IMG/VR virus record: IMGVR_UViG_3300034198_012226
Location: 1 to 64,000 of that record
Source of the DNA: a virus
Strand: one strand, 5' to 3'
DNA: 64,000 bases
Shown: positions 1 to 64,000 of the stretch, in pieces
How the letters are laid out: every line of letters begins with the position of its first letter
Position numbering within the stretch: position 1 is the stretch's first letter
Notes under the pieces: generated by a model
Told to the model about the DNA's origin: nothing
Databases searched by the model: none
The model's input: the letters and a program-made list of their open reading frames with translations, nothing else
Made by a program: the position numbers and the translations under genes

Positions 1-2
1 AC

Positions 3-1085
3 TTCTGCAAGTGCAAGCACTGCAACAACTGGTTCGAGCCGGACTACTTCGAGCACGTCAAGATTCCGGACTTCAAGGGCGACATCGCCCGCGACATCCT
101 GAAGTCCACCTTCGCCAACCCGTCCTTCCGCTGGCAGGACGCCTATGTCGCCTGCCCGAAGTGCGCCAAGCCCGCCGACCTGTCCGAGCAGTACCGCGAC
201 TGGGTGTGCGAGAACCCGAACGACAAGTACGTCGCTGCCGGGTTCAAGGTCTCGCCCTTCTCGTGCCCGAACATCATCCTGCCGTCGCACCTGGTGCGCG
301 ACTCGGTCAAGTACGAACGGCTGCAAGACTTCTACAACCAGCGCCTGGGCATGGCCCTGGAGGACAAGGAAGCCTCGCTCACCCAGGACGAGCTGCTCAA
401 GCTGCTGATCACGGACGACGTGAGCCTGACCTACCCGATGGTCATGGGCCTGGACATGGGCAACCTGTGCTACTGCACCATCGCCGCCGTGCTGCCGGAC
501 GACCGCCTGATCGTCGTCCACCGCGAGGCGATCCCGCTGTTCAAGGTGTACGAGCGCCGGAAGGAACTTGCCAAGGCGTGGCGTGTCCGGTCGTGCGTCG
601 TTGACCATGGCCCCTACACCGAGACTGTGTACCGGATGCAACAGTCGGACTCCCGCGTGTTCGCGGGCATCTACAACCGCAACCGGAAAGCGGCCGAGAT
701 TTACAAGGTGCGCGACCAGGAGGAAGACAAGGAGGAGGGCAAGCAGTCCTTGCGCGTGGTCAACATCTCGCGGGATCGCGGCTTCGACCAGATCATGGGC
801 CAGATTCGTGCCGGGAAAATCCTGGTCAAGGCCAAGATGGGCGTGGTGCAGGAGCAGCTCCACGAGGACGACGCTCTCTGGATTCGCCACATGCAGGATC
901 AGAAGCGGGTGCGCGAGTACGACGGCGACGAGCTGGTCTTCGTCTGGCGCAAGGTCACCGGCGAGGATCACTCCCACCACAGCCTGCTGTATGCGACCGT
1001 GGCAGCGAAGCTGATGGGCGTGGTCAACAGCGCACCACCTCTCCGGAGCCTGGTGATGAAGTTTAAGCTGAAGAAGAAACCGTGA
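3..1085 (+). CDS. Terminase large subunit, lambda gpA-type (5'-truncated by window edge)
   Basis: Frame of ORF 204..1085 is open from position 3 (FCKCKHCNNWF...ACPKC Zn-finger pairs); RNase H-like nuclease motifs MGLDMG, VVDHGP and terminal EDHSHHS; directly upstream of the portal. Confidence 0.85.
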   Translation, partial: FCKCKHCNNWFEPDYFEHVKIPDFKGDIARDILKSTFANPSFRWQDAYVACPKCAKPADLSEQYRDWVCENPNDKYVAAGFKVSPFSCPNIILPSHLVRDSVKYERLQDFYNQRLGMALEDKEASLTQDELLKLLITDDVSLTYPMVMGLDMGNLCYCTIAAVLPDDRLIVVHREAIPLFKVYERRKELAKAWRVRSCVVDHGPYTETVYRMQQSDSRVFAGIYNRNRKAAEIYKVRDQEEDKEEGKQSLRVVNISRDRGFDQIMGQIRAGKILVKAKMGVVQEQLHEDDALWIRHMQDQKRVREYDGDELVFVWRKVTGEDHSHHSLLYATVAAKLMGVVNSAPPLRSLVMKFKLKKKP

Positions 1086-1139
1086 TTCTAGGCAACATCC
1101 GTGGTAGACTGCGGCGAAATTCCCGCAGGAAACTACCAC

Positions 1140-2696
1140 ATGTTCAAACTACCGTTCAAGCTCCCGCGCCTCGGCTTCGGTAGCGGCAAGTCCCAGTACG
1201 CCGAGATCGGCGTACCGAGCATGGCCGCTGCTACCGACCTGCCGTCGCCAGCGGAGCCGAAGATCAAGGGGAAGGCGCAAGCCTACCCGTCCTACGCCAC
1301 ATCAGCCAAGATGTCCCAGTCTCCGATCCCGATCCCGGATCGGCGATTGGCCACGACCGACACCAACACGATCCGCGCCGGGGCCTCGACCTCGAAGGTG
1401 ATCCGCGACTTCGTCGCCGCCTCGCCGGAGTTCTCTGCCGCCGTCTTCACCTACCTGCGGGTGGCGATCACCGGCAACTACAAGGCCATCGCCTACAACC
1501 TGGACGGCACGCCGAACCCGGAAGCCACCAAGTCCCTCCAGCAGGTTATCGCCCGCCTGGACGTGCTGCCCGACTACACCGAGGGCTTCAACGGCGTCGC
1601 CTCGCTCCAGTCCTGCTCCGAATCCCTGGCCAAGGAAATCCTCCAGGAGGGCGCGATGTGCGGCGAGCTGGTGCTGGACAAGACCCGCCTGCCGTCGCGC
1701 ATCCAGCCGATCTCGACCGGGGGCCTGAAGCAGCAGCCGGACAAGAACGGCTACCTGGTGCCCGTGCAAACCGTGGGCGGCAAAGACATCGTCCTGGACA
1801 GCCCTGCCGTCTTCTACGTGTCGCTCGACCAGGACTTGACCCAGGCATACCCGTCGTCGCCGATGGAGCCAGCGATCAAGGCCGTGCTGTTCGCCGAGGC
1901 GTTCATCAACGACCTCCAGCGCGTCATCAAGCGGGCGATCCACCCGCGCCTGGTCGTGACCATCGACTACGAGAAGTTCTTCAAGTCGATCCCCGAGGAC
2001 ATCCAGCAGCAGGAGAACGGCGTCACCGAGTACCAGGACGCGACCCTTGCCTCCGTCCAGCAGATGATCAACGACCTGGGGCCGGACGACGCCCTGGTGC
2101 AGTACGACTTCATCAAGGTGGACTACCTGAACAACGGCAACTCGTCGTTGGCCAACGAGTACACCACCATCAAGGACATCGTGGACTCGAAGCTGGCGTC
2201 GGGCACGAAGACCATGCCAGCCGTCCTGGGCATGGACTCGACCTCGAACGTGGCCTCGACCCAGTCGATGCTGTTCGTGAAGGCCGCAGCCGGAGCTGTC
2301 CAGTTCAAGCTGAACGAGTTCTACAGCCGCCTGCTGACGCTGGCCGTGCGCCTCCTGGGCCACGACGTGTACGTCAAGTTCCGCTACGACACCATCGACC
2401 TCCGTCCAGAGAACGAGGTCGAGGCATTCAAGTCGGCCAAGCAGTCCCGCTGGCTTGAGCTGCTGTCCCTGGGCATGGTCGGCGACGACGAGTGCGTCAT
2501 CGAGCTGACCGGGCACTTGCCACCCGATGGCTACAAACCGCTGTCCGGGACGATGTTCAAGTCCAAGGCAGCAAACACCGACCCCGGCAATGACGGCTCG
2601 TCCAACGGCGGTTCGGCGCTCAACAAGAACACCGACCCCGGCAGCGCAGGCGTCAAAGGCGGCAACACCAAAAAAGACCCTCAGAAGGAGAAGTAA
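1140..2696 (+). CDS. Portal protein
   Basis: About 518 aa from ATG 1140 (AGGA SD at 1127-1130); lies between terminase and protease; low-complexity C-terminal tail typical of portals. Confidence 0.75.
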   Translation: MFKLPFKLPRLGFGSGKSQYAEIGVPSMAAATDLPSPAEPKIKGKAQAYPSYATSAKMSQSPIPIPDRRLATTDTNTIRAGASTSKVIRDFVAASPEFSAAVFTYLRVAITGNYKAIAYNLDGTPNPEATKSLQQVIARLDVLPDYTEGFNGVASLQSCSESLAKEILQEGAMCGELVLDKTRLPSRIQPISTGGLKQQPDKNGYLVPVQTVGGKDIVLDSPAVFYVSLDQDLTQAYPSSPMEPAIKAVLFAEAFINDLQRVIKRAIHPRLVVTIDYEKFFKSIPEDIQQQENGVTEYQDATLASVQQMINDLGPDDALVQYDFIKVDYLNNGNSSLANEYTTIKDIVDSKLASGTKTMPAVLGMDSTSNVASTQSMLFVKAAAGAVQFKLNEFYSRLLTLAVRLLGHDVYVKFRYDTIDLRPENEVEAFKSAKQSRWLELLSLGMVGDDECVIELTGHLPPDGYKPLSGTMFKSKAANTDPGNDGSSNGGSALNKNTDPGSAGVKGGNTKKDPQKEK

Positions 2697-2698
2697 AG

Positions 2699-3562
2699 AT
2701 GGACAAGAACGCAATGCTGGCAATGGCACTTCCGGACGGCCTGTGGGCTGGTACGGAATCGACCCTACACTCACTGGTGGCCCGCCTGATGGCGATCCAC
2801 GAGCGCCCGATTCCTGAAGCGGCCATGGGCTACAGCTCGGTCACCGCGCAGAAGGAGGAGCCGCCCCCGTACCTGCTCTCGATGCAGGGCAGCATCGCCG
2901 TCATCGACATCAAGGGCGCGATGACCAACGCCACGAGCTGGTGGGACCGCTACGACAAGGTCTCGACCTACCCGGCGATCCGCGAGGCCCTGGTGTACGC
3001 CGCCCAGTCGCCGAGCGTGAAAGGCATCCTGCTTGACATCGAGTCGGGCGGCGGCGCTGTGGCAGGTATGTTCGATACCGCCAACATGATCCGTCACATC
3101 AACGACAACGTGAAGCCTGTCGTGGCCTTCGGCGAGACCATGTTCTCGGCGGCGTACTGCCTGGGCTGCGCGGCTGGCCAGGTGTTCTCCTCGAAGTCGT
3201 CGGGCGTCGGCTCCATCGGCATCATCGCCACCCACATGGACTACTCGAAGATGTATGCCGACATGGGCATCAACGTCACGGTCATGCGCTCGGGCAAATA
3301 CAAGGCCCTGGTCAACCGCTTCGAGCCGCTGACCGACGCTTCCCGCGAGCAGTTCCAGGACGGCATGGACGCGAACTACGACGTGTTCATCGAGCACGTC
3401 GCGTCGATGCGCGACACGACCAAGCAGACCGCCGACAACAAGATGGCCCAGGGCCGTGAGTTCTACGGCCAGGCAGCTCAGGAAGCAGGACTTGTCGATG
3501 CGATCACCTCGTTCGATCAAGTGCTTGCCGCTCTGCAAGAAAGTGTTGACAAGCAACACTAA
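2699..3562 (+). CDS. Prohead protease, S49 (SppA/ClpP-like) family
   Basis: Motifs ILLDIESGGG, MFSAAYCLG, GVGSIG, SGKYK, AQEAGLVD characteristic of peptidase S49; head module position. Confidence 0.9.
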   Translation: MDKNAMLAMALPDGLWAGTESTLHSLVARLMAIHERPIPEAAMGYSSVTAQKEEPPPYLLSMQGSIAVIDIKGAMTNATSWWDRYDKVSTYPAIREALVYAAQSPSVKGILLDIESGGGAVAGMFDTANMIRHINDNVKPVVAFGETMFSAAYCLGCAAGQVFSSKSSGVGSIGIIATHMDYSKMYADMGINVTVMRSGKYKALVNRFEPLTDASREQFQDGMDANYDVFIEHVASMRDTTKQTADNKMAQGREFYGQAAQEAGLVDAITSFDQVLAALQESVDKQH

Positions 3563-3575
3563 GGTCATCCACAAT
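3546..3575 (+). promoter_or_regulatory. Putative sigma70-type promoter for the scaffold/capsid operon
   Basis: TTGACA-18 nt-CACAAT ahead of ATG 3605. Confidence 0.45.
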
Positions 3576-3604
3576 TCAACAAAATTTAACTGAGGAAATA
3601 TCCC

Positions 3605-4273
3605 ATGGTACGCAAAGTCTTGAATGTGGCGGCTCTCGCAGCTCTCGCATCCGGCGCTTCCCTCCAAGCGAGCGCCAATTCGGCTCCGGCAGCAACCGCA
3701 CCAGTCGCTGCGTCGGGTGCTTCCCCTGAAGCTGCGGCTGCTGCCGCTGCTGCACAGGCCGCTGCTCCGGCAGCGACCACCGAAGGTACGGGCGGCGCTG
3801 CGCCTGCCGCTGAAGCTGCTGCCGCCCCGGCTGCTGCTCCAGCCGCTGCGGCTGCACCCAGTGTAGCCGCTGCTCCAGCAGCCGCCCCTACCGACGTTAC
3901 GGCCTATCTGCAAGGCCAGATCGCCACCAAGGACGCCGCCCTGCTCGCCGCAGGCGTCGAGACCGCTGCCCTCAAGGCTCGCGTGACCGAGTTCGAGGCG
4001 TCGATGAACGGCCTGATGGAAATCGCCCGTGCTTCCCTGACCAACATGCGCGTCGCCCTCGGCGGTCACAAGACCGACCTGTCGGCGCTGTCCGCAACCG
4101 AACTCCTGGCACAGCACGAAGCTGCGTCCAAGGACTTCGGCAACCAATTCGTTGCTGGTGGTGTTGCTGCTGTTGACGCCGCACAAGAAACGAATGCCAG
4201 CCGTGCGCAGGCTCCGGACTCCCTGGAGATTGCCCGTCTGAACGCTGTCGCTGGCACCCGCAAGCGCAGCTAA
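3605..4273 (+). CDS. Putative capsid scaffolding protein (Ala/Pro-rich N-half, coiled-coil C-half)
   Basis: Position between protease and capsid genes; GAGGA SD; low-complexity then helical sequence. Confidence 0.6.
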   Translation: MVRKVLNVAALAALASGASLQASANSAPAATAPVAASGASPEAAAAAAAAQAAAPAATTEGTGGAAPAAEAAAAPAAAPAAAAAPSVAAAPAAAPTDVTAYLQGQIATKDAALLAAGVETAALKARVTEFEASMNGLMEIARASLTNMRVALGGHKTDLSALSATELLAQHEAASKDFGNQFVAGGVAAVDAAQETNASRAQAPDSLEIARLNAVAGTRKRS

Positions 4274-4310
4274 ACACCACCACTTCATCCACTTTTATTA
4301 GGAAAGCAAC

Positions 4311-4808
4311 ATGGCAAAGTTCCAAATGAAGCCACTGATCGGCGCGAAAGGCACCACGGTTCGCCTCGGTGCTGGCATCAATCCTGGCGACCGTTTCAAC
4401 GATAAGGAAGCAGGCAAGCTGGTCAAGTTCGTCGGCGACAGCCGTTACGATCTGGCCGCTGCTGGCGACGCAATCGAAGCCCGCGTGATCGCTGTCGATA
4501 CCGCGACCACCGACGGCTATTCGACCGGCTCCATCGACCAGTACGTCGGCGGCGACAACCGCTTCATGACCGTCGTGCTCGACGGCCTGCAAGCCACCCC
4601 TGGCACCGGCACTGTCGCCGTGGGCGACATGGTCGTCGTCGGCTCCGTGGTCGCCAAGGGCACCGCACTGCCTGACCCAGGCCCGAAAGTCTGCAAGGCA
4701 ACCGACCAGGCTGCGGCCAAAGCCGGTAAAGCCGCATGGCGCGTCGTGGCAATCACCAAGGGCAACGGCGCTGTTGGCTCCTTCGCCACCATCGAACGCC
4801 TGTTCTAA
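4311..4808 (+). CDS. Putative head decoration/cement protein
   Basis: 165-aa Gly/Val/Ala beta-rich protein immediately upstream of the major capsid gene (lambda D position). Confidence 0.55.
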   Translation: MAKFQMKPLIGAKGTTVRLGAGINPGDRFNDKEAGKLVKFVGDSRYDLAAAGDAIEARVIAVDTATTDGYSTGSIDQYVGGDNRFMTVVLDGLQATPGTGTVAVGDMVVVGSVVAKGTALPDPGPKVCKATDQAAAKAGKAAWRVVAITKGNGAVGSFATIERLF

Positions 4809-4832
4809 TACATCACCAGGAGCAATAGAAAA

Positions 4833-6014
4833 ATGGCATCATATCGTGACGCAAGCGGCGCAGTCCACAAGCTCGACATCGCCGTGTCCATGTACCAGCA
4901 GGCGGCTGAACAGGGTCAATCCCTGGAGCAGTTCCTGAACTCGACCTACCCGACCGGCGCAGAGCAGCCTTCGGCGTACACCCAAATCCTTGCCTCGGAA
5001 GGCATCTTCATCGGCGGCAACCGCGAATTCGGCATCCGTTCGGCTTCGGTCAACGAAGTGCTGAACGGCCGTCCGAAAATGGAAGGCGGCGTCATCGTCA
5101 AGGAAGCCGTCCCGGCCTCGCGTATCCTGTTCCCGGCTGCGCTGATGTCCACCATCGAAGACAAGCTGGCGACCGACCTGGAAACCACGCCGAACGCCTT
5201 CGAGCAACTGATCGCGGTCGATGACTCGATCAACCACGACCGCTTCGAGCGCGCCGTGCTGAACTTCAGCCGTCCGGAAGGCGTTCGTTCGCAGACCACC
5301 AGCCAACTGGCCCTGCCGAACACCATGCTGACCATCACGGCCAGCGACCAGAGCCGTCGTATCCCGACCATCGGCCTGGGCCTGGAAATCTCGGAACAAG
5401 CCATGAAGGCAACTTCGATGGACTTGGTCGGCCTGGCACTTGCCCGTCAAGCCGCCACCGAGCGCAACGAGCGTGCCGACCAGTACATCATGTCGCTGCT
5501 CGAAGGCGACACCGACATGGACATGGTTGCCCTGGCCACCATCACCGGCAAGGTCAAGAAGGCCAACTCGTTCGATGCGTCGATCACCCAAGCTGGCGTG
5601 CTGTCGCACAAAGCCTGGATCAAGTGGCTGGCGCTGAACTCGAACAAGCGTCGCATCACCCACGTCATCACCGACCTGGATACCGCGATGGCCATCGAGA
5701 ACCGCACCGGGAAGCCGATCAACACGAACGACAACCCGAACTCGCCGCGTATCGACGCGATCCCGACGATCATGAACCCGTCGTGGGACTTCAACACCAA
5801 AATCTTCATCACGCAGAACCCGGCCTGGCCTGCTGGCACGATCCTGGGCCTGGATCAGCGTTATGGCATCCACCGCGTCAAGTCGCTGACCGCGCAGTAC
5901 GAAGCCATCGAAGCCCTGGTGATGCGCCGCGCCACCCAGATGCGCTTCGACAACGGCGAGATCGTCTACCGCCTGTTTGACGAATCGTTCGAGGTGCTGA
6001 CGCTGACGCTGTAA
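4833..6014 (+). CDS. Major capsid protein
   Basis: 393 aa, AGGAG SD, strongly biased codon usage, followed by an intrinsic terminator; canonical position. Confidence 0.8.
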   Translation: MASYRDASGAVHKLDIAVSMYQQAAEQGQSLEQFLNSTYPTGAEQPSAYTQILASEGIFIGGNREFGIRSASVNEVLNGRPKMEGGVIVKEAVPASRILFPAALMSTIEDKLATDLETTPNAFEQLIAVDDSINHDRFERAVLNFSRPEGVRSQTTSQLALPNTMLTITASDQSRRIPTIGLGLEISEQAMKATSMDLVGLALARQAATERNERADQYIMSLLEGDTDMDMVALATITGKVKKANSFDASITQAGVLSHKAWIKWLALNSNKRRITHVITDLDTAMAIENRTGKPINTNDNPNSPRIDAIPTIMNPSWDFNTKIFITQNPAWPAGTILGLDQRYGIHRVKSLTAQYEAIEALVMRRATQMRFDNGEIVYRLFDESFEVLTLTL

Positions 6015-6033
6015 TGCGACAGCCGGCCTGAAG

Positions 6034-6058
6034 AAGGCTCCCTCCGGGGAGCCTTTTT
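6034..6058 (+). terminator. Rho-independent terminator after the major capsid gene
   Basis: AGGCTCCC-TCCG-GGGAGCCT followed by T-run. Confidence 0.85.
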
Positions 6059-6139
6059 CTCGACCAGCACTTGACTCCCGGAAACACTTGCAGCATCCTA
6101 CGACTTTACACAGAACAACCTTTCCACCAGGAACCCATC

Positions 6140-6529
6140 ATGACCAAGACCGCCAAACCAGAAGCCCCGACCGTCGATCTCGCCGCTCAACTCGAAGCCG
6201 ACGCCCAGGCGCAAGCCCAGGCCCAGGCCGAAGCCGAGCAGCTCGAACGCGAGCGCAAGGCTGTTGAAGCCATGGCCAAGGGCGACACCGCCGCCGTGGC
6301 TGTCGCTGCCGTCGAGACCGAAGAAGAACGCATCGCCCGCGTCACCGCCGAGCAGGTTGCTGCCCGCAAGGCCGTGGGCGTGCGCTACTACCTGGCCACC
6401 GGCGACCACCCAATCACCGACCCGGAAACCCTGAAGACCTTCAGCAACGAGCGCCCGACCAAGGCCGAGATGACCGGCTGGATCGAGTTCCAGCTCGCCA
6501 ACGGCAAACTGGCGGTGGACGGGGAGTAA
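6140..6529 (+). CDS. Hypothetical protein (head module)
   Basis: ATG 6140 with AGGA SD; phage-like codon usage. Confidence 0.6.
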   Translation: MTKTAKPEAPTVDLAAQLEADAQAQAQAQAEAEQLERERKAVEAMAKGDTAAVAVAAVETEEERIARVTAEQVAARKAVGVRYYLATGDHPITDPETLKTFSNERPTKAEMTGWIEFQLANGKLAVDGE

Positions 6530-6532
6530 CCC

Positions 6533-7024
6533 ATGTACCTGCTCGGATTCACCACCCCTGACGACATCCGAGCAGTCCTCGGCGTCAACGACGTGGAGCT
6601 GAAGGACGACACCTTGCTCCTGTCGTTGTACGCCGATCACCTGGCTACGGAGCTGGACGACATCAGCTTGACCCTGGCCTCCAGGTACAAGCAGATCGCC
6701 GAGAAGGCCGAGGAGACGCGCACCGAGGACGAGAAGCGCCTCCTGCGCAGCACCGGCCTGTTCGCCACCTACACCGTCGCCAAGCAGCTCGCGGGCAGCT
6801 TGTCGATGTTCGCTCCGAAGTCGGTCTCGGACAGCAAGGCTGAAGTCTCCCGATTCGCCGATCCCTACAAGGACACGAAGAAGGACATCAAGACCCAGTG
6901 GGAGCTGTACAAGGGCCGCGTCACCGCCGCCCTGAGCGCCCTGGAGACCCTCAACACCCGGTCGGCCCCGCGCACCATCATGCTCGTCTCCACGCCGTCC
7001 GTTGACGCCACGGTGGCCTCATGA
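6533..7024 (+). CDS. Putative head-tail adaptor protein
   Basis: N-terminal TTPDDIRAVLG pattern of gp6/gp15-type adaptors; position. Confidence 0.55.
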   Translation: MYLLGFTTPDDIRAVLGVNDVELKDDTLLLSLYADHLATELDDISLTLASRYKQIAEKAEETRTEDEKRLLRSTGLFATYTVAKQLAGSLSMFAPKSVSDSKAEVSRFADPYKDTKKDIKTQWELYKGRVTAALSALETLNTRSAPRTIMLVSTPSVDATVAS

Positions 7025-7899
7025 TGAAGCTCTCGGACGTGGGCCGCGTCTTCGACACCATGACCATCCTGGACGCCTCCGGCAAGACCAGGCCGGTCAA
7101 GGGTCGCATCCTGCCCTACGACGACAACTCGCGGGACAGCCTGTCTGCCGACCGGCGCATCCTCTCGATGGTGCCTGGCACCGCGATTCCGGCCCGCCGC
7201 GTGATCCACGCTGCCGGGGAATACTGGATCGTGGGTCAGGTCACCGCCGACTTCCATGGCGACGAGCCGCTCCGGCAGAAGTACGTGCTGCACCGTGTCG
7301 ATGGTGTGGCGCGGGTGGCCACGTTCGAGCAGGCGATCTCCGGCGTCGGCGGCGTGACAGCGCACGTCGGCCGTCTCTGGATGAAGGACATGAAGGAGCC
7401 GGAGGAGTCCTCCTCGCTCTACGAGTCGTTGCACTTCTACCTCTCGACCACCGAGGACATCCGTGACCAGTCGAAACTGACCGGCCCGTTCCTGGACGGC
7501 GAGGAGACCCACGTACTCATCCACTTCAAATCGAAGTGGCACCTGGTGCGCAACACGTTCGAGTCCGCTGGTGGCTTCCAGGTTGCTGTGGTGGACGAGC
7601 TGCCTGATCCGGTGGCCATCGCCGCCACGATCAATTCGACCGTCTACGACAAGCTGGCCGACAAGAAGGTCGCCACCGGCAAGACCGTACAGGCCCTGAG
7701 CCTGCGCTGGCAGTCCCAGTACACCTACCTGTCGTCCTACTCCACGAAATACGAGGAGGGCGACCGCGTGCTGATGGTGCTGAAATCGGACACTACACCG
7801 ACTGTAGCCGACACCGTCACGCTGCGGGGCCGCACGTTCAAGGTCGTCACGGTACTTGACCAGGCCAACGTCTGGGCCTTGCACCTCCGGCATGTTTAA
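7021..7899 (+). CDS. Putative head-closure / neck protein
   Basis: ATGA-coupled to the upstream gene; C-terminal TVTLRGRTFKVVTV beta-barrel-like stopper pattern. Confidence 0.5.
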   Translation: MMKLSDVGRVFDTMTILDASGKTRPVKGRILPYDDNSRDSLSADRRILSMVPGTAIPARRVIHAAGEYWIVGQVTADFHGDEPLRQKYVLHRVDGVARVATFEQAISGVGGVTAHVGRLWMKDMKEPEESSSLYESLHFYLSTTEDIRDQSKLTGPFLDGEETHVLIHFKSKWHLVRNTFESAGGFQVAVVDELPDPVAIAATINSTVYDKLADKKVATGKTVQALSLRWQSQYTYLSSYSTKYEEGDRVLMVLKSDTTPTVADTVTLRGRTFKVVTVLDQANVWALHLRHV

Positions 7900-8398
7900 G
7901 GTCACGAACGCCGACCAGGTCTTCAGGGAATGGGACACCTGGCTTGCCCAGGTGGAGGCCGAAGTCATGCGGATCGCCATCGACATGATGTACGTGATGC
8001 TGCGTGAGGCCGCTCTCCGGACTCCGCAGTATTCAGGCGACATGGTGGCCAACTACAACTTGAGCATCAACACCCCTGACGGTTCGTTCTCACCGCACGT
8101 CTTCCCAGAGATGAGGTTCCCGACCGAGAACCCGTTCCAGAAGGAAGACCTCCCGGCAATCATGCACGCGGTCAGCCGCAACGCCGGGAGGCTGGAGAAG
8201 GCCAAGCTCGGTGACACCCTCTGGCTTGCCAACGGCGCAGTCCACGATGACGACGCTTATGCCTGGAAGATCGAGGACGGCTTGCTCAAGCTGCGACCGC
8301 AGAACGCCGGGGGGTACGGCCCGATTCGCAAGACCCGAGATTACATGCAGGCCCACTACCGGCAGATCGGCCGGAGCAACCGAGAGATGTTCAAATGA
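7892..8398 (+). CDS. Putative neck/tail completion protein (HK97 gp10-like)
   Basis: RTPQYSGDMVANY resembles the TPvdTG motif; AYAWKIEDG; position. Confidence 0.55.
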   Translation: MFKVTNADQVFREWDTWLAQVEAEVMRIAIDMMYVMLREAALRTPQYSGDMVANYNLSINTPDGSFSPHVFPEMRFPTENPFQKEDLPAIMHAVSRNAGRLEKAKLGDTLWLANGAVHDDDAYAWKIEDGLLKLRPQNAGGYGPIRKTRDYMQAHYRQIGRSNREMFK

Positions 8399-8838
8399 AC
8401 GTAGTAGACATTCGAGACGCCATCATCAAACACATGAGCCTTCTGGAAGCCAAATGGCAGGCAGAAGGGCGACCCCTGCACGTCGAGCTGGACAACCAGG
8501 ACGACATTGACCTGAACAACCTGCCTGATAACTTCGCGGTGCTCTCCATCGACTGGGGTGAGGTTACTCAAAAGAATGTTGCTTTCAATCCAGATGAGCG
8601 TTACCATGGCAACATTGTGGTCTTTCTCGTGGGAAAGGTCGGCACAGGCACACGCGACCGACTCGTGATCCAGAGCGAGATCATCGAGCACTTCAAATTT
8701 AAGGCGTTCGGCGGGGTTCAAACCCGGCAACCTCAACCAGGTAGAGCGCCCGGTAGATCAGAGAAACAGAGCGGCTGGCACACGATGACGGTCATGTTTC
8801 CTTTCTTCGCAGACTCCGATACAACACCCACTATCTAA
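8395..8838 (+). CDS. Putative tail terminator protein
   Basis: 147 aa directly before the tail tube gene; ATGA overlap. Confidence 0.55.
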   Translation: MNVVDIRDAIIKHMSLLEAKWQAEGRPLHVELDNQDDIDLNNLPDNFAVLSIDWGEVTQKNVAFNPDERYHGNIVVFLVGKVGTGTRDRLVIQSEIIEHFKFKAFGGVQTRQPQPGRAPGRSEKQSGWHTMTVMFPFFADSDTTPTI

Positions 8839-8847
8839 GGATGGAAC

Positions 8848-10050
8848 ATGCCAGAATTTGCATCATCGAACCTCGTTGAGCTGCGGCTCATCGAAGAAAC
8901 CGACTTCGGCGTCACGCCAGCCGGTAACCCAAACAAGCTGCGTATGACCGGCGAATCGCTGTCGTTCTCGATCTCCAAGTCCGAGTCGGCTGAGATCGTG
9001 TCCGACCGCCAGACCACCGACCTGATCGAGACCGGTGCTTCGGCTGCTGGCGGCGTCAACTTCGAGATGTCGTACAAGGAATTCGACACCCTGCTGCGCG
9101 CCGCGCTGATGTCCATCTGGGCACCATACGGTACCAATGGCGTCGGTACTTCGTTCCAGGCCACCACCACGGCCACCACCATCGTCGCAGGCACCGCGCC
9201 GACCGGAAGCTCGTCGTTCACGGGTGCTAACGGCCCCTCGCTTGGCCAGTGGTTCCAGTTCAATTGCGCGGGTCATGCGATGGACAAGAAGTTCTTCCGC
9301 GCCCACAGCTCGACCCCTGCCACGGCCACCACCATCACCCTGGACCCATCAACGCCGTGTGTCGTTGACGCCACCGCCAAGGCCGCTACGGTCTCGACCT
9401 CGCGCTTGACCAACGGCGTTATCAAAAAGTCGTTTACCATCGAGCGTGCTCACCTCGACGTAAACCAGTTCTTCCAGTTCAAGGGCATGGTCCCATCGAA
9501 GATCAACCTGTCGATGTCGTCCGGCGCCATCGTCACCGGCTCTATCGAATTCATGGGCAAGGAAGGCACTCGTTCGAGCGTCACGGCCCTGGGCGGTTCG
9601 CCGATTTCGTCGCAAACCTTCGACGTGATGAACGCCATCACGGGCGTCGGCCAGGTGCTGGAAGGTGGCTCGCCGATGACCGGCACCACGATCAAGAAGC
9701 TCGACCTGTCCATCGACAACACCCTGCGCGGCCAGGACGGCATCGGCATCCGTGGTAACGCCAACATCGGCCTGGGCACCCTGAAGGTCACCGGCTCGAT
9801 GGACGTGTACCTTGCCGATGGCACGCTGTACGACAAGTTCCTGAACAACGTCCGTACCAGCCTGAACTTCGTCCTGAGCGACAACGCCAAGAACGGCTAT
9901 GCCTTCAGCATCCCAGGCATGAAGTTCGGCGACGCCAAGGTCAACGCTGGCTCGAAGGACAGCGACTGCATGATCTCGATCCCGTTCACCGGCCTGAAAG
10001 ACATCGCAACCGGCAAGACGATCTTCATCGACAAGATGGGCGTGGCGTAA
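8848..10050 (+). CDS. Major tail tube protein
   Basis: N-terminal EETDFGVTP...LRMTGESL...SAEIVSDRQ pattern of siphophage tube proteins; highly biased codons; followed by a terminator. Confidence 0.8.
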   Translation: MPEFASSNLVELRLIEETDFGVTPAGNPNKLRMTGESLSFSISKSESAEIVSDRQTTDLIETGASAAGGVNFEMSYKEFDTLLRAALMSIWAPYGTNGVGTSFQATTTATTIVAGTAPTGSSSFTGANGPSLGQWFQFNCAGHAMDKKFFRAHSSTPATATTITLDPSTPCVVDATAKAATVSTSRLTNGVIKKSFTIERAHLDVNQFFQFKGMVPSKINLSMSSGAIVTGSIEFMGKEGTRSSVTALGGSPISSQTFDVMNAITGVGQVLEGGSPMTGTTIKKLDLSIDNTLRGQDGIGIRGNANIGLGTLKVTGSMDVYLADGTLYDKFLNNVRTSLNFVLSDNAKNGYAFSIPGMKFGDAKVNAGSKDSDCMISIPFTGLKDIATGKTIFIDKMGVA

Positions 10051-10066
10051 TCCCCACATCCTGACT

Positions 10067-10096
10067 AAAAAGGCCCTCCGGGGCCTTTTTATTTTT
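10067..10096 (+). terminator. Rho-independent terminator
   Basis: AAAAAGGCCC-TCCG-GGGCCTTTTT. Confidence 0.85.
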
Positions 10097-10186
10097 CTTG
10101 CTGGAATTGTTTTCCATGGGGTAAGATGCAGCCCTGCATCAGCAAGATGTATTACCTAATCGAATTCACCTACCCGGAGATACACC

Positions 10187-10669
10187 ATGGAAGTCCAAGG
10201 CCAGAACACCACCGTCACCTCGATCAACGCCGCTGTCGCCATCCAGAAGAACGCCTCGGCCGTCCTGGAAATGATCGACATTTTCGATGAGTTCGCCACC
10301 GACGCGGCCCTCGAAACTGGCGGTGCATGGGTCACCTACCGTGGTGCGACCCGCTTCAAGATCGCCCGCGCCAACAACGACCTGTACGGCGCTGCGCTGA
10401 CCAAGGCTATCCAGGAAAACCAGGAAGAACTGAAGAAGGGCACCCCGGAATCGGAAGCCCTGTCCGAGCGCCTGATGCTGGAAGTCATGGCCGAGACCAT
10501 CCTGGTCGGCTTCGAGCACGTCAAGTACAAGCGCCAGCCGGTCGAATACTCGAAGGCCGTCGCCGTCGAGATGCTGGCCCACAATGACTTCCGTCTGTGG
10601 GTGAAGCGCCAGTCGGAAAACCGCGAATACTTCAAGGCTGTCCTGGTCGAAGAAGCCGCAAAAAACTAA
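10187..10669 (+). CDS. Tail assembly chaperone (lambda G-like)
   Basis: Between tube and tape measure genes; ends GCA AAA AAC TAA (slippery site). Confidence 0.75.
   Translation: MEVQGQNTTVTSINAAVAIQKNASAVLEMIDIFDEFATDAALETGGAWVTYRGATRFKIARANNDLYGAALTKAIQENQEELKKGTPESEALSERLMLEVMAETILVGFEHVKYKRQPVEYSKAVAVEMLAHNDFRLWVKRQSENREYFKAVLVEEAAKN
10660..10666 (+). promoter_or_regulatory. Programmed -1 ribosomal frameshift site A AAA AAC
   Basis: XXXYYYZ heptamer just before stop 10667-10669; -1 frame open to 11004 (KKLREHLAWELEWG...). Confidence 0.8.
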
Positions 10670-11004
10670 GGGAACACCTTGCCTGGGAACTCGAATGGGG
10701 TTCCCACCTGAAGTCGCTTCTGGAGATGCAGGCCACCATGGGGGTCACACCCCTGGCCCTCAAGAAGCGAGTCCTGCTCAAGCCAGGACTCCGCAAGTTC
10801 AAGCTGATGTTCCAAGACCTCTCCGCGCAGCGCCTGTTCAACCAGGCTGGAGTGCAGTCGATCCAGATCAGCGAGATCAAATCCTACCTGGACATCCTGG
10901 GGGAGCGGCGCAAGGAGCATCGCAAGGTGTACCTCCGGATGATCCTCGACATGGATACCGTCTTCATGGACTACGTCCGGAAGAAGATGGAAAAGAACAA
11001 GTAG
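10666..11004 (+). CDS. Tail assembly chaperone frameshift extension (lambda T-like; G-T fusion 10187..11004)
   Basis: -1 frame ORF continuing from the slippery site; IQISEIKSY motif typical of T-domains. Confidence 0.7.
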   Translation, partial: LREHLAWELEWGSHLKSLLEMQATMGVTPLALKKRVLLKPGLRKFKLMFQDLSAQRLFNQAGVQSIQISEIKSYLDILGERRKEHRKVYLRMILDMDTVFMDYVRKKMEKNK

Positions 11005-11026
11005 CCCTCCTCGTGAGGGCTTTTTT
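11003..11026 (+). terminator. Rho-independent terminator
   Basis: AGCCCTC-CTCGT-GAGGGCT followed by T-run. Confidence 0.7.
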
Positions 11027-11091
11027 ATTGCTGCCAGGATAGCTTGCACTCTGGTAAGATTCGGGAACCACGAAATTCTGCTAGGAAACTC

Positions 11092-14000
11092 ATGAACGAC
11101 GCCATCTCAACTATCGGACTAGGTGTAGACACCAAGCCGGGTCTCGAACACCTCAAGGAGTTGCGTGCCGCTTTCGCCGGTTTGAAGGCCGACGTGAACG
11201 ACCTCAACAACCTGCGGGCGAGCGCAGATGGCCTCGTCGGCGGGGCCGGAAACGCCTCGGCGAAGCTGACTACACTGAGTGCAGAGTTGAAGGCTGCGAA
11301 GGCGCAACTCGCTGAAATGCAGGCCCTGGCGCAGAACGCCTCCCGCACGGAAGTGTCCACTGCCCAGAGCACGGCCCAGGCCGTCATTACCGCCTCGGGC
11401 GGTAAGCTGCGTGCTGTGGTCGAGGACGAGAAGAAGGCGGCTGAGGCCGTCCAGCGGTACGAGAAAGAGAAGACCGCCACGGTCGTGGAGGAGTCGAAGA
11501 AACGCGAGAACCTGGCCAAACTGAACTACTCGGCCAAGTTCGGTAGCGCCTCGTACAGCATGGGGTCGGTCATCCCCGTCGATCAAGCCCAGGGCAAGAT
11601 CATCCAGAAAATGCTGGAGGATCAAGCGCGCATCATGGAGACCAACGCGGCCCGCCGCACGGCCATGGACAAGGCTGTCGAAGCCGAGCACCGCGCCGGG
11701 ATGCTGGCGTCGGCTGCACTGGACGAAGCGACCCGCGAGAAGATGCTCGCGGATCACGCGGCATACCAGGCAAAGAAGATCGCCCTTGACCGTGAGGCCG
11801 AGCTGCGCCACCAGCAGATGATCCTGGAAAGCTCCGTCAAGGACGCCGCCGCCTTGCAGGCCCGCCTGGAGGAGACCCGCCGCTTCATGCAGGCCGAGGC
11901 CAACCTCCAGAACAAGGAAGCCTACGCTCGCAAGCTGGCCGAGCAGGATCAGGAATACAAGCTCCATCTGCTGCGCCAGGAGGAGTACGCCGCACGTCAC
12001 CGTGAGCTGGAAGCGACCTTCCGCGCCGCCGAGGTGGAAGCGAACCGCCTGAAGCTGCTTGCCCAGAACCAGCAGTACCAGCTCCACCTGATGTCCCAAG
12101 CCGAGCACCTGAAGGAGTGGAAGCAGATCCAGGCCCTGATCGCCAATGACGAGCGGGAAGCCAAGCGACTGAAGCTCCTGGAGCAAGATCAGGATTACAA
12201 GCTGCACCTGGCTCGCCAGGCCGAGTATCAGGCGCGTCACCGCGAGCTGGAGGCTACGTTCCGTCAGGCCGACCTGGACGCACAGAAGGCGAACCTGCTG
12301 GCCCAGAATCAGCAGTACCAGCTCCATCTGCTGGCCCAGAGCGAGGCCCTGGCCAAGCACAAAGCTGCACAGCGTGCCATGGTGCAGGACGCCAACTTCA
12401 CGACTGCCCCGTTGTCGAGCCAGGTTCGCACCGTTGGCCGCGCCAAGGCGCTGGTGGACAACGGCCAGGCTGACCTCGCCCGTGACGTGTACGGGCCAGC
12501 AGCAGTTGGTGCTGTAGGCAAGCTGGACGCCATGATCGCCCAGTTGAATGCAACCCAAACGCAGGGCCATGGCATCAAGTCCGAAGCCGCCAAGCGCCAG
12601 CAGCACCTGACCCAGTCGATGAACGACGCCCACTCGGCTGCTCGCGGCCTTGCAGGGGGCCTCGGCCAGCTCTGGGTGACCTGGGGTAGCACCGTGCCGC
12701 TGATCGCTGGCGCGGCCATCTCTGGCTCGATGGCGAAGGTCTTCACGGCGGGTAAGGATGTCGAATTCCAGCTCCAGTTCCTGAAGGCGCTGTCGGACGA
12801 TGTCAAGGCCCCGGACATCAACATGGATGGTTTCATGACCATCACCCAGGGTTCGATGTCCAGCGTCAAGGAGGCCGCGCAGGGTATGCGTGCGCTGGCC
12901 CAGGCTGGCCTCGACCAGAAGTCGGCCCTGGCTGCGCTGCCGGACGTACTTGACCTTGCGGCTATTGGCGAGATGAAGGTCGGCCAGGCCGCGATCACCG
13001 CGACCGGCGTCGTCAACGCATTCGGTCTTTCCATGACCGACATCGGTCGTGTGGGCGACGTGTTTGCCCGCGTCGCTGCGGCGTCGAACACCTCGGTTGC
13101 CGCCATGACCGAGTCGATGAAGCAAGCCTCGACGGTCGGCGACATGTTCGGCCTGACCCTGGAGCAGGCGTCCGCGTCTATCGGCGTGCTGGCACAGCGA
13201 AACATCCTGGGCACCTCGGCCGGTACCGCGCTGACCACCGCGCTGAAGAACATCTACGAGCCGACCGCCAAGGCGAAGGCCGCGCTCGACGCGCTCAACA
13301 TCACGACCGACGATGGTAAGGGTGGTCTGAAGGACTACACCCAGATGATGGACGAGCTGCGCCTGAAGCTCTCCCAGTTGAACGATTCCGACAAGGCTGT
13401 CTTCCTGGGCACCATCTCCGACCAGCGCGGCGCAAAGGCCCTGTCGGCGATCACCAAGAACTACGACGAGTATCTGGATTTCCTGGGCAAGACCACGGAA
13501 GCACAGGACTTTATGAGCAAGGGCACGCTGAAGCTCGAAGACACCGTCCAGGGCGCATTGCAGCGCATGGCTAACACGATGGATCACACCTTCGTGCGCG
13601 GCTTCGAGAAGGCACAGCCTGCGATCCGTGGCGTACTGCGTGAGATGACCGCCATCGCTGGTGACCACTCCCTTGAGGAGTGGATTGCCCGTGGTGCTGT
13701 GGGATTCACCCGCCTGACCGCGACCATTGTTGAACACTCAGGTAAGATTCTGTCCCTGGTCGGCGTGTACATGGGCCTGAAGATCGTCAGCTCGCTGACG
13801 AACGCCTTCGTCGCCTACCGCACCCAAGTTGCGATGGCTACACTGGCTACAGCCGCCAATACCGCAGGCACCCAAGCCAATACTGTCGCCCTCACCATGC
13901 AGGAGCGCGCAGCGGCCATGGTCGGCGCTACGGCCATTCGTTCGGCGGGATTCCTGCGCCTGATGACCGCAGCAGCCGGCCCGCTGTCACTGGTCGTGAT

Positions 14001-17000
14001 GGGCCTGGTGACGGCCTACCAACTCTACAACAGCGAGACCGACGAGGCGGCGAACAATCACAACCGTATCATGAATACGGGCGAGACCATCCTCGACTTC
14101 TACAAGCGCCAGACCTCGAAGCTGCAAGACCTGAACCGCGAGCTGGAGCGTAAGAACGAGCTGGAACGCAACCCGAAGGGCAAGGGCAACGACAAGACCG
14201 AGAACCAGGTCGCCGTCGAGAACGCCCAGGCTACCCTTGCCGAGAAGCGTGCTGCGCTGGCCAAGCTGCCGGAGAAAAGCTACTTCGGCGAGAACGGCAC
14301 CTGGAAGATGAATTCGGGCGCTGCGAAGCAGTACGAGTGGGATCGCTACGCCGCTCTGAAGGAAGTCGAGGCGGCTGAGAAGCGCGTCAACGAGCTGCTG
14401 GAGCAGGGCAAGAAGATCGAGATCGAGCGCGGGCAGTACGTCAAGGACAAGGCTCGCGCCAAAGTCCTGACCGACCGCGACCGTACTGCCGAACAGCTCG
14501 AAGACCTGATCGACGCCGCTGGCGGCGTGAAGGGTGACGGCGGTACCGAAGAAACCCGGAAGATGATCCCGGCCCTCCAGGTGATGCTGGAGCAGACCCG
14601 TGCGAACGACAAAAACTACACTCAGTTTATGCCGTTCATCGAAGGTCTCCGGAGCCAGATCAATCAGCTCAAGCCGAAGATGGGTGACCTGAAGGGCGAC
14701 GGCGATAAGGGTAAGAACGACATCTACCGTGCTGCCCAGGCCAAGCTGGATGGCGAGCTGCAACTTGCCAAGGACACCGAAGCAGGCAAGCTGGCCGATA
14801 CCAAGTCGCGTCTGGCTCGCAACGAAATCGGCGACCTTACCGCCATCGCCCAGAACCTGGAGACCGTGAAGGCTGCGCGCAAGGAAGAACTGCGCATCTT
14901 CAAGGAGAAGGAGGAGCTGGCCGCTCGCCAGGAGAATCGTCGCGCCGATCAGCAGCAGATCAGCAACAAGGGCGATCAGACGAAGCGTGCAGACGAACGC
15001 TCCGACAAGGACGCGAACAACCAGCGCCTGGAGTTGCTGGCCAAGTGGTCTGACGACAGCCTGAAGGTCGAGGCTGACCGTCTGCGCAAGCGTGGCGAGC
15101 TGGTCTCGGCATTCCAGAAGGAGTGGGACGCCAAGAACGGCGGCGAGCTGGCGCGCATCACGGGCGACCTGGACTCGGACAAGGTCAAGCCGGAGGACAA
15201 GGAAGCCCTCCGTAGTCGCAAGTCGTACCTGGAGAACCAGCGCGAGACCGGCACCGACACCGCCAAGTTCGAGGAACTGAGCGACGCCTACGACAAGCTG
15301 ATGTCCGACATGGACGAGAAGCTGGCCAATGTGGCGCAGAAGGCATCGGAGTCGAACGGCTTCCTGTCGGATGTGGGCGCTGTGCAGATGGCCGACGCGA
15401 TCCGGGATAAGACCCTCCCGGCAGCGCAGCAGCTTCAGGCCGAGATGGCGGCTGTCGCCGAGCGCCTGGGCGACAACAAGCTCAAGGCCAACGTCAGCAA
15501 GATGGGCGTCGAACTTGCCAAGGAGGCGAACCGCACCAAGAAGGAGTGGATCGACGCTGGCAAGTCCATCGAGAAGTCCCTGTCCGATGCGTTCGGCAAG
15601 GGTGGCAAGGCCGTTGGTGGCCTGGTCTCGGCCCTCATGAAGCAGAAGGCCGAGCAGAAGGATATTGACGACCAGCTCAAGCGTGCGGTCAAGCAAGACC
15701 CGAAGAAGGAGGCTGAACTCCAGGCCGAAGCTGCCCAGAAGACTGCCCAGGTGCAGCTCTCGTCCTATGGCGAGATGGCCAGCGCCGCCAAGTCGTTCTT
15801 CGATGAGAACTCGAAGGGCTACGAGGCCATGCAAGCCGCCGAGCGTGTGTTCCGTGGCTTCGAGATGGCCATGGCGCTGGAATCGTTCCTGGTGAAGCAG
15901 GGATTCATGTCGGCATGGCTGACCGCGTTCACCACGACCAAGACGGCCGAGGTGGCGGCTGAGACGGCCACCCTGGCACCGACCGTGGCAGTCGAAACGG
16001 CGAAGCAGGGCGTCTTCAGCATCACGGCGCTGGCTGGCGCACTTGCTCTGCCTTTCCCGGCCAACCTGCCAGCGTTCGCTGTCGTCGCGGCTATGCTTGC
16101 GGCCATCGGTATCGCCGTCAGCGGCGGCGGTGGTGGCGGCTCGGCACCGAGCGTGTCGGAGCAGCGCCAGAAGTACCAGGGCACCGGCTACAACTACGAC
16201 CCATCGACCGATCCGAAAGACCTCCCTTACGACTGGGAGCTGAAGAAGTCGGAATCGCTGACCAAGGCCCTGGACGCCCTGAAGGACAACTCGGCCATCG
16301 AGCTGCGCTACTCGTCCAGCCAGCTCATGGCACTGGAGAGCATCAAAGCCGGTATCAGCGGCATGGCCGCGTCGATCACCCAGGCCGCTGGCCTGCGCGG
16401 CACCCGCGCTGACGAGCGTGCCCTGGGCGTCTACGACACCCACAGTAAGCTCGGCTTCAGCAGCTCGTCCACGTCGCTCCAGGACAGCGGTATCGTCTTC
16501 TACAAGACGAACCTGGGCTACGTCATGAACGGTGGTGGTCTGGGTGAGTCGTATGCCCAGATGCAGCACAAGAGCAAGTCGTTCTGGGGCCTGTCGAGCG
16601 ACACCGACAACTACACCGTCAAGGACACCCTTGACCCTACCCTGTCCCGTCAGATGGGCCTGGTGGTCAAGGACATGTACAGCTCGATCTCGAACGCGGC
16701 TGTCGAGTTCGGCCAGGACAAGGCTACGGTTGATCGCCGCCTGGGCAACATGAGCCTGCAACAGGCTGGCCTGAGCTACATCAGTCTGAAGGGCCTGTCG
16801 CAGGAGGACGCACAGAAGGAGCTGGAGGCGATCTTCAGCAACATGGGCGACCAGATGGCACGCGCCATCATGCCTGGTCTGGATGCCTTCGAGCAGGCCG
16901 GTGAGGGCTACTACGGCACCGTGATGCGCGTGTCGTCGTCCATCGAGTCGGCCAACTATACGATGCAGAAGCTCGGCATCGCTGCTGCCGACTTCAACAG

Positions 17001-18822
17001 CGTGGGTAACAAGTCGGGCGACCTCGCCGCCGAGATCGTCCGTACCAGCCTGCTGAACAAGGAACTCCAGACCGGCTACACCACGGGCATCGCCAAGATG
17101 ATGTCCACCATGTCCGGCAGCGCCAGCGAGATGGCCGAGGCGTACACCAAGCTGAACGACGTGCGTCGCACCATGAAGGCCACGGGTGCCCGCAACGTGG
17201 ACGTGACCGATTCTATGGTCAAAGGCGCTGGTGGCCTGGACAACCTGTCCTCGGGCATGGAGACGTACCTGGAGAACTTCTTCGAGGACAGCGAGCGTAA
17301 TGCAGTCAAGGCGTCCCTGCTGAACGACGAGTTCGCCAAGATGGGCCTGACCCTGCCGAATTCGGTCAAGCAGTTCCGTGCCCTGGTGGAAGGTATCGAC
17401 CGCTCGACGGCGGCTGGCCAGACCATGTACGGCACCCTGATCGGCCTGGCCGAGGAGTTCGCCGATCTGGCTGACGACCTGGGTGCAGTCAACCCGGCGA
17501 TCACCAAGCAGCGCACCGAGACCGACAAGCTGATCACGAAGACCGAGGAGTGGCTCGACACCCTGACGAACGCACGCGGCCTGCTGAACGACATCAACTC
17601 GGCACTGAACGACGGCAACCCAGTCGATCAGACGAAGCGGATCGCCGAGCTGCGCAGCCTGCTGTCGTCGGACACCCTGAACTTCGACCAGCAACTGGAG
17701 ATCGCTGGCGAGCTGAAAGACCTGGTGCTGGAGAAGTACCAGGTCGAGAAGGAAAACGCTGAGACCCTGATCGACTTCGGTCGTGAGATGCAGGGCTACG
17801 TCCTGAGCCTGAAGGTGGGCGAGAAGTCGCCGCTGACGAACAAGCAGAAGCTGGAGGAGGCGAACCGCCAATACCAGAGCACGCTGGCTGACACCAAGTC
17901 GGAAGACAAGGACACCCGCGAACAGGCCCAGAGCGAGCTGCAAGGTAAGGCTGACGCCCTGCTCGAACTTGCCCGCACCTACTACGCCAGCTCGCAGAGC
18001 TACACCGAGATTTTCAACAAAATCTCCGGCGAGCTGGACTCGGCAGGCGCTGGCTCGATCAAGAAGGGTTCGGTGCTGGAGGAGCTGGCTAAGGGACAGA
18101 CTGAGGCCCTGATCGACCTGCGCACCCTGGTGTCGCAGATTTACGACAAGGCCGACGACGGCTACAACAAGTCGGCCCAGGCGCTGAATGAGCATCTGGT
18201 TGTCCTCCAGGGCATGTACAACGGCATCAACCTGCTGACCGAGATGCCAGCCCTGCTGCGCTCCCTCCCGGCAGAGCTGGCAGCGAAGATGGCCCTGGGT
18301 GCGAACGTGGACACCAGCGGCCCTTACAACGGCGGCACCGTGACCATGCCTCCTCCGGTCGTCGGCTACTACCCAGGCACCACCGACGGCTACTACGAGC
18401 GCGAGAACGCCTACTCGAAGCCTTCGGACTTGTACTCGGGCATCCCGATGAACCTGGAGAACGAGCTGCGGTGGCAGAACTACAGGATCAACGGCTCCCA
18501 TGCCAACGGACTTGACTATGTGCCGTTTGACGGGTATGTTGCCGAACTGCATCGTGGAGAACGTGTCCTGACGGCAAGTGAAGTTTCCCGGATGGACAAG
18601 GCAAACATGTCCAGCACCCAGAGCTTCAGCCCTGCCGAACGTGATGAGATGGCTAAGGAAATCCGGGAGCTGAAGGAAGTCGTCAGCACCCTGGTCACCG
18701 CCCAGGACGTGAACACGGTGCGAATGATCCAGGCCATGTTCGCCTCCTCGAAGAAGAACGCCGAGGAGGTCGTGGAGGGAACCAAGACCACGGCACCAAC
18801 CCAAAAAGCTAAGGCAGTATGA
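11092..18822 (+). CDS. Tail tape measure protein (2576 aa, TP901-type core)
   Basis: Very long Ala/Leu-rich helical ORF after the chaperones; core EAAQGMRALAQAG...GDVFARVAAASNTSV...GTSAGTAL; C-terminal GSHANGLDYVPFDGYVAELHRGERVL motif. Confidence 0.92.
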   Translation: MNDAISTIGLGVDTKPGLEHLKELRAAFAGLKADVNDLNNLRASADGLVGGAGNASAKLTTLSAELKAAKAQLAEMQALAQNASRTEVSTAQSTAQAVITASGGKLRAVVEDEKKAAEAVQRYEKEKTATVVEESKKRENLAKLNYSAKFGSASYSMGSVIPVDQAQGKIIQKMLEDQARIMETNAARRTAMDKAVEAEHRAGMLASAALDEATREKMLADHAAYQAKKIALDREAELRHQQMILESSVKDAAALQARLEETRRFMQAEANLQNKEAYARKLAEQDQEYKLHLLRQEEYAARHRELEATFRAAEVEANRLKLLAQNQQYQLHLMSQAEHLKEWKQIQALIANDEREAKRLKLLEQDQDYKLHLARQAEYQARHRELEATFRQADLDAQKANLLAQNQQYQLHLLAQSEALAKHKAAQRAMVQDANFTTAPLSSQVRTVGRAKALVDNGQADLARDVYGPAAVGAVGKLDAMIAQLNATQTQGHGIKSEAAKRQQHLTQSMNDAHSAARGLAGGLGQLWVTWGSTVPLIAGAAISGSMAKVFTAGKDVEFQLQFLKALSDDVKAPDINMDGFMTITQGSMSSVKEAAQGMRALAQAGLDQKSALAALPDVLDLAAIGEMKVGQAAITATGVVNAFGLSMTDIGRVGDVFARVAAASNTSVAAMTESMKQASTVGDMFGLTLEQASASIGVLAQRNILGTSAGTALTTALKNIYEPTAKAKAALDALNITTDDGKGGLKDYTQMMDELRLKLSQLNDSDKAVFLGTISDQRGAKALSAITKNYDEYLDFLGKTTEAQDFMSKGTLKLEDTVQGALQRMANTMDHTFVRGFEKAQPAIRGVLREMTAIAGDHSLEEWIARGAVGFTRLTATIVEHSGKILSLVGVYMGLKIVSSLTNAFVAYRTQVAMATLATAANTAGTQANTVALTMQERAAAMVGATAIRSAGFLRLMTAAAGPLSLVVMGLVTAYQLYNSETDEAANNHNRIMNTGETILDFYKRQTSKLQDLNRELERKNELERNPKGKGNDKTENQVAVENAQATLAEKRAALAKLPEKSYFGENGTWKMNSGAAKQYEWDRYAALKEVEAAEKRVNELLEQGKKIEIERGQYVKDKARAKVLTDRDRTAEQLEDLIDAAGGVKGDGGTEETRKMIPALQVMLEQTRANDKNYTQFMPFIEGLRSQINQLKPKMGDLKGDGDKGKNDIYRAAQAKLDGELQLAKDTEAGKLADTKSRLARNEIGDLTAIAQNLETVKAARKEELRIFKEKEELAARQENRRADQQQISNKGDQTKRADERSDKDANNQRLELLAKWSDDSLKVEADRLRKRGELVSAFQKEWDAKNGGELARITGDLDSDKVKPEDKEALRSRKSYLENQRETGTDTAKFEELSDAYDKLMSDMDEKLANVAQKASESNGFLSDVGAVQMADAIRDKTLPAAQQLQAEMAAVAERLGDNKLKANVSKMGVELAKEANRTKKEWIDAGKSIEKSLSDAFGKGGKAVGGLVSALMKQKAEQKDIDDQLKRAVKQDPKKEAELQAEAAQKTAQVQLSSYGEMASAAKSFFDENSKGYEAMQAAERVFRGFEMAMALESFLVKQGFMSAWLTAFTTTKTAEVAAETATLAPTVAVETAKQGVFSITALAGALALPFPANLPAFAVVAAMLAAIGIAVSGGGGGGSAPSVSEQRQKYQGTGYNYDPSTDPKDLPYDWELKKSESLTKALDALKDNSAIELRYSSSQLMALESIKAGISGMAASITQAAGLRGTRADERALGVYDTHSKLGFSSSSTSLQDSGIVFYKTNLGYVMNGGGLGESYAQMQHKSKSFWGLSSDTDNYTVKDTLDPTLSRQMGLVVKDMYSSISNAAVEFGQDKATVDRRLGNMSLQQAGLSYISLKGLSQEDAQKELEAIFSNMGDQMARAIMPGLDAFEQAGEGYYGTVMRVSSSIESANYTMQKLGIAAADFNSVGNKSGDLAAEIVRTSLLNKELQTGYTTGIAKMMSTMSGSASEMAEAYTKLNDVRRTMKATGARNVDVTDSMVKGAGGLDNLSSGMETYLENFFEDSERNAVKASLLNDEFAKMGLTLPNSVKQFRALVEGIDRSTAAGQTMYGTLIGLAEEFADLADDLGAVNPAITKQRTETDKLITKTEEWLDTLTNARGLLNDINSALNDGNPVDQTKRIAELRSLLSSDTLNFDQQLEIAGELKDLVLEKYQVEKENAETLIDFGREMQGYVLSLKVGEKSPLTNKQKLEEANRQYQSTLADTKSEDKDTREQAQSELQGKADALLELARTYYASSQSYTEIFNKISGELDSAGAGSIKKGSVLEELAKGQTEALIDLRTLVSQIYDKADDGYNKSAQALNEHLVVLQGMYNGINLLTEMPALLRSLPAELAAKMALGANVDTSGPYNGGTVTMPPPVVGYYPGTTDGYYERENAYSKPSDLYSGIPMNLENELRWQNYRINGSHANGLDYVPFDGYVAELHRGERVLTASEVSRMDKANMSSTQSFSPAERDEMAKEIRELKEVVSTLVTAQDVNTVRMIQAMFASSKKNAEEVVEGTKTTAPTQKAKAV
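11932..12345 (+). repeat. Internal 40-aa (120-nt) repeats of the tape measure protein, A-B-A-B arrangement
   Basis: KL(A/L)EQDQ(E/D)YKLHL...RHRELEATFR and LLAQNQQYQLHL each occur twice, 240 nt apart. Confidence 0.85.
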
Positions 18823-20306
18823 TCTCCGATGCGCAATACAGAGAATGGCTGAAGGATGATGAGGGCACCGCCATCCGGTGTGTCCTCATCAAGACGACGG
18901 CCAAGTTCGGCGGGACTGACCAGACCCTCTACCTGTCCAATCTGGGCTACCGAACCGGAGCCGGAGACACCCCGGCCAACACCCAGTACCTGGACGTGGT
19001 ATCGGGCGGCGTCAAGACCAGCGAGAAGGTCAGCATCGAAGGCAAGGTCACGATGTCCTGGGGCACCATCGAGTTCGACAACTCCGATGGTGCGCTGGAC
19101 GACTGGCTCGACGCCGTCTGGAAGAACAACGACATCCAGGTGCTCTACGGCGATTACACCTGGCCGGTGGCCGACTTCAGGCTTGCCTTCACCGGCATCA
19201 ATGGTGAGATCGACGCCAAGGATCGGGACAGGCTGCAACTGCCGGTGGAAGACAAGCTCCGCAAACTGACAACGGCCCTGACCGAGGCGAAGCTCGGGGG
19301 CACCAGCGCCAACAAGGATCGCCTGCGGCCGGTTCTGGTGGGCGAGGCCCACAACTTCGAGCCGCTGCTGATCAACGAGGCCGACCACGAGTACCAGTGG
19401 CATATCGGCCTGGGTGAGCGCGTGATCGAGGTTCGTGACGACGGCGTGCCGATCACGGTGACGACTACACTGGGTACAGGCACCCTCATGCTGGACGGTA
19501 GTCCCGAGGGCCAGATCACGATGAGCGCCCAGGGCGACGCCACGGGCGGCTACTCGAACACCCTGGTTGGTGTCGTCAAGAAGTTGGTCAAGAACTACGG
19601 CAAGGCCGACCGTCGCTTCACGGACGCCGACCTCGACCTGGTGCAACTTGCCAACTTCGACGCTTCGCACCAACAGGCCGTGGGTGAGTATTTCCCCGAT
19701 GGCCCGAAGGTGATCGACGCCTGCCAGAAGATCGCATCGAGCATCGGCGCACAGGTGACCATGTCCCGCGCCGGTCTGTTGCAACTGCTCCAGATCACGT
19801 ACCCGCTCGGCACCCCGACCGTGAACATCACCGTTGACGACATGGTCGAGGGCAGCTTCCGTCCAGTCGGAAAATCGGAGGTGAAGGCTGCGGTCACCCT
19901 GAAGTTCTGCCGCAACTACACGCCCCAGGATCAGCTCGACTCTGGCGTGGTCGAGGCGCACCGCGACATGTTCAAGAAGGAGTGGCTCACCGTCACCCGC
20001 ACGAACGGCACCGTGGCCACCGACCACAAGCTGGACACTGTCCTGGATGAAAGCGACCACGAGGAGTCGTCGCTCCTGGTCGAGAACGATGCGAACAACG
20101 AGGCCGACCGCAGGCTGCTGAACCGCAGCACTGCGCACATGACCTACCAATTCGAGGGCCATGCCCAGTGCCTGACGCTCGAACGCGGCACCATCGTGAA
20201 CCTGACGCACCCCCGCTTCAATCTCTCCGCAGGCAAGACCGCCGTCGTCGTCGGCCTTGACCCTGACTGGCTCAACTCCCGCTGCATCGTACAGGTGATG
20301 GTATAA
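18819..20306 (+). CDS. Tail tip / baseplate hub protein
   Basis: ATGA-coupled to the tape measure gene; 495 aa; C-terminal LERGTIVNLTHPRF hub-like pattern. Confidence 0.65.
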   Translation: MISDAQYREWLKDDEGTAIRCVLIKTTAKFGGTDQTLYLSNLGYRTGAGDTPANTQYLDVVSGGVKTSEKVSIEGKVTMSWGTIEFDNSDGALDDWLDAVWKNNDIQVLYGDYTWPVADFRLAFTGINGEIDAKDRDRLQLPVEDKLRKLTTALTEAKLGGTSANKDRLRPVLVGEAHNFEPLLINEADHEYQWHIGLGERVIEVRDDGVPITVTTTLGTGTLMLDGSPEGQITMSAQGDATGGYSNTLVGVVKKLVKNYGKADRRFTDADLDLVQLANFDASHQQAVGEYFPDGPKVIDACQKIASSIGAQVTMSRAGLLQLLQITYPLGTPTVNITVDDMVEGSFRPVGKSEVKAAVTLKFCRNYTPQDQLDSGVVEAHRDMFKKEWLTVTRTNGTVATDHKLDTVLDESDHEESSLLVENDANNEADRRLLNRSTAHMTYQFEGHAQCLTLERGTIVNLTHPRFNLSAGKTAVVVGLDPDWLNSRCIVQVMV

Positions 20307-23300
20307 ATGGCTGCAATCGTTAATGCGCGTGACGCGCTCCTTCAGGCCCCCGGCACCGTCCGGCTGATCGCCACAGACCTTGAAGACCCGTTGAGCATGT
20401 TCTCGGCGGTCAAGTCGTGGGACTTCCGCAACAGCCTGGAAGGGTGGACTATCGGCGGCGCTGGCAACGTCCTGCGTGCCGACTCGTTCGACCTGTCTTC
20501 TTCCGGCTCCGATCCACAGATCAACAGCCCTGCCCTCACCATCAACGGCGGCTTCTACGACAAGGTGCGCGCTCGCGTGCGCCGCAAAGGCGGCACCGGC
20601 TGGCAGGGTTCGCTCTACTACAAGACGCCTGACCGCCAGACCTTTGAAGAACTGTTCACGAAGCAAGTCACCGACGCTACCGTGAACGGCAACTGGGTCG
20701 TGCTGGAGTGGGACATGGGCGACACCGTCAACTGGACGACCAAGACCATCACACAGATCAGGCTCGACCTGGGCGCGAGCGTCAGCGACGTGTTCGAGAT
20801 CGACTGGATTTCGGTTGGTCGCTATGGCCCGGTCTCCCTGAGCGACCTGGGCTACACGGGTGCGCTAAACGCAACCTATGGTGCTGACTGGGCGACGAAC
20901 GTGAACGGCGCTGGCACTGTGAACCAGGCCATCGCTGACGCCGCTGCTGACGCTTCCGCTGCGGCCACCGACGCTGACGCCGCCTTGACCCGCCTCGGCT
21001 CCATGAGCAACGACGCGGTCATCGACCGCACCGAGAAGCTGGAGATCGTCAAGGAGTGGAAAGTCGTCACCGACGAGCGAGCTGGCATCCAGGCTCGGGC
21101 CGACGAGATGGGCGTCTCCAGGGTCGCCTACGACAATGCCTACTCGGCGCTGTCCACCTACCTGGGCACCCTTGCCTACACCGACTACACGAAGGACAAC
21201 GCGGTCGTGCGCTCGACCTTCAACACGAACTGGGCCACGCTCTACACGCAGCGCCAGCTCCTGTTGAACGCCATCGTCGGAGCCTCAGCCAAGAACGTGT
21301 TCGCGCCGACGCGCACCTGGGACTTTGCTGCCGACGCCGAAGGTTGGGTTGGCGAGTCGGCTACGGCTACCATCACCCAGGGCACCAACTCGATCATCGT
21401 AACGTCCGCTGGAGCCGACCCACGTCTGGGATCGGCTTCAGGACTTGCCCTGGTCGGTTCCCAGAATGACAAATGGCGTATGCGTCTGCGCCGTACCGCT
21501 GGTACGGGCTGGCAGGGTTGCCTCTACTACACCACCACGGCTGGCCCGAACGCCCTGCACGGCTCCTCCTCGTCTTACCAGAAGACCATCGCCACCGACC
21601 CGACCATCGGTGGGGCCTGGACGATCATGGAGTGGGACATGGCGGCATTGACCGCTGGCGGCACCGACTATGTCCTGAGCACCATCGGCCAGGTCAGGTT
21701 CGACCTCGGCGCTTCGGCTTCGGACGTGTTCGAGATCGACTGGATCACGGTCGGCAAACACGGCCCTGCCATCTCGGCTATCGACCTGGCAGCAGCCGCC
21801 AACACCGCGTCCTGGGGTTCCGTCAATGGTAAGCCGCTGGACAGCGAGATCATGAATAGCGAACTCGATCCGAAGTTCGCGGGCCTGGACACGCCGTATC
21901 TGCGGTGGGATTTCGCCAGCAGCGTCGAGGGCTTCAGCTTCTCGACCGCCACCTTGACCCACGACGCCACGGACGGCACCATCGTGTGGACGCCGACCGG
22001 CTCCAACCCCGTGCTGTCGAAAGGCATCCCTGCGGCCAGCAAGTTCAACGGTAAGGACTACACCAGGGTGCGCGCTCGCGTGAAGCGTGTGTCTGGCACC
22101 GGCCCATGGGAAGGCAACCTCTATTACGGCACAGCAGGCCCTGTGGCCACCCACGGTGCTGTCACGTCGGCCTATGCCAGAGTCACGCAACCGGCCAACC
22201 CTGACGACTGGAACATCCTCGAATGGGACATGACCAAGCTGGAAGCCGGGGGCACCGACTGGCTTGATAACATCATCGACATGATCAGGATCGACCTGGT
22301 CAGCAGCAACTCCCCGGCGTCGTCGTGGAAAATCGACTGGGTTGCCATTGGCAAGTTCAACACTGGAGTGTCGCCGACCGAGGTGAAGGGCATCCAGGCT
22401 GACCTGGCCACCTTGACCACCAACTTCAACAGCACGAACGACCGCAATAGCGCCGCCGTCGCGGCTCCGACCATCGCCACCGATGGCACTGCCGTCGATC
22501 ACACGATCCGCACCGATGGTAGCGCCGACATCTCGTTCGAGTGGGCCTGGGCGGGTAACGAAGGCGACATCGACGGCTTCCTGGTGTACGTGTTCCAGCG
22601 GTCGGCAACGGGGGCATACACCTTCGGCACGACCCCGGCTGAAGAAACCGTCTTCACCGTCCCGGCCAACAAGCGTGCGTTCATCCTGACTGGCGCAGCG
22701 GCCAACCTGTACACCACCTTCGGCGTGCAGGCGTATCGCTCGGTGGACAAGGACGTGAATGCTGCGGGCGTTATCAAGTCCACCCTGGTGAAGCCCTCGC
22801 TGGTGGCTGAAAACCCGTACCAGCCCTCATCCAGTGTAGCTTTCGCTGGCAACGTCACCGGCACCATCAACGGCACCGCCGTCGCCACCGTGGTGTCCAA
22901 CGCCTCTGCCGGTAAGACGGCCAACGACGCCCTGCCTGCCATGAACACGGCGATCACCGGCAAGCTGGCCAAGAACGCCAACGACACCATCACCGGCCAG
23001 ATCGCCTTGCAGTCCCAGTACGCCCTCCTGGTCGGCACGGCCAACGACGGCATCTTTTATGGCTCCACCGGCATGTACGGCCGCAAGGGTGGCGTCACCC
23101 AGTTAAGCATTGGAGCGGACGGCACGGCCTACTTCGGCGGCACGCTCGGTGCGAACATTGTTGATGCAGGCAACATCAAGGCCGGAGCTGTCCGTGCGTC
23201 GCACTTGATCATCCAGGGTGACGTGACGAACCTTATCCGCGATCCGCGTTTTGAAGACCCGAACTGGTGGAGTCTGCCAGGCCACAACTACGGTCGTGGC

Positions 23301-24908
23301 GACTGGAGTACCACGCAGACAACCGCCTGGAAGGACAACTGCTCGCTGTATCTGTACAGCACCGGCAACCAGGTCAGGGAGTTCTGGACGAAAGAGATGA
23401 TGATCGAGCCAGGCGCTGAGTATTATTTCGAGTATCAGATCAGTTTTTCCGGCGACTTCGATGGTGATGTGGCGATTCACTGGTACATGCCGATGGTGTC
23501 CTGGTACAACTTCGGCGTGCCGAGTTCGGGCTATGTCTTCTCGGACAATTCTTCGGAGATTCACTACCCGAGCAACAGCCGTGGCTTCAAGCAAGTCACT
23601 GGCAGCGTGTATATTCCAGCCGACCCACGCCTGGTCAAGAGCGCCATCCGTGTGCGCTTCCGCGTCAACACCGGCTCCTTTGAACTCGGCGGCTTCCGCA
23701 TCATTCGCAAGCAGGAAACCGTTACGATCCGCGACGGCGTCATCACGGCTTCCAAGATGAACCTGCCATGGGGCGGCTACATCAACTCGGGCCAGTGGGG
23801 CTTCGACGCGGGTGACGGCTTCTGGCTGCAAGGTGGTGACGACCCTCGCTTCAGTATCGGCGCAGGCAACGCTCGCCTGACGTTCCAGAAATCGACCGGC
23901 GTGCTCAAGATGCGGGGCGCGATTGAAGGTTCGTCTATCCGCACTTCGGCCTTGGGCATCGAATCGGCGCGCATGATCACCGACTGGAACATGACAGCTC
24001 CGTTCGTTATCTTCGACACCGCAGGCAGCTACAACGCCAACGCGACCAGCAAGACGGTCACGCTGACGGACATCTGCGGCCCTGCCTACACCGGGGTCGG
24101 CTATCACTCCAAGCGCCTTGCCAGCTTCCGTAAGGACATCTTCATCAAGGTTACGGTCAACGGCGACTTCGGGTGGGAGAACGTGTACATCGACGTTGAG
24201 TACCACAAAAACGGTGGGTGGAATAACATCGCCAGCACCAGTGCAGACTTCAACTACCGAGCAGGAGTCACCATCGTCGTGCGTTACACCCCATGGTTCG
24301 CCGGTTGGGACTGGATTGCATTCCGAGCACGCACCAGCCAGGGACGCACCTACTCGATCACCATGGAAATCCAGGTATTCAACTTCAACGAAACGACGTT
24401 CAGCGAAAACACCTGCTCCGGCATCAATGGTAGCGACGCAACCTACACGCCACCGCCGCCGACTGAGCGTGAGCCATACTGCGTGGACTTTGAGACCGCA
24501 CGCTTCCCGGATGGCACTTATGTTCGTGATGTCCTGGTGGACGACATGGTCGAATGCTGGAACGAAGACCCGATCAATCCAGCCACCGAATACGCAGCAG
24601 CACTGCGGGTTCGCTTCGGTCATGAGGAGAGTTACCGTATCCGCAGCGAGAGCGGAGCCGAGCTGCTGCAATCGAAGTCCACCCCGATGACCCTGCGCGA
24701 CGGCAGGATGATCTACACCCCGGCGCTCCTGGGTGAGGAAATCCTTGTCAAGCGTGGCAATGACTTCGCATGGGAGCGCGTCGTTACCCTTGAAAACATC
24801 GGCGTCCGCAAGGTCGTCAAGCTGTCTCTCGGCGACCGCACGTTCTTCGCAGGTACCGATCCGGAAGCAACCATTGCAACGCACAACATCCAGCAGATGA
24901 AGCCATGA
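20307..24908 (+). CDS. Tail fibre / receptor-binding protein with three repeated beta-sandwich modules and a C-terminal Hint domain
   Basis: 1533 aa, Thr/Gly/Ala-rich; three WDF..EG...R.R..R..GTG.W.G.LYY...EWDM...R.DL.......IDW repeats; PPPP linker then C...THN. Confidence 0.8.
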   Translation: MAAIVNARDALLQAPGTVRLIATDLEDPLSMFSAVKSWDFRNSLEGWTIGGAGNVLRADSFDLSSSGSDPQINSPALTINGGFYDKVRARVRRKGGTGWQGSLYYKTPDRQTFEELFTKQVTDATVNGNWVVLEWDMGDTVNWTTKTITQIRLDLGASVSDVFEIDWISVGRYGPVSLSDLGYTGALNATYGADWATNVNGAGTVNQAIADAAADASAAATDADAALTRLGSMSNDAVIDRTEKLEIVKEWKVVTDERAGIQARADEMGVSRVAYDNAYSALSTYLGTLAYTDYTKDNAVVRSTFNTNWATLYTQRQLLLNAIVGASAKNVFAPTRTWDFAADAEGWVGESATATITQGTNSIIVTSAGADPRLGSASGLALVGSQNDKWRMRLRRTAGTGWQGCLYYTTTAGPNALHGSSSSYQKTIATDPTIGGAWTIMEWDMAALTAGGTDYVLSTIGQVRFDLGASASDVFEIDWITVGKHGPAISAIDLAAAANTASWGSVNGKPLDSEIMNSELDPKFAGLDTPYLRWDFASSVEGFSFSTATLTHDATDGTIVWTPTGSNPVLSKGIPAASKFNGKDYTRVRARVKRVSGTGPWEGNLYYGTAGPVATHGAVTSAYARVTQPANPDDWNILEWDMTKLEAGGTDWLDNIIDMIRIDLVSSNSPASSWKIDWVAIGKFNTGVSPTEVKGIQADLATLTTNFNSTNDRNSAAVAAPTIATDGTAVDHTIRTDGSADISFEWAWAGNEGDIDGFLVYVFQRSATGAYTFGTTPAEETVFTVPANKRAFILTGAAANLYTTFGVQAYRSVDKDVNAAGVIKSTLVKPSLVAENPYQPSSSVAFAGNVTGTINGTAVATVVSNASAGKTANDALPAMNTAITGKLAKNANDTITGQIALQSQYALLVGTANDGIFYGSTGMYGRKGGVTQLSIGADGTAYFGGTLGANIVDAGNIKAGAVRASHLIIQGDVTNLIRDPRFEDPNWWSLPGHNYGRGDWSTTQTTAWKDNCSLYLYSTGNQVREFWTKEMMIEPGAEYYFEYQISFSGDFDGDVAIHWYMPMVSWYNFGVPSSGYVFSDNSSEIHYPSNSRGFKQVTGSVYIPADPRLVKSAIRVRFRVNTGSFELGGFRIIRKQETVTIRDGVITASKMNLPWGGYINSGQWGFDAGDGFWLQGGDDPRFSIGAGNARLTFQKSTGVLKMRGAIEGSSIRTSALGIESARMITDWNMTAPFVIFDTAGSYNANATSKTVTLTDICGPAYTGVGYHSKRLASFRKDIFIKVTVNGDFGWENVYIDVEYHKNGGWNNIASTSADFNYRAGVTIVVRYTPWFAGWDWIAFRARTSQGRTYSITMEIQVFNFNETTFSENTCSGINGSDATYTPPPPTEREPYCVDFETARFPDGTYVRDVLVDDMVECWNEDPINPATEYAAALRVRFGHEESYRIRSESGAELLQSKSTPMTLRDGRMIYTPALLGEEILVKRGNDFAWERVVTLENIGVRKVVKLSLGDRTFFAGTDPEATIATHNIQQMKP
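24480..24887 (+). other. Hint (intein-like) domain at the tail fibre C-terminus (aa 1392-1527)
   Basis: Starts with Cys (CVDFET), block-B-like LLQSKSTPM, block F IGVRKVVKLSL, ends with His-Asn; 136 aa. Confidence 0.75.
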
Positions 24909-25618
24909 TGAATGAATTGATGCAACTTATGAGCGGGGGAGCGCCGCTCCCCGAGATGGTTCCAACCGTCATCCCGGAGTACGTTCCCCCTCCACACGGT
25001 ATCAGGGAATTTCCGGTGTCCAGGCAGTTCTGCGAGGTAGAGCGGACGACTCGAAACGTGCTGACCACATTCATGCAGGCGAGCACTCCCGAGGACACCG
25101 ACGACACGTACTTCGTGGCCACCGACCCGCCACTTGACCTGGACGCCACGCCACGTAGGCGTATGACCCAGGTTTTGCGCCACATCGGCGGCACTGAAGT
25201 CGGGTGGGAGGAGACCTTGACCCTGGGGCAGATGATCGAGGCGGCTGTGGCCGAGACCTACGTCGATGTCGATAAGGTCTACACCGACGCCGTTGGGAAC
25301 CGCACCATGGAGTACACCATCGCCGAAGCCGAGGCCAGGGCCTACCTGGCGGCTGAAGTGAAGCCGGAGTCCGTGTCGTCGTTTATAGAGGGGCCTGCCC
25401 TCAGCAACCCGACCGGCGAGGTGCAGAGCTACGAGTGGGCCAGCCAGCAGATCGTGGAGCGGGCTGATGCCCTGAAATGGGCAGTGGGACGTTTGCGGGA
25501 AGTAAGGATGGCCAGGCAGAAAGACATGCGGGCGGCTACCAGTGAGATGGAGCTTGCCATGGCCGTCGCCACCTGGATGGATTTCATCAGGTGGATCAGA
25601 GGGGTGTTGGGAATCTGA
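24905..25618 (+). CDS. Putative tail fibre assembly chaperone
   Basis: ATGA-coupled to the fibre; EYTIAEAEARAYLAA...QIVERADAL...LREVRM helical pattern of fibre assembly proteins. Confidence 0.5.
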   Translation: MMNELMQLMSGGAPLPEMVPTVIPEYVPPPHGIREFPVSRQFCEVERTTRNVLTTFMQASTPEDTDDTYFVATDPPLDLDATPRRRMTQVLRHIGGTEVGWEETLTLGQMIEAAVAETYVDVDKVYTDAVGNRTMEYTIAEAEARAYLAAEVKPESVSSFIEGPALSNPTGEVQSYEWASQQIVERADALKWAVGRLREVRMARQKDMRAATSEMELAMAVATWMDFIRWIRGVLGI

Positions 25619-25701
25619 GACTGCACTCAGTGTAGGCAGGAGAAGGTGGCGCGAACTGATGACTTGAAGTAATATTGGCCAAAGTCAACAAGGAGTTCAC
25701 C

Positions 25702-26193
25702 ATGGCAAAGTTTCGCGCCGCCTTCTACAAAGGTATCAGGCCAGGCATCGCTGGCATCTACAGTCACGCCGTCCAGAAGTGGGAGCGCGGCGAATACAGT
25801 CACGTCGAGCTGGTCTTCTCGGATGGGATGTCGGCCTCGGCATCGTTCACCGACAAGGGCGTCCGGTTCAAGCAGATCGACTACACCAAGGTCGAGGACT
25901 GGGACTTCATCGAGCTGCCGGCCGAATTGGAAGCCGGTGCCCGCCAATGGTTCGTGGATCACGACGGCGAGAAGTACGACCTCCAGGGGAACTTCCACTT
26001 GCTGATCGGCTTCATCCCCGAGGATCGCAACCGCAAGTTCTGTTCCGAGGCCGCTGGCTACGCCCTGGGCTTCCCTGAAGCCTGGCGCTTCGGCCCGAAC
26101 TGCCTGGCAGCTATCCTGCGCAACCCCAACCTGCGCGCCGTCATGCTCGGTGCGAAGGATCAAACCTTTGGAATCCCATGGCAGCACGGCTAA
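25702..26193 (+). CDS. Permuted papain-like (NlpC/P60, YiiX/YebB-type) enzyme
   Basis: YSHVEL (His) precedes KYD and FCSE (Cys), the permuted catalytic order; AGGAG SD. Confidence 0.7.
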   Translation: MAKFRAAFYKGIRPGIAGIYSHAVQKWERGEYSHVELVFSDGMSASASFTDKGVRFKQIDYTKVEDWDFIELPAELEAGARQWFVDHDGEKYDLQGNFHLLIGFIPEDRNRKFCSEAAGYALGFPEAWRFGPNCLAAILRNPNLRAVMLGAKDQTFGIPWQHG

Positions 26194-28628
26194 GAATTGT
26201 CGCCAAGAATCTGGCGAAAAGCGCCAGCATCGTGGCCACCAGCGAGGTGGGCAACATGCTCGCCTCGAACCTGAAGAAGCCCTCCAAGAACTCGGTCTGG
26301 CGTGCCTCGGGCAAGCTGGCCACCTTGACCCTGTCCTGGGGGGCCGCTGTCGTCCTGAGCGCCCTGGCACTGCCACACTGCAACCTGTCGCCGACCGCAC
26401 AGATGCGCGTGCGCGCCACGACCGAGGTCTCGACCACCAACCTACTGCCCAACAGCGACGGGCCGGTCTGGACTTCGCCAGCGTTCGGTGGCGTCGGCGA
26501 CGCCCCAGGCTTCGGCTATTTCGCCCAGTCGATCCAGTTCCCGTCTACCAAGAGCGTTGACCTGTACCTGTACAGGAACGCCACTATCGCGGTCGGAACT
26601 TCGGCCACCTTCTCCTGCTTCGTGAAAATGGACGACGGCACCGCGCCGGTCGTTGGCTACAGCAACACCACGGGCGATTTCCGCATCGTGGTGGCCAACT
26701 CCGCGATCACCAGCAGCACGCTGGTCACGATCCAGAACCTGGGCGGCGGTGTCTACAGGGTCACCGGAACCCTGGCCAGCGGTAACGGCGCAAGTTCCAA
26801 CTTCGGCATCGTCACCTATGCAACCCAGAGCGGCAAGGCTTTCCGCGTCACCGGCTACCAACTCGAATACGGCACGGTGGCCACGAGCTACTACCCGTCG
26901 AATGACACCTTCACGTCACGCTCGGGCAACGCCACCTATATCGGCGACGATGGCCTGATCAAGACCGCTGCAACCGGCGTGGCCCGTATGCAGTACGCAC
27001 CGTTCGACATGGCAGCGCCGCCGCACCTGTTGCTGGAGGATGCTGCCTCGAACTTCACGCGAGGCTCTGCCACCTTGACCACCGCGCACTCCTGGACGCA
27101 CAGCGGCGTGACAGTCGCTGCCGCGACCGGCAAGTTCTATCGTGGCCTCCAGTACCAGAAGATCAGCAAGACCACGACGGCGGCAGCACAGTCGGCCCGC
27201 AGCAATGCGGTGACCACCTCCGCTGGTGCCACGCTGACCTCGTCGTTCGCCATCCGAGCCGACGCTGCGACCAGCGCGGACTTCGGCCAATACGACAACA
27301 CTGCTGCCACCTTCGGCACCGCCGCAGAGAGCATCGCTGCCATCGTTGAAGGCCCCGGCACCATCACGACCGTCCAGGCTGGTCTGTTCCGGATCAGCGG
27401 CCTGTCGGCGACCGAGGACACCATCGTCCAATGCACCAGCTTCTACCCAGTGAACTCCTCGGTCACCCTGAACATCTACCCAGGCAGCAGCGTCTCGGTG
27501 TCGGCTACCGACTCCGTCCTGGTGACCCGTGTGCAGACCGAGTACGGTGCCAAGTTCGATGGCACCGACCTGGTCACCAACGGTGCATTCACCACAGACT
27601 TGACCGGCTGGACGCTGACGCAGCCTACTGGCGGCACGGTGACCTGGAGTTCGGGTACGGCCTCCCTGGTCAGCGACGGCGTCGGTATCCCGATCATCGA
27701 CCGCAGCATTACAACCGTGGCGAACCGGACGTACACCTTGACCTTCTCGTCCACGACGAGTGCGCTCCAGGCATCGGTCGGCACCACGGCGCGTGCGACG
27801 AACCTGGCGAACTTGGCCAACTCCATCGTCGGCAACAACACGCTGACCTTCACGGCCACCGGCACCACGACCTATCTGTCGTTCCGCAAACCGGCAGCGG
27901 GTACCTCTGTCCTGGACAACGTCGTGGTCAAGGCTCACGCCCTGGTGCCGTTCGTGACCTCATACATCGCCACGACGACGGCCACCGGCACCAGGAACCG
28001 TGACGCGCATACCACAGCCCTGGGCACCCGTCCCGAGGGCTACATGGACACCTGGCAGAACTACGGAGTGGACACCGGCTGGCAGACGGCGTGCGCTGCC
28101 CCTGGCATCACCCCGGAAGGTATGGACGACATCGTGGGTGCCAGCGCCTACGCCTACGGTGGAGGCAACACGGCGCGGGCATGGTTCCCGCCAGTGGCGG
28201 TGAAGGGCGTGTCGGTTTCGATCAGCGATCCGGACAACGTGCAGGGTTATGTGGAAGCGGCGATGCTGGTGGTGGGGGAATATTGGTCTCCGGCCAGGAA
28301 TCCGTCGTGGGGGAACGGCCTCACTCCGATTGATCGGAGCAAGAACACGGTGACGGAAGGCGGGACACTGAAGTCTGACCGGAGAACACGGTCGAAGAAG
28401 TTGTCCGTGAACTTGAACAACATGGAGGAGGCTGATCGGTCGTACATGGCTGACCTGCTGCTGCGGTGTGGCATCACCGAGCCGATCTTCTTCTGCCTGT
28501 TCCCCGAGTCGGACGACCCGAAGCTGGAGCAGCACTACACGATCATGGGCAAGGTTTCCACCTTGTCAGCAATGACGATGCCTTATTGGAATGCTGCCAA
28601 CTCACCACTTGAGCTGGAGCAAGTCTGA
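26178..28628 (+). CDS. Distal-tail-like protein with inserted carbohydrate-binding/fibre modules
   Basis: Compact N- and C-terminal tail-protein segments flank about 535 aa of Thr-rich modules (TNLLPNS...QLEYG...TSY; DLVTNGAF...LDNVVVK). Confidence 0.6.
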   Translation: MAARLRIVAKNLAKSASIVATSEVGNMLASNLKKPSKNSVWRASGKLATLTLSWGAAVVLSALALPHCNLSPTAQMRVRATTEVSTTNLLPNSDGPVWTSPAFGGVGDAPGFGYFAQSIQFPSTKSVDLYLYRNATIAVGTSATFSCFVKMDDGTAPVVGYSNTTGDFRIVVANSAITSSTLVTIQNLGGGVYRVTGTLASGNGASSNFGIVTYATQSGKAFRVTGYQLEYGTVATSYYPSNDTFTSRSGNATYIGDDGLIKTAATGVARMQYAPFDMAAPPHLLLEDAASNFTRGSATLTTAHSWTHSGVTVAAATGKFYRGLQYQKISKTTTAAAQSARSNAVTTSAGATLTSSFAIRADAATSADFGQYDNTAATFGTAAESIAAIVEGPGTITTVQAGLFRISGLSATEDTIVQCTSFYPVNSSVTLNIYPGSSVSVSATDSVLVTRVQTEYGAKFDGTDLVTNGAFTTDLTGWTLTQPTGGTVTWSSGTASLVSDGVGIPIIDRSITTVANRTYTLTFSSTTSALQASVGTTARATNLANLANSIVGNNTLTFTATGTTTYLSFRKPAAGTSVLDNVVVKAHALVPFVTSYIATTTATGTRNRDAHTTALGTRPEGYMDTWQNYGVDTGWQTACAAPGITPEGMDDIVGASAYAYGGGNTARAWFPPVAVKGVSVSISDPDNVQGYVEAAMLVVGEYWSPARNPSWGNGLTPIDRSKNTVTEGGTLKSDRRTRSKKLSVNLNNMEEADRSYMADLLLRCGITEPIFFCLFPESDDPKLEQHYTIMGKVSTLSAMTMPYWNAANSPLELEQV

Positions 28629-28650
28629 CCCTAAAGTCAGTGTAGTCAGG

Positions 28651-28671
28651 AGGCCCTTCGGGGCCTTTTTT
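28651..28671 (+). terminator. Rho-independent terminator
   Basis: AGGCCC-TTCG-GGGCCT followed by T-run. Confidence 0.9.
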
Positions 28672-28726
28672 GTTGCTTGTAGGAACTCGCCGATATACAA
28701 TTGCCGCAAATCAACGGACAATATCT

Positions 28727-29053
28727 ATGGACATTCAACCGCCAGACGGTACTTCAATTTGGACACTGGGTGCTGGTGCGGCGGGGGCATTGCTCTACCT
28801 GCGCAAGTTCCTCAGCCGACAGGGTGTGGACATCAAAAAAGACAGCGCAGAGGCCAATCTTATCCAGACGCTCCAGGAGGAGCGGGATAAGGCAATGGCA
28901 GCGGCTGAGAAGGCTTGGGAGACTCGTGCCGAGGACGCCAAGCTGATCGGCGAGCTGACCAGTGAGGTGCGCGCATTACGGGCACAAGTCGCGGAAATGC
29001 GCGCTGTCATGGAACGGATCACAAATGCAAACCAAGCTACTCCAGCCGCGTGA
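28727..29053 (+). CDS. Putative holin-like / lysis accessory protein (one TM helix plus coiled coil)
   Basis: Hydrophobic IWTLGAGAAGALLYL then coiled coil; overlaps the endolysin start. Confidence 0.45.
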   Translation: MDIQPPDGTSIWTLGAGAAGALLYLRKFLSRQGVDIKKDSAEANLIQTLQEERDKAMAAAEKAWETRAEDAKLIGELTSEVRALRAQVAEMRAVMERITNANQATPAA

Positions 29054-29603
29054 CCTGGTAGCCGCAGCCTTCGAGCTGGAGTGCGAAGTCGCCGCCATCC
29101 AGGCGGTCTGCGAGGTCGAGGCACCTCGCGGCGGCTTCGCCAACGGCGTCTGCCTGACCCTATTCGAGGGTCACATCTTCCACAAGTACACGAAGGGCCG
29201 CTTCGCCGAGAAGTACCCGACGATCTCGTACAAGTCCTGGACAACGCAGCACTACGGGAAGACCCCGGCCAAAGAGCGTGAGCGACTTGCCCTGGCCATG
29301 ACCCTGGACATGAACGCCGCTTTGATGAGCGCCTCCTGGGGCAAGTTCCAGATCATGGGCTTCAACTTCGCCCTGTGCGGCTACACCAATGTGGTGGACT
29401 TCGTCCGAGACATGGAGTTCTCGGAAGACGCACAGCTCGACGCCTTTGTCGAGTACATCAAGAACGTGGGCTTGGCCGACGAGTTGCAGGAGCACCGCTG
29501 GCACGACTTCGCCAGGAAGTACAACGGGCCGGAGTACATGAAGAACAAGTACGCCGACAAGCTGGAAGCGGCCTACAAAAAGCACCTTGCCTCGGGGATA
29601 TAA
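29025..29603 (+). CDS. Endolysin, N-acetylmuramidase (DUF3380-type) family
   Basis: AIQAVCEVE, LFEGHIF, SASWGKFQIMGFN, FARKYNGP motifs. Confidence 0.9.
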   Translation: MQTKLLQPRDLVAAAFELECEVAAIQAVCEVEAPRGGFANGVCLTLFEGHIFHKYTKGRFAEKYPTISYKSWTTQHYGKTPAKERERLALAMTLDMNAALMSASWGKFQIMGFNFALCGYTNVVDFVRDMEFSEDAQLDAFVEYIKNVGLADELQEHRWHDFARKYNGPEYMKNKYADKLEAAYKKHLASGI

Positions 29604-29604
29604 C

Positions 29605-29634
29605 TTTACGGCAGGAAACTCGTCAGCTTATAAT
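29605..29634 (+). promoter_or_regulatory. Putative sigma70-type promoter
   Basis: TTTACG-18 nt-TATAAT upstream of ATG 29660. Confidence 0.55.
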
Positions 29635-29659
29635 CAGGAAATACTTGACGGGTAACAAC

Positions 29660-30004
29660 ATGCCAGCAGCCCCACTCGACCTGGAAGTCGATCAGTTCGC
29701 CGCCTTCCGGAAGACCTCTTTCTACCTCGACGCCGACCGCCAGCCCATCGACATGACGGGCTGGACTGGTCACATGCAGATCAGGACGCCAACCGGCGAA
29801 CTGGTCTACGACCTGTCCACGGCCACCGGCACCATCTCCCTCGGCGCGGACGGCGCTGTCAAGCTGTCGATCCCGGCCGTTGACACCGCCAAGTTCAAGT
29901 TCGTGAAGGCCGAGTACGACCTGGTCGTGACGCCGCCGTCGCAACCGCCCTACCGCCTGCTCGTGGGTGAGGTGACCTTGTCCAGGGGCGTGACCCGGCC
30001 ATGA
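29660..30004 (+). CDS. Putative virion accessory protein (Ig-like/BppU-like)
   Basis: PIDMTGWTGHMQIR...AEYDLVV...LLVGEV pattern common in phage fibre-adaptor proteins. Confidence 0.5.
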   Translation: MPAAPLDLEVDQFAAFRKTSFYLDADRQPIDMTGWTGHMQIRTPTGELVYDLSTATGTISLGADGAVKLSIPAVDTAKFKFVKAEYDLVVTPPSQPPYRLLVGEVTLSRGVTRP

Positions 30005-30519
30005 CCGACTGCAACCACATCATCGAAGTCGTCCAGGAGCAGATCGGCACCGTTGTCGATGTCCAGGATCGCACGCTGGTCGATGTCCAGGAGGTCACCT
30101 ACATCATCGCCGACGCGAAGATGGGGCCTCCGGGGCCGCAGGGCCTGCCTGGCAATTCGTCGGGCCTGTTCGTGGCCAAGGCCGCTGCCAACCTGTCTGG
30201 GCACCGCGTTGTGCTGCTCAACGCCGACCGGAAGCTGGAGTACGGAAGCTGCGACCAGGAGGCCGACATGGACAGGATCATCGGCGTCACCAATGCCGCT
30301 GCCGAGGCCAACATGGACTGCCCTGTCGTCTCCAGCGGCGAGATGGTCGAGAACACCTGGGCATGGGATGTCACCTTGCCCGTGTACCTGGGCACGAACG
30401 GCACCTTGACGCAAGTTCCTCCGGAAGCGCCGGGTGCCAAGTTCTGCATGGTGGTGGGGTTCCCGATCTCCAGCACCTCGATTTTCATCAAACCTCGGGA
30501 ACCCATCCTCATCTCTTAA
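30001..30519 (+). CDS. Putative head fibre / decoration protein (short collagen-like GPPGPQGLPG)
   Basis: Gly-X-Y stretch; C-terminal PVYLGTNGTLTQ pattern of capsid-cement-like folds. Confidence 0.5.
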   Translation: MTDCNHIIEVVQEQIGTVVDVQDRTLVDVQEVTYIIADAKMGPPGPQGLPGNSSGLFVAKAAANLSGHRVVLLNADRKLEYGSCDQEADMDRIIGVTNAAAEANMDCPVVSSGEMVENTWAWDVTLPVYLGTNGTLTQVPPEAPGAKFCMVVGFPISSTSIFIKPREPILIS

Positions 30520-30531
30520 AGGTAAAGCACC

Positions 30532-31140
30532 ATGGCAAACTCGGTAACAAAATTCCTGAAGCAAGCAGGAGGCCGTTTGGCCGAAGTCTTCGCTGTCGTC
30601 TCGTCGGCGGGTGCCGCTGACGCCGACAAAATCCCGGCGCTGAACGGCTCGGGCGTACTCGATCCAACCCTGCTGAACGCCAAAGCGTCTTCGGCTGGCG
30701 CAGGCGATGCCAACAAGGTGGTCATGCTCGGCGCTGACGGCAAGATCGACTCGACCATGTTCAACGCCTCGGGCAACTCGAACTCGAAGGATATGACGAC
30801 CTCGGAAGCCCTGTCCGCTGGCAACTGGGTCAACATCCACGACGTGAGCGGTTCCGCTCGCGTGCGCAAGGCCGATGCAGCCTCGCCAGGCAAGCCGGTG
30901 ATGGGCTACGTCCTTGCCGCTGCGGCCTCCGGTGCTACCGTCAAAGTGTACTTCGAGGGCGAGAACACTGGCGTGTCCGGCATGACCGCTGGCGACGTGT
31001 ACCTGTCGGCGACTACACCGGGTGCAGGCCAGGCAGAATCGCCAACCGGCGTGGGCGTCCTGAGCCAGTTCATCGGCGTCGCCACCTCGGCCACCTCGGT
31101 CAACTACCAGCCAGGCCCTGTGGTCGTGCAGGCAGGCTGA
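30532..31140 (+). CDS. Putative head fibre / decoration protein
   Basis: Duplicated SSAGA(A/G)DA.K motif; SEALSAGNWVNI, GYVLAA, GDVYLS pattern; Ala/Gly-rich. Confidence 0.55.
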   Translation: MANSVTKFLKQAGGRLAEVFAVVSSAGAADADKIPALNGSGVLDPTLLNAKASSAGAGDANKVVMLGADGKIDSTMFNASGNSNSKDMTTSEALSAGNWVNIHDVSGSARVRKADAASPGKPVMGYVLAAAASGATVKVYFEGENTGVSGMTAGDVYLSATTPGAGQAESPTGVGVLSQFIGVATSATSVNYQPGPVVVQAG

Positions 31141-31142
31141 TC

Positions 31143-31529
31143 ATGAGCGCCCCTAGCCTGAAGGTGACCGAGTACCGGAGCCACGCTGACAGCCCGCTCA
31201 CGACCTTGTCCATCGAGCCGGGGGCGGTTGTCGTCACCATGTTGTTTGACCAGCCGAACTCCCACACTCGGCTGCACAGCCACACGTTCGACCACTGGAT
31301 GGAGGTCGTGAGCGGCACCGTCCTCATCGAGCTGGATGGTGTGCGCAGCATCAGGCGTGCGGGGGAGCGTTACCTGGTCGAGGCCCACAAACGCCACAGC
31401 GTGGTTCCCTTGTCCCTTGACGCCCTTGTCCGCTGCGTACACGAGAACCCTCAAGTCCATCCAGACAACGTAGACCCTCACCTCGGCGTCCCGTATGAAT
31501 GGGTCGGACGCCTGACCGAGATCGAATAA
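31143..31529 (+). CDS. Cupin-domain protein
   Basis: HSHTFDH...SG and later AGE...V.AHKRH match cupin motifs 1 and 2. Confidence 0.7.
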   Translation: MSAPSLKVTEYRSHADSPLTTLSIEPGAVVVTMLFDQPNSHTRLHSHTFDHWMEVVSGTVLIELDGVRSIRRAGERYLVEAHKRHSVVPLSLDALVRCVHENPQVHPDNVDPHLGVPYEWVGRLTEIE

Positions 31530-32488
31530 TGCAACGCGCAAACTTTGTAGAAGAAACAGCAGTCTCCATTGCCGGAACCAACGGCAATGGCGATGTCACG
31601 CTGACGCCGGTTTATGGCTACCCGTCGATTGAACGAGCACTCGGCACCGGCACCGTGTTCATCCCCTACGTCATCGAAGACACCTACAACTTCAAGATGG
31701 AGAGCGGGCTTGGCAAGGTGGTCGGGGGTGTGCTCACGCGCCTGAAGCCGCAGACCACCTGGGACGCCGCGACCGACACCTACAACAACTTTGCACCAGC
31801 TCCCCTGGAGTTCGGCAGCAATCCCGAACCTGGCAGCATCCGGGTGCGTATCGCTCTCACGGCAGAAAACTCCCCGCCGCTGCACCCCGGCATGGTCAAC
31901 GCTGGACTCAGCACCGAAGCCTGGAACCAGTACCCTATCAGCCCGCACCTCGGCGCGCAAACCGGCAGTGGTGCAGGTGTCAGTTCAAGTCCCGGTACGG
32001 AGTTCCACACCTACTACAGGCTGGACTACGGCGGCAGGCTCACGGGCTTGCAGATCGACCTGACCGGGAGCTATGCCAACTCGATCATCCGGCTGGCAGT
32101 GTATGACATCGGGCCTGATGCCTTGCCTTCCCGGAAGCTGGCACAAACGCACAACATCGACGCGAGCACTACCGGCCTGCGGACGCTGAACGATCCGAGC
32201 TTGTGGGTGCATGGTCAGAACGTATTCCTGAACCCAGGCTGGTACACCGTCATGTATCAGACGAGCTACGGTATCTCCGTGCGCGGACTCCTGAACGGCA
32301 ACTCGGCGGGCACTGGCCCTAGCCCTCTCGGCCGTACCGGGCCTAGCTACGCGGGTTACAAGACGACCTTGACCAACTTCAGGTCGAACGGTGCTGCCTG
32401 GGAGGAGCTTCCGGCAGAGTTCGTTCCGGGTGCCATGGGCATCATGGGTGCGCAGATTGCTTGGGTAGGTATGAGGGTACAACCATGA
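31529..32488 (+). CDS. Putative virion structural / side-fibre protein
   Basis: TAATG coupling to the cupin gene; N-terminal ANFVEET...GTNG pattern; Gly/Thr-rich. Confidence 0.5.
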   Translation: MQRANFVEETAVSIAGTNGNGDVTLTPVYGYPSIERALGTGTVFIPYVIEDTYNFKMESGLGKVVGGVLTRLKPQTTWDAATDTYNNFAPAPLEFGSNPEPGSIRVRIALTAENSPPLHPGMVNAGLSTEAWNQYPISPHLGAQTGSGAGVSSSPGTEFHTYYRLDYGGRLTGLQIDLTGSYANSIIRLAVYDIGPDALPSRKLAQTHNIDASTTGLRTLNDPSLWVHGQNVFLNPGWYTVMYQTSYGISVRGLLNGNSAGTGPSPLGRTGPSYAGYKTTLTNFRSNGAAWEELPAEFVPGAMGIMGAQIAWVGMRVQP

Positions 32489-32985
32489 TCGACTACATCG
32501 AGAAGGGCGCGGGGCTGCATGAGGCCATTCGCCAAGCTGGCCACTGGCTGCGCCAGGAGAACGGAGAGTGGGTCTCCTCCAACGACGAGCTGGTGCAGCT
32601 CATCATCAACGACTACTCGCTCGTGCAGGCGCGTGCGCGCAAGTGCGCTGAGGTGACGGCACACGCCAAGGTGTTGCGGGACAAGGTCGTGTCCACCATC
32701 AGCCCAGGCGAGATGGCGAGCTGGTCGCTGAAGGCCCTGGAGGCGACCAAGTTCAGCGCCAGCGGCAATGCCGCTGACTGCCCCATGCTGTCGCTGGAGG
32801 CCCAGGCCCGCAACATCCCACTTGCCGACCTGGTGGCCAAGGTGCATGGCAACACGCAGAGGTTCAGCATGGCCGAGGCCATGATCGGTGGTACCGATGG
32901 ACGCCACCGTGACACCATTACCGCGCTGGACGACTTCGAGGCCATCAACAACTACGACTTCAGCTCCGGCTGGCCGGTGGTGTAA
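32485..32985 (+). CDS. Putative fibre assembly chaperone
   Basis: EMASWSLKALEA...PMLSLEAQARNIPLADLVAKV pattern of fibre assembly proteins. Confidence 0.55.
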   Translation: MIDYIEKGAGLHEAIRQAGHWLRQENGEWVSSNDELVQLIINDYSLVQARARKCAEVTAHAKVLRDKVVSTISPGEMASWSLKALEATKFSASGNAADCPMLSLEAQARNIPLADLVAKVHGNTQRFSMAEAMIGGTDGRHRDTITALDDFEAINNYDFSSGWPVV

Positions 32986-33279
32986 GTGAGCTTCGGACGG
33001 TCGTCATTCGGCAGCATCCCATTTGGCCTCAATGCCTATGTGGTGGAGCAGCCGCCCCTGGAGGGTGGCCACCGCGCCATCATTCTGATGGGCGGCGTGC
33101 TGCACCAGATTCCCGACGACCAGATCGGCCTGGGATGGGAACCCGTCACCTTGTGGCGTGGCCAGCTCGTGGAGTATGACCTGACCAAGTTCCTCCAGGC
33201 CGGGGAGCTTGGCATCCCGCTGATCTTCCTGGACGGCAGGCTCCAGACCTTGCCTGAAGGCGAGAACCTGATTCTCTGA
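32986..33279 (+). CDS. Hypothetical protein
   Basis: GTG start directly after the previous stop; 97 aa. Confidence 0.5.
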   Translation: MSFGRSSFGSIPFGLNAYVVEQPPLEGGHRAIILMGGVLHQIPDDQIGLGWEPVTLWRGQLVEYDLTKFLQAGELGIPLIFLDGRLQTLPEGENLIL

Positions 33280-33309
33280 TTGCCAGACGAGTTTCCGTGT
33301 GGATATAAT
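33280..33309 (+). promoter_or_regulatory. Putative sigma70-type promoter
   Basis: TTGCCA-18 nt-TATAAT upstream of ATG 33333. Confidence 0.6.
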
Positions 33310-33332
33310 GGCTCCAATTTCTGGAGAGCAAC

Positions 33333-33875
33333 ATGGACAAGAACGACGTTTTGGATTTTGCGAAGAAGGCCATCCCCTGGATCGGGGCGGCGGCTACCGG
33401 CAATGTGCCGGTGCTGGTCGCAATGGCTTCGCAGGCAGTCAGCGATGCGCTCGGCGTCAAGGTCGAGGCTACACCGACTGCAATCGCGGAAGCAGTGGCA
33501 GGCGCGACACCTGAACAGATGATCGCGCTGAAGGCGGCAGAGAACGACTTCGCGCTGAAGATGCGCGAACTCAACTACAAGGAAGTGACCGAGCTGTACG
33601 CTTCAGAGGTGGCCGACCGCAATGGTGCGCGGGAGCGCGAGGCGAAGGTCAACGACCACACCAACCGCAACCTGGCGTACCTGGTCATCGGTGCGTTCAT
33701 CGCCATGGTGGCCTGCACCCTGATGGGCTGGACGAAGGCCGAGTCGGTCATGGCGGGCACGCTGATCGGCTACCTGTCGGCGAAGGCCGAACAGGTGCTG
33801 TCGTACTACTTCGGCAGCACGCGAGGCAGCTCGCGGAAGACGGAATTGCTGGCGTCGAAGACGCCGACAAAATAG
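33333..33875 (+). CDS. Holin-like membrane protein (GTA 3TM-holin-like)
   Basis: DRNGARERE, C-terminal TM helices and VLSYYFGSTRGS motif. Confidence 0.65.
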   Translation: MDKNDVLDFAKKAIPWIGAAATGNVPVLVAMASQAVSDALGVKVEATPTAIAEAVAGATPEQMIALKAAENDFALKMRELNYKEVTELYASEVADRNGAREREAKVNDHTNRNLAYLVIGAFIAMVACTLMGWTKAESVMAGTLIGYLSAKAEQVLSYYFGSTRGSSRKTELLASKTPTK

Positions 33876-33915
33876 GGATTGCAACTCAGGAGGAGGTGAT
33901 TCTCTATCTAGGTCG

Positions 33916-33935
33916 AGGCCCCGTAAGGGGCCTTT
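33916..33935. terminator. Hairpin terminator at the convergence point of the two genome arms
   Basis: AGGCCCC-GTAA-GGGGCCT(TT) between convergent genes. Confidence 0.7.
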
Positions 33936-34487
33936 ACCTTATGGTGAAGCTATTCCGCTTCGCTCGGTTTGCTACCTGGGTCAAGACCTGGAAGTTATTC
34001 CACACACATGAAGTCCGCAGACGAGGTCTCCACGAAGTGGTATGACATGATCCACCTCCCAGGGTTCGCCAGTCAGCACCTCAAGCCGAATAGCTAGGTC
34101 ACAGGCTTCGTAGAATACAAGGTCAGTCAACTCGGACGACCAAGGCATCACGGCCCGCTTCCTGGCGGCTCGCCGCTTGGAGCTATACCTGCGAACAGCG
34201 TCGGGATTTTCCCGCTTATATCGCCTACAGGTCTCACGGTGGGCTTCCTTCTGCTCGACCGTTGCAGACGACTTGTACCTGTTCCGGATAGCCGCTGACT
34301 TCTCTGGGTTCTCCTGTGCCCAACGAACCCTGCGGGCGGTCTCATGAACCTTATTTTCCTGGGCCTTGGCAGACCGGCGAAGCCTGGCGCAAGGTTTGCA
34401 GGCACTGCTATACCCACTGCTCTGGCTCTTGTCCACGTAGAACGACTCGAAGGGTAGAACCTGCTTGCAGGCATAGCAGTTTTTCAC
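33934..34487 (-). pseudogene. HNH homing endonuclease frameshifted in a (TG)4 run
   Basis: Zn-ribbon CYAC...CKPC; WEVDHVIPLRG..VCGLHV; deleting one TG at about 34001-34008 gives WNNFQVLTQVANRAKRNSFTIR*, completing the HNH motif. Confidence 0.8.
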
Positions 34488-34489
34488 GA

Positions 34490-34690
34490 TTAGCTCGCTT
34501 CCTGTGGATCGGTGGGCAGCGGCTCCAATTGATCCGGCCCGTAGATGTGCAGTAGCCCCGCAGGCTCGTCCATCTCGAAGACGTACCGCTCAAACCCTTT
34601 CAGGGTCGTGAACACGCCGACGATGGTGCCGTGGCACTGGTAACTGCCGCCGACCTTCTGGACGCGGTCTCGATCTTTAAACTTAGGCAC
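34490..34690 (-). CDS. R67/DfrB-like (type II dihydrofolate reductase) SH3-fold protein
   Basis: F..RDRVQK..G....GTIVG...T.....Y..E.....GLLHIY....LE parallels R67 F..GDRVRKKSG...GQIVG.Y.T.....Y.VE....PGSVQIY....LE; overlaps the thyA stop. Confidence 0.6.
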   Translation of the reverse strand: MPKFKDRDRVQKVGGSYQCHGTIVGVFTTLKGFERYVFEMDEPAGLLHIYGPDQLEPLPTDPQEAS

Positions 34691-35648
34691 TAGGAATCTC
34701 CTTGTTGGTAACGGTTGTGGCCATCGGCACCTTGTCCGACTTGAGCCGGTATGGATTATAGCCGTCCAGGACGATCAGGCTGTGATCGACAGCGGCCAGG
34801 CCATTGGCATCGACACCGTACAAGTCCTGCCCCAGGAACAGATGGGGGAAGGGCTTCTCCTCTTTGGTGACGGCGATGTCGAGCTGCTCCTGCACGGCAT
34901 CGAACGCCTTGTTGTAGATGTGAGTGTCGTCCAGGTGGTGCGTCAGCCAGCGCGGTTTCAGGCCGGTCGCCGCCGCCACCAGGTGGAGCAGCAGCGCCGC
35001 CCCGGCGATATTCATCGGCACACCCAGGAACATGTCCGACGACCGCTGGTAGAACGACATGTTCAGCTCACCGGCAGCGACGTTGACCTGGAAGCGGTAT
35101 AAGACGTGGCAAGGTGGCAGACACATCTCGGCGAAATGGTCAGGGCGCCAGGCCGAGAGCACGATGCGGCGGCTGTACGGGTCGTTGCGGATCATGTCCA
35201 GGACAACTTGCACCTGGTCGATGCTCTCGTCAACCACCGTGAACAGCGGCTCGTCTGCCGTGTTCTCGTACTCGTGGAGGGTATGAGCCTCCCAGTGCCT
35301 CCACTGGTAACCGTACGCCTTGCCCATGTCGCCAGGGCCTTTGCGGTGCGGGCTGGCCAGCCAGTCGGCATTGCCGTTGGCGTCCTTCTCCCACCACTTG
35401 CAGCCGATGGCAGCGAAGTCGGCGCTGTTGGTGTAGCCGCGCAGGAAGCCGACGATCTCGCCACGGATGCCGGGGAAGTACAGCTCTTTCGACCACGGTG
35501 CCGGGAAGCCGTTGTTCATGTCGAAGCGCATGATCGAGCCGTAGGGCAAGGTCAGTGCCCACTGGTCGGTGCGGTTGTCCTGGCGGTAGCCGGTGGCCAT
35601 GACCTCGCCCAGGAGCATGTGGTATTGGTGCATGGAAGTGTCAAGCAT
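34683..35648 (-). CDS. thyA: Thymidylate synthase
   Basis: DNRT, YGYQWR, SRRIVLSAW, LPPCH, YQRSSDMFLGVPMN, HIY motifs; ATG 35648 with GGAG SD. Confidence 0.95.
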   Translation of the reverse strand: MLDTSMHQYHMLLGEVMATGYRQDNRTDQWALTLPYGSIMRFDMNNGFPAPWSKELYFPGIRGEIVGFLRGYTNSADFAAIGCKWWEKDANGNADWLASPHRKGPGDMGKAYGYQWRHWEAHTLHEYENTADEPLFTVVDESIDQVQVVLDMIRNDPYSRRIVLSAWRPDHFAEMCLPPCHVLYRFQVNVAAGELNMSFYQRSSDMFLGVPMNIAGAALLLHLVAAATGLKPRWLTHHLDDTHIYNKAFDAVQEQLDIAVTKEEKPFPHLFLGQDLYGVDANGLAAVDHSLIVLDGYNPYRLKSDKVPMATTVTNKEIPSA

Positions 35649-36195
35649 TGAAGTCTCCAGTGAGTGTAGGGAGTTGGATATGGGTCCTGGTACCCCGGCA
35701 GGAGTTCCAGGTGTTCTTGGTGCCGCCTTCAGCAGGGACGATACCCGAGGCGAACGTGTAGGCAAGCAACTGCTCACACGCTGCCACCTTGGCGTTGCGG
35801 GCGAACATGCCGCTGTGGCCGCGCCGAAGTGGCTCCATCGTGACCGCAGCACCGCCACAGATCGCCGCAACGATGTCCGCGAAGGTGTTTCGGCTGATGG
35901 TCCGGCTGAACCGGATATGGTAGTAGTTCGAGATGGAACCTGCCGAAGGCCCGCCTCCGGCCTCCTCGAACTTGTGGGTGAATGGTGCGGGCAGGTGCAG
36001 TGCCAGGCGGGAGGCGTGGCCACGCAGGTACAGCTCCACCGCGAGGTGGTCTGCCCAGGCCGCACCGCCCGACACAAGGTGAGACCCTACAGGGACACGG
36101 GCGACGGCGTCAGCCACCATCCAGTCCCAGAGGGCGCGGGTCATCGGCTTGGTCTTGTCGCGGCCAGCCGTCCCGATGATAGCGATGCGATCCAT
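35641..36195 (-). CDS. SLOG-superfamily (YspA/DprA-like) nucleotide-binding protein
   Basis: IAIIGTAGR, LVSGGAAWADHLAV, FARNAKVA, GGTKNTW. Confidence 0.65.
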   Translation of the reverse strand: MDRIAIIGTAGRDKTKPMTRALWDWMVADAVARVPVGSHLVSGGAAWADHLAVELYLRGHASRLALHLPAPFTHKFEEAGGGPSAGSISNYYHIRFSRTISRNTFADIVAAICGGAAVTMEPLRRGHSGMFARNAKVAACEQLLAYTFASGIVPAEGGTKNTWNSCRGTRTHIQLPTLTGDFNA

Positions 36196-36197
36196 GC

Positions 36198-38303
36198 TTA
36201 CACCATGATCACGTTGTCGGCCACCGCCTCGGCAGCAGCTTCGTGGGTGACCAGGAGGGTCTGCGGGAAGCCGGCCGATGCGATGAAGCCCATCAGCGAC
36301 GCCGTGCGGTCATCGTCGCAAGCCGAGGTGGCCTCGTCCAGGACAAGGAACGAGCAGTCCGGGATGAAGGTCTTGAGCATGGCCACGCGGATCGAGAAGC
36401 CCAGGAGGTCAAGTGCGCTGCCGGACAGGCCCTCTGCCGGACGACCGTTGACCAGGAAGCCCTTGGTGCCCTTGGTCACGACCGACTGCTCGCCGCGCAT
36501 CTGGCTGAACATGACCGAGACCGAGGTCAGCACCACGGCCCACAGCTCGGCGGCGACGACTGGCCGCGCTGCCTTGACCTTCTTGACCAGCGTGTTGTTG
36601 AACTCCAGCTCCCGGCGCTCCTCGCGGCGCTCCTCCAGATCGACCTTGACCTGGGCGAACTGGCGCTCGGCGATCCGGAACTCGGCCAGGCCACGGGCCT
36701 TGACGGTTTCCAGGGCCTGGAGTTCTTCACGGCCCTCGCGCAGTGCCGTGCGCAGCTCGACCACCTTCGTGTCAGCCATCGCCTTGGCGTGCTGGAGTTC
36801 GGCGAGATCGACCGGCACCGGCACCGCCGCCTTCAGTTGCGAGACCAGCAGCTCGTCCGAGGCGATGGCTTCGTCAGCGACAGCCAGGCGGGCAACAGCG
36901 GCCTGCTTCTTCACCAGCGCGGCCTTCAGCTCGGCGAGCTGGCGGGCCATCTCGGTCGTCGGTGCCGGTGCCGATGGCGCTGCACCCTTCCAGGTGATGC
37001 GCGGCGGGACGTACTGCTCGTCCACCTCGACGTACTGGGCGTGGCGCTGGAGGAACGCATTGAACGGCGCGGCGCTGGCCAGGACGGCTTCCAAGTCCTT
37101 CAGCTCCTCGGCAGCTTCGGTGCCCTGGGCCACCAGGGTGGCACGCTCGGCGGTCATGGTAGCGATGCTGGCGTCCAGCTCGGCGTTCTTCTTGGCCACG
37201 TCAGGGAACTGGGACAAGTCCTGCTGGCAGAAGCCACAGATGGACGAGGTCGTCTTCTGGGACTCAGCCACCTTGATCTTCGTGTTCAGGTCGCTGACCT
37301 TCTCGCGCAGCTCCTGCACCTTGGCACGGCTGGAAGCGATTGCAGCCTCCAGGGAGGGCTTGCCTTCGTCCCACTCGACTTCCACCGTGGGCAGCTTAGA
37401 AAACGCCGTGTGGGCCGATCTGCGGGCTTCCTGGGCCTGTTCGTCACGGATGCCTTCCTCCAGCAGCGGGATGCGGCGCTCATCCACCTCGACGGCAGCA
37501 GTGACGGCGTCCTGGTCACGAGCGTACTTCTTCCGCTCCAGGGCACCCTGCGCGGCCTCCAGGCTGGCCAGGGCACGGGTGCGAACGTCGGCAGCGGCCT
37601 TCTGCTCGGTGTAGTCGTCGTTCGCCTTCTTCGCCACCTCCTCGGCCATGGTCAAGGTGCGTTGCAGGCCCTGGTCGGCGTGCGACAGGGCGCTGATCTT
37701 CGCATCGACCTCGGTCGTATCGGGTGGCGTCGGGCCACCGGCTTCGAGCTTGGCTTCCAGGTCGCTGACTTCGTTGTCCAGCTTCGTGGTCGGGCCGGTG
37801 GTCAGGCGCTCGTTGAAGGCGTCCATCAGGCGGTCGAACAAGTCCATGCCCGACATGTCTTCGATGTACTGGGAGATCGCCGTGGGGCCAGCCTGCAAGG
37901 CACCGCGGAGTTCACCTTGCGGGGCGAACATCAGCTTCATCGCGGTCTGGGCATCGGCACCCAGGAGGGCCGAGGCGAACTTGCTGACCTCGTCCTGGCC
38001 GGTGACGGTGCCGCCGTCGTGCAGGCACTCGGCACCGTTCTTGTGCCGGGTGAAGCTGTACATGCTGTCGCCCTTCTTCATCACCAGGGTGACCTTGGCC
38101 TCCTTCTCGGCCAGGCCGTAGGTGACCATCTCGGCCAGCGGCAGCGGCATCGCCTTGATGCCCCACAGGGCGTAGGCGATGGCCAGCAGCAGGGAGGTTT
38201 TGCCGCCCTCGTTCGGGCCGCGCACAGCGTTCAGGCCATTGGAAAACACGATGGTGCGGTCAACGTGTTTGCGCCAGTTCTTCATGTGGAGGGAGATCAG
38301 CAT
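36198..38303 (-). CDS. SbcC/Rad50-like ABC ATPase (recombination nuclease subunit)
   Basis: Walker A GPNEGGKT, Q-loop APQG, coiled coil with zinc hook CGFC, signature LSGS, Walker B LVLDE, VTH. Confidence 0.92.
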   Translation of the reverse strand: MLISLHMKNWRKHVDRTIVFSNGLNAVRGPNEGGKTSLLLAIAYALWGIKAMPLPLAEMVTYGLAEKEAKVTLVMKKGDSMYSFTRHKNGAECLHDGGTVTGQDEVSKFASALLGADAQTAMKLMFAPQGELRGALQAGPTAISQYIEDMSGMDLFDRLMDAFNERLTTGPTTKLDNEVSDLEAKLEAGGPTPPDTTEVDAKISALSHADQGLQRTLTMAEEVAKKANDDYTEQKAAADVRTRALASLEAAQGALERKKYARDQDAVTAAVEVDERRIPLLEEGIRDEQAQEARRSAHTAFSKLPTVEVEWDEGKPSLEAAIASSRAKVQELREKVSDLNTKIKVAESQKTTSSICGFCQQDLSQFPDVAKKNAELDASIATMTAERATLVAQGTEAAEELKDLEAVLASAAPFNAFLQRHAQYVEVDEQYVPPRITWKGAAPSAPAPTTEMARQLAELKAALVKKQAAVARLAVADEAIASDELLVSQLKAAVPVPVDLAELQHAKAMADTKVVELRTALREGREELQALETVKARGLAEFRIAERQFAQVKVDLEERREERRELEFNNTLVKKVKAARPVVAAELWAVVLTSVSVMFSQMRGEQSVVTKGTKGFLVNGRPAEGLSGSALDLLGFSIRVAMLKTFIPDCSFLVLDEATSACDDDRTASLMGFIASAGFPQTLLVTHEAAAEAVADNVIMV

Positions 38304-39430
38304 TTTCCTTCTTCCTTCTTTTCTGCGGGTTCGAGCATTTTGTGGACGACTTCGGCTTCAGGCTTGGTCAGCTTGGCGCACAGCGACTTGAGCACGTCCA
38401 CCTTCTGGAGGCTCTCGATGTTCACCTGGGCCATCTCACTGACACCGGCAATGCCCGACACGTTGACCGAGTTGGTGACGATCAGGGCCTTGCTGTTCTG
38501 GCGGTAGCGAGCGACAGCGTTCATCACGTCGGCAGCTTCGGCGGCGGTGGCGGTGCCCTCGATCCGGACGAACCTACACTGGGTAGGGGCAAGGTCCGTC
38601 CAGTTCATGACGGCGAAGTCGCCCTCAGCCTGCCAGGTCGGCTCTGGCAGGGCACGGATCGTGACCGTGGTCTGCTCGGTGCCGAAGTCCTCCTGAGTCT
38701 CGATGAAGTGGGCGAACTTCTTGCCGTCCTTCTGGGCCTGGCCATGGGCAAGGCAGTCGGCAATCGAGGTTGGCCACTGGTTGCCCAGGATGATGACCTG
38801 GCCAGCCATGGCGGTGCGGCGCTGGTGCTCGTGGGCGAAGACCAGCGTCCAGCCCGACTTGATCAGGGCACGCGCCCACTCCTCGCTCACGTTCAGCGAG
38901 TGGTCGGATTCGACGGCGAAGTTGTTGTCGAAGTTGGCGTGCAGCAGGAGGAGGCCAGGCTCGGTGACATCCTCCAGGGCGCGGCGCAGCTCGACATCGA
39001 AAGCGTCCTGGTTCAAGCAGTGTGGGATCACCCATACTTTGTGGCCGATCTGCTCCAGACCCTTGTCGCGGACGTTGACCTGGGCCGGGAAGTTGGCGGT
39101 CAGCAGGGCGCACAGCATGGCGAACGAGCTGGTGCGCTGGCTGTTCTTGGCGATGTCGTGGTTGCCCAGGACGAGGTCGAGGATGCGCTCACGGTCAGCG
39201 GAGAGCCAGGCGTGCAGGATCATGTACAGGGCCAGGAGCTGGCCGGAGTCCACGTCGAATGCGTCGAACAGGTCGCCGTTGACAATCAGTTCCTTGTACG
39301 CCTGGATCAGCTTCTCCAGCTCGTCCAGCAGGTACTGCTGGATCGCGGCGCGGGTGGCGAGGGTGGTGCCGGTGGTACGCACGGCACCGATGTGAACGTC
39401 GTTCAAGACGAGGGCATTAACTTGGCGCAT
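38297..39430 (-). CDS. SbcD/Mre11-like metallophosphoesterase nuclease
   Basis: NDVHIG, NGDLFD, LGNHD, LLHAN, AHEH motifs; adjacent to the SbcC-like gene. Confidence 0.9.
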   Translation of the reverse strand: MRQVNALVLNDVHIGAVRTTGTTLATRAAIQQYLLDELEKLIQAYKELIVNGDLFDAFDVDSGQLLALYMILHAWLSADRERILDLVLGNHDIAKNSQRTSSFAMLCALLTANFPAQVNVRDKGLEQIGHKVWVIPHCLNQDAFDVELRRALEDVTEPGLLLLHANFDNNFAVESDHSLNVSEEWARALIKSGWTLVFAHEHQRRTAMAGQVIILGNQWPTSIADCLAHGQAQKDGKKFAHFIETQEDFGTEQTTVTIRALPEPTWQAEGDFAVMNWTDLAPTQCRFVRIEGTATAAEAADVMNAVARYRQNSKALIVTNSVNVSGIAGVSEMAQVNIESLQKVDVLKSLCAKLTKPEAEVVHKMLEPAEKKEEGKC

Positions 39431-39755
39431 TGTCCTTCTCCAGGTAGATTTCGATGTGCTTCTTGATGATGTCGGCGTGGCAGCGGCGTGGCGCACAGGT
39501 GCAGGCCAGGGCAAGGTGCTCGCCCCGGCGCACCCGCTCGACCAGCTCCAGGAACGCGGTCTTGGCGACGTTGTCCTTGTGGGCCAGGCGGGCGAGCAGC
39601 CAGGGTTCGTACCGATCCACCATCATCCCGCGCTGGCTCTCCGTCATGATGCGGAACGGATTACCCAGGGCGGTCGGACGGCCAACGTACACGGCCACCT
39701 CGGGGAGGCGGGCCTGGGTCGTGGCCTTGTTGATGACGCGGACGGTGCCGACCAT
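39417..39755 (-). CDS. DUF4326-family protein
   Basis: VYVGRPTALGNPF and LACTCAPRRCHADII signature. Confidence 0.8.
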   Translation of the reverse strand: MVGTVRVINKATTQARLPEVAVYVGRPTALGNPFRIMTESQRGMMVDRYEPWLLARLAHKDNVAKTAFLELVERVRRGEHLALACTCAPRRCHADIIKKHIEIYLEKDNAPS

Positions 39756-40708
39756 TACATGTCTTCCTTCGAGCGCAGGCACTGGAAGGTCGGGAAGCGC
39801 GGCTTGGTGAAGTTGCCGGTGCCCTTGTTGAACACCTTGTACTTGCCGATCTGACCCTTGTAGATCGCGTCGAAATTCTCGAAGCCGTCCTTGGCTTCCT
39901 TCTTCGTCAGCTTACCGGCTGCGACCTTGATCGGTTGCTTGGTCTCCAGGTCGTAGCCGAGGAAGGCACCGATCTCACCGTTCGGCACCATACCGGCCTT
40001 GGCGCTGCTGCGCTCGGTCTGGCCCAGGGAGTTCTTCTTGGCCTCGTTCTGGTTGGTCTCACCCTCCTCGCAGCCGGTGATCATGAACTCGCGCTCCTCG
40101 AAACGCTTGAAGCGCAGGAAGGACATCTCCTTGGCCGTGGCACGGCCGAACTTGTAGGGTGCCTGCATGGAGCGACCGATCAGACCCTCGTGACCTTCAT
40201 CGTCGGCGCGATCCCACAGCGCCAGCAGCTCCTCCTTGTTCTGGACGATGTGCATCTCGGCCATCTCGAAGCGGTCTTCAGGCGGGAGCGCCGCGACACG
40301 GGCCTTGGCCAGGTTGTAGCGGTCGATGTAGGGCAAGGTCGGATCGGTGAAGTCATCGAATACGTAGAAGTGGGCATCCACGTCCACGAACTTGCCTTCC
40401 TTCGGCTTGTCGCTGCGGCGGGAGAAGCCACCGCTCGACACGCTAATGCAGTTCGTCGCCAGAGGGTCGCCCACGATGCCTTCGGAATCGAAGCCGAAGT
40501 GGCGCGGCTTGTTGAAGCGTTCCTGGAGCACCGGGTTCTTGTGCAAGTCCATGCTGCGCCCGAAGTTGCCGTTGGCGTGCAGGGTGCGGACGCCGTCGTA
40601 CTTGATGAACATGGCCATCGGGTACGGCAGACTGTCGAGCTGCGATTCGTCAACGTCGCAGGCCAGCATGGGTTTGAATTTTGGATGGGAGGGGTGAACC
40701 AGTTTCAT
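39755..40708 (-). CDS. ATP-dependent DNA ligase
   Basis: KYDGVR adenylation motif, FYVFD, EGLIGR, YKFGR, C-terminal PRFPTF. Confidence 0.92.
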   Translation of the reverse strand: MKLVHPSHPKFKPMLACDVDESQLDSLPYPMAMFIKYDGVRTLHANGNFGRSMDLHKNPVLQERFNKPRHFGFDSEGIVGDPLATNCISVSSGGFSRRSDKPKEGKFVDVDAHFYVFDDFTDPTLPYIDRYNLAKARVAALPPEDRFEMAEMHIVQNKEELLALWDRADDEGHEGLIGRSMQAPYKFGRATAKEMSFLRFKRFEEREFMITGCEEGETNQNEAKKNSLGQTERSSAKAGMVPNGEIGAFLGYDLETKQPIKVAAGKLTKKEAKDGFENFDAIYKGQIGKYKVFNKGTGNFTKPRFPTFQCLRSKEDM

Positions 40709-40728
40709 TTTTATGTTCCTTCAGGTTG

Positions 40729-40755
40729 AATAAGAGGCCCCTCGAAAGGGGCCTC
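40729..40755 (-). terminator. Rho-independent terminator after nrdJ
   Basis: GAGGCCCCT-TTCG-AGGGGCCTC followed by TTATT on the - strand. Confidence 0.7.
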
Positions 40756-40823
40756 AGCTACTTCAGTCGTGGAGCATTCCACAGATTGATCGGCGGGAGT
40801 TTCATCTCCGGCCAGTCAGGCTT

Positions 40824-42764
40824 TCAGAGGATTTCGCACACCCCTGCGGTGCAGGCCAGCTCGCGCACTTTGACGGAGGTGTCATCGCGCTCGAACTCGG
40901 CCAGGGCGTCCCAGTCGAAGGCTGGCATACGGGCCAGCAGCGCCTCGTATTCTTCCTTCGTACACTCGGTGTAGGGTGCCTGGCGATAGGTGTGATCGCT
41001 GTGCGGCAGGAACGAGACACCGGCCAGCTTGTCGAAGTTCTGGTACACCCAGTCGCCGACAGCCATCCACTCGTGATCACGCACGTAGATCGTGTTCGAC
41101 ACGTTGTGCTCCGACCAGTAGGTCTGGAACATCAGGTAGTGTTCGAGCTGCTGAATCGCGGTACGGTCGTTGCGGAAGACCGACTTGGCTGGCGCCTTGA
41201 CCGGGAAGCTGAACACGTCCGTGGTCTCGGGCTTGTTGACGCAGGATTCGACCGGGAAGCCGAGCTTGTGCATGAGCTGCGCCAGCGGGTCTTTCTTGTC
41301 GCCGCGAACGGTACGGATGTAATACTCGGCATAACGCTCGTGCTTGCCGCTGGCGCTGTCCACCAGTTGCGAGACGGTGCCGGAAGGCTTGACGGTCGTG
41401 ATAGCCACGGACTGGTTGATGCCGAGCTTCGCGGCCCATTCCTTGTTCACTTCGATGGCGTACAGCTTCAGCTCGGTCAGCCAGGCTTTGGCTTCGTCGG
41501 AGACGTAGGCAAGGACTTCGTGATCCATGATGCCGGTCAGCGACACGCCCAGGAGGCGTTCTTCTTCCTGGTTCGCCTTCCATTCCGGACGGACGTAGCG
41601 GAAGTCGGTGAGCATCGACTGGTAGGTGCCCATGATGACAGCGACGCGAACCTTTTCCTTGACATCGGCAAGGGTGTCGCCGTGGCGCAGGACGACCTCG
41701 GACAGGTTGCACAGGCCCTTGCTGCGCAGGGCGATCTCGGCGCACGGGTTGGTGCCGACGACTTGGCTGGCATCGCGGCGGCCGGATTCCAGGGCCTTGT
41801 TGATCACGGCCTGGCGGTTGAAGATACCGCGCTCGCCGGACTTCGATTCGATCAGCGACAGCCATTCCTTCATGAACAGCTCCATCGACGGGCGTTCGGT
41901 GTAGGCGGCGCTGTTGTTGGCCAGGGCACGGTGCGGGTTGGTGTTCCACCACTGGCCGTTCTTCGCGCCGCGCATCCGGTCATCGGACAGGTTCGACAGC
42001 GAGATCAGGGCACTGCGGCGCACACCACCGACGACGACGATGTCTGCGATCTTGCAAGTCAGATCGTGGCATTCGATGGAGGTGAGCTTGCGGCCCACGG
42101 CATTGGAGAAGGTCTCGACCGCGAAGTTGAACAGGTCGATCAGGGGTTGCGGGCCGGAGGCGCGACCACCGAAGGTCTTCAGCTTGGCACCGTGAGGACG
42201 GACGCCCGAGACATCCCACTTCGGGATGTAGCCTTCGTACAGGTAGGCCAGGAGCTGACGGAAGGCATCCGACCAGCCGCCCTTACTGTCGCGCACCTTG
42301 ATCGTGTGGTCGATCTTGGTCAGCTTATCGACGGTCTCGACGTGCTGGACACCATCGGTGCCGGTGACGATGCGAGCGCCGATGATCGGCAGCTTGGTCA
42401 CGAACTGGCGCTCGACCGAGAAGCCGACGCCGGTACCGCACATGCTGATGTACAGGATTTCATCGAAAGCGCGGACGTTGTCGATGGCGACGAAGGAACA
42501 GTTGAAGCCCGCCATCGGGTCACGTTCCAGCGCAGGGCCAGCGGTCATCAGGGCACGCATCGAAGGCATGGCCTTCAGATTCAGGATCGCGTCGTAGATT
42601 TCGTCGGCGGGGTAGTGGGCGAATTTGCCGTAGAAGTAATCGACGTATCGCTTGACCGTTTCCGGCCAGGTTTCGCGGCGACCGAGATCGTCACGCCAGC
42701 GGGCGTAGCGGCTTTTGTGGACATACTCCTGCAATGGAGTGGGGAGGTGGGCTGAGGCGGTCAT
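40824..42764 (-). CDS. nrdJ: Class II (adenosylcobalamin-dependent) ribonucleotide reductase
   Basis: PSMRAL, FNCSF, GTGVGFS, VRRSALI, TNPCAEI, TVKPSGT, C-terminal CTAGVC; no beta subunit or activase gene nearby. Confidence 0.9.
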   Translation of the reverse strand: MTASAHLPTPLQEYVHKSRYARWRDDLGRRETWPETVKRYVDYFYGKFAHYPADEIYDAILNLKAMPSMRALMTAGPALERDPMAGFNCSFVAIDNVRAFDEILYISMCGTGVGFSVERQFVTKLPIIGARIVTGTDGVQHVETVDKLTKIDHTIKVRDSKGGWSDAFRQLLAYLYEGYIPKWDVSGVRPHGAKLKTFGGRASGPQPLIDLFNFAVETFSNAVGRKLTSIECHDLTCKIADIVVVGGVRRSALISLSNLSDDRMRGAKNGQWWNTNPHRALANNSAAYTERPSMELFMKEWLSLIESKSGERGIFNRQAVINKALESGRRDASQVVGTNPCAEIALRSKGLCNLSEVVLRHGDTLADVKEKVRVAVIMGTYQSMLTDFRYVRPEWKANQEEERLLGVSLTGIMDHEVLAYVSDEAKAWLTELKLYAIEVNKEWAAKLGINQSVAITTVKPSGTVSQLVDSASGKHERYAEYYIRTVRGDKKDPLAQLMHKLGFPVESCVNKPETTDVFSFPVKAPAKSVFRNDRTAIQQLEHYLMFQTYWSEHNVSNTIYVRDHEWMAVGDWVYQNFDKLAGVSFLPHSDHTYRQAPYTECTKEEYEALLARMPAFDWDALAEFERDDTSVKVRELACTAGVCEIL

Positions 42765-42850
42765 GGTTTCCTATTTGGGAGCTTGGTATCGGAAGCCCCG
42801 CGACATTGCGCGGGGGCACTAATTTTACACTGGCAAGTTGCCTCGTGGCA

Positions 42851-43381
42851 CTAGGTCATCGGAAAGAATCCGGTTGACTGTAACGCGGCCTTTGCTGTAG
42901 GAAATTCGGGGCAATCCCGCATGTCCCAGGAGGTGACGCCGGACTCGAAGTATTCGACCGGGGCGACCCGCCACATGCCGGTGGCCTTGAACAACACCAG
43001 GACGAAAGGATCGGCACCGGCCATGGCAAGTTTGCGCAGGTTCGGGAGCTGATCCAGAGCGTCCTTGGACAGCAGGTAGCTGCCGTTCTTGGTCTTGTGC
43101 TCCGTGGACTTGACCTCCAGCGGGATCGAGACTCGGCGCAGCTCGGGGTGCCGGTACCAGATGTAGAAGTCAGCGATGGCCGACTTCATCCGGCCCATGG
43201 CAGCTCGGGCATCTGGCGGTCGATCCCAGGCGAAAGCGGCCAGGTTGTTCCACTCGGTGAGCACCTCGATCACCAGCTTCTCGGCCGTCTTGCCGCGTTG
43301 GCCGACCTCCTCTTTCTTGATCGGCTTCGGCCTGGCGATGGCACTGGCACCGAGGACGCGGGGTTTCTTCATTCCGACCAT
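42851..43381 (-). CDS. Putative Holliday junction resolvase (RecU-like PD-(D/E)XK)
   Basis: RGKTAE...ADF...EVKST...Q pattern. Confidence 0.65.
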   Translation of the reverse strand: MVGMKKPRVLGASAIARPKPIKKEEVGQRGKTAEKLVIEVLTEWNNLAAFAWDRPPDARAAMGRMKSAIADFYIWYRHPELRRVSIPLEVKSTEHKTKNGSYLLSKDALDQLPNLRKLAMAGADPFVLVLFKATGMWRVAPVEYFESGVTSWDMRDCPEFPTAKAALQSTGFFPMT

Positions 43382-43755
43382 GGTGGCCCCTCTTTCTTCG
43401 CGGGGTGACCTTCAGGCAGCATGGCCTGGGCCACCTTCTGCGCCGCCTTCTTTCGCCCGCCACCCTTCTGTGCCGGTGGCGTCCAGGTCGGCCCCATGAT
43501 GCGAACCAGGGACTCGGTGTTGAGGGTGTCTTTCCAGGCCGGAGGTGGCAGGCCATTGGCCATGGCCACCACGTCCTCCAGGTGGCAGGCGATGATGCCT
43601 TCCTTCGCACCTTTCACATGCGCCGAACGGTTCTTCGAGAAAGGCCACCAGTTGACCATGGTGGCGCTGCCGGTGACCTGGAAATGGCCGGGACTCGGCT
43701 CTTTCAGCTCGACTCCGAGCTGCTTCAGTGCCGAGCGAATCTGCTCGTCGTTCAT
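43369..43755 (-). CDS. Hypothetical protein
   Basis: ATGA overlap with the polymerase stop; GGAGG SD; HFQVTG..MVNWWP. Confidence 0.6.
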   Translation of the reverse strand: MNDEQIRSALKQLGVELKEPSPGHFQVTGSATMVNWWPFSKNRSAHVKGAKEGIIACHLEDVVAMANGLPPPAWKDTLNTESLVRIMGPTWTPPAQKGGGRKKAAQKVAQAMLPEGHPAKKEGPPWSE

Positions 43756-46037
43756 GCTGCCTCCAACATGGTTGCCTTGGCCTTGCTGAACACCTCGTCC
43801 AGCGCCGCCTTGATGTTTTCTTCGATGAACCAGTCGCCGCATTCGATCTGCTCGCCGAAGTTCGGGCCGAGGGAGATCGAGGACATGCAAGGGACGGTCA
43901 TGTCGTGGTACTGCTTCGTCATGCACTCGTGGATGATGCGGATCGCTTCCACGGCGTGATCCTTGTGGATCGAGAAAACCAGCTCGTCGTGAATCGGCGC
44001 GATGAAGCGGCAGTCGAAGTCGAACAGCACGCCGCTGTCCCAGACACGAGCCATGGCAAGTTTGGTCTGCTCTGCCGACGAACCCTGGATTTCAAAGTTC
44101 GGACCTTGACGACCGGCCTTGTTCGCGGTCGAGCGATCCTGCAACAGCTTGGCCAGGTGGCGACGGGCACCCATCAGGGTCATGGCGTAGCCGGTCTCCT
44201 CGACACGGGCACGCACGCTGTCCTTCCACTCGGTCACGCCGGGGAACATCTTCTCGCGGGCATCCAGGAAGTCCTGGGCGTCCTTCACCGGGATCACAAT
44301 CGTGTACGCCAGGGTCAGCGCCTGGGCGTCATACTGTGCGCCGAAGTTCACGTTCTTCGCCACCTTGCGGAGGTCGTCGGCCATCTTGGCGATGGCTTCC
44401 TCGTCCCACTTGCGCAGCTTGATGAAGACGGTGTATTCGATCTCCTCGGCGGTGCCGGTGAAGTTGGCCGCGCCGACCATCGACTTCAGCTCCTCAACCT
44501 TGTCCTTGCCCCACTTCTTGAGCATGGCACCGGCAGCGGTGATGGAGTGCGGGTCTTTCAGGTTGTCGCCGATGTAGCAGGCGAGCATGTTGCGATCCTG
44601 GGACATGTGGGCCGCGAGCCTCAGCTCCTGACCCGAGAAGTCCAGCGACACGATCACGGCGTCCTTGTGGTGCGGCACGATGATCTCGCGCACCTTGATG
44701 CCTTCACCCTTCTTCGGGAGCTGCTGCAAGTTCGGGCCGGACGACGAGTAGCGGCGCGTCACCGTCGCGCACTGATTCATGGACGAGTGCAGCTTGCCGT
44801 CCTTCCAGTGCTTCAGGTACGGGTACGGGTTGTAGTACAGGCCGCGCTTCGTCATGACCTTCTTCATCGCGGAGATGCAGTTCAGGATCACTTCGAGGTC
44901 GGGGTCTTTGTCCTTGTCGTACAGCAGGGCGAAGTCGATGGCGGTGTCGTCGGTGGACGCTTTCGTCCGCACCAGTGCCCACTCCTCCGGCGAGAGCTGT
45001 GGCTCCTCGCCAGCCATCAGGAACTTCTTGAATTTGCTGACGGCCTTCACCAGGTCGCGGTTGAACTTGTAGTTGTCCTCGGTCAGCGCCGACGTGACGC
45101 GGATCGGCAGCTTCAGGATGTCGTACATGAAGACCTTCATCTTCTTGGCCGACTTCACGTCGATGGCAGGCTCGGACTTGTACTTGTTGAACAGCAGGCT
45201 GTTGATGTAGCGGACATCGCCGCGCTCGACCGCATCGCAGAAGTTGGCAAGTCCTGCGTCGCTGCCGTCCGTGCCCGACTCGGTCATGATGTCCATGGCC
45301 AGGACGTTCAGCTTGTGCTTCTTCGACGTGGGCCGGAAGCCGAACAGGTCTTCGCAGGCGTCCTTCACGGTGGCGTTGGTGCATTCCGTGAACGGCTTCC
45401 AGAGCTGATCCAGGATGCCCTTCTGCACCAGGACATCAGTCAGTGTAGCCCTGGCCCTCTCGAAGGCTTTGTCGTCCTCGCGCTCCAGTTGCTTGAGGCG
45501 CTCGACCGAGACGTTACAGCCCTGGACATACGAGTGTGCGGTCATGTAGGCAGGCTTCACCTCGACCTGTTCGTACACGCCCATGGTCTTCTCGATCTCC
45601 ATCACGAGGCCATAGAAGTTGTAGAGCGCAGCGGTGCAGATGGTGTCGTCGGCACCGTAGGCCAGCACGTCCTCGGCTTCCAGCTCGTTCATGCGGTACT
45701 GCTTGGAGACGATGCGATCCTTGAACGCCATCTTCAGCTCGTGCATGTCCTCGTAGCCGTGCTTCTCAAGGGCCTGCTTCTGCTTCTTCGGCGGCATCTC
45801 GGCGATGCGGTCGATGTTGATCTTCCAGGTATCCTCCACGATCTTGCCGCCCACTGGCAAGTCGTAGAGCCGGCCGGTCTTGGTCGTCACTTCCTTGTAC
45901 GAGACCTGGTCGTAGTTCAGCCAGAGCTTGGAATTCTGCTTCAGGCCATTGCTCCAGTTCTCGTCCACGTAGGACGACATGATCTTCGTGTCGTGGGCGT
46001 TCGACATGAAGCCACGGTAATCGGCGGCACCCATCAC
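43752..46037 (-). CDS. polA: Family A DNA polymerase, C-terminal part (ExoIII motif plus polymerase domain)
   Basis: YGADD (ExoIII), TRRYSSSGPNLQQLP, motif A DFSGQELR, motif B RKVAKNVNFGAQY, motif C IHDELVF. Confidence 0.92.
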   Translation of the reverse strand: MMGAADYRGFMSNAHDTKIMSSYVDENWSNGLKQNSKLWLNYDQVSYKEVTTKTGRLYDLPVGGKIVEDTWKINIDRIAEMPPKKQKQALEKHGYEDMHELKMAFKDRIVSKQYRMNELEAEDVLAYGADDTICTAALYNFYGLVMEIEKTMGVYEQVEVKPAYMTAHSYVQGCNVSVERLKQLEREDDKAFERARATLTDVLVQKGILDQLWKPFTECTNATVKDACEDLFGFRPTSKKHKLNVLAMDIMTESGTDGSDAGLANFCDAVERGDVRYINSLLFNKYKSEPAIDVKSAKKMKVFMYDILKLPIRVTSALTEDNYKFNRDLVKAVSKFKKFLMAGEEPQLSPEEWALVRTKASTDDTAIDFALLYDKDKDPDLEVILNCISAMKKVMTKRGLYYNPYPYLKHWKDGKLHSSMNQCATVTRRYSSSGPNLQQLPKKGEGIKVREIIVPHHKDAVIVSLDFSGQELRLAAHMSQDRNMLACYIGDNLKDPHSITAAGAMLKKWGKDKVEELKSMVGAANFTGTAEEIEYTVFIKLRKWDEEAIAKMADDLRKVAKNVNFGAQYDAQALTLAYTIVIPVKDAQDFLDAREKMFPGVTEWKDSVRARVEETGYAMTLMGARRHLAKLLQDRSTANKAGRQGPNFEIQGSSAEQTKLAMARVWDSGVLFDFDCRFIAPIHDELVFSIHKDHAVEAIRIIHECMTKQYHDMTVPCMSSISLGPNFGEQIECGDWFIEENIKAALDEVFSKAKATMLEAA

Positions 46038-46639
46038 TGGCCTCCCTTTACGTGGTCACGGATCAAGCCGGTCACCATGGCCGCGTCCTCGGCACCCAGG
46101 TCGCGGCGGCGTGCGGCGCTGACGATCTCGATGATGCGGGACAGGCGGTACGGCAGCTTCCAGCGGTCGATCACTTCCATGGCCGTCAGACGCGCCACGC
46201 GGCGCTCCACGGGCCTCACGACCGTTTCCGGCTCTGGCTCCCACCCGCCGCGCCTGAGCACATCCACGGCCTCCTCCGGCGAAAGCACGGGGGCTACGAC
46301 CAGCTCGGCCACGACCGAGTCCGTTGGGGCTTTCTCCGCTGCGATCAGTTCGCGCTCGGGTTCCGGTGCCGGTGCCAGGTTGGCGTGGGTCGGGGCTTCG
46401 TCAAGGCGATGCCCGCCGACCGTGTGGGTGTACAGCGAGAAGAAGACGTAGAAGAAACGACCGTTGCCGCCCTTGACCGAGACGCGGTTGATGCGCCGGT
46501 CGTCAAACAGTTCCTTGGTCGCAGCCTTCAGGTCTTCAACGTCGAACATGTGCATGTCCTCGGCCATGACCGTCATGGGCACGCCGTTACGCATACTGTC
46601 CAGATAGTCAACGATATTTTTGTGGATGTCGGTCATCAT
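46034..46639 (-). CDS. Hypothetical protein within the polA split (possible winged-helix N-terminus)
   Basis: Coupled by 4-nt overlaps on both sides; phage-like codons. Confidence 0.6.
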   Translation of the reverse strand: MMTDIHKNIVDYLDSMRNGVPMTVMAEDMHMFDVEDLKAATKELFDDRRINRVSVKGGNGRFFYVFFSLYTHTVGGHRLDEAPTHANLAPAPEPERELIAAEKAPTDSVVAELVVAPVLSPEEAVDVLRRGGWEPEPETVVRPVERRVARLTAMEVIDRWKLPYRLSRIIEIVSAARRRDLGAEDAAMVTGLIRDHVKGGQ

Positions 46640-46863
46640 TTCTCCAGCAGCGCACGGAACTTGCGCTTGCAGATGGTGCAGTTGTTGTGACTGTTGTGCT
46701 TGTCGTTCTCAGTGGTGCCGGTCAGCCTCGACCAGTTGCCACAGACCGACCGGCCATTCGCTTTGATGAGGTGCCACCTGGCCCTGCCGTTGGGAGCACC
46801 AGGCTTCCACCACCCGAGGAACCCCTCGGGCAGCGGGGCATCGTTGAATTCGGTATCGGTCAC
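46636..46863 (-). CDS. Small putative zinc-binding protein within the polA split
   Basis: WHLI...SVCG...CTIC (H/C/CxxC). Confidence 0.6.
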   Translation of the reverse strand: MTDTEFNDAPLPEGFLGWWKPGAPNGRARWHLIKANGRSVCGNWSRLTGTTENDKHNSHNNCTICKRKFRALLEK

Positions 46864-46865
46864 GA

Positions 46866-47243
46866 CTAGTCCTTCGTCACGATGGTTTCGGTGTGCTGCT
46901 CGGTCTTCGTGCAGTTCTTACCGCAGGACTTCTTCACCTCGTAGTTCCGGTCGGTCGTGACCATACCGGCGCAGCGGGTGAAGTAGTGCTCCTTGCTGCC
47001 AGCCGTGAAGGCATACACCTTGCAGCCGTCAGCCTCGCGGATCACATGCGGGATTCGGGCACGGCGCTCGGCTTCGGCGGTGGCGCGGCGCTTCGCCTCG
47101 GCTTCCGGCGTGGTCTCGCAGTAGGTGATCGCCGACAGGACGACCACAACGACCCCGAAACCAGCCGCCAGAGACTTGTCCCGCCACATGCCCAGGCCCA
47201 TGATCACCAGGCCGATAGCGACTCCGATCAGTGGCCCGTTCAT
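46866..47243 (-). CDS. Membrane-anchored Cys-rich hypothetical protein within the polA split
   Basis: Two N-terminal hydrophobic segments; DGCKVY...YFTRC; ATGA overlap with the upstream stop, AGGAG SD. Confidence 0.65.
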   Translation of the reverse strand: MNGPLIGVAIGLVIMGLGMWRDKSLAAGFGVVVVVLSAITYCETTPEAEAKRRATAEAERRARIPHVIREADGCKVYAFTAGSKEHYFTRCAGMVTTDRNYEVKKSCGKNCTKTEQHTETIVTKD

Positions 47244-48601
47244 TCGTCGCACTCCTGGAGTGGGCCGAGCTGCGCCATGATGATCGGCAGCTCGAAGGAC
47301 ACGTTCTGGATCGCCTTGACCTTCGACTTGGGCAAGGCTTCGAGCACCTGCTTGGCCTGGGCCTTGCTGATGTTCTTGATCTTGTCCGTCTCGCGGTGAT
47401 TGACCGTGAAGAAGCAGGTGTACTGCATGTTGCGACCGAACGTCAGCGAGAACGAAGTCAGCTCGGCACCGAACACGTCAACCGATTCAGCATCCTTGGA
47501 CTCGTTGGACTTGGTCTTGGCCGTCTCCAGCCACTGCTCGGCGGTGTCGGTGGCACTGGTCTCGATGTCGAACGAGATGAACGGGGATTCGCTGATGTGC
47601 TGCTTCATCCAGTCGAACGCTTGCTGGAAGTTCGCGGCGTGTACCAGGCGCACCGCACCGGCCCAGTGATTCAGGCGTTCGTCCTGGATCAGGCCACGCG
47701 GCTTGACCATGCCTGGCGTCCATTGCAGCGGCCTGCGCACGGTGTTCACCAGGTTCGGGTACAGCCTGGCACAGCGATACGACTTGTAGACCATCTCGCG
47801 GTTGTCCAGGATTTTCTGAAGCGGCTTGAAGTTCGGCACGTCTTCTTCGAGGGCGCTCAACTGCTTCGTCAGGATCAACTGCTCGATGGTGGCAAGGTCG
47901 TTGTCGTCGTAGTTGCAGAGGAAGTCCAGCCAGGTCTTTTCGCCGAAGCCCTTGGCACCGGGAATCTTGTCGCCGGTGTCGCCGACGATGGCTTTGTAGA
48001 TCGGGACGTAGCGGCAAGCGAACGGGCCGTATGGGTTCTCGACCACGCGCTGACCCTTGCTCTGCTTCCAGATCGTCACGTCCTTAGTCAGTGTAGTCCC
48101 GTCCGACAGTGCCGTCGCCAAGTCGCCGTCGTTGGAGTCGATGATCTTCTCGCCGTCCAGGTGCATACACAGGTACATGATCACGTCGTCGGCCTCGATA
48201 CCGTCCTGGGTGACCGCGATGGCACCGAGCGAGGTGAAGACCTGGATGATCATGTCGCGCAGCTTCTGGAACTCGATGTACGCCTCGTCGGGGCGATCAC
48301 GACCGGCTTTGTACTGCGGCAGGATGTTCTGGCGCATCAGCTTGCTGTTCAAGCCTTCGACCACCAGGATCATGTCCATCGGCCCCATCTCGAACTGGTT
48401 CAGCACCGAGACGAAGTGGTTGATCAGGTTCTCGTAGCCGTACTGGGCGCTGTTGACCAGCACCTTCTTCGGCTCGGGCTTCGGATTCTTTTCGGTAGGC
48501 TCAGGGGTGAACATCACTTCGATGCCGAACTCCTTGTCCTTACCCGCCAGGAGGGCCGTCCACAGCATGGACGACATGTCAACGATCAGGCGCTTTCGCA
48601 T
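47240..48601 (-). CDS. polA: Family A DNA polymerase, N-terminal part (5'-3' exonuclease plus ExoI/ExoII of the 3'-5' exonuclease)
   Basis: IEADDVI, DSNDGDL, H3TH IVGDTGDKIPGAKGFGEK; then FDIETS (ExoI) and IQNVSFELPII (ExoII) just before the stop. Confidence 0.85.
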   Translation of the reverse strand: MRKRLIVDMSSMLWTALLAGKDKEFGIEVMFTPEPTEKNPKPEPKKVLVNSAQYGYENLINHFVSVLNQFEMGPMDMILVVEGLNSKLMRQNILPQYKAGRDRPDEAYIEFQKLRDMIIQVFTSLGAIAVTQDGIEADDVIMYLCMHLDGEKIIDSNDGDLATALSDGTTLTKDVTIWKQSKGQRVVENPYGPFACRYVPIYKAIVGDTGDKIPGAKGFGEKTWLDFLCNYDDNDLATIEQLILTKQLSALEEDVPNFKPLQKILDNREMVYKSYRCARLYPNLVNTVRRPLQWTPGMVKPRGLIQDERLNHWAGAVRLVHAANFQQAFDWMKQHISESPFISFDIETSATDTAEQWLETAKTKSNESKDAESVDVFGAELTSFSLTFGRNMQYTCFFTVNHRETDKIKNISKAQAKQVLEALPKSKVKAIQNVSFELPIIMAQLGPLQECDE

Positions 48602-48643
48602 TTCTTTTCTCCAAGTTTAGGGCCGCTGTTTGCGGCCCTGGTT

Positions 48644-48943
48644 TCAACGTCGTTTTGGTTCTCGCTTGGACTGGCAGTCCACGCAGCGTATCCGGCCCAT
48701 CTCCATCCGGAGGCGGGGGAGCGGCTCGCCGCAGTCGTCCTCGACGCAGTCGGGGATCGGGAAGACGCCGGTCGCTTCGTCCTTGCGCTGATAAATCCAG
48801 CCGCCCTCGCCGTCAGGGATGCGCTCAGGCTGCGACGCCTCGCGGGCACGCTTGACGTGCTCGGCGGTGTCGCGCATGGCGATCTCGGTGCCACGGTCGA
48901 TGTCGTCGGTGCGGCTCATGTCGCCGAATTCGTCCATGCTCAT
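48644..48943 (-). CDS. TraR/DksA-like C4 zinc-finger protein
   Basis: N-terminal DDIDRG (DxxDxA-like) and CVEDDCGEPLPRLR...RCVDCQ. Confidence 0.75.
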   Translation of the reverse strand: MSMDEFGDMSRTDDIDRGTEIAMRDTAEHVKRAREASQPERIPDGEGGWIYQRKDEATGVFPIPDCVEDDCGEPLPRLRMEMGRIRCVDCQSKREPKRR

Positions 48944-49614
48944 GGCTGGAACCCTCCGATGCAGGTGCCGTTGTCGGTGCCGATGCGCAGGCCACCGCTG
49001 AAGGGGATCGAGATGCCGTGGACATAGGCGTCCCTGGCCTGGACACCCGAAACGGTGTTGACGCCAGCGATGGCCGCAGCAGTGCGCTGGCCGATCTGGG
49101 AGGCGATAATGCTGCCACTGACGGTCAGACCACCAGGACCGACCTGGAAGGACATGGCGGGCTTTTCCTGGGTCACCAGGACGTGGTCGCCGATGGTGTA
49201 GTGCTTCGGCTTGCGATCCGCATACTGGGCTTCCAGCTTCGGGATCAGGTGGTTCCAGTCGTTCAGACCGGCGACGACCTTGGTGCCATTGAACTGGCGG
49301 TCGTCAATCAGGGTGCCGCAGACCTTGGCGTCGATGATGATGGCAAGGCAGGCCAGGCAGTTGCCCAGGTGCGGGGTGCCATCTTCAGGATCGGTCTCCT
49401 CGCCTTCCCACCACTTGTAGCCGTGGCGAATGAATGCGTCGAAGTAGATCGAGGCGTAGACCGGGGTGGCACGCCAGTTGGTGCGGCCATACTTGGTCTT
49501 GCCTGCGAACAGCGCCATAGCGCCCTGGAGGATCGCCGAGACTGGGAACAGAGCCAGGGGCGGCTTGGTGCGACCGATCAGGTCTTTGGGATTGCGTGGA
49601 TCAGGGGTTGTCAT
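48940..49614 (-). CDS. dATP/dGTP diphosphohydrolase-like (DUF5664-type) protein
   Basis: NPKD..G..K.PL.L.P...GKTKYGRTNWR...RH...WWEGE..DPEDG.PHL...ACLAII. Confidence 0.8.
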   Translation of the reverse strand: MTTPDPRNPKDLIGRTKPPLALFPVSAILQGAMALFAGKTKYGRTNWRATPVYASIYFDAFIRHGYKWWEGEETDPEDGTPHLGNCLACLAIIIDAKVCGTLIDDRQFNGTKVVAGLNDWNHLIPKLEAQYADRKPKHYTIGDHVLVTQEKPAMSFQVGPGGLTVSGSIIASQIGQRTAAAIAGVNTVSGVQARDAYVHGISIPFSGGLRIGTDNGTCIGGFQP

Positions 49615-49718
49615 TATTTCTTCTCGTCTCGGGTAATAAAAATCGCGGCCGAAATTCCCGTAGGAATCGTTGCCGCGAGGAAGCATATTACCCGAATTTT
49701 TCTTCAGTGCAAGGGCTT

Positions 49719-50009
49719 TCAGCGTGTACGCCACACTCGGACGCCGTCCTGCTCGCCCTTGTCTTCCTGCCCAGGCACGACCTCGGCCAGGCTGCGGATC
49801 GTGAAGTCCTTGCCATGGCCCTTGTCGGACTTCTTGTAGCGTGTGATGGCCGAGTTGATCGTGTTCGTGTTCGCCCCGGCGATGAAGAACGAGTGCTCAA
49901 CTTCCATCGAGTCGAACGGGTAGATCGGGCGGCGACCGCCGTGATGCGGGATCGGCGGGATGGGCACGCCGGACTGGACGATGACCGTGCCAGCTTCGTG
50001 ATTAGACAT
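49719..50009 (-). CDS. Small putative DNA-binding protein
   Basis: GVPIP...YPFDSMEV..SFFI...FTIR...GVRVWR pattern common in phage small proteins. Confidence 0.6.
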   Translation of the reverse strand: MSNHEAGTVIVQSGVPIPPIPHHGGRRPIYPFDSMEVEHSFFIAGANTNTINSAITRYKKSDKGHGKDFTIRSLAEVVPGQEDKGEQDGVRVWRTR

Positions 50010-50730
50010 TCGGTTTCTCCTTCAAAATGATGTGTGGATGCAACAGCTTGACGCTGTAGGCCAGGTCGGAATCGACCCCTTCGCCATCCTGGCGCTGGAG
50101 CCACTGCCAGAACGATACAGGCACTTCTTCGAGAGGCTTGCCCTTGTACTTGGCCGAGAACGGCATGACGGCGACCCTGGTCGGCTGGTACTGATAGTCC
50201 AGCAGCTCACGGACGGTCATGCCGGTCTCGCGGACGATCAGGCGCAGGAGATCGACGGTGTCCTCGACATCATCAAGTGCCGAGTGCGAGGTGCCGTCCC
50301 GGCGACCCAGGCCGAACATGAACTTGAGCGTGGCCAGCTTGTGGTTCTCGGCCTCGGGCCAGACCTTGCGAGCCAGGCGCAAGGTGCAAAGAGCCACCGA
50401 GTTCGGCCCGAACTTGTGCTTGACCTTCGGGAAATCGAACGGCGCATTGTGGCAGACGATGATCGTATCCACACCCTCGAAATGCCCGTCGAGCACCTGG
50501 TCGAAGTATTCGTCCAGGGTCGGCTCATTGGCGACCATCTCGTTGGTGATCCGGTGAACACCCATGGCACCGAACGAGATTTTGACCTCGGGGTCGATCA
50601 GCGAACGAAGGCGATGCACCTCGTGCAAGGTGTCTTCGTCCAGCTCAATGATGCCGATCTCACAGACACCGACAGGTTCTTCGAGGCCGGAGGTTTCGGT
50701 GTCGAGGACGACGAGCTTTTCGAGTTCCAT
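50002..50730 (-). CDS. DEDDh 3'-5' exonuclease (ExoX/DnaQ-like)
   Basis: LDTETSG, HNAPFD, CTLRLAR, HSALDD; C-terminal MPF..KYKG..L..VP ExoX-type tail. Confidence 0.9.
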   Translation of the reverse strand: MELEKLVVLDTETSGLEEPVGVCEIGIIELDEDTLHEVHRLRSLIDPEVKISFGAMGVHRITNEMVANEPTLDEYFDQVLDGHFEGVDTIIVCHNAPFDFPKVKHKFGPNSVALCTLRLARKVWPEAENHKLATLKFMFGLGRRDGTSHSALDDVEDTVDLLRLIVRETGMTVRELLDYQYQPTRVAVMPFSAKYKGKPLEEVPVSFWQWLQRQDGEGVDSDLAYSVKLLHPHIILKEKPNV

Positions 50731-50993
50731 CAGCCCTCCACGACAGCCAGGATGTCGTCGCTCTGCACGACCAGGAAGTCTTCGCCTTCGACCTTGATCG
50801 ACTGGCCGCTGTAGATGCCGAAGATGATGGTGTCGCCGACACCGACCTCGGTCACGCCAGCGCCAACGGCGACGATGGTGCCCTGGTCGTGCTGCTGTTT
50901 CGTCGGGGCCGACAGGATGATGCCCGAGGCGGTCTGGGTTTCAGGGGCGATGCGTTTGACGACGATGCGTCCGGCAAGTGGTTTCAGGTTCAT
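50730..50993 (-). CDS. groES: Co-chaperonin GroES
   Basis: LKPLAGRIVVKR, mobile loop TASGIIL, GTIVAVGAG, VGDTIIF..YSG, DILAVV. Confidence 0.92.
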   Translation of the reverse strand: MNLKPLAGRIVVKRIAPETQTASGIILSAPTKQQHDQGTIVAVGAGVTEVGVGDTIIFGIYSGQSIKVEGEDFLVVQSDDILAVVEG

Positions 50994-51023
50994 TCAGGAC
51001 TCCAGTGAGTGTAGTGGTCAGAG

Positions 51024-51047
51024 AAAAGGCCCCACGAGGGGGCCTTT
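51024..51047 (-). terminator. Rho-independent terminator
   Basis: AAAGGCCCC-CTCGT-GGGGCCTTTT on the - strand after gene 51069..51944. Confidence 0.75.
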
Positions 51048-51068
51048 CCGTTTTACAGCAGCAGCCGA

Positions 51069-51944
51069 TTACTTGGCGTCGAAGTTGATCAGGGCGAAAG
51101 TCTTGTTGCCGCCCTTCTGCTTCGACTGGCGGCAGACGACGATGTCGCTTGCCTCGACCGTACCGCGTTGCACCTTGATGCCATGCGTCACCTGGTGGCG
51201 GGTGAACAGGGCGCGGGATTGCGGCGGCACTTGCAGCGCGACGATCTCGAAGTCTTCCGGCGCGATGTCGGCGTCGTTGGCGTAGGTCAGGAAACCGTAG
51301 ATGGTCTGGTATTCCTTCAGCGCCGCGTCCTTGTAGCCGTGCAGTTCCTTCAGCTCGCCGATGTAGGCTTGAACGGACATGCCGTTGTCGTCGCCCGACG
51401 AGTCGATGGTCTTGCCGTCCAGCGAGTAGCGGACGTGCTTCTTGGCCGCTTCGTCGTCGGTGCCAGGCGAGGCCACGAAACGAGCGTTGTACGACATGAC
51501 TTCGATCTTGATGGTCTTGCCCAGGTCACGGCCGGTGTCATCGCTGAAACCATCCAGACCCACGGTCACGCGGGGGAATGTGTTGAAGTCGAGGGAACCC
51601 GGCTCGAAGACGTTTTCTTTATCCGAGAGGTGTCCGACGAATTTCTTGGAGACCGCCAGCGCGCCCTTTTCCTTGGCGATTGCAACCGCCGTGGTCGTGG
51701 CTTCCTTGACCGCTTCAGCCGATGGGCGGGTCGCCTCACGGGTGTCGGCGGCGGCGTCGGCTTCCGAGCCAGGTTCCAGGTGTGTGGTCGATGCAGGTGC
51801 CGATTCAGCGTTGTCGAGGACGGCGCCAGCCAGCACGTCAGCCGGTTTGTCCATCACTGCGGTTTCGGTACCGGCTTCCATTTCCTCGAACTTGGTGTCG
51901 GTTGCTTGTGCTGCTGCTGCTTGGGTTTTTTTGCTCAGTGCCAT
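51069..51944 (-). CDS. Highly expressed replication-module protein, possibly ssDNA-binding
   Basis: Own promoter and terminator, strongly biased codons, adjacent to primase-helicase; function inferred from context only. Confidence 0.45.
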   Translation of the reverse strand: MALSKKTQAAAAQATDTKFEEMEAGTETAVMDKPADVLAGAVLDNAESAPASTTHLEPGSEADAAADTREATRPSAEAVKEATTTAVAIAKEKGALAVSKKFVGHLSDKENVFEPGSLDFNTFPRVTVGLDGFSDDTGRDLGKTIKIEVMSYNARFVASPGTDDEAAKKHVRYSLDGKTIDSSGDDNGMSVQAYIGELKELHGYKDAALKEYQTIYGFLTYANDADIAPEDFEIVALQVPPQSRALFTRHQVTHGIKVQRGTVEASDIVVCRQSKQKGGNKTFALINFDAK

Positions 51945-52070
51945 TTGAAGCTCCATTTAAGGTTGCATTGCCATTGTCAGTCTGCATAGACGGAATGCCT
52001 ATACAGTCGTAATCACGGAATGTGATCACTAAATGAACCGTTCTTTTTGGAAGTACGGTTCAGGGGTACT

Positions 52071-52099
52071 ACTCTAACTGCTCTATTTACGGAAGTCAA
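52071..52099 (-). promoter_or_regulatory. Putative sigma70-type promoter
   Basis: TTGACT-17 nt-TAGAGT on the - strand in an AT-rich intergenic region. Confidence 0.6.
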
Positions 52100-52107
52100 C
52101 ACCTGTT

Positions 52108-54954
52108 TTACCGGCGTTGTTTGAATTCTTCCACGTTGTCCTTCGCAAGGTGCGTCACGCTGAACTCGAAGACGGCGGTCGATGCCGAATCCTTCAGCGG
52201 CGACTCGCTGCACAGGGTGTCCACTGTGCCTGGGTAGGTGGACATGGCGTTGAAGTACGCCTCGAAGCTGTCGTACAGCACCTCCTCGCCGAGCGACCGC
52301 TTGTGCTTGACGTACTTGGTGAAGCAGTTCCGCAGGCGCAGGAACAGCGCATTGCCGTCCACCACGTAGTCCTCGCCCTCCAGGAGCTGGACGCTCTCGT
52401 TGTCGCCGTAACGCGACAGGAAAGCCATGGCGTCGAGCACCTTGGCGGCTTCGGACACGACCTTCGGGATCAAGGTCTCGGCGGTGTCGGTGACAGCTTC
52501 CTTCATCGCCCTGAAGTCGTCATCGAACTCGTTGCCGAAGACCTCGCGCATCATGAGCTGGCCGAAGTCCAAGCCGGTCAGCAGCACCGCGACGTTGTAC
52601 AGCGGCCGGTCGTTGTCGTCGGCCTTGCTGCCCACCTTGGAACGCACCACCTCCATGTTCCGTTCGATCTGCTTGCGCAGGCCGTCAGGTGGCATGGCGC
52701 GGGCACCGTCGATGCAGCGGCGACCGAGCATCGACAGGTACTGGCGGTTGGCCTGGCAGTAGACGAACTTCTCGCGGCGATCCTTCTTGCCCTCCTTGGT
52801 GATCGGCACAGCCACGCAGCGGTCAAGGATCGCGGTCTGGCTGATGATCGCCTCGCCCATGACCACCATCGGCGAGCGGTTCGAGACACGGGTCAGCATC
52901 AGCTTGCTCTGGCCGGTCGTGGAGCTGACCGAACCCTTGCCGATGGTGTCGCCGTTGTAGTTCGAGCGCAGGATGCCCTTCGACTTCTCCAGCAGGCGCT
53001 TGTCCATCTCACGCGGCTTGTACTCCTCCAGGATGAACGGCATCGAGCCGGAGCACGTCGCCATTTCCTCGAACACGAACTTGGTCGAGTCCAGGGCCGA
53101 CGACATCAGCGGCTCCTGGTGGAAGTAGTGGAGCCGCGCCAGCAGCTTGATCGTCTCGGACTTGCCGGAGCCTGCCGGGCCGTACACCTGGAGGAAGGGG
53201 TACTTGTTGTACAGGTGCCGGATCATCTGGGACAGGAAGGTGGACAGCATGAAGCCGAACACCCGCGCCACCACCTCGCGCTTGTTGATCTGGAACAGGT
53301 TGCGGAAGAACTCCCGAGCCTCCTCGCTGTCCTCCAGCTCCGGTGCCATGCGCAAGTCCGTCCGGAACTGCAAGTCGTCCGTCATGCTGCCAGTCAGCCT
53401 GTAGTTGATACCCAGGCTGCTGGTGACGCCGAACTGGTCGGCCCAGATGATGTCGGTCTCGCCTGTCGGGGTGGTGACCAGGTCGATGCCCTCCCTGCGG
53501 ACGGTATAGACTTGCTGATTGTTTTTCATGGTACGGACTCGGAAGATGTCGGCCAACGCGCCGATCTGGGCGTCGGTCAAAGCGATGTTGCAGCTACCTG
53601 CACTCAGTGTAAATTTCAAAAAACTGCTGCGGGATGCGAAGGCGTCCATCCCGATAATTTTCGGCCGGCTCGGGCCACCTTCGATGCTCACGTCCACTTC
53701 GTAGCCGTGGACTTCCCCGGTCACCAGGTCGAGGAGCTGCTTCGGGTTGGCCAGGCCCAGGGCCGAAGCCTTGAGCACCTGGCCATCCTTCTTGATGTAG
53801 ATGCCGCTGCCGGTGACACGGATGCCCTGGGACAGCGAGAACTCCTCCTCCTCGGCCAGCACCTCGTCGCCGCCTTCCTCCTCGGCGATGGCACCCATGT
53901 CCAGGTCGGGCGCTCGCACGTCCTTGTCCATCAGGTGCTTGATGCCGCCGACCGAGAACGAGTACCCAGGGTTCCCGTTCATGTAGGCGTACATCCTGGA
54001 CAGCTCGCGGCGGCGCTTCACCGGGTTGCCGTAACGGTCGCTGTTGCCCTGGTGGTTCTGGATCAGGCCAGCGCACGCCTCCAGGAACTCGTCCTCCTTC
54101 ATGTTCATCGCGTGGGCCGCGATGGCAAGTTGGGTGGCGATGGCCTGGAAGCCCACGTCGCCGTTCAGGTACTCGCCGTTCATGACCGCCAGCAGCGTCG
54201 GGGGAATCTTCCCGCCGAAGCTGGCCAGGATGTTCTGGTCGGCCTTTGCGTTCTTCCGGCGCTTGAGGGCCTGGTCGATCTTGGTCTGGGCCTTAGCGAA
54301 GATCAGACCCAGGTCAGGGTTGTACGTCGCCGGGTTCGGCGGTGCCATGTGGCGCGGCGTCGAGCACAGCGTCTGGTACTGCTCCAGGGTCAGGTTCAGG
54401 GCCTCCTCGACCGTGATCTGTACCTTGTGGCGACCAGTGCCCTTGCCGTCCTTCTGGCGCTCGATGTTCTTGACCCGCCACATACGGCCCTTCTTGGCCG
54501 AGTAGATGTTCAAGTCGAGCGTGTCCACGAACAGCTCGTTGGCCATCTCGCGGTAGATCAGCGGCAGCGCAGGCATCCCGCGAGGGGGCACCTTCGACAT
54601 GAACATGTTCGGGTTGAACTCGATGTGGAAGCCCCGACCGCCCGTGATGAACAGCGCGAGCTGTTCCAAGTCCACGTTCTGGTCGTCGCGCAGGTTGGCC
54701 AGCAGCTTCTTGAACTGGGCGATGACGTTCTCCGCGTCCTCGTCGTCCAGGTCAATGTAAAAAGGCCCACGATAGTGAACCTTTGCCAGCTCGTCAGCAG
54801 TCAGCTCGGTCTCGAAGCTGTTGTCGGTGTCGAGGACGGTGACGAAGGCGGGGCGCTTGTCCTTGATGACACGCTCGCGCTCGCTGGCCAAGCCCAGGAA
54901 CCACTTCCCGTCGCCCTCGTGCGTCTTCTTGTATTGGAAATACCAGGTTGTCAC
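52108..54954 (-). CDS. Primase-helicase fusion (AEP-like N-terminus, P-loop helicase C-terminus)
   Basis: FYIDLD and TGGRGFH (AEP motifs I/II), GRMWR; Walker A GPAGSGKS, Walker B ILEE, arginine finger DRC. Confidence 0.8.
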   Translation of the reverse strand: MTTWYFQYKKTHEGDGKWFLGLASERERVIKDKRPAFVTVLDTDNSFETELTADELAKVHYRGPFYIDLDDEDAENVIAQFKKLLANLRDDQNVDLEQLALFITGGRGFHIEFNPNMFMSKVPPRGMPALPLIYREMANELFVDTLDLNIYSAKKGRMWRVKNIERQKDGKGTGRHKVQITVEEALNLTLEQYQTLCSTPRHMAPPNPATYNPDLGLIFAKAQTKIDQALKRRKNAKADQNILASFGGKIPPTLLAVMNGEYLNGDVGFQAIATQLAIAAHAMNMKEDEFLEACAGLIQNHQGNSDRYGNPVKRRRELSRMYAYMNGNPGYSFSVGGIKHLMDKDVRAPDLDMGAIAEEEGGDEVLAEEEEFSLSQGIRVTGSGIYIKKDGQVLKASALGLANPKQLLDLVTGEVHGYEVDVSIEGGPSRPKIIGMDAFASRSSFLKFTLSAGSCNIALTDAQIGALADIFRVRTMKNNQQVYTVRREGIDLVTTPTGETDIIWADQFGVTSSLGINYRLTGSMTDDLQFRTDLRMAPELEDSEEAREFFRNLFQINKREVVARVFGFMLSTFLSQMIRHLYNKYPFLQVYGPAGSGKSETIKLLARLHYFHQEPLMSSALDSTKFVFEEMATCSGSMPFILEEYKPREMDKRLLEKSKGILRSNYNGDTIGKGSVSSTTGQSKLMLTRVSNRSPMVVMGEAIISQTAILDRCVAVPITKEGKKDRREKFVYCQANRQYLSMLGRRCIDGARAMPPDGLRKQIERNMEVVRSKVGSKADDNDRPLYNVAVLLTGLDFGQLMMREVFGNEFDDDFRAMKEAVTDTAETLIPKVVSEAAKVLDAMAFLSRYGDNESVQLLEGEDYVVDGNALFLRLRNCFTKYVKHKRSLGEEVLYDSFEAYFNAMSTYPGTVDTLCSESPLKDSASTAVFEFSVTHLAKDNVEEFKQRR

Positions 54955-55026
54955 ATGCCCTCCCAGGGGGCAGGCGACATGGAGCAACCGCAGTGTGCGG
55001 TCTTGATGGCGCTCATGCTGAACCCC

Positions 55027-55554
55027 TTAATTATTGATCAACGTCAGATTTACTTCTGGGTACAGCGCCCGGAAGTTCGCAGGGGTTTCCACTGCGGTGA
55101 CTCCGGAGCTGTAGTAGTCGGCCTTCGACCGCACCTTGATGAGTGCTTGGAACGACATGGCCCGTTTGATACCACCGCGAACGCTCTGGGCGTCCCAGTG
55201 GACTCGTTGTTTTGGCGGCACAGACACGAAGGCGTCGTAGTGGAACAGACGCTTCGGGATGTACGTCACAGTCATGACCTGGCGGGTGCCGAGGTCTTCC
55301 AGCGTGATCTCCGCGCCGGACTCTGCATTGGCGTGGAAACCCCGGACTTTGATCTGGGTGAGGATTTTGGGAGCGCGGTGACCACCGGCTGCGTCGAGTC
55401 CGTCAGGCTTGTACACGACGAAGATGCGGTCGATGAAGCACTGCTCCACCTTCAGGTGCTGGAAGTCGGCGCAGACCTCGCGGTCGGGCGACTCCATGCG
55501 TTTGAACAAGTCTTCCAGCGAGGCCGCGTCGGACAGGTTAAAGGGGGAACTCAT
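55027..55554 (-). CDS. Hypothetical protein
   Basis: ATG 55554 with GGAG SD and an upstream promoter. Confidence 0.65.
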   Translation of the reverse strand: MSSPFNLSDAASLEDLFKRMESPDREVCADFQHLKVEQCFIDRIFVVYKPDGLDAAGGHRAPKILTQIKVRGFHANAESGAEITLEDLGTRQVMTVTYIPKRLFHYDAFVSVPPKQRVHWDAQSVRGGIKRAMSFQALIKVRSKADYYSSGVTAVETPANFRALYPEVNLTLINN

Positions 55555-55588
55555 GCTGCATCTCCGGTCAGGTTTCTTCGAGGAAGCA

Positions 55589-55618
55589 ATTCTACGAGGA
55601 AACAAGTCCGGAGGTAAA
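55589..55618 (-). promoter_or_regulatory. Putative sigma70-type promoter
   Basis: TTTACC-18 nt-TAGAAT on the - strand. Confidence 0.5.
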
Positions 55619-55624
55619 GCACAA

Positions 55625-57046
55625 TCAGCGCCCGAACAGCGCGTCCCGAATGTCCTTGTGGTTTCTTACCACACGGTTGACCAGCTCGTCCTTCTTCATG
55701 AGGATGTCGAGCAGTCGGAGCTGGATGGTGCCCTCGGCGATCCCCACCCGGATATGCACCTTGCGCTTCTGGCCATTCCGGTACACCCGGCCCACAGCCT
55801 GCTCGAACTGGGTCGGGATCAGCGGCGCTTCCATGAACAGCACGTCCGAGCAGCAGTCCTGGAGGTTCAAGCCGTAGCCCGCCGACTGCACCTGGGCCAC
55901 CAGCACCCGGCACTTCGGATCGGTCATGAAGCGGTCGATGTTCTTCTGCTGCTGACCGGCGCTGATGTCGCCGAACACGGCCACCGACCCGTGCTTCCGG
56001 GTGTGCTCGGTGACGTGGCGGCTGGTCAGCTTGTAGTTCGTGAAGATGATCAACTTCTTGTGGTGGCCACCGGCATCCAGCTCCTCCTGCTCGGCCTCCA
56101 GGTCTTCGAGTACCTGGTCGATCAGGTCGAAGCCAGCGGACAGGTTCGCCGGGTCGTCGCTGAAGTGGTCGTAGTTCATGACCAACTGCTGGAGTGCGTG
56201 CCAGAGCCGGGTCGTCTGGGTGGCATCGAACTTGTGACCGTCCTCGTACTCCAGCAGCTTCTCCTCGGCGAGCTGGTGGTACAGCTTCATGTGCTTGGGG
56301 TCAAGCTCATAGTGCATCGGCGAGTACGTGATGTCCGGCAGCTCGGTCAACACGTCCTCCTTCAGGATACGCACCGAGTTCACCCGCATGTTCTTGTTGA
56401 GCATGTCGAGGTTCTTGTACGTCTGGGGAATCCCGAAGAAGTCGTAGGTATCGACGTGGATGCCTTCGTACTGCGTGTAGCTGCGGTAGATCGAGGGGGC
56501 CAGCAGCTTGACGTAAGCGTAGCCGTCCAGGATTTTGGCGAGCGGGGTGCCGGTGAGGAGCATCAGGTGGCCGGTCATGCTGAAGTCGCGCACCCGCTGA
56601 TAGTTCTTCGACTCGTAGTTCTTGACGGCGGTCGCCTCGTCGGCGATGACGCAAGTCCTCTCGTGGTCGAAGGCCATGCAGATGCGGTCGTAATCCCGCT
56701 TGAAGATGTCGTAGCTCATCAGGATGAAGTCGGTCTCGAACGTCATCGCTGCGCGCTTCTTCGGCGACCCGGCGTAGATCATCGCCGTGACACCTCGGAT
56801 GCTCTTGAGCCAACGGTACCAGGCCATCAGCAGGATCGGCGGCATCAGCACGATCACCCTGTCGATCTCCCCAACCTCCTTCTTGTAGAGGGCGCTGACA
56901 GTGGACGTTGCCGTCTTGCCTACACCGACTGCAAGGTAGTGCCCGGTCTTCTGCCGTGGGGCCAAAGCATCGACCGTCTGGATTTGATAACCGTAGAGGG
57001 TGAAAGGCAAGCCGTACCGGCTCGCCACGAGTTCATAGGGGGTCAT
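55625..57046 (-). CDS. SNF2-like superfamily 2 helicase
   Basis: YQ Q-motif, GVGKT, IADEAT, LTGTP, GYGLNLQ, QAVGRVYRNGQ. Confidence 0.9.
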   Translation of the reverse strand: MTPYELVASRYGLPFTLYGYQIQTVDALAPRQKTGHYLAVGVGKTATSTVSALYKKEVGEIDRVIVLMPPILLMAWYRWLKSIRGVTAMIYAGSPKKRAAMTFETDFILMSYDIFKRDYDRICMAFDHERTCVIADEATAVKNYESKNYQRVRDFSMTGHLMLLTGTPLAKILDGYAYVKLLAPSIYRSYTQYEGIHVDTYDFFGIPQTYKNLDMLNKNMRVNSVRILKEDVLTELPDITYSPMHYELDPKHMKLYHQLAEEKLLEYEDGHKFDATQTTRLWHALQQLVMNYDHFSDDPANLSAGFDLIDQVLEDLEAEQEELDAGGHHKKLIIFTNYKLTSRHVTEHTRKHGSVAVFGDISAGQQQKNIDRFMTDPKCRVLVAQVQSAGYGLNLQDCCSDVLFMEAPLIPTQFEQAVGRVYRNGQKRKVHIRVGIAEGTIQLRLLDILMKKDELVNRVVRNHKDIRDALFGR

Positions 57047-57047
57047 T

Positions 57048-57530
57048 TTAGTACCTCACTCCGAGAAGTTGCGCAAAATCACTAGATTCTGCACTGCAAC
57101 GGAGGAGTCGTGCAAGGTCAATCTTGGCTGAAGCCTCGATTGTTGCGACCTTGGAGATCACGATGTCGATCCAGTTGGGAATCGTCCGGACATGGGGAAG
57201 GTTCGCCCAGGGCATCTGGGTCAACGCATTCATGAACACCGTGGGGTGTTGCTTTAGCGCGTCGCGCAGGCCGGGAAACAGTTCCCTGCAATTGGCGCCG
57301 TTCAGCGCCGCTTGCGAAGTGTAGAGCGCAGCGAGGTCACGGTTGACCAGAACGTGGGCATAATCGTCCGACGATGGGTCTCGGTGATCCTCGATGCTCT
57401 CACACGACAAGTACAGCAAATTCCACAACTGGACATCGTCGCGGCAGCTTATGCCCAGCCCCAGATGGGGCCTGGCATACCGGCTCGGGGGAACCGGAGA
57501 GTAGCAGAGCTGGCCACTAATCTTAATCAT
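57048..57530 (-). CDS. Hypothetical protein (atypical, lower-GC codon usage)
   Basis: Fills the gap with an ATGA overlap upstream and a 1-nt gap downstream. Confidence 0.55.
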   Translation of the reverse strand: MIKISGQLCYSPVPPSRYARPHLGLGISCRDDVQLWNLLYLSCESIEDHRDPSSDDYAHVLVNRDLAALYTSQAALNGANCRELFPGLRDALKQHPTVFMNALTQMPWANLPHVRTIPNWIDIVISKVATIEASAKIDLARLLRCSAESSDFAQLLGVRY

Positions 57531-58342
57531 ACACTAACTTTTTCCATTCCGGTGCTGCCGAAACCGCCCGAGCCGCGCTCGGTCTGTTCCAAATCAGTCA
57601 CAACTTCCCAGTTCGGGATGATGACCGGCACCACCATGAACTGGGCAATGCGATCCATCGGCTTGACCGTGAAGCTGGCCTGGCCACGGTTTTCGAGGAT
57701 GACGCCGAGTTCCCCGGTGTAGCCGCTGTCGATCAGGCCAGGGCCGTTGGCGACCGCCACCAGGAACTTGTTGGCCAGGCCGCTGCGAGACATCACGTAG
57801 CCTGCGGTGCCGGGGGCGAGCTTCACGGCGATGCCGGTCATGATCAGCAGCTTGCTGCCCGGTTCGATGACGGTCGGCTCGGTCACCGACGAGGCCACCA
57901 GGTCGAACGCGGCGTCGCCAGGCTTGGCGTAGGCAAGCTGCACCTCGGGGTTGATGAACTTGACCTTGAAGGGCAAGTCCGAATTGGCGTGAGCCGGACG
58001 GATCGTGACGCCGCTCGGGGTCAGGAAGTTCGCAGGGGTGCCGTCCTGGTAGTCGAAGGAGCCGTCGCCCAGGACGATCAGGGCAGGCTTCGCAGTGGCC
58101 ACGGTGGCAGCGTCGGCCATCTCAGCCTTCTCGAAACGAAAGCCGCCCTTCTTGATCGCGGTGTTGACGAACACACCGACGCTCTGGGCCTGGCACAGTT
58201 CGAGGAACGTGTTGACCGGCACGTCGAAGTATTTGTAGGTGCCGCCCTTCATCTGGAGGTAAAGGTCGGTGCCATCGTGGACGGCGCGTTGGATGTTCGA
58301 TGAGTTGCGGAATTCGACTACACTCAGTGTTGGGTTGTTCAC
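57527..58342 (-). CDS. dut: KTSC domain - trimeric dUTPase fusion
   Basis: N-terminal SSNI.......LYLQM.GGTYKYFDVP...F.EL..AQSVG.F (KTSC); all five dUTPase motifs AAFDL, SRSGLA, GLIDSGYTGE, DRIAQ, RGSGGFGSTG. Confidence 0.88.
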   Translation of the reverse strand: MNNPTLSVVEFRNSSNIQRAVHDGTDLYLQMKGGTYKYFDVPVNTFLELCQAQSVGVFVNTAIKKGGFRFEKAEMADAATVATAKPALIVLGDGSFDYQDGTPANFLTPSGVTIRPAHANSDLPFKVKFINPEVQLAYAKPGDAAFDLVASSVTEPTVIEPGSKLLIMTGIAVKLAPGTAGYVMSRSGLANKFLVAVANGPGLIDSGYTGELGVILENRGQASFTVKPMDRIAQFMVVPVIIPNWEVVTDLEQTERGSGGFGSTGMEKVSV

Positions 58343-58343
58343 T

Positions 58344-58601
58344 TCACTCTCCTTGAGAATTGCGGCCGTGCTTTCGGTTGATGTCGGCCATTGTTTGGGA
58401 CGGAGACCGAGGGTCGGCCTCCGTGTCTTTCTTGATCGCGCCACGGGTGTCCTGCTCGAACCACTGGACGCACCCCTCACGGGTGATCGTCACGATCTGG
58501 GTGTCTACACGCAGGAGCACCCCGGCGATGTCAGCTTCCGGATTGGTCCGGAGTAGCTGGTCCAGCTTCTGCGTGGCCAGCCTCGTCAACTTGGGGTCCA
58601 T
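58344..58601 (-). CDS. Hypothetical protein
   Basis: ATG 58601 with AGGTGG SD; ends 1 nt before the dut start. Confidence 0.5.
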   Translation of the reverse strand: MDPKLTRLATQKLDQLLRTNPEADIAGVLLRVDTQIVTITREGCVQWFEQDTRGAIKKDTEADPRSPSQTMADINRKHGRNSQGE

Positions 58602-59073
58602 CGGCCACCTTCGGCTTATACAGTGGGTCAGCCCCGATGTAGATCGCCTCGGGGGCTTCTGGGTAATTGCGACGGATGTAGTCGAAGTCACCTTCGTTCC
58701 ACCTGCGGAGGAGATCTACCTTCTCGTCATCGTCGTCCATAAAGCTGCCCTCACCCCCCAGGATGAACTGGATGATGGCTACGGCTGCGTCAGTGCCTGT
58801 GTAGCTGACCACCGGGGCCTGTCCCTGCTTCATCCGATAGTCGTTGGCACGCTGGAAGGCGTTGCTCGCTGCGTCCATGACCTGGGCGTCGGTGCCCAGG
58901 GCAGTGGCCATGTAGACGAAGTGCTCGACCACATCAGCAAGGGTCTTCTCCGGGGTGGCCGGAACCCTGGCCAGCGGTGAGTTGCTACGGTAGTCACCCT
59001 TGGTACTGCCGCCGCCCTCAAACTTGAACGTGAATTGGACGCGCACGTCCTTGAATTTATCGCTCACGATCAA
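58531..59073 (-). CDS. Hypothetical protein
   Basis: 4-nt overlap with the ParB-like stop; FLRxW-like LLRRWNEGDFDYIR. Confidence 0.55.
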   Translation of the reverse strand: MIVSDKFKDVRVQFTFKFEGGGSTKGDYRSNSPLARVPATPEKTLADVVEHFVYMATALGTDAQVMDAASNAFQRANDYRMKQGQAPVVSYTGTDAAVAIIQFILGGEGSFMDDDDEKVDLLRRWNEGDFDYIRRNYPEAPEAIYIGADPLYKPKVADGPQVDEAGHAEAGPATPDQSGS

Positions 59074-60107
59074 GCAGCCTTCTGCTGTGGGGTGGCCACG
59101 CCAGCGCGTTCAGCAGCGATGGCTTCCTCGATCTCCGGGGTGAACTTGTCCTGGAGCTGGAGCATCAGCTTAATCGCCGCGCCGGTCAACTCCACCGGGT
59201 ACATCTCGGTGTCCACGATATTGCGCGGCTTCTTGATCTTGTCCGGCAAGGCGAAGGCAAGGTCACGCGCCGTCTTGGCCTGGGCTTCCTGGCGCTTCTT
59301 CAGGGCCTTGGCTGCGGCCTTCGCAGCGGCCTCCTGTTCGGCTTTCTGGGCGGCGGTGACACTTCCCTCGTCCTCGCCCTCGTTTTCGCCGCCTGCGTCG
59401 TTCTGGGCGGTCTGCTCGTGCTTCGGCGTGACCTTGGTCTCACCCTTGCCCGCAGCCTTGTCCAGCGCGGCCATGATTTCTTCGTAGGCTTTCTCGCCGT
59501 GCTTCTTGTGGTACTTGACCGCTTCCTCGGCGGCGATCTTGTTGGCGCGCACCAGAGCCTTCACGTCGTCCGGCAGCTTCGAGATCACGATCAGACGGTC
59601 GATCCAGCCGACCGACTTGTTCAGTTCCTTGGCGATCTCCTCACGGGTGCAGCCGTCTTCACGGTACCAGATCGTGTGGTCAGCCTGTTCGATTGGCGTG
59701 AGGTGCTCGCCCTGGTTGGCCTTGAAGGACAGGCTGCGGGCCTGGCGTTCGGTGCCGGTGAAGCGGATCACTTCGTATTCGGTGATGCCCTTCTCGCCGC
59801 GTTCACGCATGGCTTTGTCAGCGCGGCACGCTGCGGTGTAGCGGCACTCGCCGTCAACGATCTCGGCGGTGTTGCCGTCCATGGCCATGCGGACGATTGG
59901 GAGCGGGACGAAGTCGCCAGCCTCGTAGGCAGCTTGCAGCTCGGCGATCTTGGCCTGGGTCTCGGGCTTTTGCAGATCGCGGGGGTTGAAGCCCTGCTTG
60001 ACGCTGATGCGATTCAGCGGCAGCTTGAGGTGCTCGGCCTTCTTCACGTCTTCGTTCTCACGCTCGAACTCGCGGAAGTTTTTGGCTGGCTTGGTATTTG
60101 CGGACAT
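59070..60107 (-). CDS. ParB/KorB-like protein (ParB N-terminal domain plus HTH)
   Basis: GFNPR, PLPIVR...IVDGECRYTAA (ParB box II-like), N....LTPIEQA, HTH TREEIAKELNKSVGWIDRLI, LPDDVKALV. Confidence 0.85.
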   Translation of the reverse strand: MSANTKPAKNFREFERENEDVKKAEHLKLPLNRISVKQGFNPRDLQKPETQAKIAELQAAYEAGDFVPLPIVRMAMDGNTAEIVDGECRYTAACRADKAMRERGEKGITEYEVIRFTGTERQARSLSFKANQGEHLTPIEQADHTIWYREDGCTREEIAKELNKSVGWIDRLIVISKLPDDVKALVRANKIAAEEAVKYHKKHGEKAYEEIMAALDKAAGKGETKVTPKHEQTAQNDAGGENEGEDEGSVTAAQKAEQEAAAKAAAKALKKRQEAQAKTARDLAFALPDKIKKPRNIVDTEMYPVELTGAAIKLMLQLQDKFTPEIEEAIAAERAGVATPQQKAA

Positions 60108-60163
60108 GGTGGTATCTCTCATGATTTGAGGTTGGATGGGTACTGCGGGAAGGGTGCTGCGGG

Positions 60164-60385
60164 TTACTGCTTGGACTGGCTGTCCGGAACGTCGGGATCG
60201 AACTCCACGAAGTAACCGTTGCCCTCGACACGCTTCTTCTCGTGGCACTGGGACGGTTTGAAATCGTGGGTGCCCATCAGGACGAAGCACAGGGCATTGG
60301 CAAGTCGCAGTGCCCTGGTACGGCTGCTTGGGTAGTAGTGCTTGACCACCTTATCGTCCGAGCGTCCGAAGTGGATGGCGTACAT
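60164..60385 (-). CDS. Hypothetical protein
   Basis: ATG with GAGGA SD; 73 aa. Confidence 0.55.
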   Translation of the reverse strand: MYAIHFGRSDDKVVKHYYPSSRTRALRLANALCFVLMGTHDFKPSQCHEKKRVEGNGYFVEFDPDVPDSQSKQ

Positions 60386-60405
60386 GGGTTTCCTCGGTAG
60401 GGCTG

Positions 60406-60433
60406 AAAAAAGACCACCCGGTGAGGGGTGGTC
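60406..60433 (-). terminator. Rho-independent terminator
   Basis: GACCACCC-CTCACC-GGGTGGTC followed by TTTTTT on the - strand. Confidence 0.75.
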
Positions 60434-60473
60434 GAAAGTCCAAAACTAGGGATGTCCTGAAAGAGACGCACTC

Positions 60474-60502
60474 AGTGTAGGACATTCCTGCCGGAAAGTC
60501 TA
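60474..60502 (-). promoter_or_regulatory. Putative promoter whose -10 lies inside a 15-bp palindrome copy
   Basis: TAGACT-17 nt-TACACT on the - strand. Confidence 0.4.
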
Positions 60503-60727
60503 GCGACCGGCTGCAATGGACGTGACGGAGGCCACACCATTATCGGCTGGAGCAGGCTCCAGGCGGCGCACGCGGGCCTTCAGGGTCTGCACCTGGGCAG
60601 TCCAGTGTTCGAGTGCGGCCTGGGCTTCCAGGAGGTCGAGCTGCGCCTGGTGGTGCTGGTCGGCGGCGACCTGGGCGACCGGCGTGCGACCAAACTTGGC
60701 GGTGAGCCATGCGATGAGGTTTTTCAT
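60500..60727 (-). CDS. Hypothetical coiled-coil protein
   Basis: ATG 60727 with AAGGA SD, ATGA overlap. Confidence 0.6.
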   Translation of the reverse strand: MKNLIAWLTAKFGRTPVAQVAADQHHQAQLDLLEAQAALEHWTAQVQTLKARVRRLEPAPADNGVASVTSIAAGR

Positions 60728-61020
60728 TTGGGTTCCTTGTTGTACTTCCGGTTCAAGATGGCCACGATTTCCAGGGCCTCGTACTTGCGGTGCCAGCCGC
60801 GCCGCACGGCGACGTTGTAGTGCGGGTGGTGGCGGCGCGGCACGTCGGGACGGGCCACGATTTTGATGACGCGGTTCGGCTCGCGTCCGAACACATACCA
60901 GCCAGGCCCCTCGGCAGGCGAGCGATCCACGAAGAACTCCTCCGTGAAGCTGCGCTCTACGCCATAGCGGGTGTCGGTCATGGCGTACTCGGTTGGGGTC
61001 TCGGTCTTCCACTTAGGCAT
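60724..61020 (-). CDS. Hypothetical protein
   Basis: AGGAG SD; coupled to both neighbours. Confidence 0.55.
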   Translation of the reverse strand: MPKWKTETPTEYAMTDTRYGVERSFTEEFFVDRSPAEGPGWYVFGREPNRVIKIVARPDVPRRHHPHYNVAVRRGWHRKYEALEIVAILNRKYNKEPK

Positions 61021-61708
61021 GGGGCTTCTCCTGTTTCAGTTCAATGACGCGCTGCGCCACCTTGAAGCGAGCGCCGTGGACTGTGAACCCGACGATGGCC
61101 TTGCGATTCGGGTCTTGACAGAGCTGGCACACCGAGCACGTCATGTACTCGACGGTCTGGGCAGGGCACACCGTGATCTTGCGGCCGGCTGGTGTCGTCT
61201 TCCCTTTCCAGCCTCGCGGCAGCATGGTCACGACCGGGCCTACACCCAGTGCAGCCAGCTCGTCGGCTTCCTCGACGGTGTCAGCCGAGAGGTTGACCGT
61301 GAAGCCGAGCTGGTTGGCGAGCTGCACCACGCGCTGGTTGTGCGGCGTCATCGGGTAGTGGGTGTAGGTGAAGCCCCGACGCCCTACGTTCGCTGCGGTC
61401 AGGCCAGCCAGGTAGAACTCGTCAATGACGTTGTCGGTGCCGATGAGATCGCCAGCCTGGTTGTGACGCCAGATTTGGTTCTTCTTCAGCTCCTTGATCC
61501 GGAACAGGAAGCCGTCCCAGGTGTAGCCCTTCTCACCACGGGTCACCTTGTCCCAGTGGATTTTCATGGGGAAGTTGTCGGCGTAGCAGCCGTTCCCCTT
61601 CAGTTGGCAAGCGTCGGGGCAAGTCTGTCGCCCCGACGTGGAGACCGGGATCGGCCCCGTCTTGCTGTTGCCCGACTCGCGCCGGAAGTACACCGTGATT
61701 TCGGTCAT
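61013..61708 (-). CDS. Cys-rich Gp88-like / radical-SAM-like putative Fe-S protein
   Basis: NSKTG, TCPDAC...GCYA, WRHNQAGD, FTYTH, NLSAD, CPAQ...TCSVCQLC, F.VHG. Confidence 0.6.
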   Translation of the reverse strand: MTEITVYFRRESGNSKTGPIPVSTSGRQTCPDACQLKGNGCYADNFPMKIHWDKVTRGEKGYTWDGFLFRIKELKKNQIWRHNQAGDLIGTDNVIDEFYLAGLTAANVGRRGFTYTHYPMTPHNQRVVQLANQLGFTVNLSADTVEEADELAALGVGPVVTMLPRGWKGKTTPAGRKITVCPAQTVEYMTCSVCQLCQDPNRKAIVGFTVHGARFKVAQRVIELKQEKPHA

Positions 61709-61750
61709 TGCTTTCCTTTCGCCCCGCTATGTGCGGGGTCGTTGCGGGTG

Positions 61751-62575
61751 CTAGGCACCCTTGGTGAAGAATTTGCGGGAGTCGTAGTTCAGGGTGACGC
61801 CGTCGCGGTGCGTGAGGCCGGTGGCGCTGTCGTTGTGCTTGAACACGACCAGCCAATCGTACTTGCCCTTGATGACGCTGTAGCCGGTGTTCGCCCAGTA
61901 GACGGTGTCTCCGGCCTCGACCCGCTGCTTGATCTCGTCCACGGTCATGCCGACCTTGTGCTGGAGGCGCTTCCGGTAGGAGTCCTCGACGGCGTCCTCG
62001 TACTTGTCCCACGACTGCTTCGAGAGCTGCTGGCCGCAGTGAGACATGCAGCGGTACTGCTGGCCGTCAGGAACGATGTGGAAGCCGTCTTCTTCGAGAC
62101 GCTCCTGCATGAACTCGGTGCGCAGCCAGGAGGCCGGGACGCCGTAGGCGAGGTAGTCACCGCTGTCGTCCAGGTTCCCGGCGTTCGGCACGCACGGGGA
62201 GCAGCGACCGCACTCGGTCAGGACAGGCGACTCGAACACGTACAGGTGCTGTGCGCCGCCGAGCCAGGACGTGCGGTACTTGACGCCTTCGTGCTCGCCT
62301 TCGTAGATCGGCTCGTTTGGTTCATAGCTGTCGTTGAAGTCCTGCTTGATCTGGTCTTCATCGAACTCAGGCGGCTCGCCGTCGTTGTCCTCGGCAGCTT
62401 CGACCAGGGCGTCGTGGGCACGCTTCATCTCGGCCAGGTGGTCTTCCCAGGCCGACTCGTAGTGCGCGTCCTTGCCGTGCTTGTAGCACAGGTCGTCCCA
62501 CAGGTCAGGGTCGATGCCGAAGGCATGGATGTAGCCGTAGGCGAAGCCGGTTTGGGGGTGGAGGTTGGCAAACAT
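61751..62575 (-). CDS. Hypothetical acidic protein with CxxCxPC motif
   Basis: TAATG coupling; ECGRCSPCVPNAGNLD. Confidence 0.6.
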   Translation of the reverse strand: MFANLHPQTGFAYGYIHAFGIDPDLWDDLCYKHGKDAHYESAWEDHLAEMKRAHDALVEAAEDNDGEPPEFDEDQIKQDFNDSYEPNEPIYEGEHEGVKYRTSWLGGAQHLYVFESPVLTECGRCSPCVPNAGNLDDSGDYLAYGVPASWLRTEFMQERLEEDGFHIVPDGQQYRCMSHCGQQLSKQSWDKYEDAVEDSYRKRLQHKVGMTVDEIKQRVEAGDTVYWANTGYSVIKGKYDWLVVFKHNDSATGLTHRDGVTLNYDSRKFFTKGA

Positions 62576-63255
62576 TAGCGCATCCCCCCGAACATCCGAC
62601 CCAGGGCCTCGCCGATCATGTCCTCGGCCCGCTTCTGCTTGGCCTTCTCCATCTTGGCAAGTACGGCCGGGGTTGGCGGCTCGATCTCGTACTCGTGGTT
62701 GTTCAGCACCTCGACCATGCGGTCGGCGACCTTCAGGTGCATCTCGCTCTTGTCGATCATGCCCTGGACTTCGGACATGACGCTGGCCATCAGGCCCGCC
62801 GCCTGGTTCTCGCCGGTCTTCGCGGTCGTGCGCTTCATGGCCTTCTCGATCTTGTCCCGCATCTTGACGTGGCCGTCGCGCTCCTCCTTCGTGTCGCGGT
62901 GGATTTCGCGCACCTTGCCGGTGATCTCGTCCAGGATGTCGGTGTGTTCGACGTACTCGGTGTCCCGGATGATGAGGGCGATCACGTTGCGCAGCGCCTG
63001 CATCGCGGTGGAGTTGATCTTCTCCTCCTCGGTGGCGCGGCCATCGTGGCGGTAGGTGCCGGTGGCGTCGTAGCGGGTACGGCGCTCGATGTCGGACAGC
63101 ACGTCGTAGGCTTCCTGGATCATCTGGAAGCGCATCTTGTCGCCGTCAGGCTTGTCGGGGTGGTGCTGCTGCGCCAGCTTGCGGTATGCCTTCTTGATTT
63201 CGGCCTTGCTCGCGTCGCGGGCTACACCGAGTGTTTCGTACAGATCGTGTTCCAT
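62575..63255 (-). CDS. J-domain (DnaJ-like) co-chaperone
   Basis: [26 protein letters not shown]...[16 protein letters not shown]. Confidence 0.92.
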
Positions 63256-63257
63256 GC

Positions 63258-63428
63258 TCAACCCTTCTTGAGTTGTTGGTAAGCCTGCGTGATGACGTGC
63301 CGCATTTTGCGACCCGAGATGATCACGCAGTTATCGGAGGTGCGGGTGGCCTGCCACCCTGGCTTGGTGCATTTGACTATGACGCCGAGCTGCACCAGCT
63401 CTCGACGCATTTGGGTCACGTCCGGCAT
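63258..63428 (-). CDS. Small hypothetical protein (56 aa, not in the ORF track)
   Basis: ATG overlaps the upstream TGA (TGATG); [15 protein letters not shown]...QQLKKG* fills the gap exactly. Confidence 0.5.
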
Positions 63429-64000
63429 CAGGTTCGATTCCGGCGCTTGGACTTCTTGGCCAGCTTCTTCTTGGCCCGATTCTCGGCGCTGCGGTACTTC
63501 TTGTTGTTGCCGTAACGCTGCGGTGTACCGGCCCAGGTCTGGAACGGTGGCGGTGCCGGTGCCGGGGAGGATTCCCAGGCCGTTGCCGCTTCTCCCCAGG
63601 AGGCAAGTGCTGCGGTGGCCAGCACCGACGCTATGCCAGCCTTGTTGAAGCTCCTGCCGATCCTGGAACCTCCGGTGACGACCATGGTGCGGTCATGCAC
63701 GCGCTGCATTGCTTCGGAGTCGTAGACGATCCTGGTAACTGCGCTCCGGATGTACTCCACGTCGTGAGGAATCTCGGCCCCGTGGAACTTGCCGTCCAGG
63801 ATTCGGATCGGCGGGCCTTCCGGCCTGATCGAAGCGATCCTGGCCTCCAGGTCGCTGAAGTCCATGGCTTCGACCCGCCTCGCCCACTCCTCGCGGCTGA
63901 TGCCCCAGTATTCCGGGGTGTCCATGCCGAGGGTGCAGACCATCGGCTCACCGAGCGGCACCTCGTGGAAGTTGGGCATGTCGCCCGGTGGCCACTCCAT
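63428..64000 (-). CDS. Hypothetical protein (probably 5'-truncated by window edge)
   Basis: Open to the window end; basic C-terminal RAKKKLAKKSKRRNR. Confidence 0.55.
   Translation of the reverse strand: MEWPPGDMPNFHEVPLGEPMVCTLGMDTPEYWGISREEWARRVEAMDFSDLEARIASIRPEGPPIRILDGKFHGAEIPHDVEYIRSAVTRIVYDSEAMQRVHDRTMVVTGGSRIGRSFNKAGIASVLATAALASWGEAATAWESSPAPAPPPFQTWAGTPQRYGNNKKYRSAENRAKKKLAKKSKRRNRT

Follow-up and report, generated by a model that had tools for sequence, protein, structure and literature searches.

The genome of this uncultured bacterial virus (record G000, 86,481 bp; the window referred to below is its first 64 kb) carries an array of about 30 pseudo-palindromic 15-bp sites, which is under selection at the DNA level, is evenly spaced around the phage chromosome and is conserved in relatives as an array, though with a changed sequence dialect. 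The array co-occurs with a gene for an orphan protein of the ParB/Noc/KorB family, and with a probability of roughly 0.58 we take the sites to be the cognate parS-, NBS- or OB-like sites of this phage protein (table 1).

All 24 site strings that an initial annotation of the window had listed were found at their positions, and 21 of them deviate from the consensus CTACACTSAGTGYAG at no more than three positions; the other three (22825, 38574 and 48082) each contain the hexamer CTACAC, with the letters as listed. Strand matches to CTACACTSAGTGYAG number 39, against a mean of 3.84 (s.d. 2.39, maximum 13) in 100 dinucleotide shuffles, none of which reaches 39. Similarly, CTACACYSRSTG occurs 20 times in the 86,481-bp record, whereas its backwards control does not occur at all. 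A position-weight scan retained 23 of the 24 listed sites, placed 22825 below threshold and added 21176; over the whole record it yields 31 sites in both orientations (18 on the plus and 13 on the minus strand). Their description as pseudo-palindromes holds in that mirror symmetry is present, but they are better described as one strong half-site, CTACACYSRST, lying within the pseudo-palindrome CTRCACTSAGTGYAG and accompanied by a weaker mirror half.

Table 1. Array sites and the candidate reader gene in window coordinates.
Feature	Position	Strand	Context
Site CTACACTCACTGGTG	2765..2779	+	Head-module gene; same position kept in G001
Site	3852..3866	- (strong half)	Site end is stop codon of ORF 3624-3866
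Site	7793..7807	+	Coding; kept in G001
Site, 0 mismatches to consensus	11270..11284	+	Tape measure gene
Site	13838..13852	+	Tape measure gene
Site, second half weak	14616..14630	+	Tape measure gene
Site	19465..19479	+	Coding; G001 copy kept, central bases changed
Candidate site CTACACCGACTACAC, absent from earlier list	21176..21190	+	Score 19.7
Weak listed site, reads CTACACTGGATGAGG	22825..22839	-	Below score threshold
Site, 0 mismatches to consensus	25621..25635	-	Intergenic, directly past stop of ORF 24905-25618
Site	28631..28645	-	Intergenic, adjoins terminator-like hairpin
Site	31013..31027	+	Coding
Site	33469..33483	+	Coding; G001 counterpart degraded
Site	35655..35669	-	6 nt upstream of likely true thyA ATG (35648); CTGGAG end doubles as thyA ribosome-binding site
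Site	38574..38588	+	SbcD-like gene; kept in G001
Site	40960..40974	-	Ribonucleotide reductase gene; kept in G001
Site	45434..45448	-	DNA polymerase I gene; kept in G001
Site	48082..48096	-	Exonuclease gene; lost in G001
Site	51000..51014	-	Intergenic, between terminator-like hairpin and ribosome-binding site/ATG of ORF 50730-50993
Site	53598..53612	-	Primase gene, peptide FTLSA; only position common to G000, G001 and G002
Site	56920..56934	+	Helicase Walker A (LAVGVG), synonymous choices only; identical over 27 nt in G001
Site	58318..58332	+	dUTPase-fusion gene; G001 strong half on opposite side
Orphan ParB/Noc/KorB-family gene (350 aa)	59070..60122	-	Candidate reader of the sites
Site	60466..60480	-	Intergenic, ~340 bp upstream of ParB-like gene; G001 counterpart ~326 bp upstream of G001 ParB gene
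Site	61240..61254	+	DUF7227 gene
Site	63222..63236	+	DnaJ-domain gene; lost in G001

Most sites lie within genes (23-24 of 31, in both orientations), and the 24 coding sites are distributed over the three reading frames as 3, 14 and 7. The strong half occurs 30 times in the whole record, compared with 9.29 +/- 1.23 (maximum 14) in 300 synonymous-codon shuffles. As these shuffles left intergenic DNA intact, the seven intergenic matches among the 30 also make up 7 of the 9.3 expected, so that the coding comparison is about 23 observed versus about 2.3 expected, i.e. a roughly tenfold enrichment. Moreover, 54 of the 99 codons wholly within sites end in A or T, against 16.8% genome-wide (P = 1.4e-17); ACA, AGT, GTA and CTA are used at 5%, 4%, 4% and 1% among their synonymous codons in this genome. 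The rare-codon strings initially quoted from the tape measure, polA and helicase Walker A genes are all correct, and the helicase provides a direct contrast: its peptide LAVGVG is written CTT GCA GTC GGT GTA GGC in G000, with rare codons and a site, and likewise in G001, but in the relative G002 the codons are the preferred CTG GCC GTG GGC GTG GGC, which make no site. Together with an excess conservation of the sites (see below), these data bear out the earlier proposal that the sites are selected as DNA. CTACACC by itself is frequent, since it encodes Tyr-Thr, and the added site at 21176 could be a coding coincidence of this kind (Tyr-Thr-Asp-Tyr, with all four codons preferred ones). For the array as a whole, however, an origin by chance or as a side effect of codon or peptide choice is ruled out by its enrichment over synonymous and dinucleotide shuffles, its rare codons, its occurrence in three reading frames and in unrelated proteins, its even spacing and its conservation in relatives.

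The coding location also bears on a role of the motif in RNA, or as a promoter with TACACT as -10 element. Some intergenic copies do lie directly upstream of start codons and TACACT fits TAnnnT, but the majority of sites are in coding sequence, they face either way with respect to the gene, the 7-1-7 layout does not allow a complete hairpin and there is no enrichment of -35 elements, which makes such a role very improbable.

The spacing of the sites is far more even than expected for random placement. In G000, the 31 sites have a spacing coefficient of variation (CV) of 0.50, compared with 0.95 +/- 0.16 for random placement (P = 1e-4). The corresponding values are 0.45 for the 28 sites of G001 (none of 20,000 random placements was as even) and 0.56 for the 29 sites of G002 (P = 6.5e-4), with one site per roughly 2.8-3.1 kb. 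The evenness persists at five score thresholds.

Of these relatives, G001 is ~75% identical to G000 and G002 is distant. About 11 of the 28 G001 sites share their position with G000, and the 13 fully aligned sites are conserved at an identity of 0.836, where the null expectation is 0.746 (P = 0.0098). With G002, only one of eight alignable G000 sites is shared. Despite this turnover, site number is steady at 28-31 in each of the three genomes. G002 has no CTACAC-type motif; instead, it contains 23 exact copies of CACTNAGTG (control 0) with the consensus TCMCACTNAGTGKGA, which shares its inner 9 bp with the G000 motif and departs from it in the outer 3 bp. The G002 sites are for the most part perfect palindromes, and a second 7-1-7 palindrome family is also present in this genome. 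Two further relatives, G003 (complete, 85,865 bp) and G004 (a 53-kb fragment), have structural and replication modules in common with the array-bearing phages; a de novo method, which places the motif at the top of its ranking for each of G000, G001 and G002, found no dispersed motif in either of them. The same palindromes also recur as local repeated elements in unrelated viral contigs.

What could read these sites? The candidate gene encodes a protein with an N-terminal ParB domain, a helix-turn-helix and a conserved C-terminal region. A profile of the protein's family matches Spo0J (1vz0, 3e-13), Noc (7ol9, 1.7e-12), Myxococcus xanthus ParB (7bnk, 4.6e-12) and KorB (1r71, 4e-7) over the N-terminal domain and the helix-turn-helix, while the Pfam matches are below the curated cut-offs (ParB_N, 14.8 versus 26.3 bits; HTH_ParB, 21 versus 22.6 bits). 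The N-terminal domain contains G-E-C-R-Y-T-A, which fits GxxRxxA, with G, R and A invariant across 19 homologues; because this box II is GECRYTA rather than GERRxRA, use of CTP by the protein is uncertain. The gene is present in all three array-bearing phages, where it is among the 32 of 93 ORFs common to them and encodes the only recognisable sequence-specific DNA binder in this shared set; it is absent from G003 and from the 53-kb fragment G004. Thus, array and ParB presence or absence agree in five of five genomes, including the fragment G004. Furthermore, the recognition helices of G000 and G001, which share a motif, are identical save for one V/I position, whereas that of G002, with the other motif, differs at eight positions, a covariation that rests on two specificities. 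As G003 and G004 are distant, further genes also differ between the two groups; ligase, ThyA, a dATP/dGTP diphosphohydrolase and several ORFs of no known function occur in G000-G002 and were not found in G003. The second palindrome family of G002 could equally be the target of its ParB. In the temperate phages PHB09 and MD8, which have ~30%-identical ParB-like genes, no palindrome array appeared in an exact-palindrome scan, which misses the G000 motif too. Neither a ParA nor a KorA-like partner was identified in the phage.

Alternatively, a different dimeric DNA-binding protein, i.e. an unrecognised phage repressor, a nucleoid-type protein or a host factor, may bind the sites as dispersed, stoperator-like operators or roadblocks, with the ParB-like protein unrelated or binding elsewhere. 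Most of the 93 ORFs belong to no recognisable family, and an unrecognised binder among them could be the reader. The strong half follows the direction of transcription in 29 of 43 coding sites (G000, 17 of 24; G001, 12 of 19; combined P = 0.03, with shared sites counted as independent), which a purely symmetric binder does not predict. Several intergenic sites immediately precede a ribosome-binding site with its ATG or adjoin terminators, the second family in G002 shows that further palindromic operators exist in these phages, and the local repeats in unrelated contigs point in the same direction. However, 23-24 of the 31 sites are within genes in both orientations, a -35 partner accompanies 3 of 31 sites (background 9.5%) and no integrase, and hence no sign of a lysogeny repressor, was found in the phage. 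A host factor would also leave the even spacing without obvious explanation, and the array follows the ParB gene in all five genomes, with a recognition helix that covaries with the dialect. We regard a different binder as rather unlikely.

Programmed single-strand interruptions in virion DNA, as in T5, phiKMV-like phages and tf, seem improbable. Like localized nicks, the motif is dispersed, conserved and also located within genes, its TAC-type letters loosely resemble the tf/phiKMV nick consensus (as given in PMC3517423), and G000, G001 and G002 each encode an ATP-dependent ligase, whereas none was detected in G003. Yet, according to PMC3517423, the nick motifs of these phages are asymmetric and confined to one strand; known nick maps are also uneven (in tf, the left half holds 11 of the 14), whereas the sites described here are palindromic, on both strands and even. 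In addition, the strong half is flipped at one orthologous site, double-strand nicking of the mostly perfect G002 palindromes would cut the genome, and a six-frame search yielded no HNH domain.

A similarly low probability applies to the sites being targets of a site-specific DNA modification, to which the ParB-like protein or another factor guides the modifying enzyme. G000 encodes a PAPS-reductase-like protein (record position 76502-77290), a family that is paired with ParB-like proteins in DndB/DndC and IbrB/IbrA, and the phage carries ThyA, a dUTPase fusion and the dATP/dGTP diphosphohydrolase. Moreover, ParB-like proteins from phages are known activators of thymine dioxygenases (bioRxiv 10.1101/2025.08.14.668559). 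These dioxygenase-linked ParBs are, however, described in the same preprint as having no DNA-binding domain, which the protein here does have; the PAPS-reductase-like gene is missing from the array-bearing G001 and G002, the six-frame search detected neither Tet_JBP nor an N6_N4 methyltransferase, and even spacing would have no obvious role.

The initial annotation had likened the sites to parS/KorB operators, stoperators and nick sites, and had suggested organisation, protection or silencing of the chromosome as candidate roles. Among the three analogies, the first fits best, because a dimer-type palindrome and an orphan ParB/KorB-family protein are conserved together and are both absent from two relatives, whereas stoperators and nick sites, with asymmetric motifs on one strand or in strict orientation, fit worse. 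Known stoperators are generally found in small gaps between genes and in strict orientation. Those of Cluster A mycobacteriophages resemble the array in their ~25-35 genome-wide copies of a short motif and a phage-encoded binder (PMC9283540, PMC6550527; here a predicted one), and in the mild co-orientation with transcription seen here, but they are asymmetric 13-mers read by the monomeric immunity repressor of temperate phages; the sites here are palindromic, mostly coding and evenly spaced, with no integrase found in the phage. The Noc/NBS system of Bacillus subtilis also combines a ParB-family protein that has no ParA partner or ParA-binding motif with dozens of palindromic sites scattered over a whole replicon, and the Noc structure 7ol9 is among the best profile matches. 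Noc, however, is a chromosomal ParB paralogue with ~70 sites on 4 Mb, which stay clear of the terminus and are not known to be evenly spaced, and it tethers DNA to the membrane via an N-terminal amphipathic helix; the array here, in a phage for which no integrase was found, has about one site per 2.8 kb. KorB of the IncP plasmid RK2, with 12 OB sites and IncC as ParA partner, is likewise a ParB-CTPase-family protein with a helix-turn-helix, acting on odd-length palindromes with a central C/G that are dispersed over a mobile element. RK2 OB sites are near promoters and KorB has the clamp-locking partners KorA and TrbA, in contrast to the mostly intragenic, even array here. The OB core is visible in an oligonucleotide printed in PMC11790492, which also describes KorB-CTP as loading at OB sites and then sliding, so as to act at a distance. 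Chromosomal and plasmid ParB-parS systems share the domain pair, the GxxRxxA motif and an inverted-repeat site, but their parS sites, of even length (16 bp), cluster close to the origin and serve ParA-driven segregation, unlike the odd, genome-wide 15-mer of this phage. Robust binding of Pseudomonas aeruginosa ParB to many single half-parS sites (PMC5961200, PMC10419367) matches the one-strong-half anatomy. ParB proteins of the orphan type are frequently encoded by phages and mobile elements (PMC12704722); our literature search found no description of such an evenly spaced ParB-type array in a phage.

We infer that the ParB-like protein is the binder, that it loads and spreads, and that the resulting coat has the role suggested below. 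A ParB dimer would read both half-sites via its helix-turn-helix, with a good half and an incomplete mirror half being enough for binding. If the protein has kept the nucleotide-switched clamp action of ParB, Noc and KorB, clamps would load at each site and spread from there to neighbouring DNA. Selection appears to act on the whole array, holding ~30 sites roughly every 2.8-3.1 kb and thereby providing a loading point near every stretch of the chromosome. This would explain why even essential genes carry sites despite their rare-codon cost, and why the array keeps its number and spacing although single sites come and go. The probable outcome would be that the phage coats or condenses its chromosome uniformly with its own ParB, so as to mark, compact or shield its DNA in infection.

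The array of short pseudo-palindromes that the initial annotation had listed at 24 positions in the window clearly exceeds what chance or codon usage would produce. The consensus proposed there is matched at no more than three mismatches by 21 of these sites, and the remaining three contain the CTACAC core, with sequences as given there; a scan with this consensus yields 39 strand matches as compared to 3.84 expected, a number reached in none of 100 shuffles. When codons were shuffled synonymously, the 11-letter core, present 30 times in the record of this phage (G000), was found 9.29 +/- 1.23 times (300 shuffles), and as 7 of the 30 copies are intergenic and hence were left unshuffled, this amounts to about 23 coding copies versus about 2.3 expected. 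Neither maximal-order Markov k-mer enrichment, which failed to reveal so degenerate a motif, nor open-ended refinement of position weight matrices (PWMs), which drifted to an Asp-Thr-Asp codon pattern (CGACACCGAC), was suited to this motif, and seed-fixed matrices were used instead. These detect 31 sites in G000 versus 3 in a reversed-sequence control, with 24 of the 31 located in the window; here, 23 are identical to sites listed initially, 21176 is added and 22825 falls below the threshold. The palindromic nature of the sites has to be qualified, however: a mirror half is present in the site alignment, but only one half is strong (CTACACYSRST), with the mirror half being weaker (...G.AG). 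Exact 15-mer scans of IMG/VR gave mostly single matches, which is about the chance level estimated for 14 fixed letters. The same palindromes recur as local repeats in three unrelated contigs (L058, L195 and L172), which we treat as coincidence among many phage operators. One of these, L058 (IMGVR_UViG_3300022200_005881; 4.5 kb, 47% G+C), is a viral contig with six perfect TCCCACTSAGTGGGA palindromes, four of them directly 3' of a TTGAAC/TTGACT/GTGAAA/GTGTTT-like hexamer, which gives them the look of promoter-operator repeats; that this word is identical to the motif version of the relative G002 described below is probably coincidental.

The sites are mostly embedded in genes (23-24 of 31), and essential genes, i.e. 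those for the tape measure, the polymerase, the primase and the helicase (in its Walker A motif), are recoded to hold them. As initially described, they occur in both orientations (18 + / 13 -), in different frames and in rare codons: 24 coding sites split 3, 14 and 7 over the three reading frames, a skew that probably arises because frame 0 puts an in-frame TAG at the site end, and 54 of the 99 codons wholly within sites end in A or T, as compared to 16.8% genome-wide (P = 1.4e-17). Where gaps between operons exist, the sites seem to use them; three intergenic sites directly adjoin a G+C-rich hairpin followed by a T-run, i.e. a terminator-like structure (28631-28680 and 51015-51045 in the window; ~72,080-72,124 in G001, a close relative). 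In G000, 17 of the 24 coding sites have their strong half pointing in the direction of transcription, as have 12 of 19 in G001; this mild polarity might reflect codon constraints. A promoter or RNA role of the sites is not supported; no association with -35 elements was seen. Stoperators, a further class of dispersed site, are asymmetric, strictly oriented with transcription and intergenic, and belong to temperate phages with an immunity repressor. The G000 sites differ from those of Cluster A mycobacteriophages in being palindromic, largely coding and oriented both with and against transcription (17 versus 7), and a six-frame search of the whole G000 record found no tyrosine integrase.

Conservation in related phages, as expected for sites selected at the DNA level, was found in G001, an IMG/VR phage of 86,761 bp that is collinear with G000 and ~75% identical over the aligning 45-48% of G000. 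It contains 22 exact core matches (none in the control) and 28 matrix sites (1 in the control). Fifteen of the 31 curated G000 sites align to G001, and a recognisable site is kept at 11 of these, with 3852, 33469, 48082 and 63222 being lost or degraded. Counting the lost ones, 13 fully aligned sites show an identity of 0.836 versus 0.746 +/- 0.040 for random aligned 15-mers (P = 0.0098). Seen from G001, 11 of its 28 sites map no more than 40 bp from a site in G000 (including one wrap-around case counted by hand), and for 4 more the distance is 70-170 bp, in DNA that aligns poorly. At two orthologous sites the central base has switched between C and G, and at 58318 the strong half is on the opposite side in G001. 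This flip also bears on the idea that the sites are programmed nick sites: a ligase does co-occur with the array, but nicking is an unlikely function for sites that are palindromic, occur on both strands and can be reversed at an orthologous position. Nick motifs are described in PMC3517423 as asymmetric, restricted to one strand and unevenly placed, and the localized nicks of T5, phiKMV-like phages and tf are associated with a one-strand motif, from which the G000 sites clearly depart.

The more distant array-bearing relative G002 (84,785 bp, rated 98% complete; 32 of the 93 G000 ORFs in common) uses a different version of the motif. It has no exact match to the CTACAC-type core (18 one-mismatch matches versus 31 in the control), but 23 exact copies of CACTNAGTG (control 0) and 29 matrix sites (control 0) with the consensus TCMCACTNAGTGKGA, which agrees with that of G000 in the inner nine letters and differs from it in the outer three. 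Among eight coding sites that can be aligned at the protein level, a single position is shared between G000 and G002, that in the primase (peptide FTLSA), which has a site in all three phages. By comparison, LAVGVG, the Walker A peptide of the helicase, is identical in G000 and G002, yet G000 and G001 encode it by rare codons that form a site, whereas G002 uses preferred codons and has no site there. With so few shared positions and yet an array in all three phages, individual sites must turn over, while their number (28-31) and spacing persist, even across phages whose ParB proteins are only ~35% identical. This spacing, the regularity of which had been no more than suspected initially, is far from random: the 31 G000 sites have a mean gap of 2,787 bp with a coefficient of variation (CV) of 0.50, as compared to ~0.96 +/- 0.16 for random placement (P = 1e-4). 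A hand-curated site list gives 0.48, a value as low as this occurring in 0 of 20,000 random draws, and the evenness is stable over five score thresholds. The CV is 0.45 in G001 (as low in 0 of 20,000 random draws) and 0.56 in G002 (P = 6.5e-4).

The phage carrying this array has a genome of 86,481 bp with an 87-bp terminal repeat and ~62% G+C; the IMG/VR record, the first 64 kb of which form the window, is rated complete. Its 93 ORFs were called with our own crude GC3-based ORF picker, i.e. not a trained gene finder, with the thyA start corrected by hand. No cultured phage gave a megablast match to 8 kb of G000, and the nearest cultured polA relatives are Vibrio phages (~27% identical). Roughly 95%-identical strains occur in aquatic and wastewater samples (assembled contigs of four public sequencing runs).

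Modules and selected genes of G000 (window positions equal record positions)
Feature	Position	Strand	Content
Head and tail module	0.2-33.9 kb	+	large terminase, portal, major head protein, 2,592-aa tape measure
Replication and nucleotide module	34.5-78.7 kb	-	ThyA, SbcCD-like proteins, ATP-dependent ligase, ribonucleotide reductase, DNA polymerase I
Replication and nucleotide module, further genes	34.5-78.7 kb	-	exonuclease, primase, helicase, dUTPase fusion, dATP/dGTP diphosphohydrolase
thyA, long ORF	34683-36077		464 aa
thyA, from probable true start	34683-35648		321 aa
dATP/dGTP diphosphohydrolase N-terminal domain	48940-49734
KTSC-dUTPase/dCTP-deaminase-like fusion	57527-58480
ORF next to ParB-like gene	58531-59073		180 aa; PHROG 10115
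ParB-like gene	59070-60122	-	350 aa; ORF 59070-60290 restarted at codon 57
PAPS-reductase-like gene	76,502-77,290 (L039:13502-14290)	-	Pfam 6.7e-9; PHROG 424, 1.5e-32

Several further features of this genome deserve mention. The Pfam thymidylate synthase domain starts at residue 150 of the long thyA ORF, and site 35655 followed by GGAG lies 6 nt upstream of the probable start codon (ATG 35648). ThyA occurs together with the diphosphohydrolase domain and the dUTPase fusion, a hint that the phage may remodel its nucleotide pool and perhaps use a non-canonical base. The PAPS-reductase-like gene is present in G000 only; its family pairs with ParB-like proteins in the Dnd and IbrAB systems. A low-complexity GGCA/GGCACC region (~81,650-82,420 of the record) holds eight copies of GGCACCGGCAGTGCC; TCTTATATAAGA occurs four times in the record, and the hexamer GGCACC 224 times on both strands of the genome. 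It is possible that the array sites are targets of a site-directed DNA modification, but no modification enzyme is conserved across G000, G001 and G002, and six-frame searches of the whole G000 record detected no N6/N4 methyltransferase or TET/JBP domains. Such searches found no HNH domain either.

Which protein, then, might read the sites? Among the 32 ORFs common to the three array phages, the only recognisable sequence-specific DNA binder is an orphan ParB-like protein, assigned to PHROG 1033 ('ParB-like partition protein'; 1.4e-39). With a family profile of 19 homologues, Spo0J, Noc and M. xanthus ParB are matched from residue ~25 onwards (3e-13 to 1e-10), which covers the N-terminal ParB/Srx-fold domain. 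When KorB is included (3e-13 to 4e-7), the matches to these structures span this domain and the helix-turn-helix directly following it, with the alignment to Spo0J, Noc and KorB extending through the latter. The single sequence matches 1vz0 at 2.5e-5, whereas Pfam ParB_N (14.8 bits versus a cut-off of 26.3), HTH_ParB (E = 3.7e-4) and KorB (5.6e-4) stay below their cut-offs, the latter two slightly. The box II motif GxxRxxA is present as G-E-C-R-Y-T-A, with G86, E87, R89 and A92 being invariant in the 19 homologues, but the protein has other residues in place of two of the three arginines found in canonical GERRxRA. The conserved, charged N-terminus (KPAKNFREFERENEDVKK) shows by eye no LG[KR]GL-type ParA-binding motif, and a six-frame search of the whole record revealed no ParA-type ATPase (AAA_31). 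As ParABS systems comprise both, we do not file the array as a partition system. The recognition helix reads KS[V/I]GWIDRLIVISKL in G000 and G001, which share one motif, and WSASYIDKLEAISNL in G002, which uses the other. Two conserved ORFs of unknown function, one resembling Pam3 gp34/Gp3-like proteins in a protein atlas and the other giving no match there, do not point to an alternative reader. The 180-aa ORF overlapping the ParB-like stop codon by 4 nt, for which tblastn found no match in G001 or G002, may be translationally coupled to the ParB-like gene because of this overlap.

ParB and array also go together in their absence. G003 (complete, 85,865 bp) and G004 (a 53-kb fragment), reached via the portal protein, have structural and replication modules in common with G000, but no ParB homologue and no dispersed motif detectable by a de novo seed-cluster method ranked by fraction, which puts the motif first in G000, G001 and G002. 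The control here was Markov-3 simulation, as reversal keeps repeats and thus renders a reversed-sequence control meaningless. Flank-information seed scans found the G002 motifs, but ranked that of G000 low, and an exact-palindrome scan misses the G000 motif, which leaves little weight, taken by itself, to its lack of hits in the temperate phages PHB09 and MD8 and in G003 and G004. Co-occurrence of array and ParB is thus consistent in 5 of 5 genomes, a small sample in which G003 and G004 differ in many other genes as well. Close homologues of the ParB-like protein are mostly encoded on contigs of 84-87 kb, and a cluster-representative protein library contains 189 matches at <=1e-30 and 14,658 at 1e-3; searches of metagenome and genome contigs with the ParB alignment returned only short or distant loci without a CACT-type array. 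In G002 (IMGVR_UViG_3300037419_001469), a second 7-1-7 palindrome, CCATTTACNGTAAATGG, occurs at 14 sites with at least one half within a ~20 kb early region (25,342-45,471; loci L035-L036); most copies finish with GGAG, an ATG following within a few bases, and G000 and G001 showed nothing comparable. The palindrome may act as an operator in translation or transcription. Its copies mostly lie directly in front of ribosome-binding sites, that of the ParB gene itself included. It could also be this palindrome rather than the array motif that is the target of the G002 ParB-like protein.

On sequence grounds, the array sites are most likely cognate sites of the orphan ParB-family protein, which would bind them as a dimer. 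A symmetric binder does not predict the polarity of the strong half with respect to transcription. By analogy, one good half-site with a partial mirror half may suffice, as half-parS binding has been reported for P. aeruginosa ParB (PMC5961200 and PMC10419367). The sites could then serve as loading points for a nucleotide-switched clamp that subsequently spreads, as with ParB, Noc and KorB; KorB-CTP has been shown to load at OB and then slide (PMC11790492). If so, the even spacing of ~2.8 kb would fit selection for uniform coverage of the entire chromosome. Candidate purposes include compaction, marking or shielding of phage DNA, Noc-like membrane tethering or KorB-like global regulation. In Noc, tethering is mediated by a membrane-targeting amphipathic helix at the N-terminus. 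Taken to its conclusion, a phage with neither integrase nor partition ATPase would build its own chromatin, with ~30 evenly spaced sites loading a ParB-type clamp that coats the whole chromosome, a tentative model to which we give a probability of roughly 0.3. Such a coat might mark the chromosome as self and compact it or shield it against host nucleases, SMC-type defences or the phage's own nucleases, and selection would act on the density of sites rather than on single sites.

The component parts of this system, a ParB-family protein and a palindromic site, are already known, and phages and other mobile elements widely carry ParB-fold proteins of the orphan type, with largely unknown roles (PMC12704722). 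In the literature searched, which included passages of this paper and had subscription journals outside its coverage, no phage genome is described as carrying a dispersed array of ParB sites. What we did not find in print is the combination of an orphan ParB on a phage without detected integrase or ParA with ~30 evenly spaced and mostly intragenic sites, in an array that outlasts both turnover of its sites and a change of motif. The locus thus offers a testable pairing of one orphan ParB with one 15-bp site in ~30 copies and two natural motif versions, G000 and G002 representing a ready-made specificity-swap experiment, and the motif provides a simple genomic signature for locating such phages. 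The rewriting of essential genes in rare codons to hold the sites is an unusual constraint. If the coating model is true, the CTP-clamp paradigm would extend from segregation and plasmid silencing to the organization or protection of a whole viral genome; a phage chromatin of this kind would put the ParB switch to a new biological use and provide one of the rare examples in which spacing itself is a selected trait.

Follow-up and report, generated by a model that had tools for sequence, protein, structure and literature searches.

A gene in pieces has been described in Aeromonas phage Aeh1, whose ribonucleotide reductase is encoded as nrdA-a/mobE/nrdA-b (Friedrich et al. 2007, as cited in PMC2988022). 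In that account, an essential gene that is whole in relatives is cut in a functionally critical region into two cistrons, the pieces of which must reassemble; an HNH gene occupies the cut in some genomes, and overlapping stop and start codons suggest translational coupling. The same source relates that the family-B polymerase of Aeromonas phages 25 and 44RR is split into gp43A and gp43B (Petrov et al., as cited in PMC2988022), giving a replicative polymerase whose two chains co-purify and show activity, and that the gap contains an endonuclease in one relative but is free of it in another.

Family-A polymerases have also been reported over two ORFs, in T7-like cyanophage clade B (PMC12695635) and in MEP401-type OM43 phages, where a small unknown ORF separates the two and no intron is shown (PMC10580990). 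As these cases are described, the cyanophage split sets the whole exonuclease domain apart from the polymerase and the MEP401 cut falls inside the polymerase domain, the proofreading site being undivided in both. In "fractured genes", as outlined in PMC2677866, a free-standing homing endonuclease gene lies between two gene pieces bearing split-intein halves that ligate the protein. Finally, PolA of Pseudomonas phage LUZ24 (Bruynoghevirus) is annotated in several pieces, namely gp25 ("exonuclease subunit"), gp34 ("part II"), and gp36 (NC_010325), and the gaps hold runs of small genes, including a membrane protein gene and an HNH endonuclease gene (gp30, PF13392 at 5.9e-08). By eye, gp25 contains an ExoII-like HN..DYD and an ExoIII-like Y...D, with an hhalign probability of 0.44%, which is not significant; on this weak reading, the LUZ24 cuts seem to leave the exonuclease domain undivided, falling behind it and within the polymerase domain.

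We analyzed a stretch of 64,000 nucleotides (hereafter, the window; positions 1 to 64,000 of IMG/VR record IMGVR_UViG_3300034198_012226) from a phage genome of 86.5 kb that is rated 100% complete and has terminal repeats. A family-A DNA polymerase is encoded there by two ORFs 1.2 kb apart, parts A and B, rather than by one reading frame for a single polypeptide. The locus is a variant of the known phage "genes in pieces": the gene is whole in relatives, forms separate cistrons here and has lost nothing. This variant arose repeatedly at the same spot, and in some relatives a selfish endonuclease gene occupies the cut. It shares the features of the Aeh1 system listed above but differs in concerning a family-A DNA polymerase cut within the DEDD proofreading domain, in having three other small genes and no endonuclease in the gap of the window, and in a split that, besides having become fixed in a deep clade, turns up in several lineages. 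Compared with gp43A/gp43B, both the polymerase family and the cut position are different, and, in contrast to "fractured genes", there is neither intein sequence nor room for one. Whereas function was demonstrated biochemically for Aeh1, and the gp43 chains were purified, the present case is known from sequence and models. Taken as a whole, the data are, in our judgment, quite probably explained by a two-polypeptide family-A polymerase with a reassembling proofreading domain, an inherited split and a probable HNH origin.

Organization of the split polymerase gene

All five ORFs of the locus were confirmed on the minus strand, which also carries the motifs given below. Part A (47240..48601, 453 aa) unites a 5'-3' exonuclease with the N-terminal half of a 3'-5' proofreading domain, bearing the ExoI motif FISFDIETS (47555..47581; D345, E347) and the ExoII motif IQNVSFELP (47285..47311; N433, E437), and ends in a short acidic tail. 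Its FEN-like N-terminal 5'-3' exonuclease domain was recognized by PF02739 at 3.4e-12, above the curated Pfam cut-off, and by phrog_107 at 6.6e-22 (PHROGs), while a match to PF01367 (6.7e-07, 30.2 bits) fell under the curated cut-off of 40. Part B (43752..46034, 760 aa) contains the C-terminal half of the proofreading domain, with the ExoIII motif LAYGADDTICT (45633..45665; Y126, D130), followed by the polymerase domain (DNA_pol_A, PF00476, at 2.1e-62). The latter has motif A VIVSLDFSGQELR (44619..44657; D465), motif B DDLRKVAKNVNFGAQYDA (44325..44378; R556, K560, Y568) and motif C IAPIHDELVFS (43971..44003; H682, D683, E684), and the clade profile also recognizes Taq and Klenow polymerases (about 1e-44). 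This is the sole DNA polymerase domain of the complete genome, in which neither PolB nor Pol III alpha was found. The three motifs of a DEDD 3'-5' exonuclease are thus all present, spread over two proteins.

The 1.2 kb between the two parts consists of three ORFs, g1, g2 and g3, whose stop and start codons overlap or adjoin those of their neighbors, and the gap is fully packed, as the preliminary description had stated. The five ORFs recognized there were also found again, with two starts corrected. Part B most likely begins with the ATG at 46034 rather than with the GTG at 46037 (761 aa); a GGAGG ribosome-binding site (46041..46045), located within the end of g3, lies six bases before this ATG. 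For g1, the likeliest start codon is the ATG at 47243 rather than the GTG at 47252 (ORF 46866-47252, 128 aa).

Comparison with uninterrupted homologues, a check proposed in the preliminary description, confirmed that the gene is cut cleanly inside the proofreading domain and that no sequence was lost at the break. In the Pol I of Pseudomonas phage Lana (1221 aa), the match to part A ends at residue 447 and that to part B starts at residue 449; in the polymerase of Vibrio phage K478b (1326 aa), the corresponding residues are 480 and 500. Only 7 residues of part A and about 5 of part B extend beyond the homology. Among 76 hits to part A, 34, including that of the window, were stand-alone proteins of 420-475 aa with at least 97% coverage, and all 28 of these that were aligned end at the same place. 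Nineteen stand-alone part B proteins, again including the window's own, were found in its clade.

The divided proofreading domain

The catalytic residues of both halves are strictly conserved. D345, E347 and E437 are invariant in 28/28 split-form part A proteins, and Y126, G127, D129 and D130, as well as the polymerase residues D465, R556, K560, Y568, H682, D683 and E684, are invariant in 20/20 clade sequences. The mean majority fraction was 0.62 for both the proofreading half and the 5'-3' exonuclease of part A, and 0.75 for the head and ExoIII region of part B versus 0.79 for its polymerase core. Between the window and L003, an independent 86.8-kb genome of the same clade, dN/dS was 0.26 for each proofreading half-domain and 0.46 for the 5'-3' exonuclease of part A, the latter, like the values of g1 and g3, not being low, and all of these values are rough because dS was 0.64-1.4. 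Judged from these comparisons, both parts are under purifying selection.

A complex of residues 305-453 of part A and 1-210 of part B was modelled in three runs, together with three controls. The median ipSAE was 0.77 against 0.00 for the best control, a mark reached by 58/80 solved complexes and 2/110 mismatched pairs, a calibration that is only roughly valid here because the model was run with alignments of our own. The runs shared at least 82% of their contacts, with a partner pLDDT of at least 74; part A residues 428-431 contact part B residues 13-16, and the ExoI strand lies against the ExoIII helix. This outcome agrees with the association proposed in the preliminary description, with the caveat that the score may reflect the joint likeness of the pieces to solved single-chain exonuclease domains. 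When the intact domain of a fused relative, L050, was modelled with AlphaFold (pLDDT 90.5, pTM 0.83), the break region was formed by a helix (125-140), a loop (141-152) and a strand (153-155), and the ExoII motif starts the helix preceding the break loop. This domain folds as a DEDD exonuclease, matching ExnV1 (5e-12) and, at about 5e-08, G20c Pol I and Klenow. The cut lies where the ExoII helix ends or in the following loop, ahead of the next beta-strand, a position from which the half-domains may be expected to fold together as one domain, joining the chains and rebuilding the proofreading site. Pol I-type enzymes may tolerate splitting at this loop, which could be of use in protein engineering.

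It is very unlikely, in our view, that the proofreading domain is dead, with part A acting only as a flap/5'-3' exonuclease, part B as a non-proofreading polymerase, and the halves vestigial and with no need to associate. A separate RNase_T-type DEDD exonuclease gene (50002-50730, PF00929 at 4.7e-19) lies 1.4 kb upstream, and its product could in principle proofread in trans; however, a similar stand-alone exonuclease adjoins the uninterrupted polymerase of phage Lana, which argues against this gene being a compensation for the split. Moreover, the DEDD site keeps each of its five acidic or tyrosine catalytic residues without exception, even though clade members have diverged to 36-60% identity, the half-domains are conserved to the same degree as the catalytic cores, and half of a DEDD fold would probably not be stable alone. 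A functional polymerase of two chains that together form the proofreading site, which the preliminary description had offered as one of two options, is favored as the most likely reading of the conserved split, the invariant residues and the complex model. In that case, a single-domain active site, here the DEDD site with which Pol I proofreads, can be shared by two proteins under long-lasting selection, and such pairs annotated as "5'-3' exonuclease" and "DNA polymerase" would represent one enzyme.

Origin of the break

The other option, an unusual splicing or bypass event, was not supported. Group I introns and inteins are frequent in phage polymerase genes, as recounted in PMC8351571 and PMC10580990, and a single chain might be restored after transcription or translation, whether with the help of an intron or a split intein or through ribosomal bypass or frameshifting. 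Nevertheless, an Rfam search of 43000-49500 at E<=1 returned no group I or II intron and a single chance-level snRNA match, so that no recognizable intron RNA core accompanies a gap that is fully coding, made up of three conserved and coupled genes. No Hint/intein family was detected with Pfam at E<=0.1, and the 7 and about 5 residues beyond the homology leave no room for intein halves. In L004, which belongs to the same clade as the window, the part A and part B genes overlap, leaving nothing to remove. We consider restoration of a single chain highly improbable.

That the break was introduced during assembly, or that the gene was broken recently and is decaying, has practically no likelihood. 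The genome is a metagenome assembly, but it is rated complete, L003 is broken at the same place, and purifying selection acts on both parts. In addition, sequencing runs from two other studies gave contigs with the same gene order, at about 95-96% identity and with no indels listed: a 36,308-base contig of run X3 covers 43751-48800, and a contig of run X4 bridges 45875-47488. None of the contigs links part A directly to part B.

The gene is uninterrupted in most relatives (110 of 126 loci in one set and 32 of 36 in another). In the tree, the window falls in an old clade of which nearly all members are split and within which the split was presumably inherited, and no fewer than five separate switches between fused and split forms are needed at this loop. 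At least four more lineages, each with fused nearest relatives, also have the loop broken; for example, the B part of the fused P0142 is 96% identical to that of the HNH-split L055. Three loci of these lineages have a known context, and all carry an HNH homing endonuclease gene precisely in the break: that of L042 matches phrog_374 at 4.7e-55, and those of L055 and L064 are homologous (38% identity, 4e-43).

By analogy with these lineages, we lean towards an origin of the split in the window's clade through a free-standing HNH homing endonuclease gene that would have invaded the site and later been lost or replaced. Alternatively, the same two-chain enzyme may have been produced by a small mutation in the loop (such as a frameshift or nonsense mutation with a new start), with no homing endonuclease, and small genes may have colonised the junction afterwards. 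This second route is possible, though we give it less than an even chance. It agrees with L004, which has the same break, no insert, a stop/start overlap (ATGA) and part B in another frame, and with the junctions of the window, L003 and L004, the three of the clade's 19 split part B proteins for which context was available, in none of which an endonuclease gene was found. According to PMC2988022, gene 43 of phage 44RR is split without an endonuclease, and an endonuclease may invade a gene that is already split. On the other hand, chance mutations should not strike one loop so precisely again and again in lineages with fused nearest relatives, with homologous HNH genes in the break in every one with context, although part of this recurrence could come from selection for a permissive loop. 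The uninterrupted, endonuclease-split, bare split and passenger-filled split loci form a natural series of stages which allows testing of how selfish endonucleases fragment essential genes and of the aftermath.

Genes in the gap

The preliminary description had implied that the three small genes split the gene, a view that the relatives do not support. The break of L004 is bare, those of L042, L055 and L064 contain an HNH gene, and that of L003 is filled by a different set of four genes; g1, g2 and g3 would thus be later passengers at a pre-existing junction. Their overlapping stops and starts suggest that they are expressed by translational coupling, both polymerase chains probably being made from one five-cistron operon. 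As a further and rather improbable idea, the break might, beyond being a scar that is put up with, be a translationally coupled "landing pad" in an essential operon, whose settlers set the B:A ratio, tuning the share of polymerase with a complete proofreading site and hence the mutation rate, or are replisome accessory factors; if so, settled genes would be guaranteed co-expression with the replicase, and the phage would have a mutation rate adjustable through the chain ratio.

As noted in the preliminary description, no homing endonuclease or intein is recognizable at the break, and none of the five proteins gave an endonuclease or Hint/intein match in Pfam, PHROGs or NCBIfam. The g2 gene (46636..46863) encodes a Cys-rich, zinc-ribbon-like protein of 75 aa that matches phrog_2358 at 1.7e-06; it is absent from L003 and does not resemble the L042 HNH endonuclease. 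The g3 gene (46034..46639, 201 aa) had no family match in Pfam, PHROGs or NCBIfam, and weak atlas leads (scores <=0.85, TM <=0.37) point to a winged-helix N-terminal domain; its homologue in L003 is 41% identical, with a dN/dS of 0.43. The g1 gene (46866..47243, 125 aa), whose ATG overlaps the part A stop (ATGA), encodes a small, DUF4884-like membrane protein, with a weak Pfam match (PF16225, 0.077) and an atlas feature score of 0.91 and a structural TM of 0.71 to a DUF4884 phage cluster. It also has a homologue in L003, which is 55% identical, with a dN/dS of 0.42.

One polymerase gene in two pieces

The phage genome is a single contig of 86,481 bases, rated 100% complete and bearing direct terminal repeats, of which the window is the first 64 kb. 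Five ORFs lie head to tail on its minus strand: part A (47240-48601, 453 aa), three small genes, g1 (46866-47252, 128 aa), g2 (46636-46863, 75 aa) and g3 (46034-46639, 201 aa), and part B (43752-46037, 761 aa). In Pfam, part A matched two 5'-3' exonuclease families, PF02739 (3.4e-12) and, under that family's curated cut-off, PF01367 (6.7e-07), and part B matched DNA_pol_A (2.1e-62); the PHROGs matches of both parts were concordant. The proofreading motifs quoted in the preliminary description were found in the ORFs to which it had assigned them, with FISFDIETS (ExoI, 47555-47581) and IQNVSFELP (ExoII, 47285-47311) in part A and LAYGADDTICT (ExoIII, 45633-45665) in part B, all on the minus strand. 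The 1.2 kb separating the two parts is wholly coding. Successive cistrons are joined by ATGA (part A/g1), a two-base gap (g1/g2), ATGA (g2/g3) and TGATG (g3/part B), and a GGAGG sequence is located six bases upstream of the part B ATG at 46034. A consensus scan of 43400-49200 detected neither a sigma-70-like promoter nor a coding-strand site resembling a terminator, a result that is no evidence of absence.

The gene had been described as one polymerase gene cut in two, and alignment to the uninterrupted homologues of two cultured phages revealed a clean junction. On the polymerase of Pseudomonas phage Lana (1221 aa), the BLASTP match of part A ends at residue 447 and that of part B begins at 449; on that of Vibrio phage K478b (1326 aa), the corresponding residues are 480 and 500. 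Together, the two parts show no loss and no duplication relative to the uninterrupted homologues, and only seven residues of part A (PLQECDE) and about five of part B extend past the homology. No close cultured relative was found, megablast giving no match and the best tblastn matches being about 27% identical.

The absence of an intron core, intein termini or an endonuclease at the locus, also noted from the sequence, was upheld by Rfam, Pfam and other family searches. An intron was rejected since a permissive Rfam scan of 43000-49500 contained no group I or group II intron, its sole match being a chance-level snRNA (E 0.76). A split intein was rejected because the termini are too short for intein halves and the encoded proteins had no match to the Hint/intein family in Pfam. 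With no intron, no room for an intein and a fully coding gap, the unusual splicing or bypass event offered in the preliminary description is effectively excluded. An assembly artefact was likewise rejected, since contigs from two further sequencing runs, X3 and X4, repeat the arrangement. The X3 contig (36,308 bases, a different study) preserves the gene order across 43751-48800, its two main pieces showing 143 and 48 differences, and the X4 contig, which comes from a third study, bridges 45875-47488. The listed differences include neither insertions nor deletions, and no contig joins part A straight to part B. No RNA dataset was listed as containing the genome; run X4, labelled RNA-Seq, is probably DNA, and nothing on expression was drawn from it.

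Next upstream of part A is a 99-aa ORF without family match (48644-48943), and the ORF beyond it (48940-49734, minus strand) encodes the N-terminal domain of a dATP/dGTP diphosphohydrolase (PF18909, 3.2e-23). Enzymes of this type accompany modified-base DNA in some phages.

The two chains and the proofreading site

No second DNA polymerase was found in the genome by searches with PF00136 and PF07733, part B containing its sole DNA polymerase domain, and the idea of a dispensable polymerase was therefore rejected. Residues D345, E347 and E437 were invariant in all 28 split part A sequences, as were Y126, G127, D129, D130 and the polymerase motif residues in 20/20 sequences of the part B clade. 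The majority fraction of the half-domains was close to that of the other catalytic parts (0.62 vs 0.62 in part A, 0.75 vs 0.79 in part B), and dN/dS relative to the split locus L003 was 0.26 for each half-domain, a rough value, as dS was 0.64-1.0. If the proofreading site were dead and the half-domains vestigial, they would not keep all their catalytic residues over this depth of divergence. The residues are kept but spread over two chains, so that parts A and B, judging from their sequences, must come together.

The break was placed on an AlphaFold model of the intact domain of an uninterrupted relative, L050 (35-row alignment, pLDDT 90.5, pTM 0.83), which matched ExnV1 (5e-12), phage G20c Pol I and the Klenow fragment (about 5e-08). 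In this model, the ExoII residues begin a helix (125-140) that is followed by a 12-residue loop (141-152, ADDPVYHGFLPN) and a strand (153-155), and the predicted position of the break is the end of the helix or the loop. Modelling of part A 305-453 with part B 1-210, using alignments made for this analysis, gave an ipSAE of 0.77 (runs 0.80, 0.76 and 0.77) vs 0.00 for the best of 3 controls, a mark reached by 58/80 solved complexes and 2/110 mismatched pairs, and one that halves of a known fold can also pass by likeness to solved single-chain structures. The runs agreed in at least 82% of contacts with a partner pLDDT of at least 74, and placed strand 428-431 of part A against strand 13-16 of part B, and the ExoI strand against the ExoIII helix. 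The complex model supports binding of the two parts without showing it. Conservation and modelling thus lend indirect support to the heterodimeric Pol I proposed at the outset, and we consider it quite probable that the enzyme is a two-chain Pol I whose proofreading site is assembled in trans.

Part B also carries an insertion of about 50 residues in the second proofreading half (residues ~59-111, 45702-45860), confined to the closest relatives of the window and the related protein P0085, with a majority fraction of 0.34 vs 0.75 on both flanks. The C-termini are alike in most clade members, part B ending in ...EAA or ...AA, with its final two residues fully or almost fully conserved, and part A often in ...EAA, ...EAE or ...EVE; these similar endings could reflect a C-terminal signal common to both chains or could be coincidental. 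The phage also encodes a stand-alone DEDD exonuclease (RNase_T, PF00929, 4.7e-19) at 50002-50730 on the minus strand, 1.4 kb upstream of part A. As a similarly annotated gene adjoins the uninterrupted polymerase of phage Lana, this exonuclease probably does not stand in for the split domain.

Contents of the junction and origin of the break

The preliminary description had the polymerase split by the three small genes, a claim that the gaps of related split loci do not bear out. The gap of L004 (53% and 58% identical) is empty, the part A stop and the part B start overlapping as ATGA in different frames (the overlap lies at 9329-9332 of that locus). L003 (68% and 80% identical) holds four gap genes, namely homologues of g1 (55%) and g3 (41%) together with a 120-aa and a 154-aa zinc-ribbon protein, and lacks g2. 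The L042 gap holds a single 221-aa HNH endonuclease (phrog_374, 4.7e-55), ATGA-coupled to part A and overlapping part B, and homologous HNH genes occupy the gaps of L055 (218 aa, 38% identity to that of L042, E 4e-43) and L064. Therefore, g1-g3 did not make the cut and are passengers at a junction with changing content. The same turnover was seen in the X3/X4 strain (about 95-96% identical), in which 47076-47240 is swapped for 187 unrelated letters from exactly the part A stop codon, a mosaic boundary at the split junction; the swapped stretch includes the membrane-spanning start of g1.

As for the passengers themselves, g1 encodes a small membrane protein similar to DUF4884 proteins of phages (atlas feature score 0.91, TM 0.71), g2 is a Cys-rich 75-aa protein of phrog_2358, and g3 gave weak leads only, to a winged-helix N-terminal domain. 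Both g1 and g3 are retained in L003, with dN/dS of about 0.42-0.43. Family searches detected no endonuclease likeness in any of the three, and g2 as a decayed HNH gene was rejected for want of similarity. When the L042 and L055 HNH genes were sought elsewhere in the genome, the only match was a weak, HNH-like one to the L042 endonuclease at 79207-79464, outside the window (27% identity over 86 residues, 4e-06), where an endonuclease gene may reside.

Trees of the part B region were built with FastTree (124 rows) and by a short IQ-TREE search (LG+G4, 49 rows, SH-aLRT only). The window's clade was fully supported in both, on a long stem (0.46-0.48), and comprised 21 split rows and one uninterrupted row (P0094) in the 124-row tree. 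P0094 was placed inside the split clade by FastTree and in an unresolved basal polytomy by IQ-TREE. It may have kept the ancestral uninterrupted state; re-fusion is not claimed, as the FastTree position was not upheld by IQ-TREE, and neither is a retained fused state. Outside the clade, lone split forms stand beside uninterrupted sisters (L055/L064 with P0142, L042/P0144 with P0153, P0180 with P0183, and P0185 with P0177), P0180 and P0185 (proteins only, by sequence) starting exactly at the same junction. Well-supported IQ-TREE branches force at least five changes between the fused and split states, and a tree uniting all 23 split rows was rejected by the AU test (lnL 1907 lower, p 7.6e-100), for which the group was set after the first tree was seen, though by an independent trait.

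The uninterrupted P0142 and the split L055 share 96% identity over part B and 87% over part A. The linker of P0142 reads FELPVLFNEWGADWADDPEYHGFL, whereas in L055 it ends as FELPVLYTSLGEL-stop and, after the intervening HNH gene, resumes as MNAVSDLWHGFL; at the protein level, their sequences read as a before-and-after pair. Homing-endonuclease invasion at the same site is shown as the origin of the break in other lineages. By analogy, an HNH endonuclease would also have opened the gene in the window's clade, which we regard as somewhat probable; a simple mutation is a possible, rather doubtful origin of the break there.

Known split polymerases and the spread of the split form

Edgell, Gibb and Belfort (2010, PMC2988022) describe insertions of free-standing endonucleases that split Aeh1 nrdA and T4 topoisomerase. 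They also describe Aeromonas phages 25 and 44RR, in which the family-B polymerase is split into gp43A and gp43B, two active pieces that co-purify. The same authors note that one such split lacks an endonuclease and that the order of events can be unclear, a caution that applies equally to the split in the window. Family-A polymerases in pieces are already known as a class: a section of PMC12695635 reports the exonuclease domain in a separate ORF in T7-like cyanophage clade B, and one of PMC10580990 reports MEP401-type phages in which the polymerase domain itself is divided, a small ORF separating the pieces. The LUZ24 polymerase is annotated as three pieces, two of them named 'exonuclease subunit' and 'part II', and one of its gaps contains an HNH gene. 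Judging by motifs, ExoII and ExoIII both seem to lie in LUZ24 gp25, the alignment not being significant, and the LUZ24 cut position appears to differ from that of the window. A cut within the PolA proofreading domain, not found in open-access full text without supplements, is what is new here on this limited search, and a prior report is possible.

The part A search returned 76 matches, of which 34, the window's own included, were stand-alone proteins (420-475 aa, at least 97% coverage), with identity down to 36% and many on contigs of about 85 kb. All 28 aligned part A proteins have a common end point, past ExoII plus a short, mostly acidic tail. Of the proteins found with part B, 19 from the window's clade stand alone (712-762 aa, again counting the window's own), and many others are uninterrupted (1110-1250 aa). 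Among 126 loci with DNA context from viral and metagenome collections, some of whose contigs are common to both and thus not all distinct, 110 were uninterrupted, 6 split and 10 cut by a contig end. A further 36 loci comprised 32 uninterrupted, 3 split (contigs already counted) and 1 without a part B match. In the genome collection (16 loci), L129-L132 read through the junction, L133-L143 matched no more than a portion of the 5'-3' exonuclease, and the matches of L144 to parts A and B were both partial. Besides the window, there are thus five distinct split contigs with context, L003 (=L049=L145), L004 (=L146), L042 (=L148), L055 and L064, and scans of the viral, metagenome and genome collections added no split locus other than these.

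The uninterrupted relatives L129 and L130 lie on long betaproteobacterial contigs (560 kb in a MAG and 195 kb in Variovorax paradoxus, respectively), a hint as to which hosts the wider phage group infects, or else a sign of copies that are integrated or co-assembled; the L129 reading frame ends about 250 residues beyond the junction. Two proteins of 763 aa (P0037 and P0043, about 38% identity) contain the 5'-3' exonuclease, the proofreading domain in full and the beginning of the polymerase domain, and stop just past ...TVTRRF(S/T)SS.PK. Their common end point suggests that other lineages have a second recurrent break site, located within the polymerase domain. Four further proteins (P0041, P0042, P0046 and P0051, 628-690 aa) combine a part A-like N-terminus with a C-terminal region unlike part B and a coiled acidic tail.
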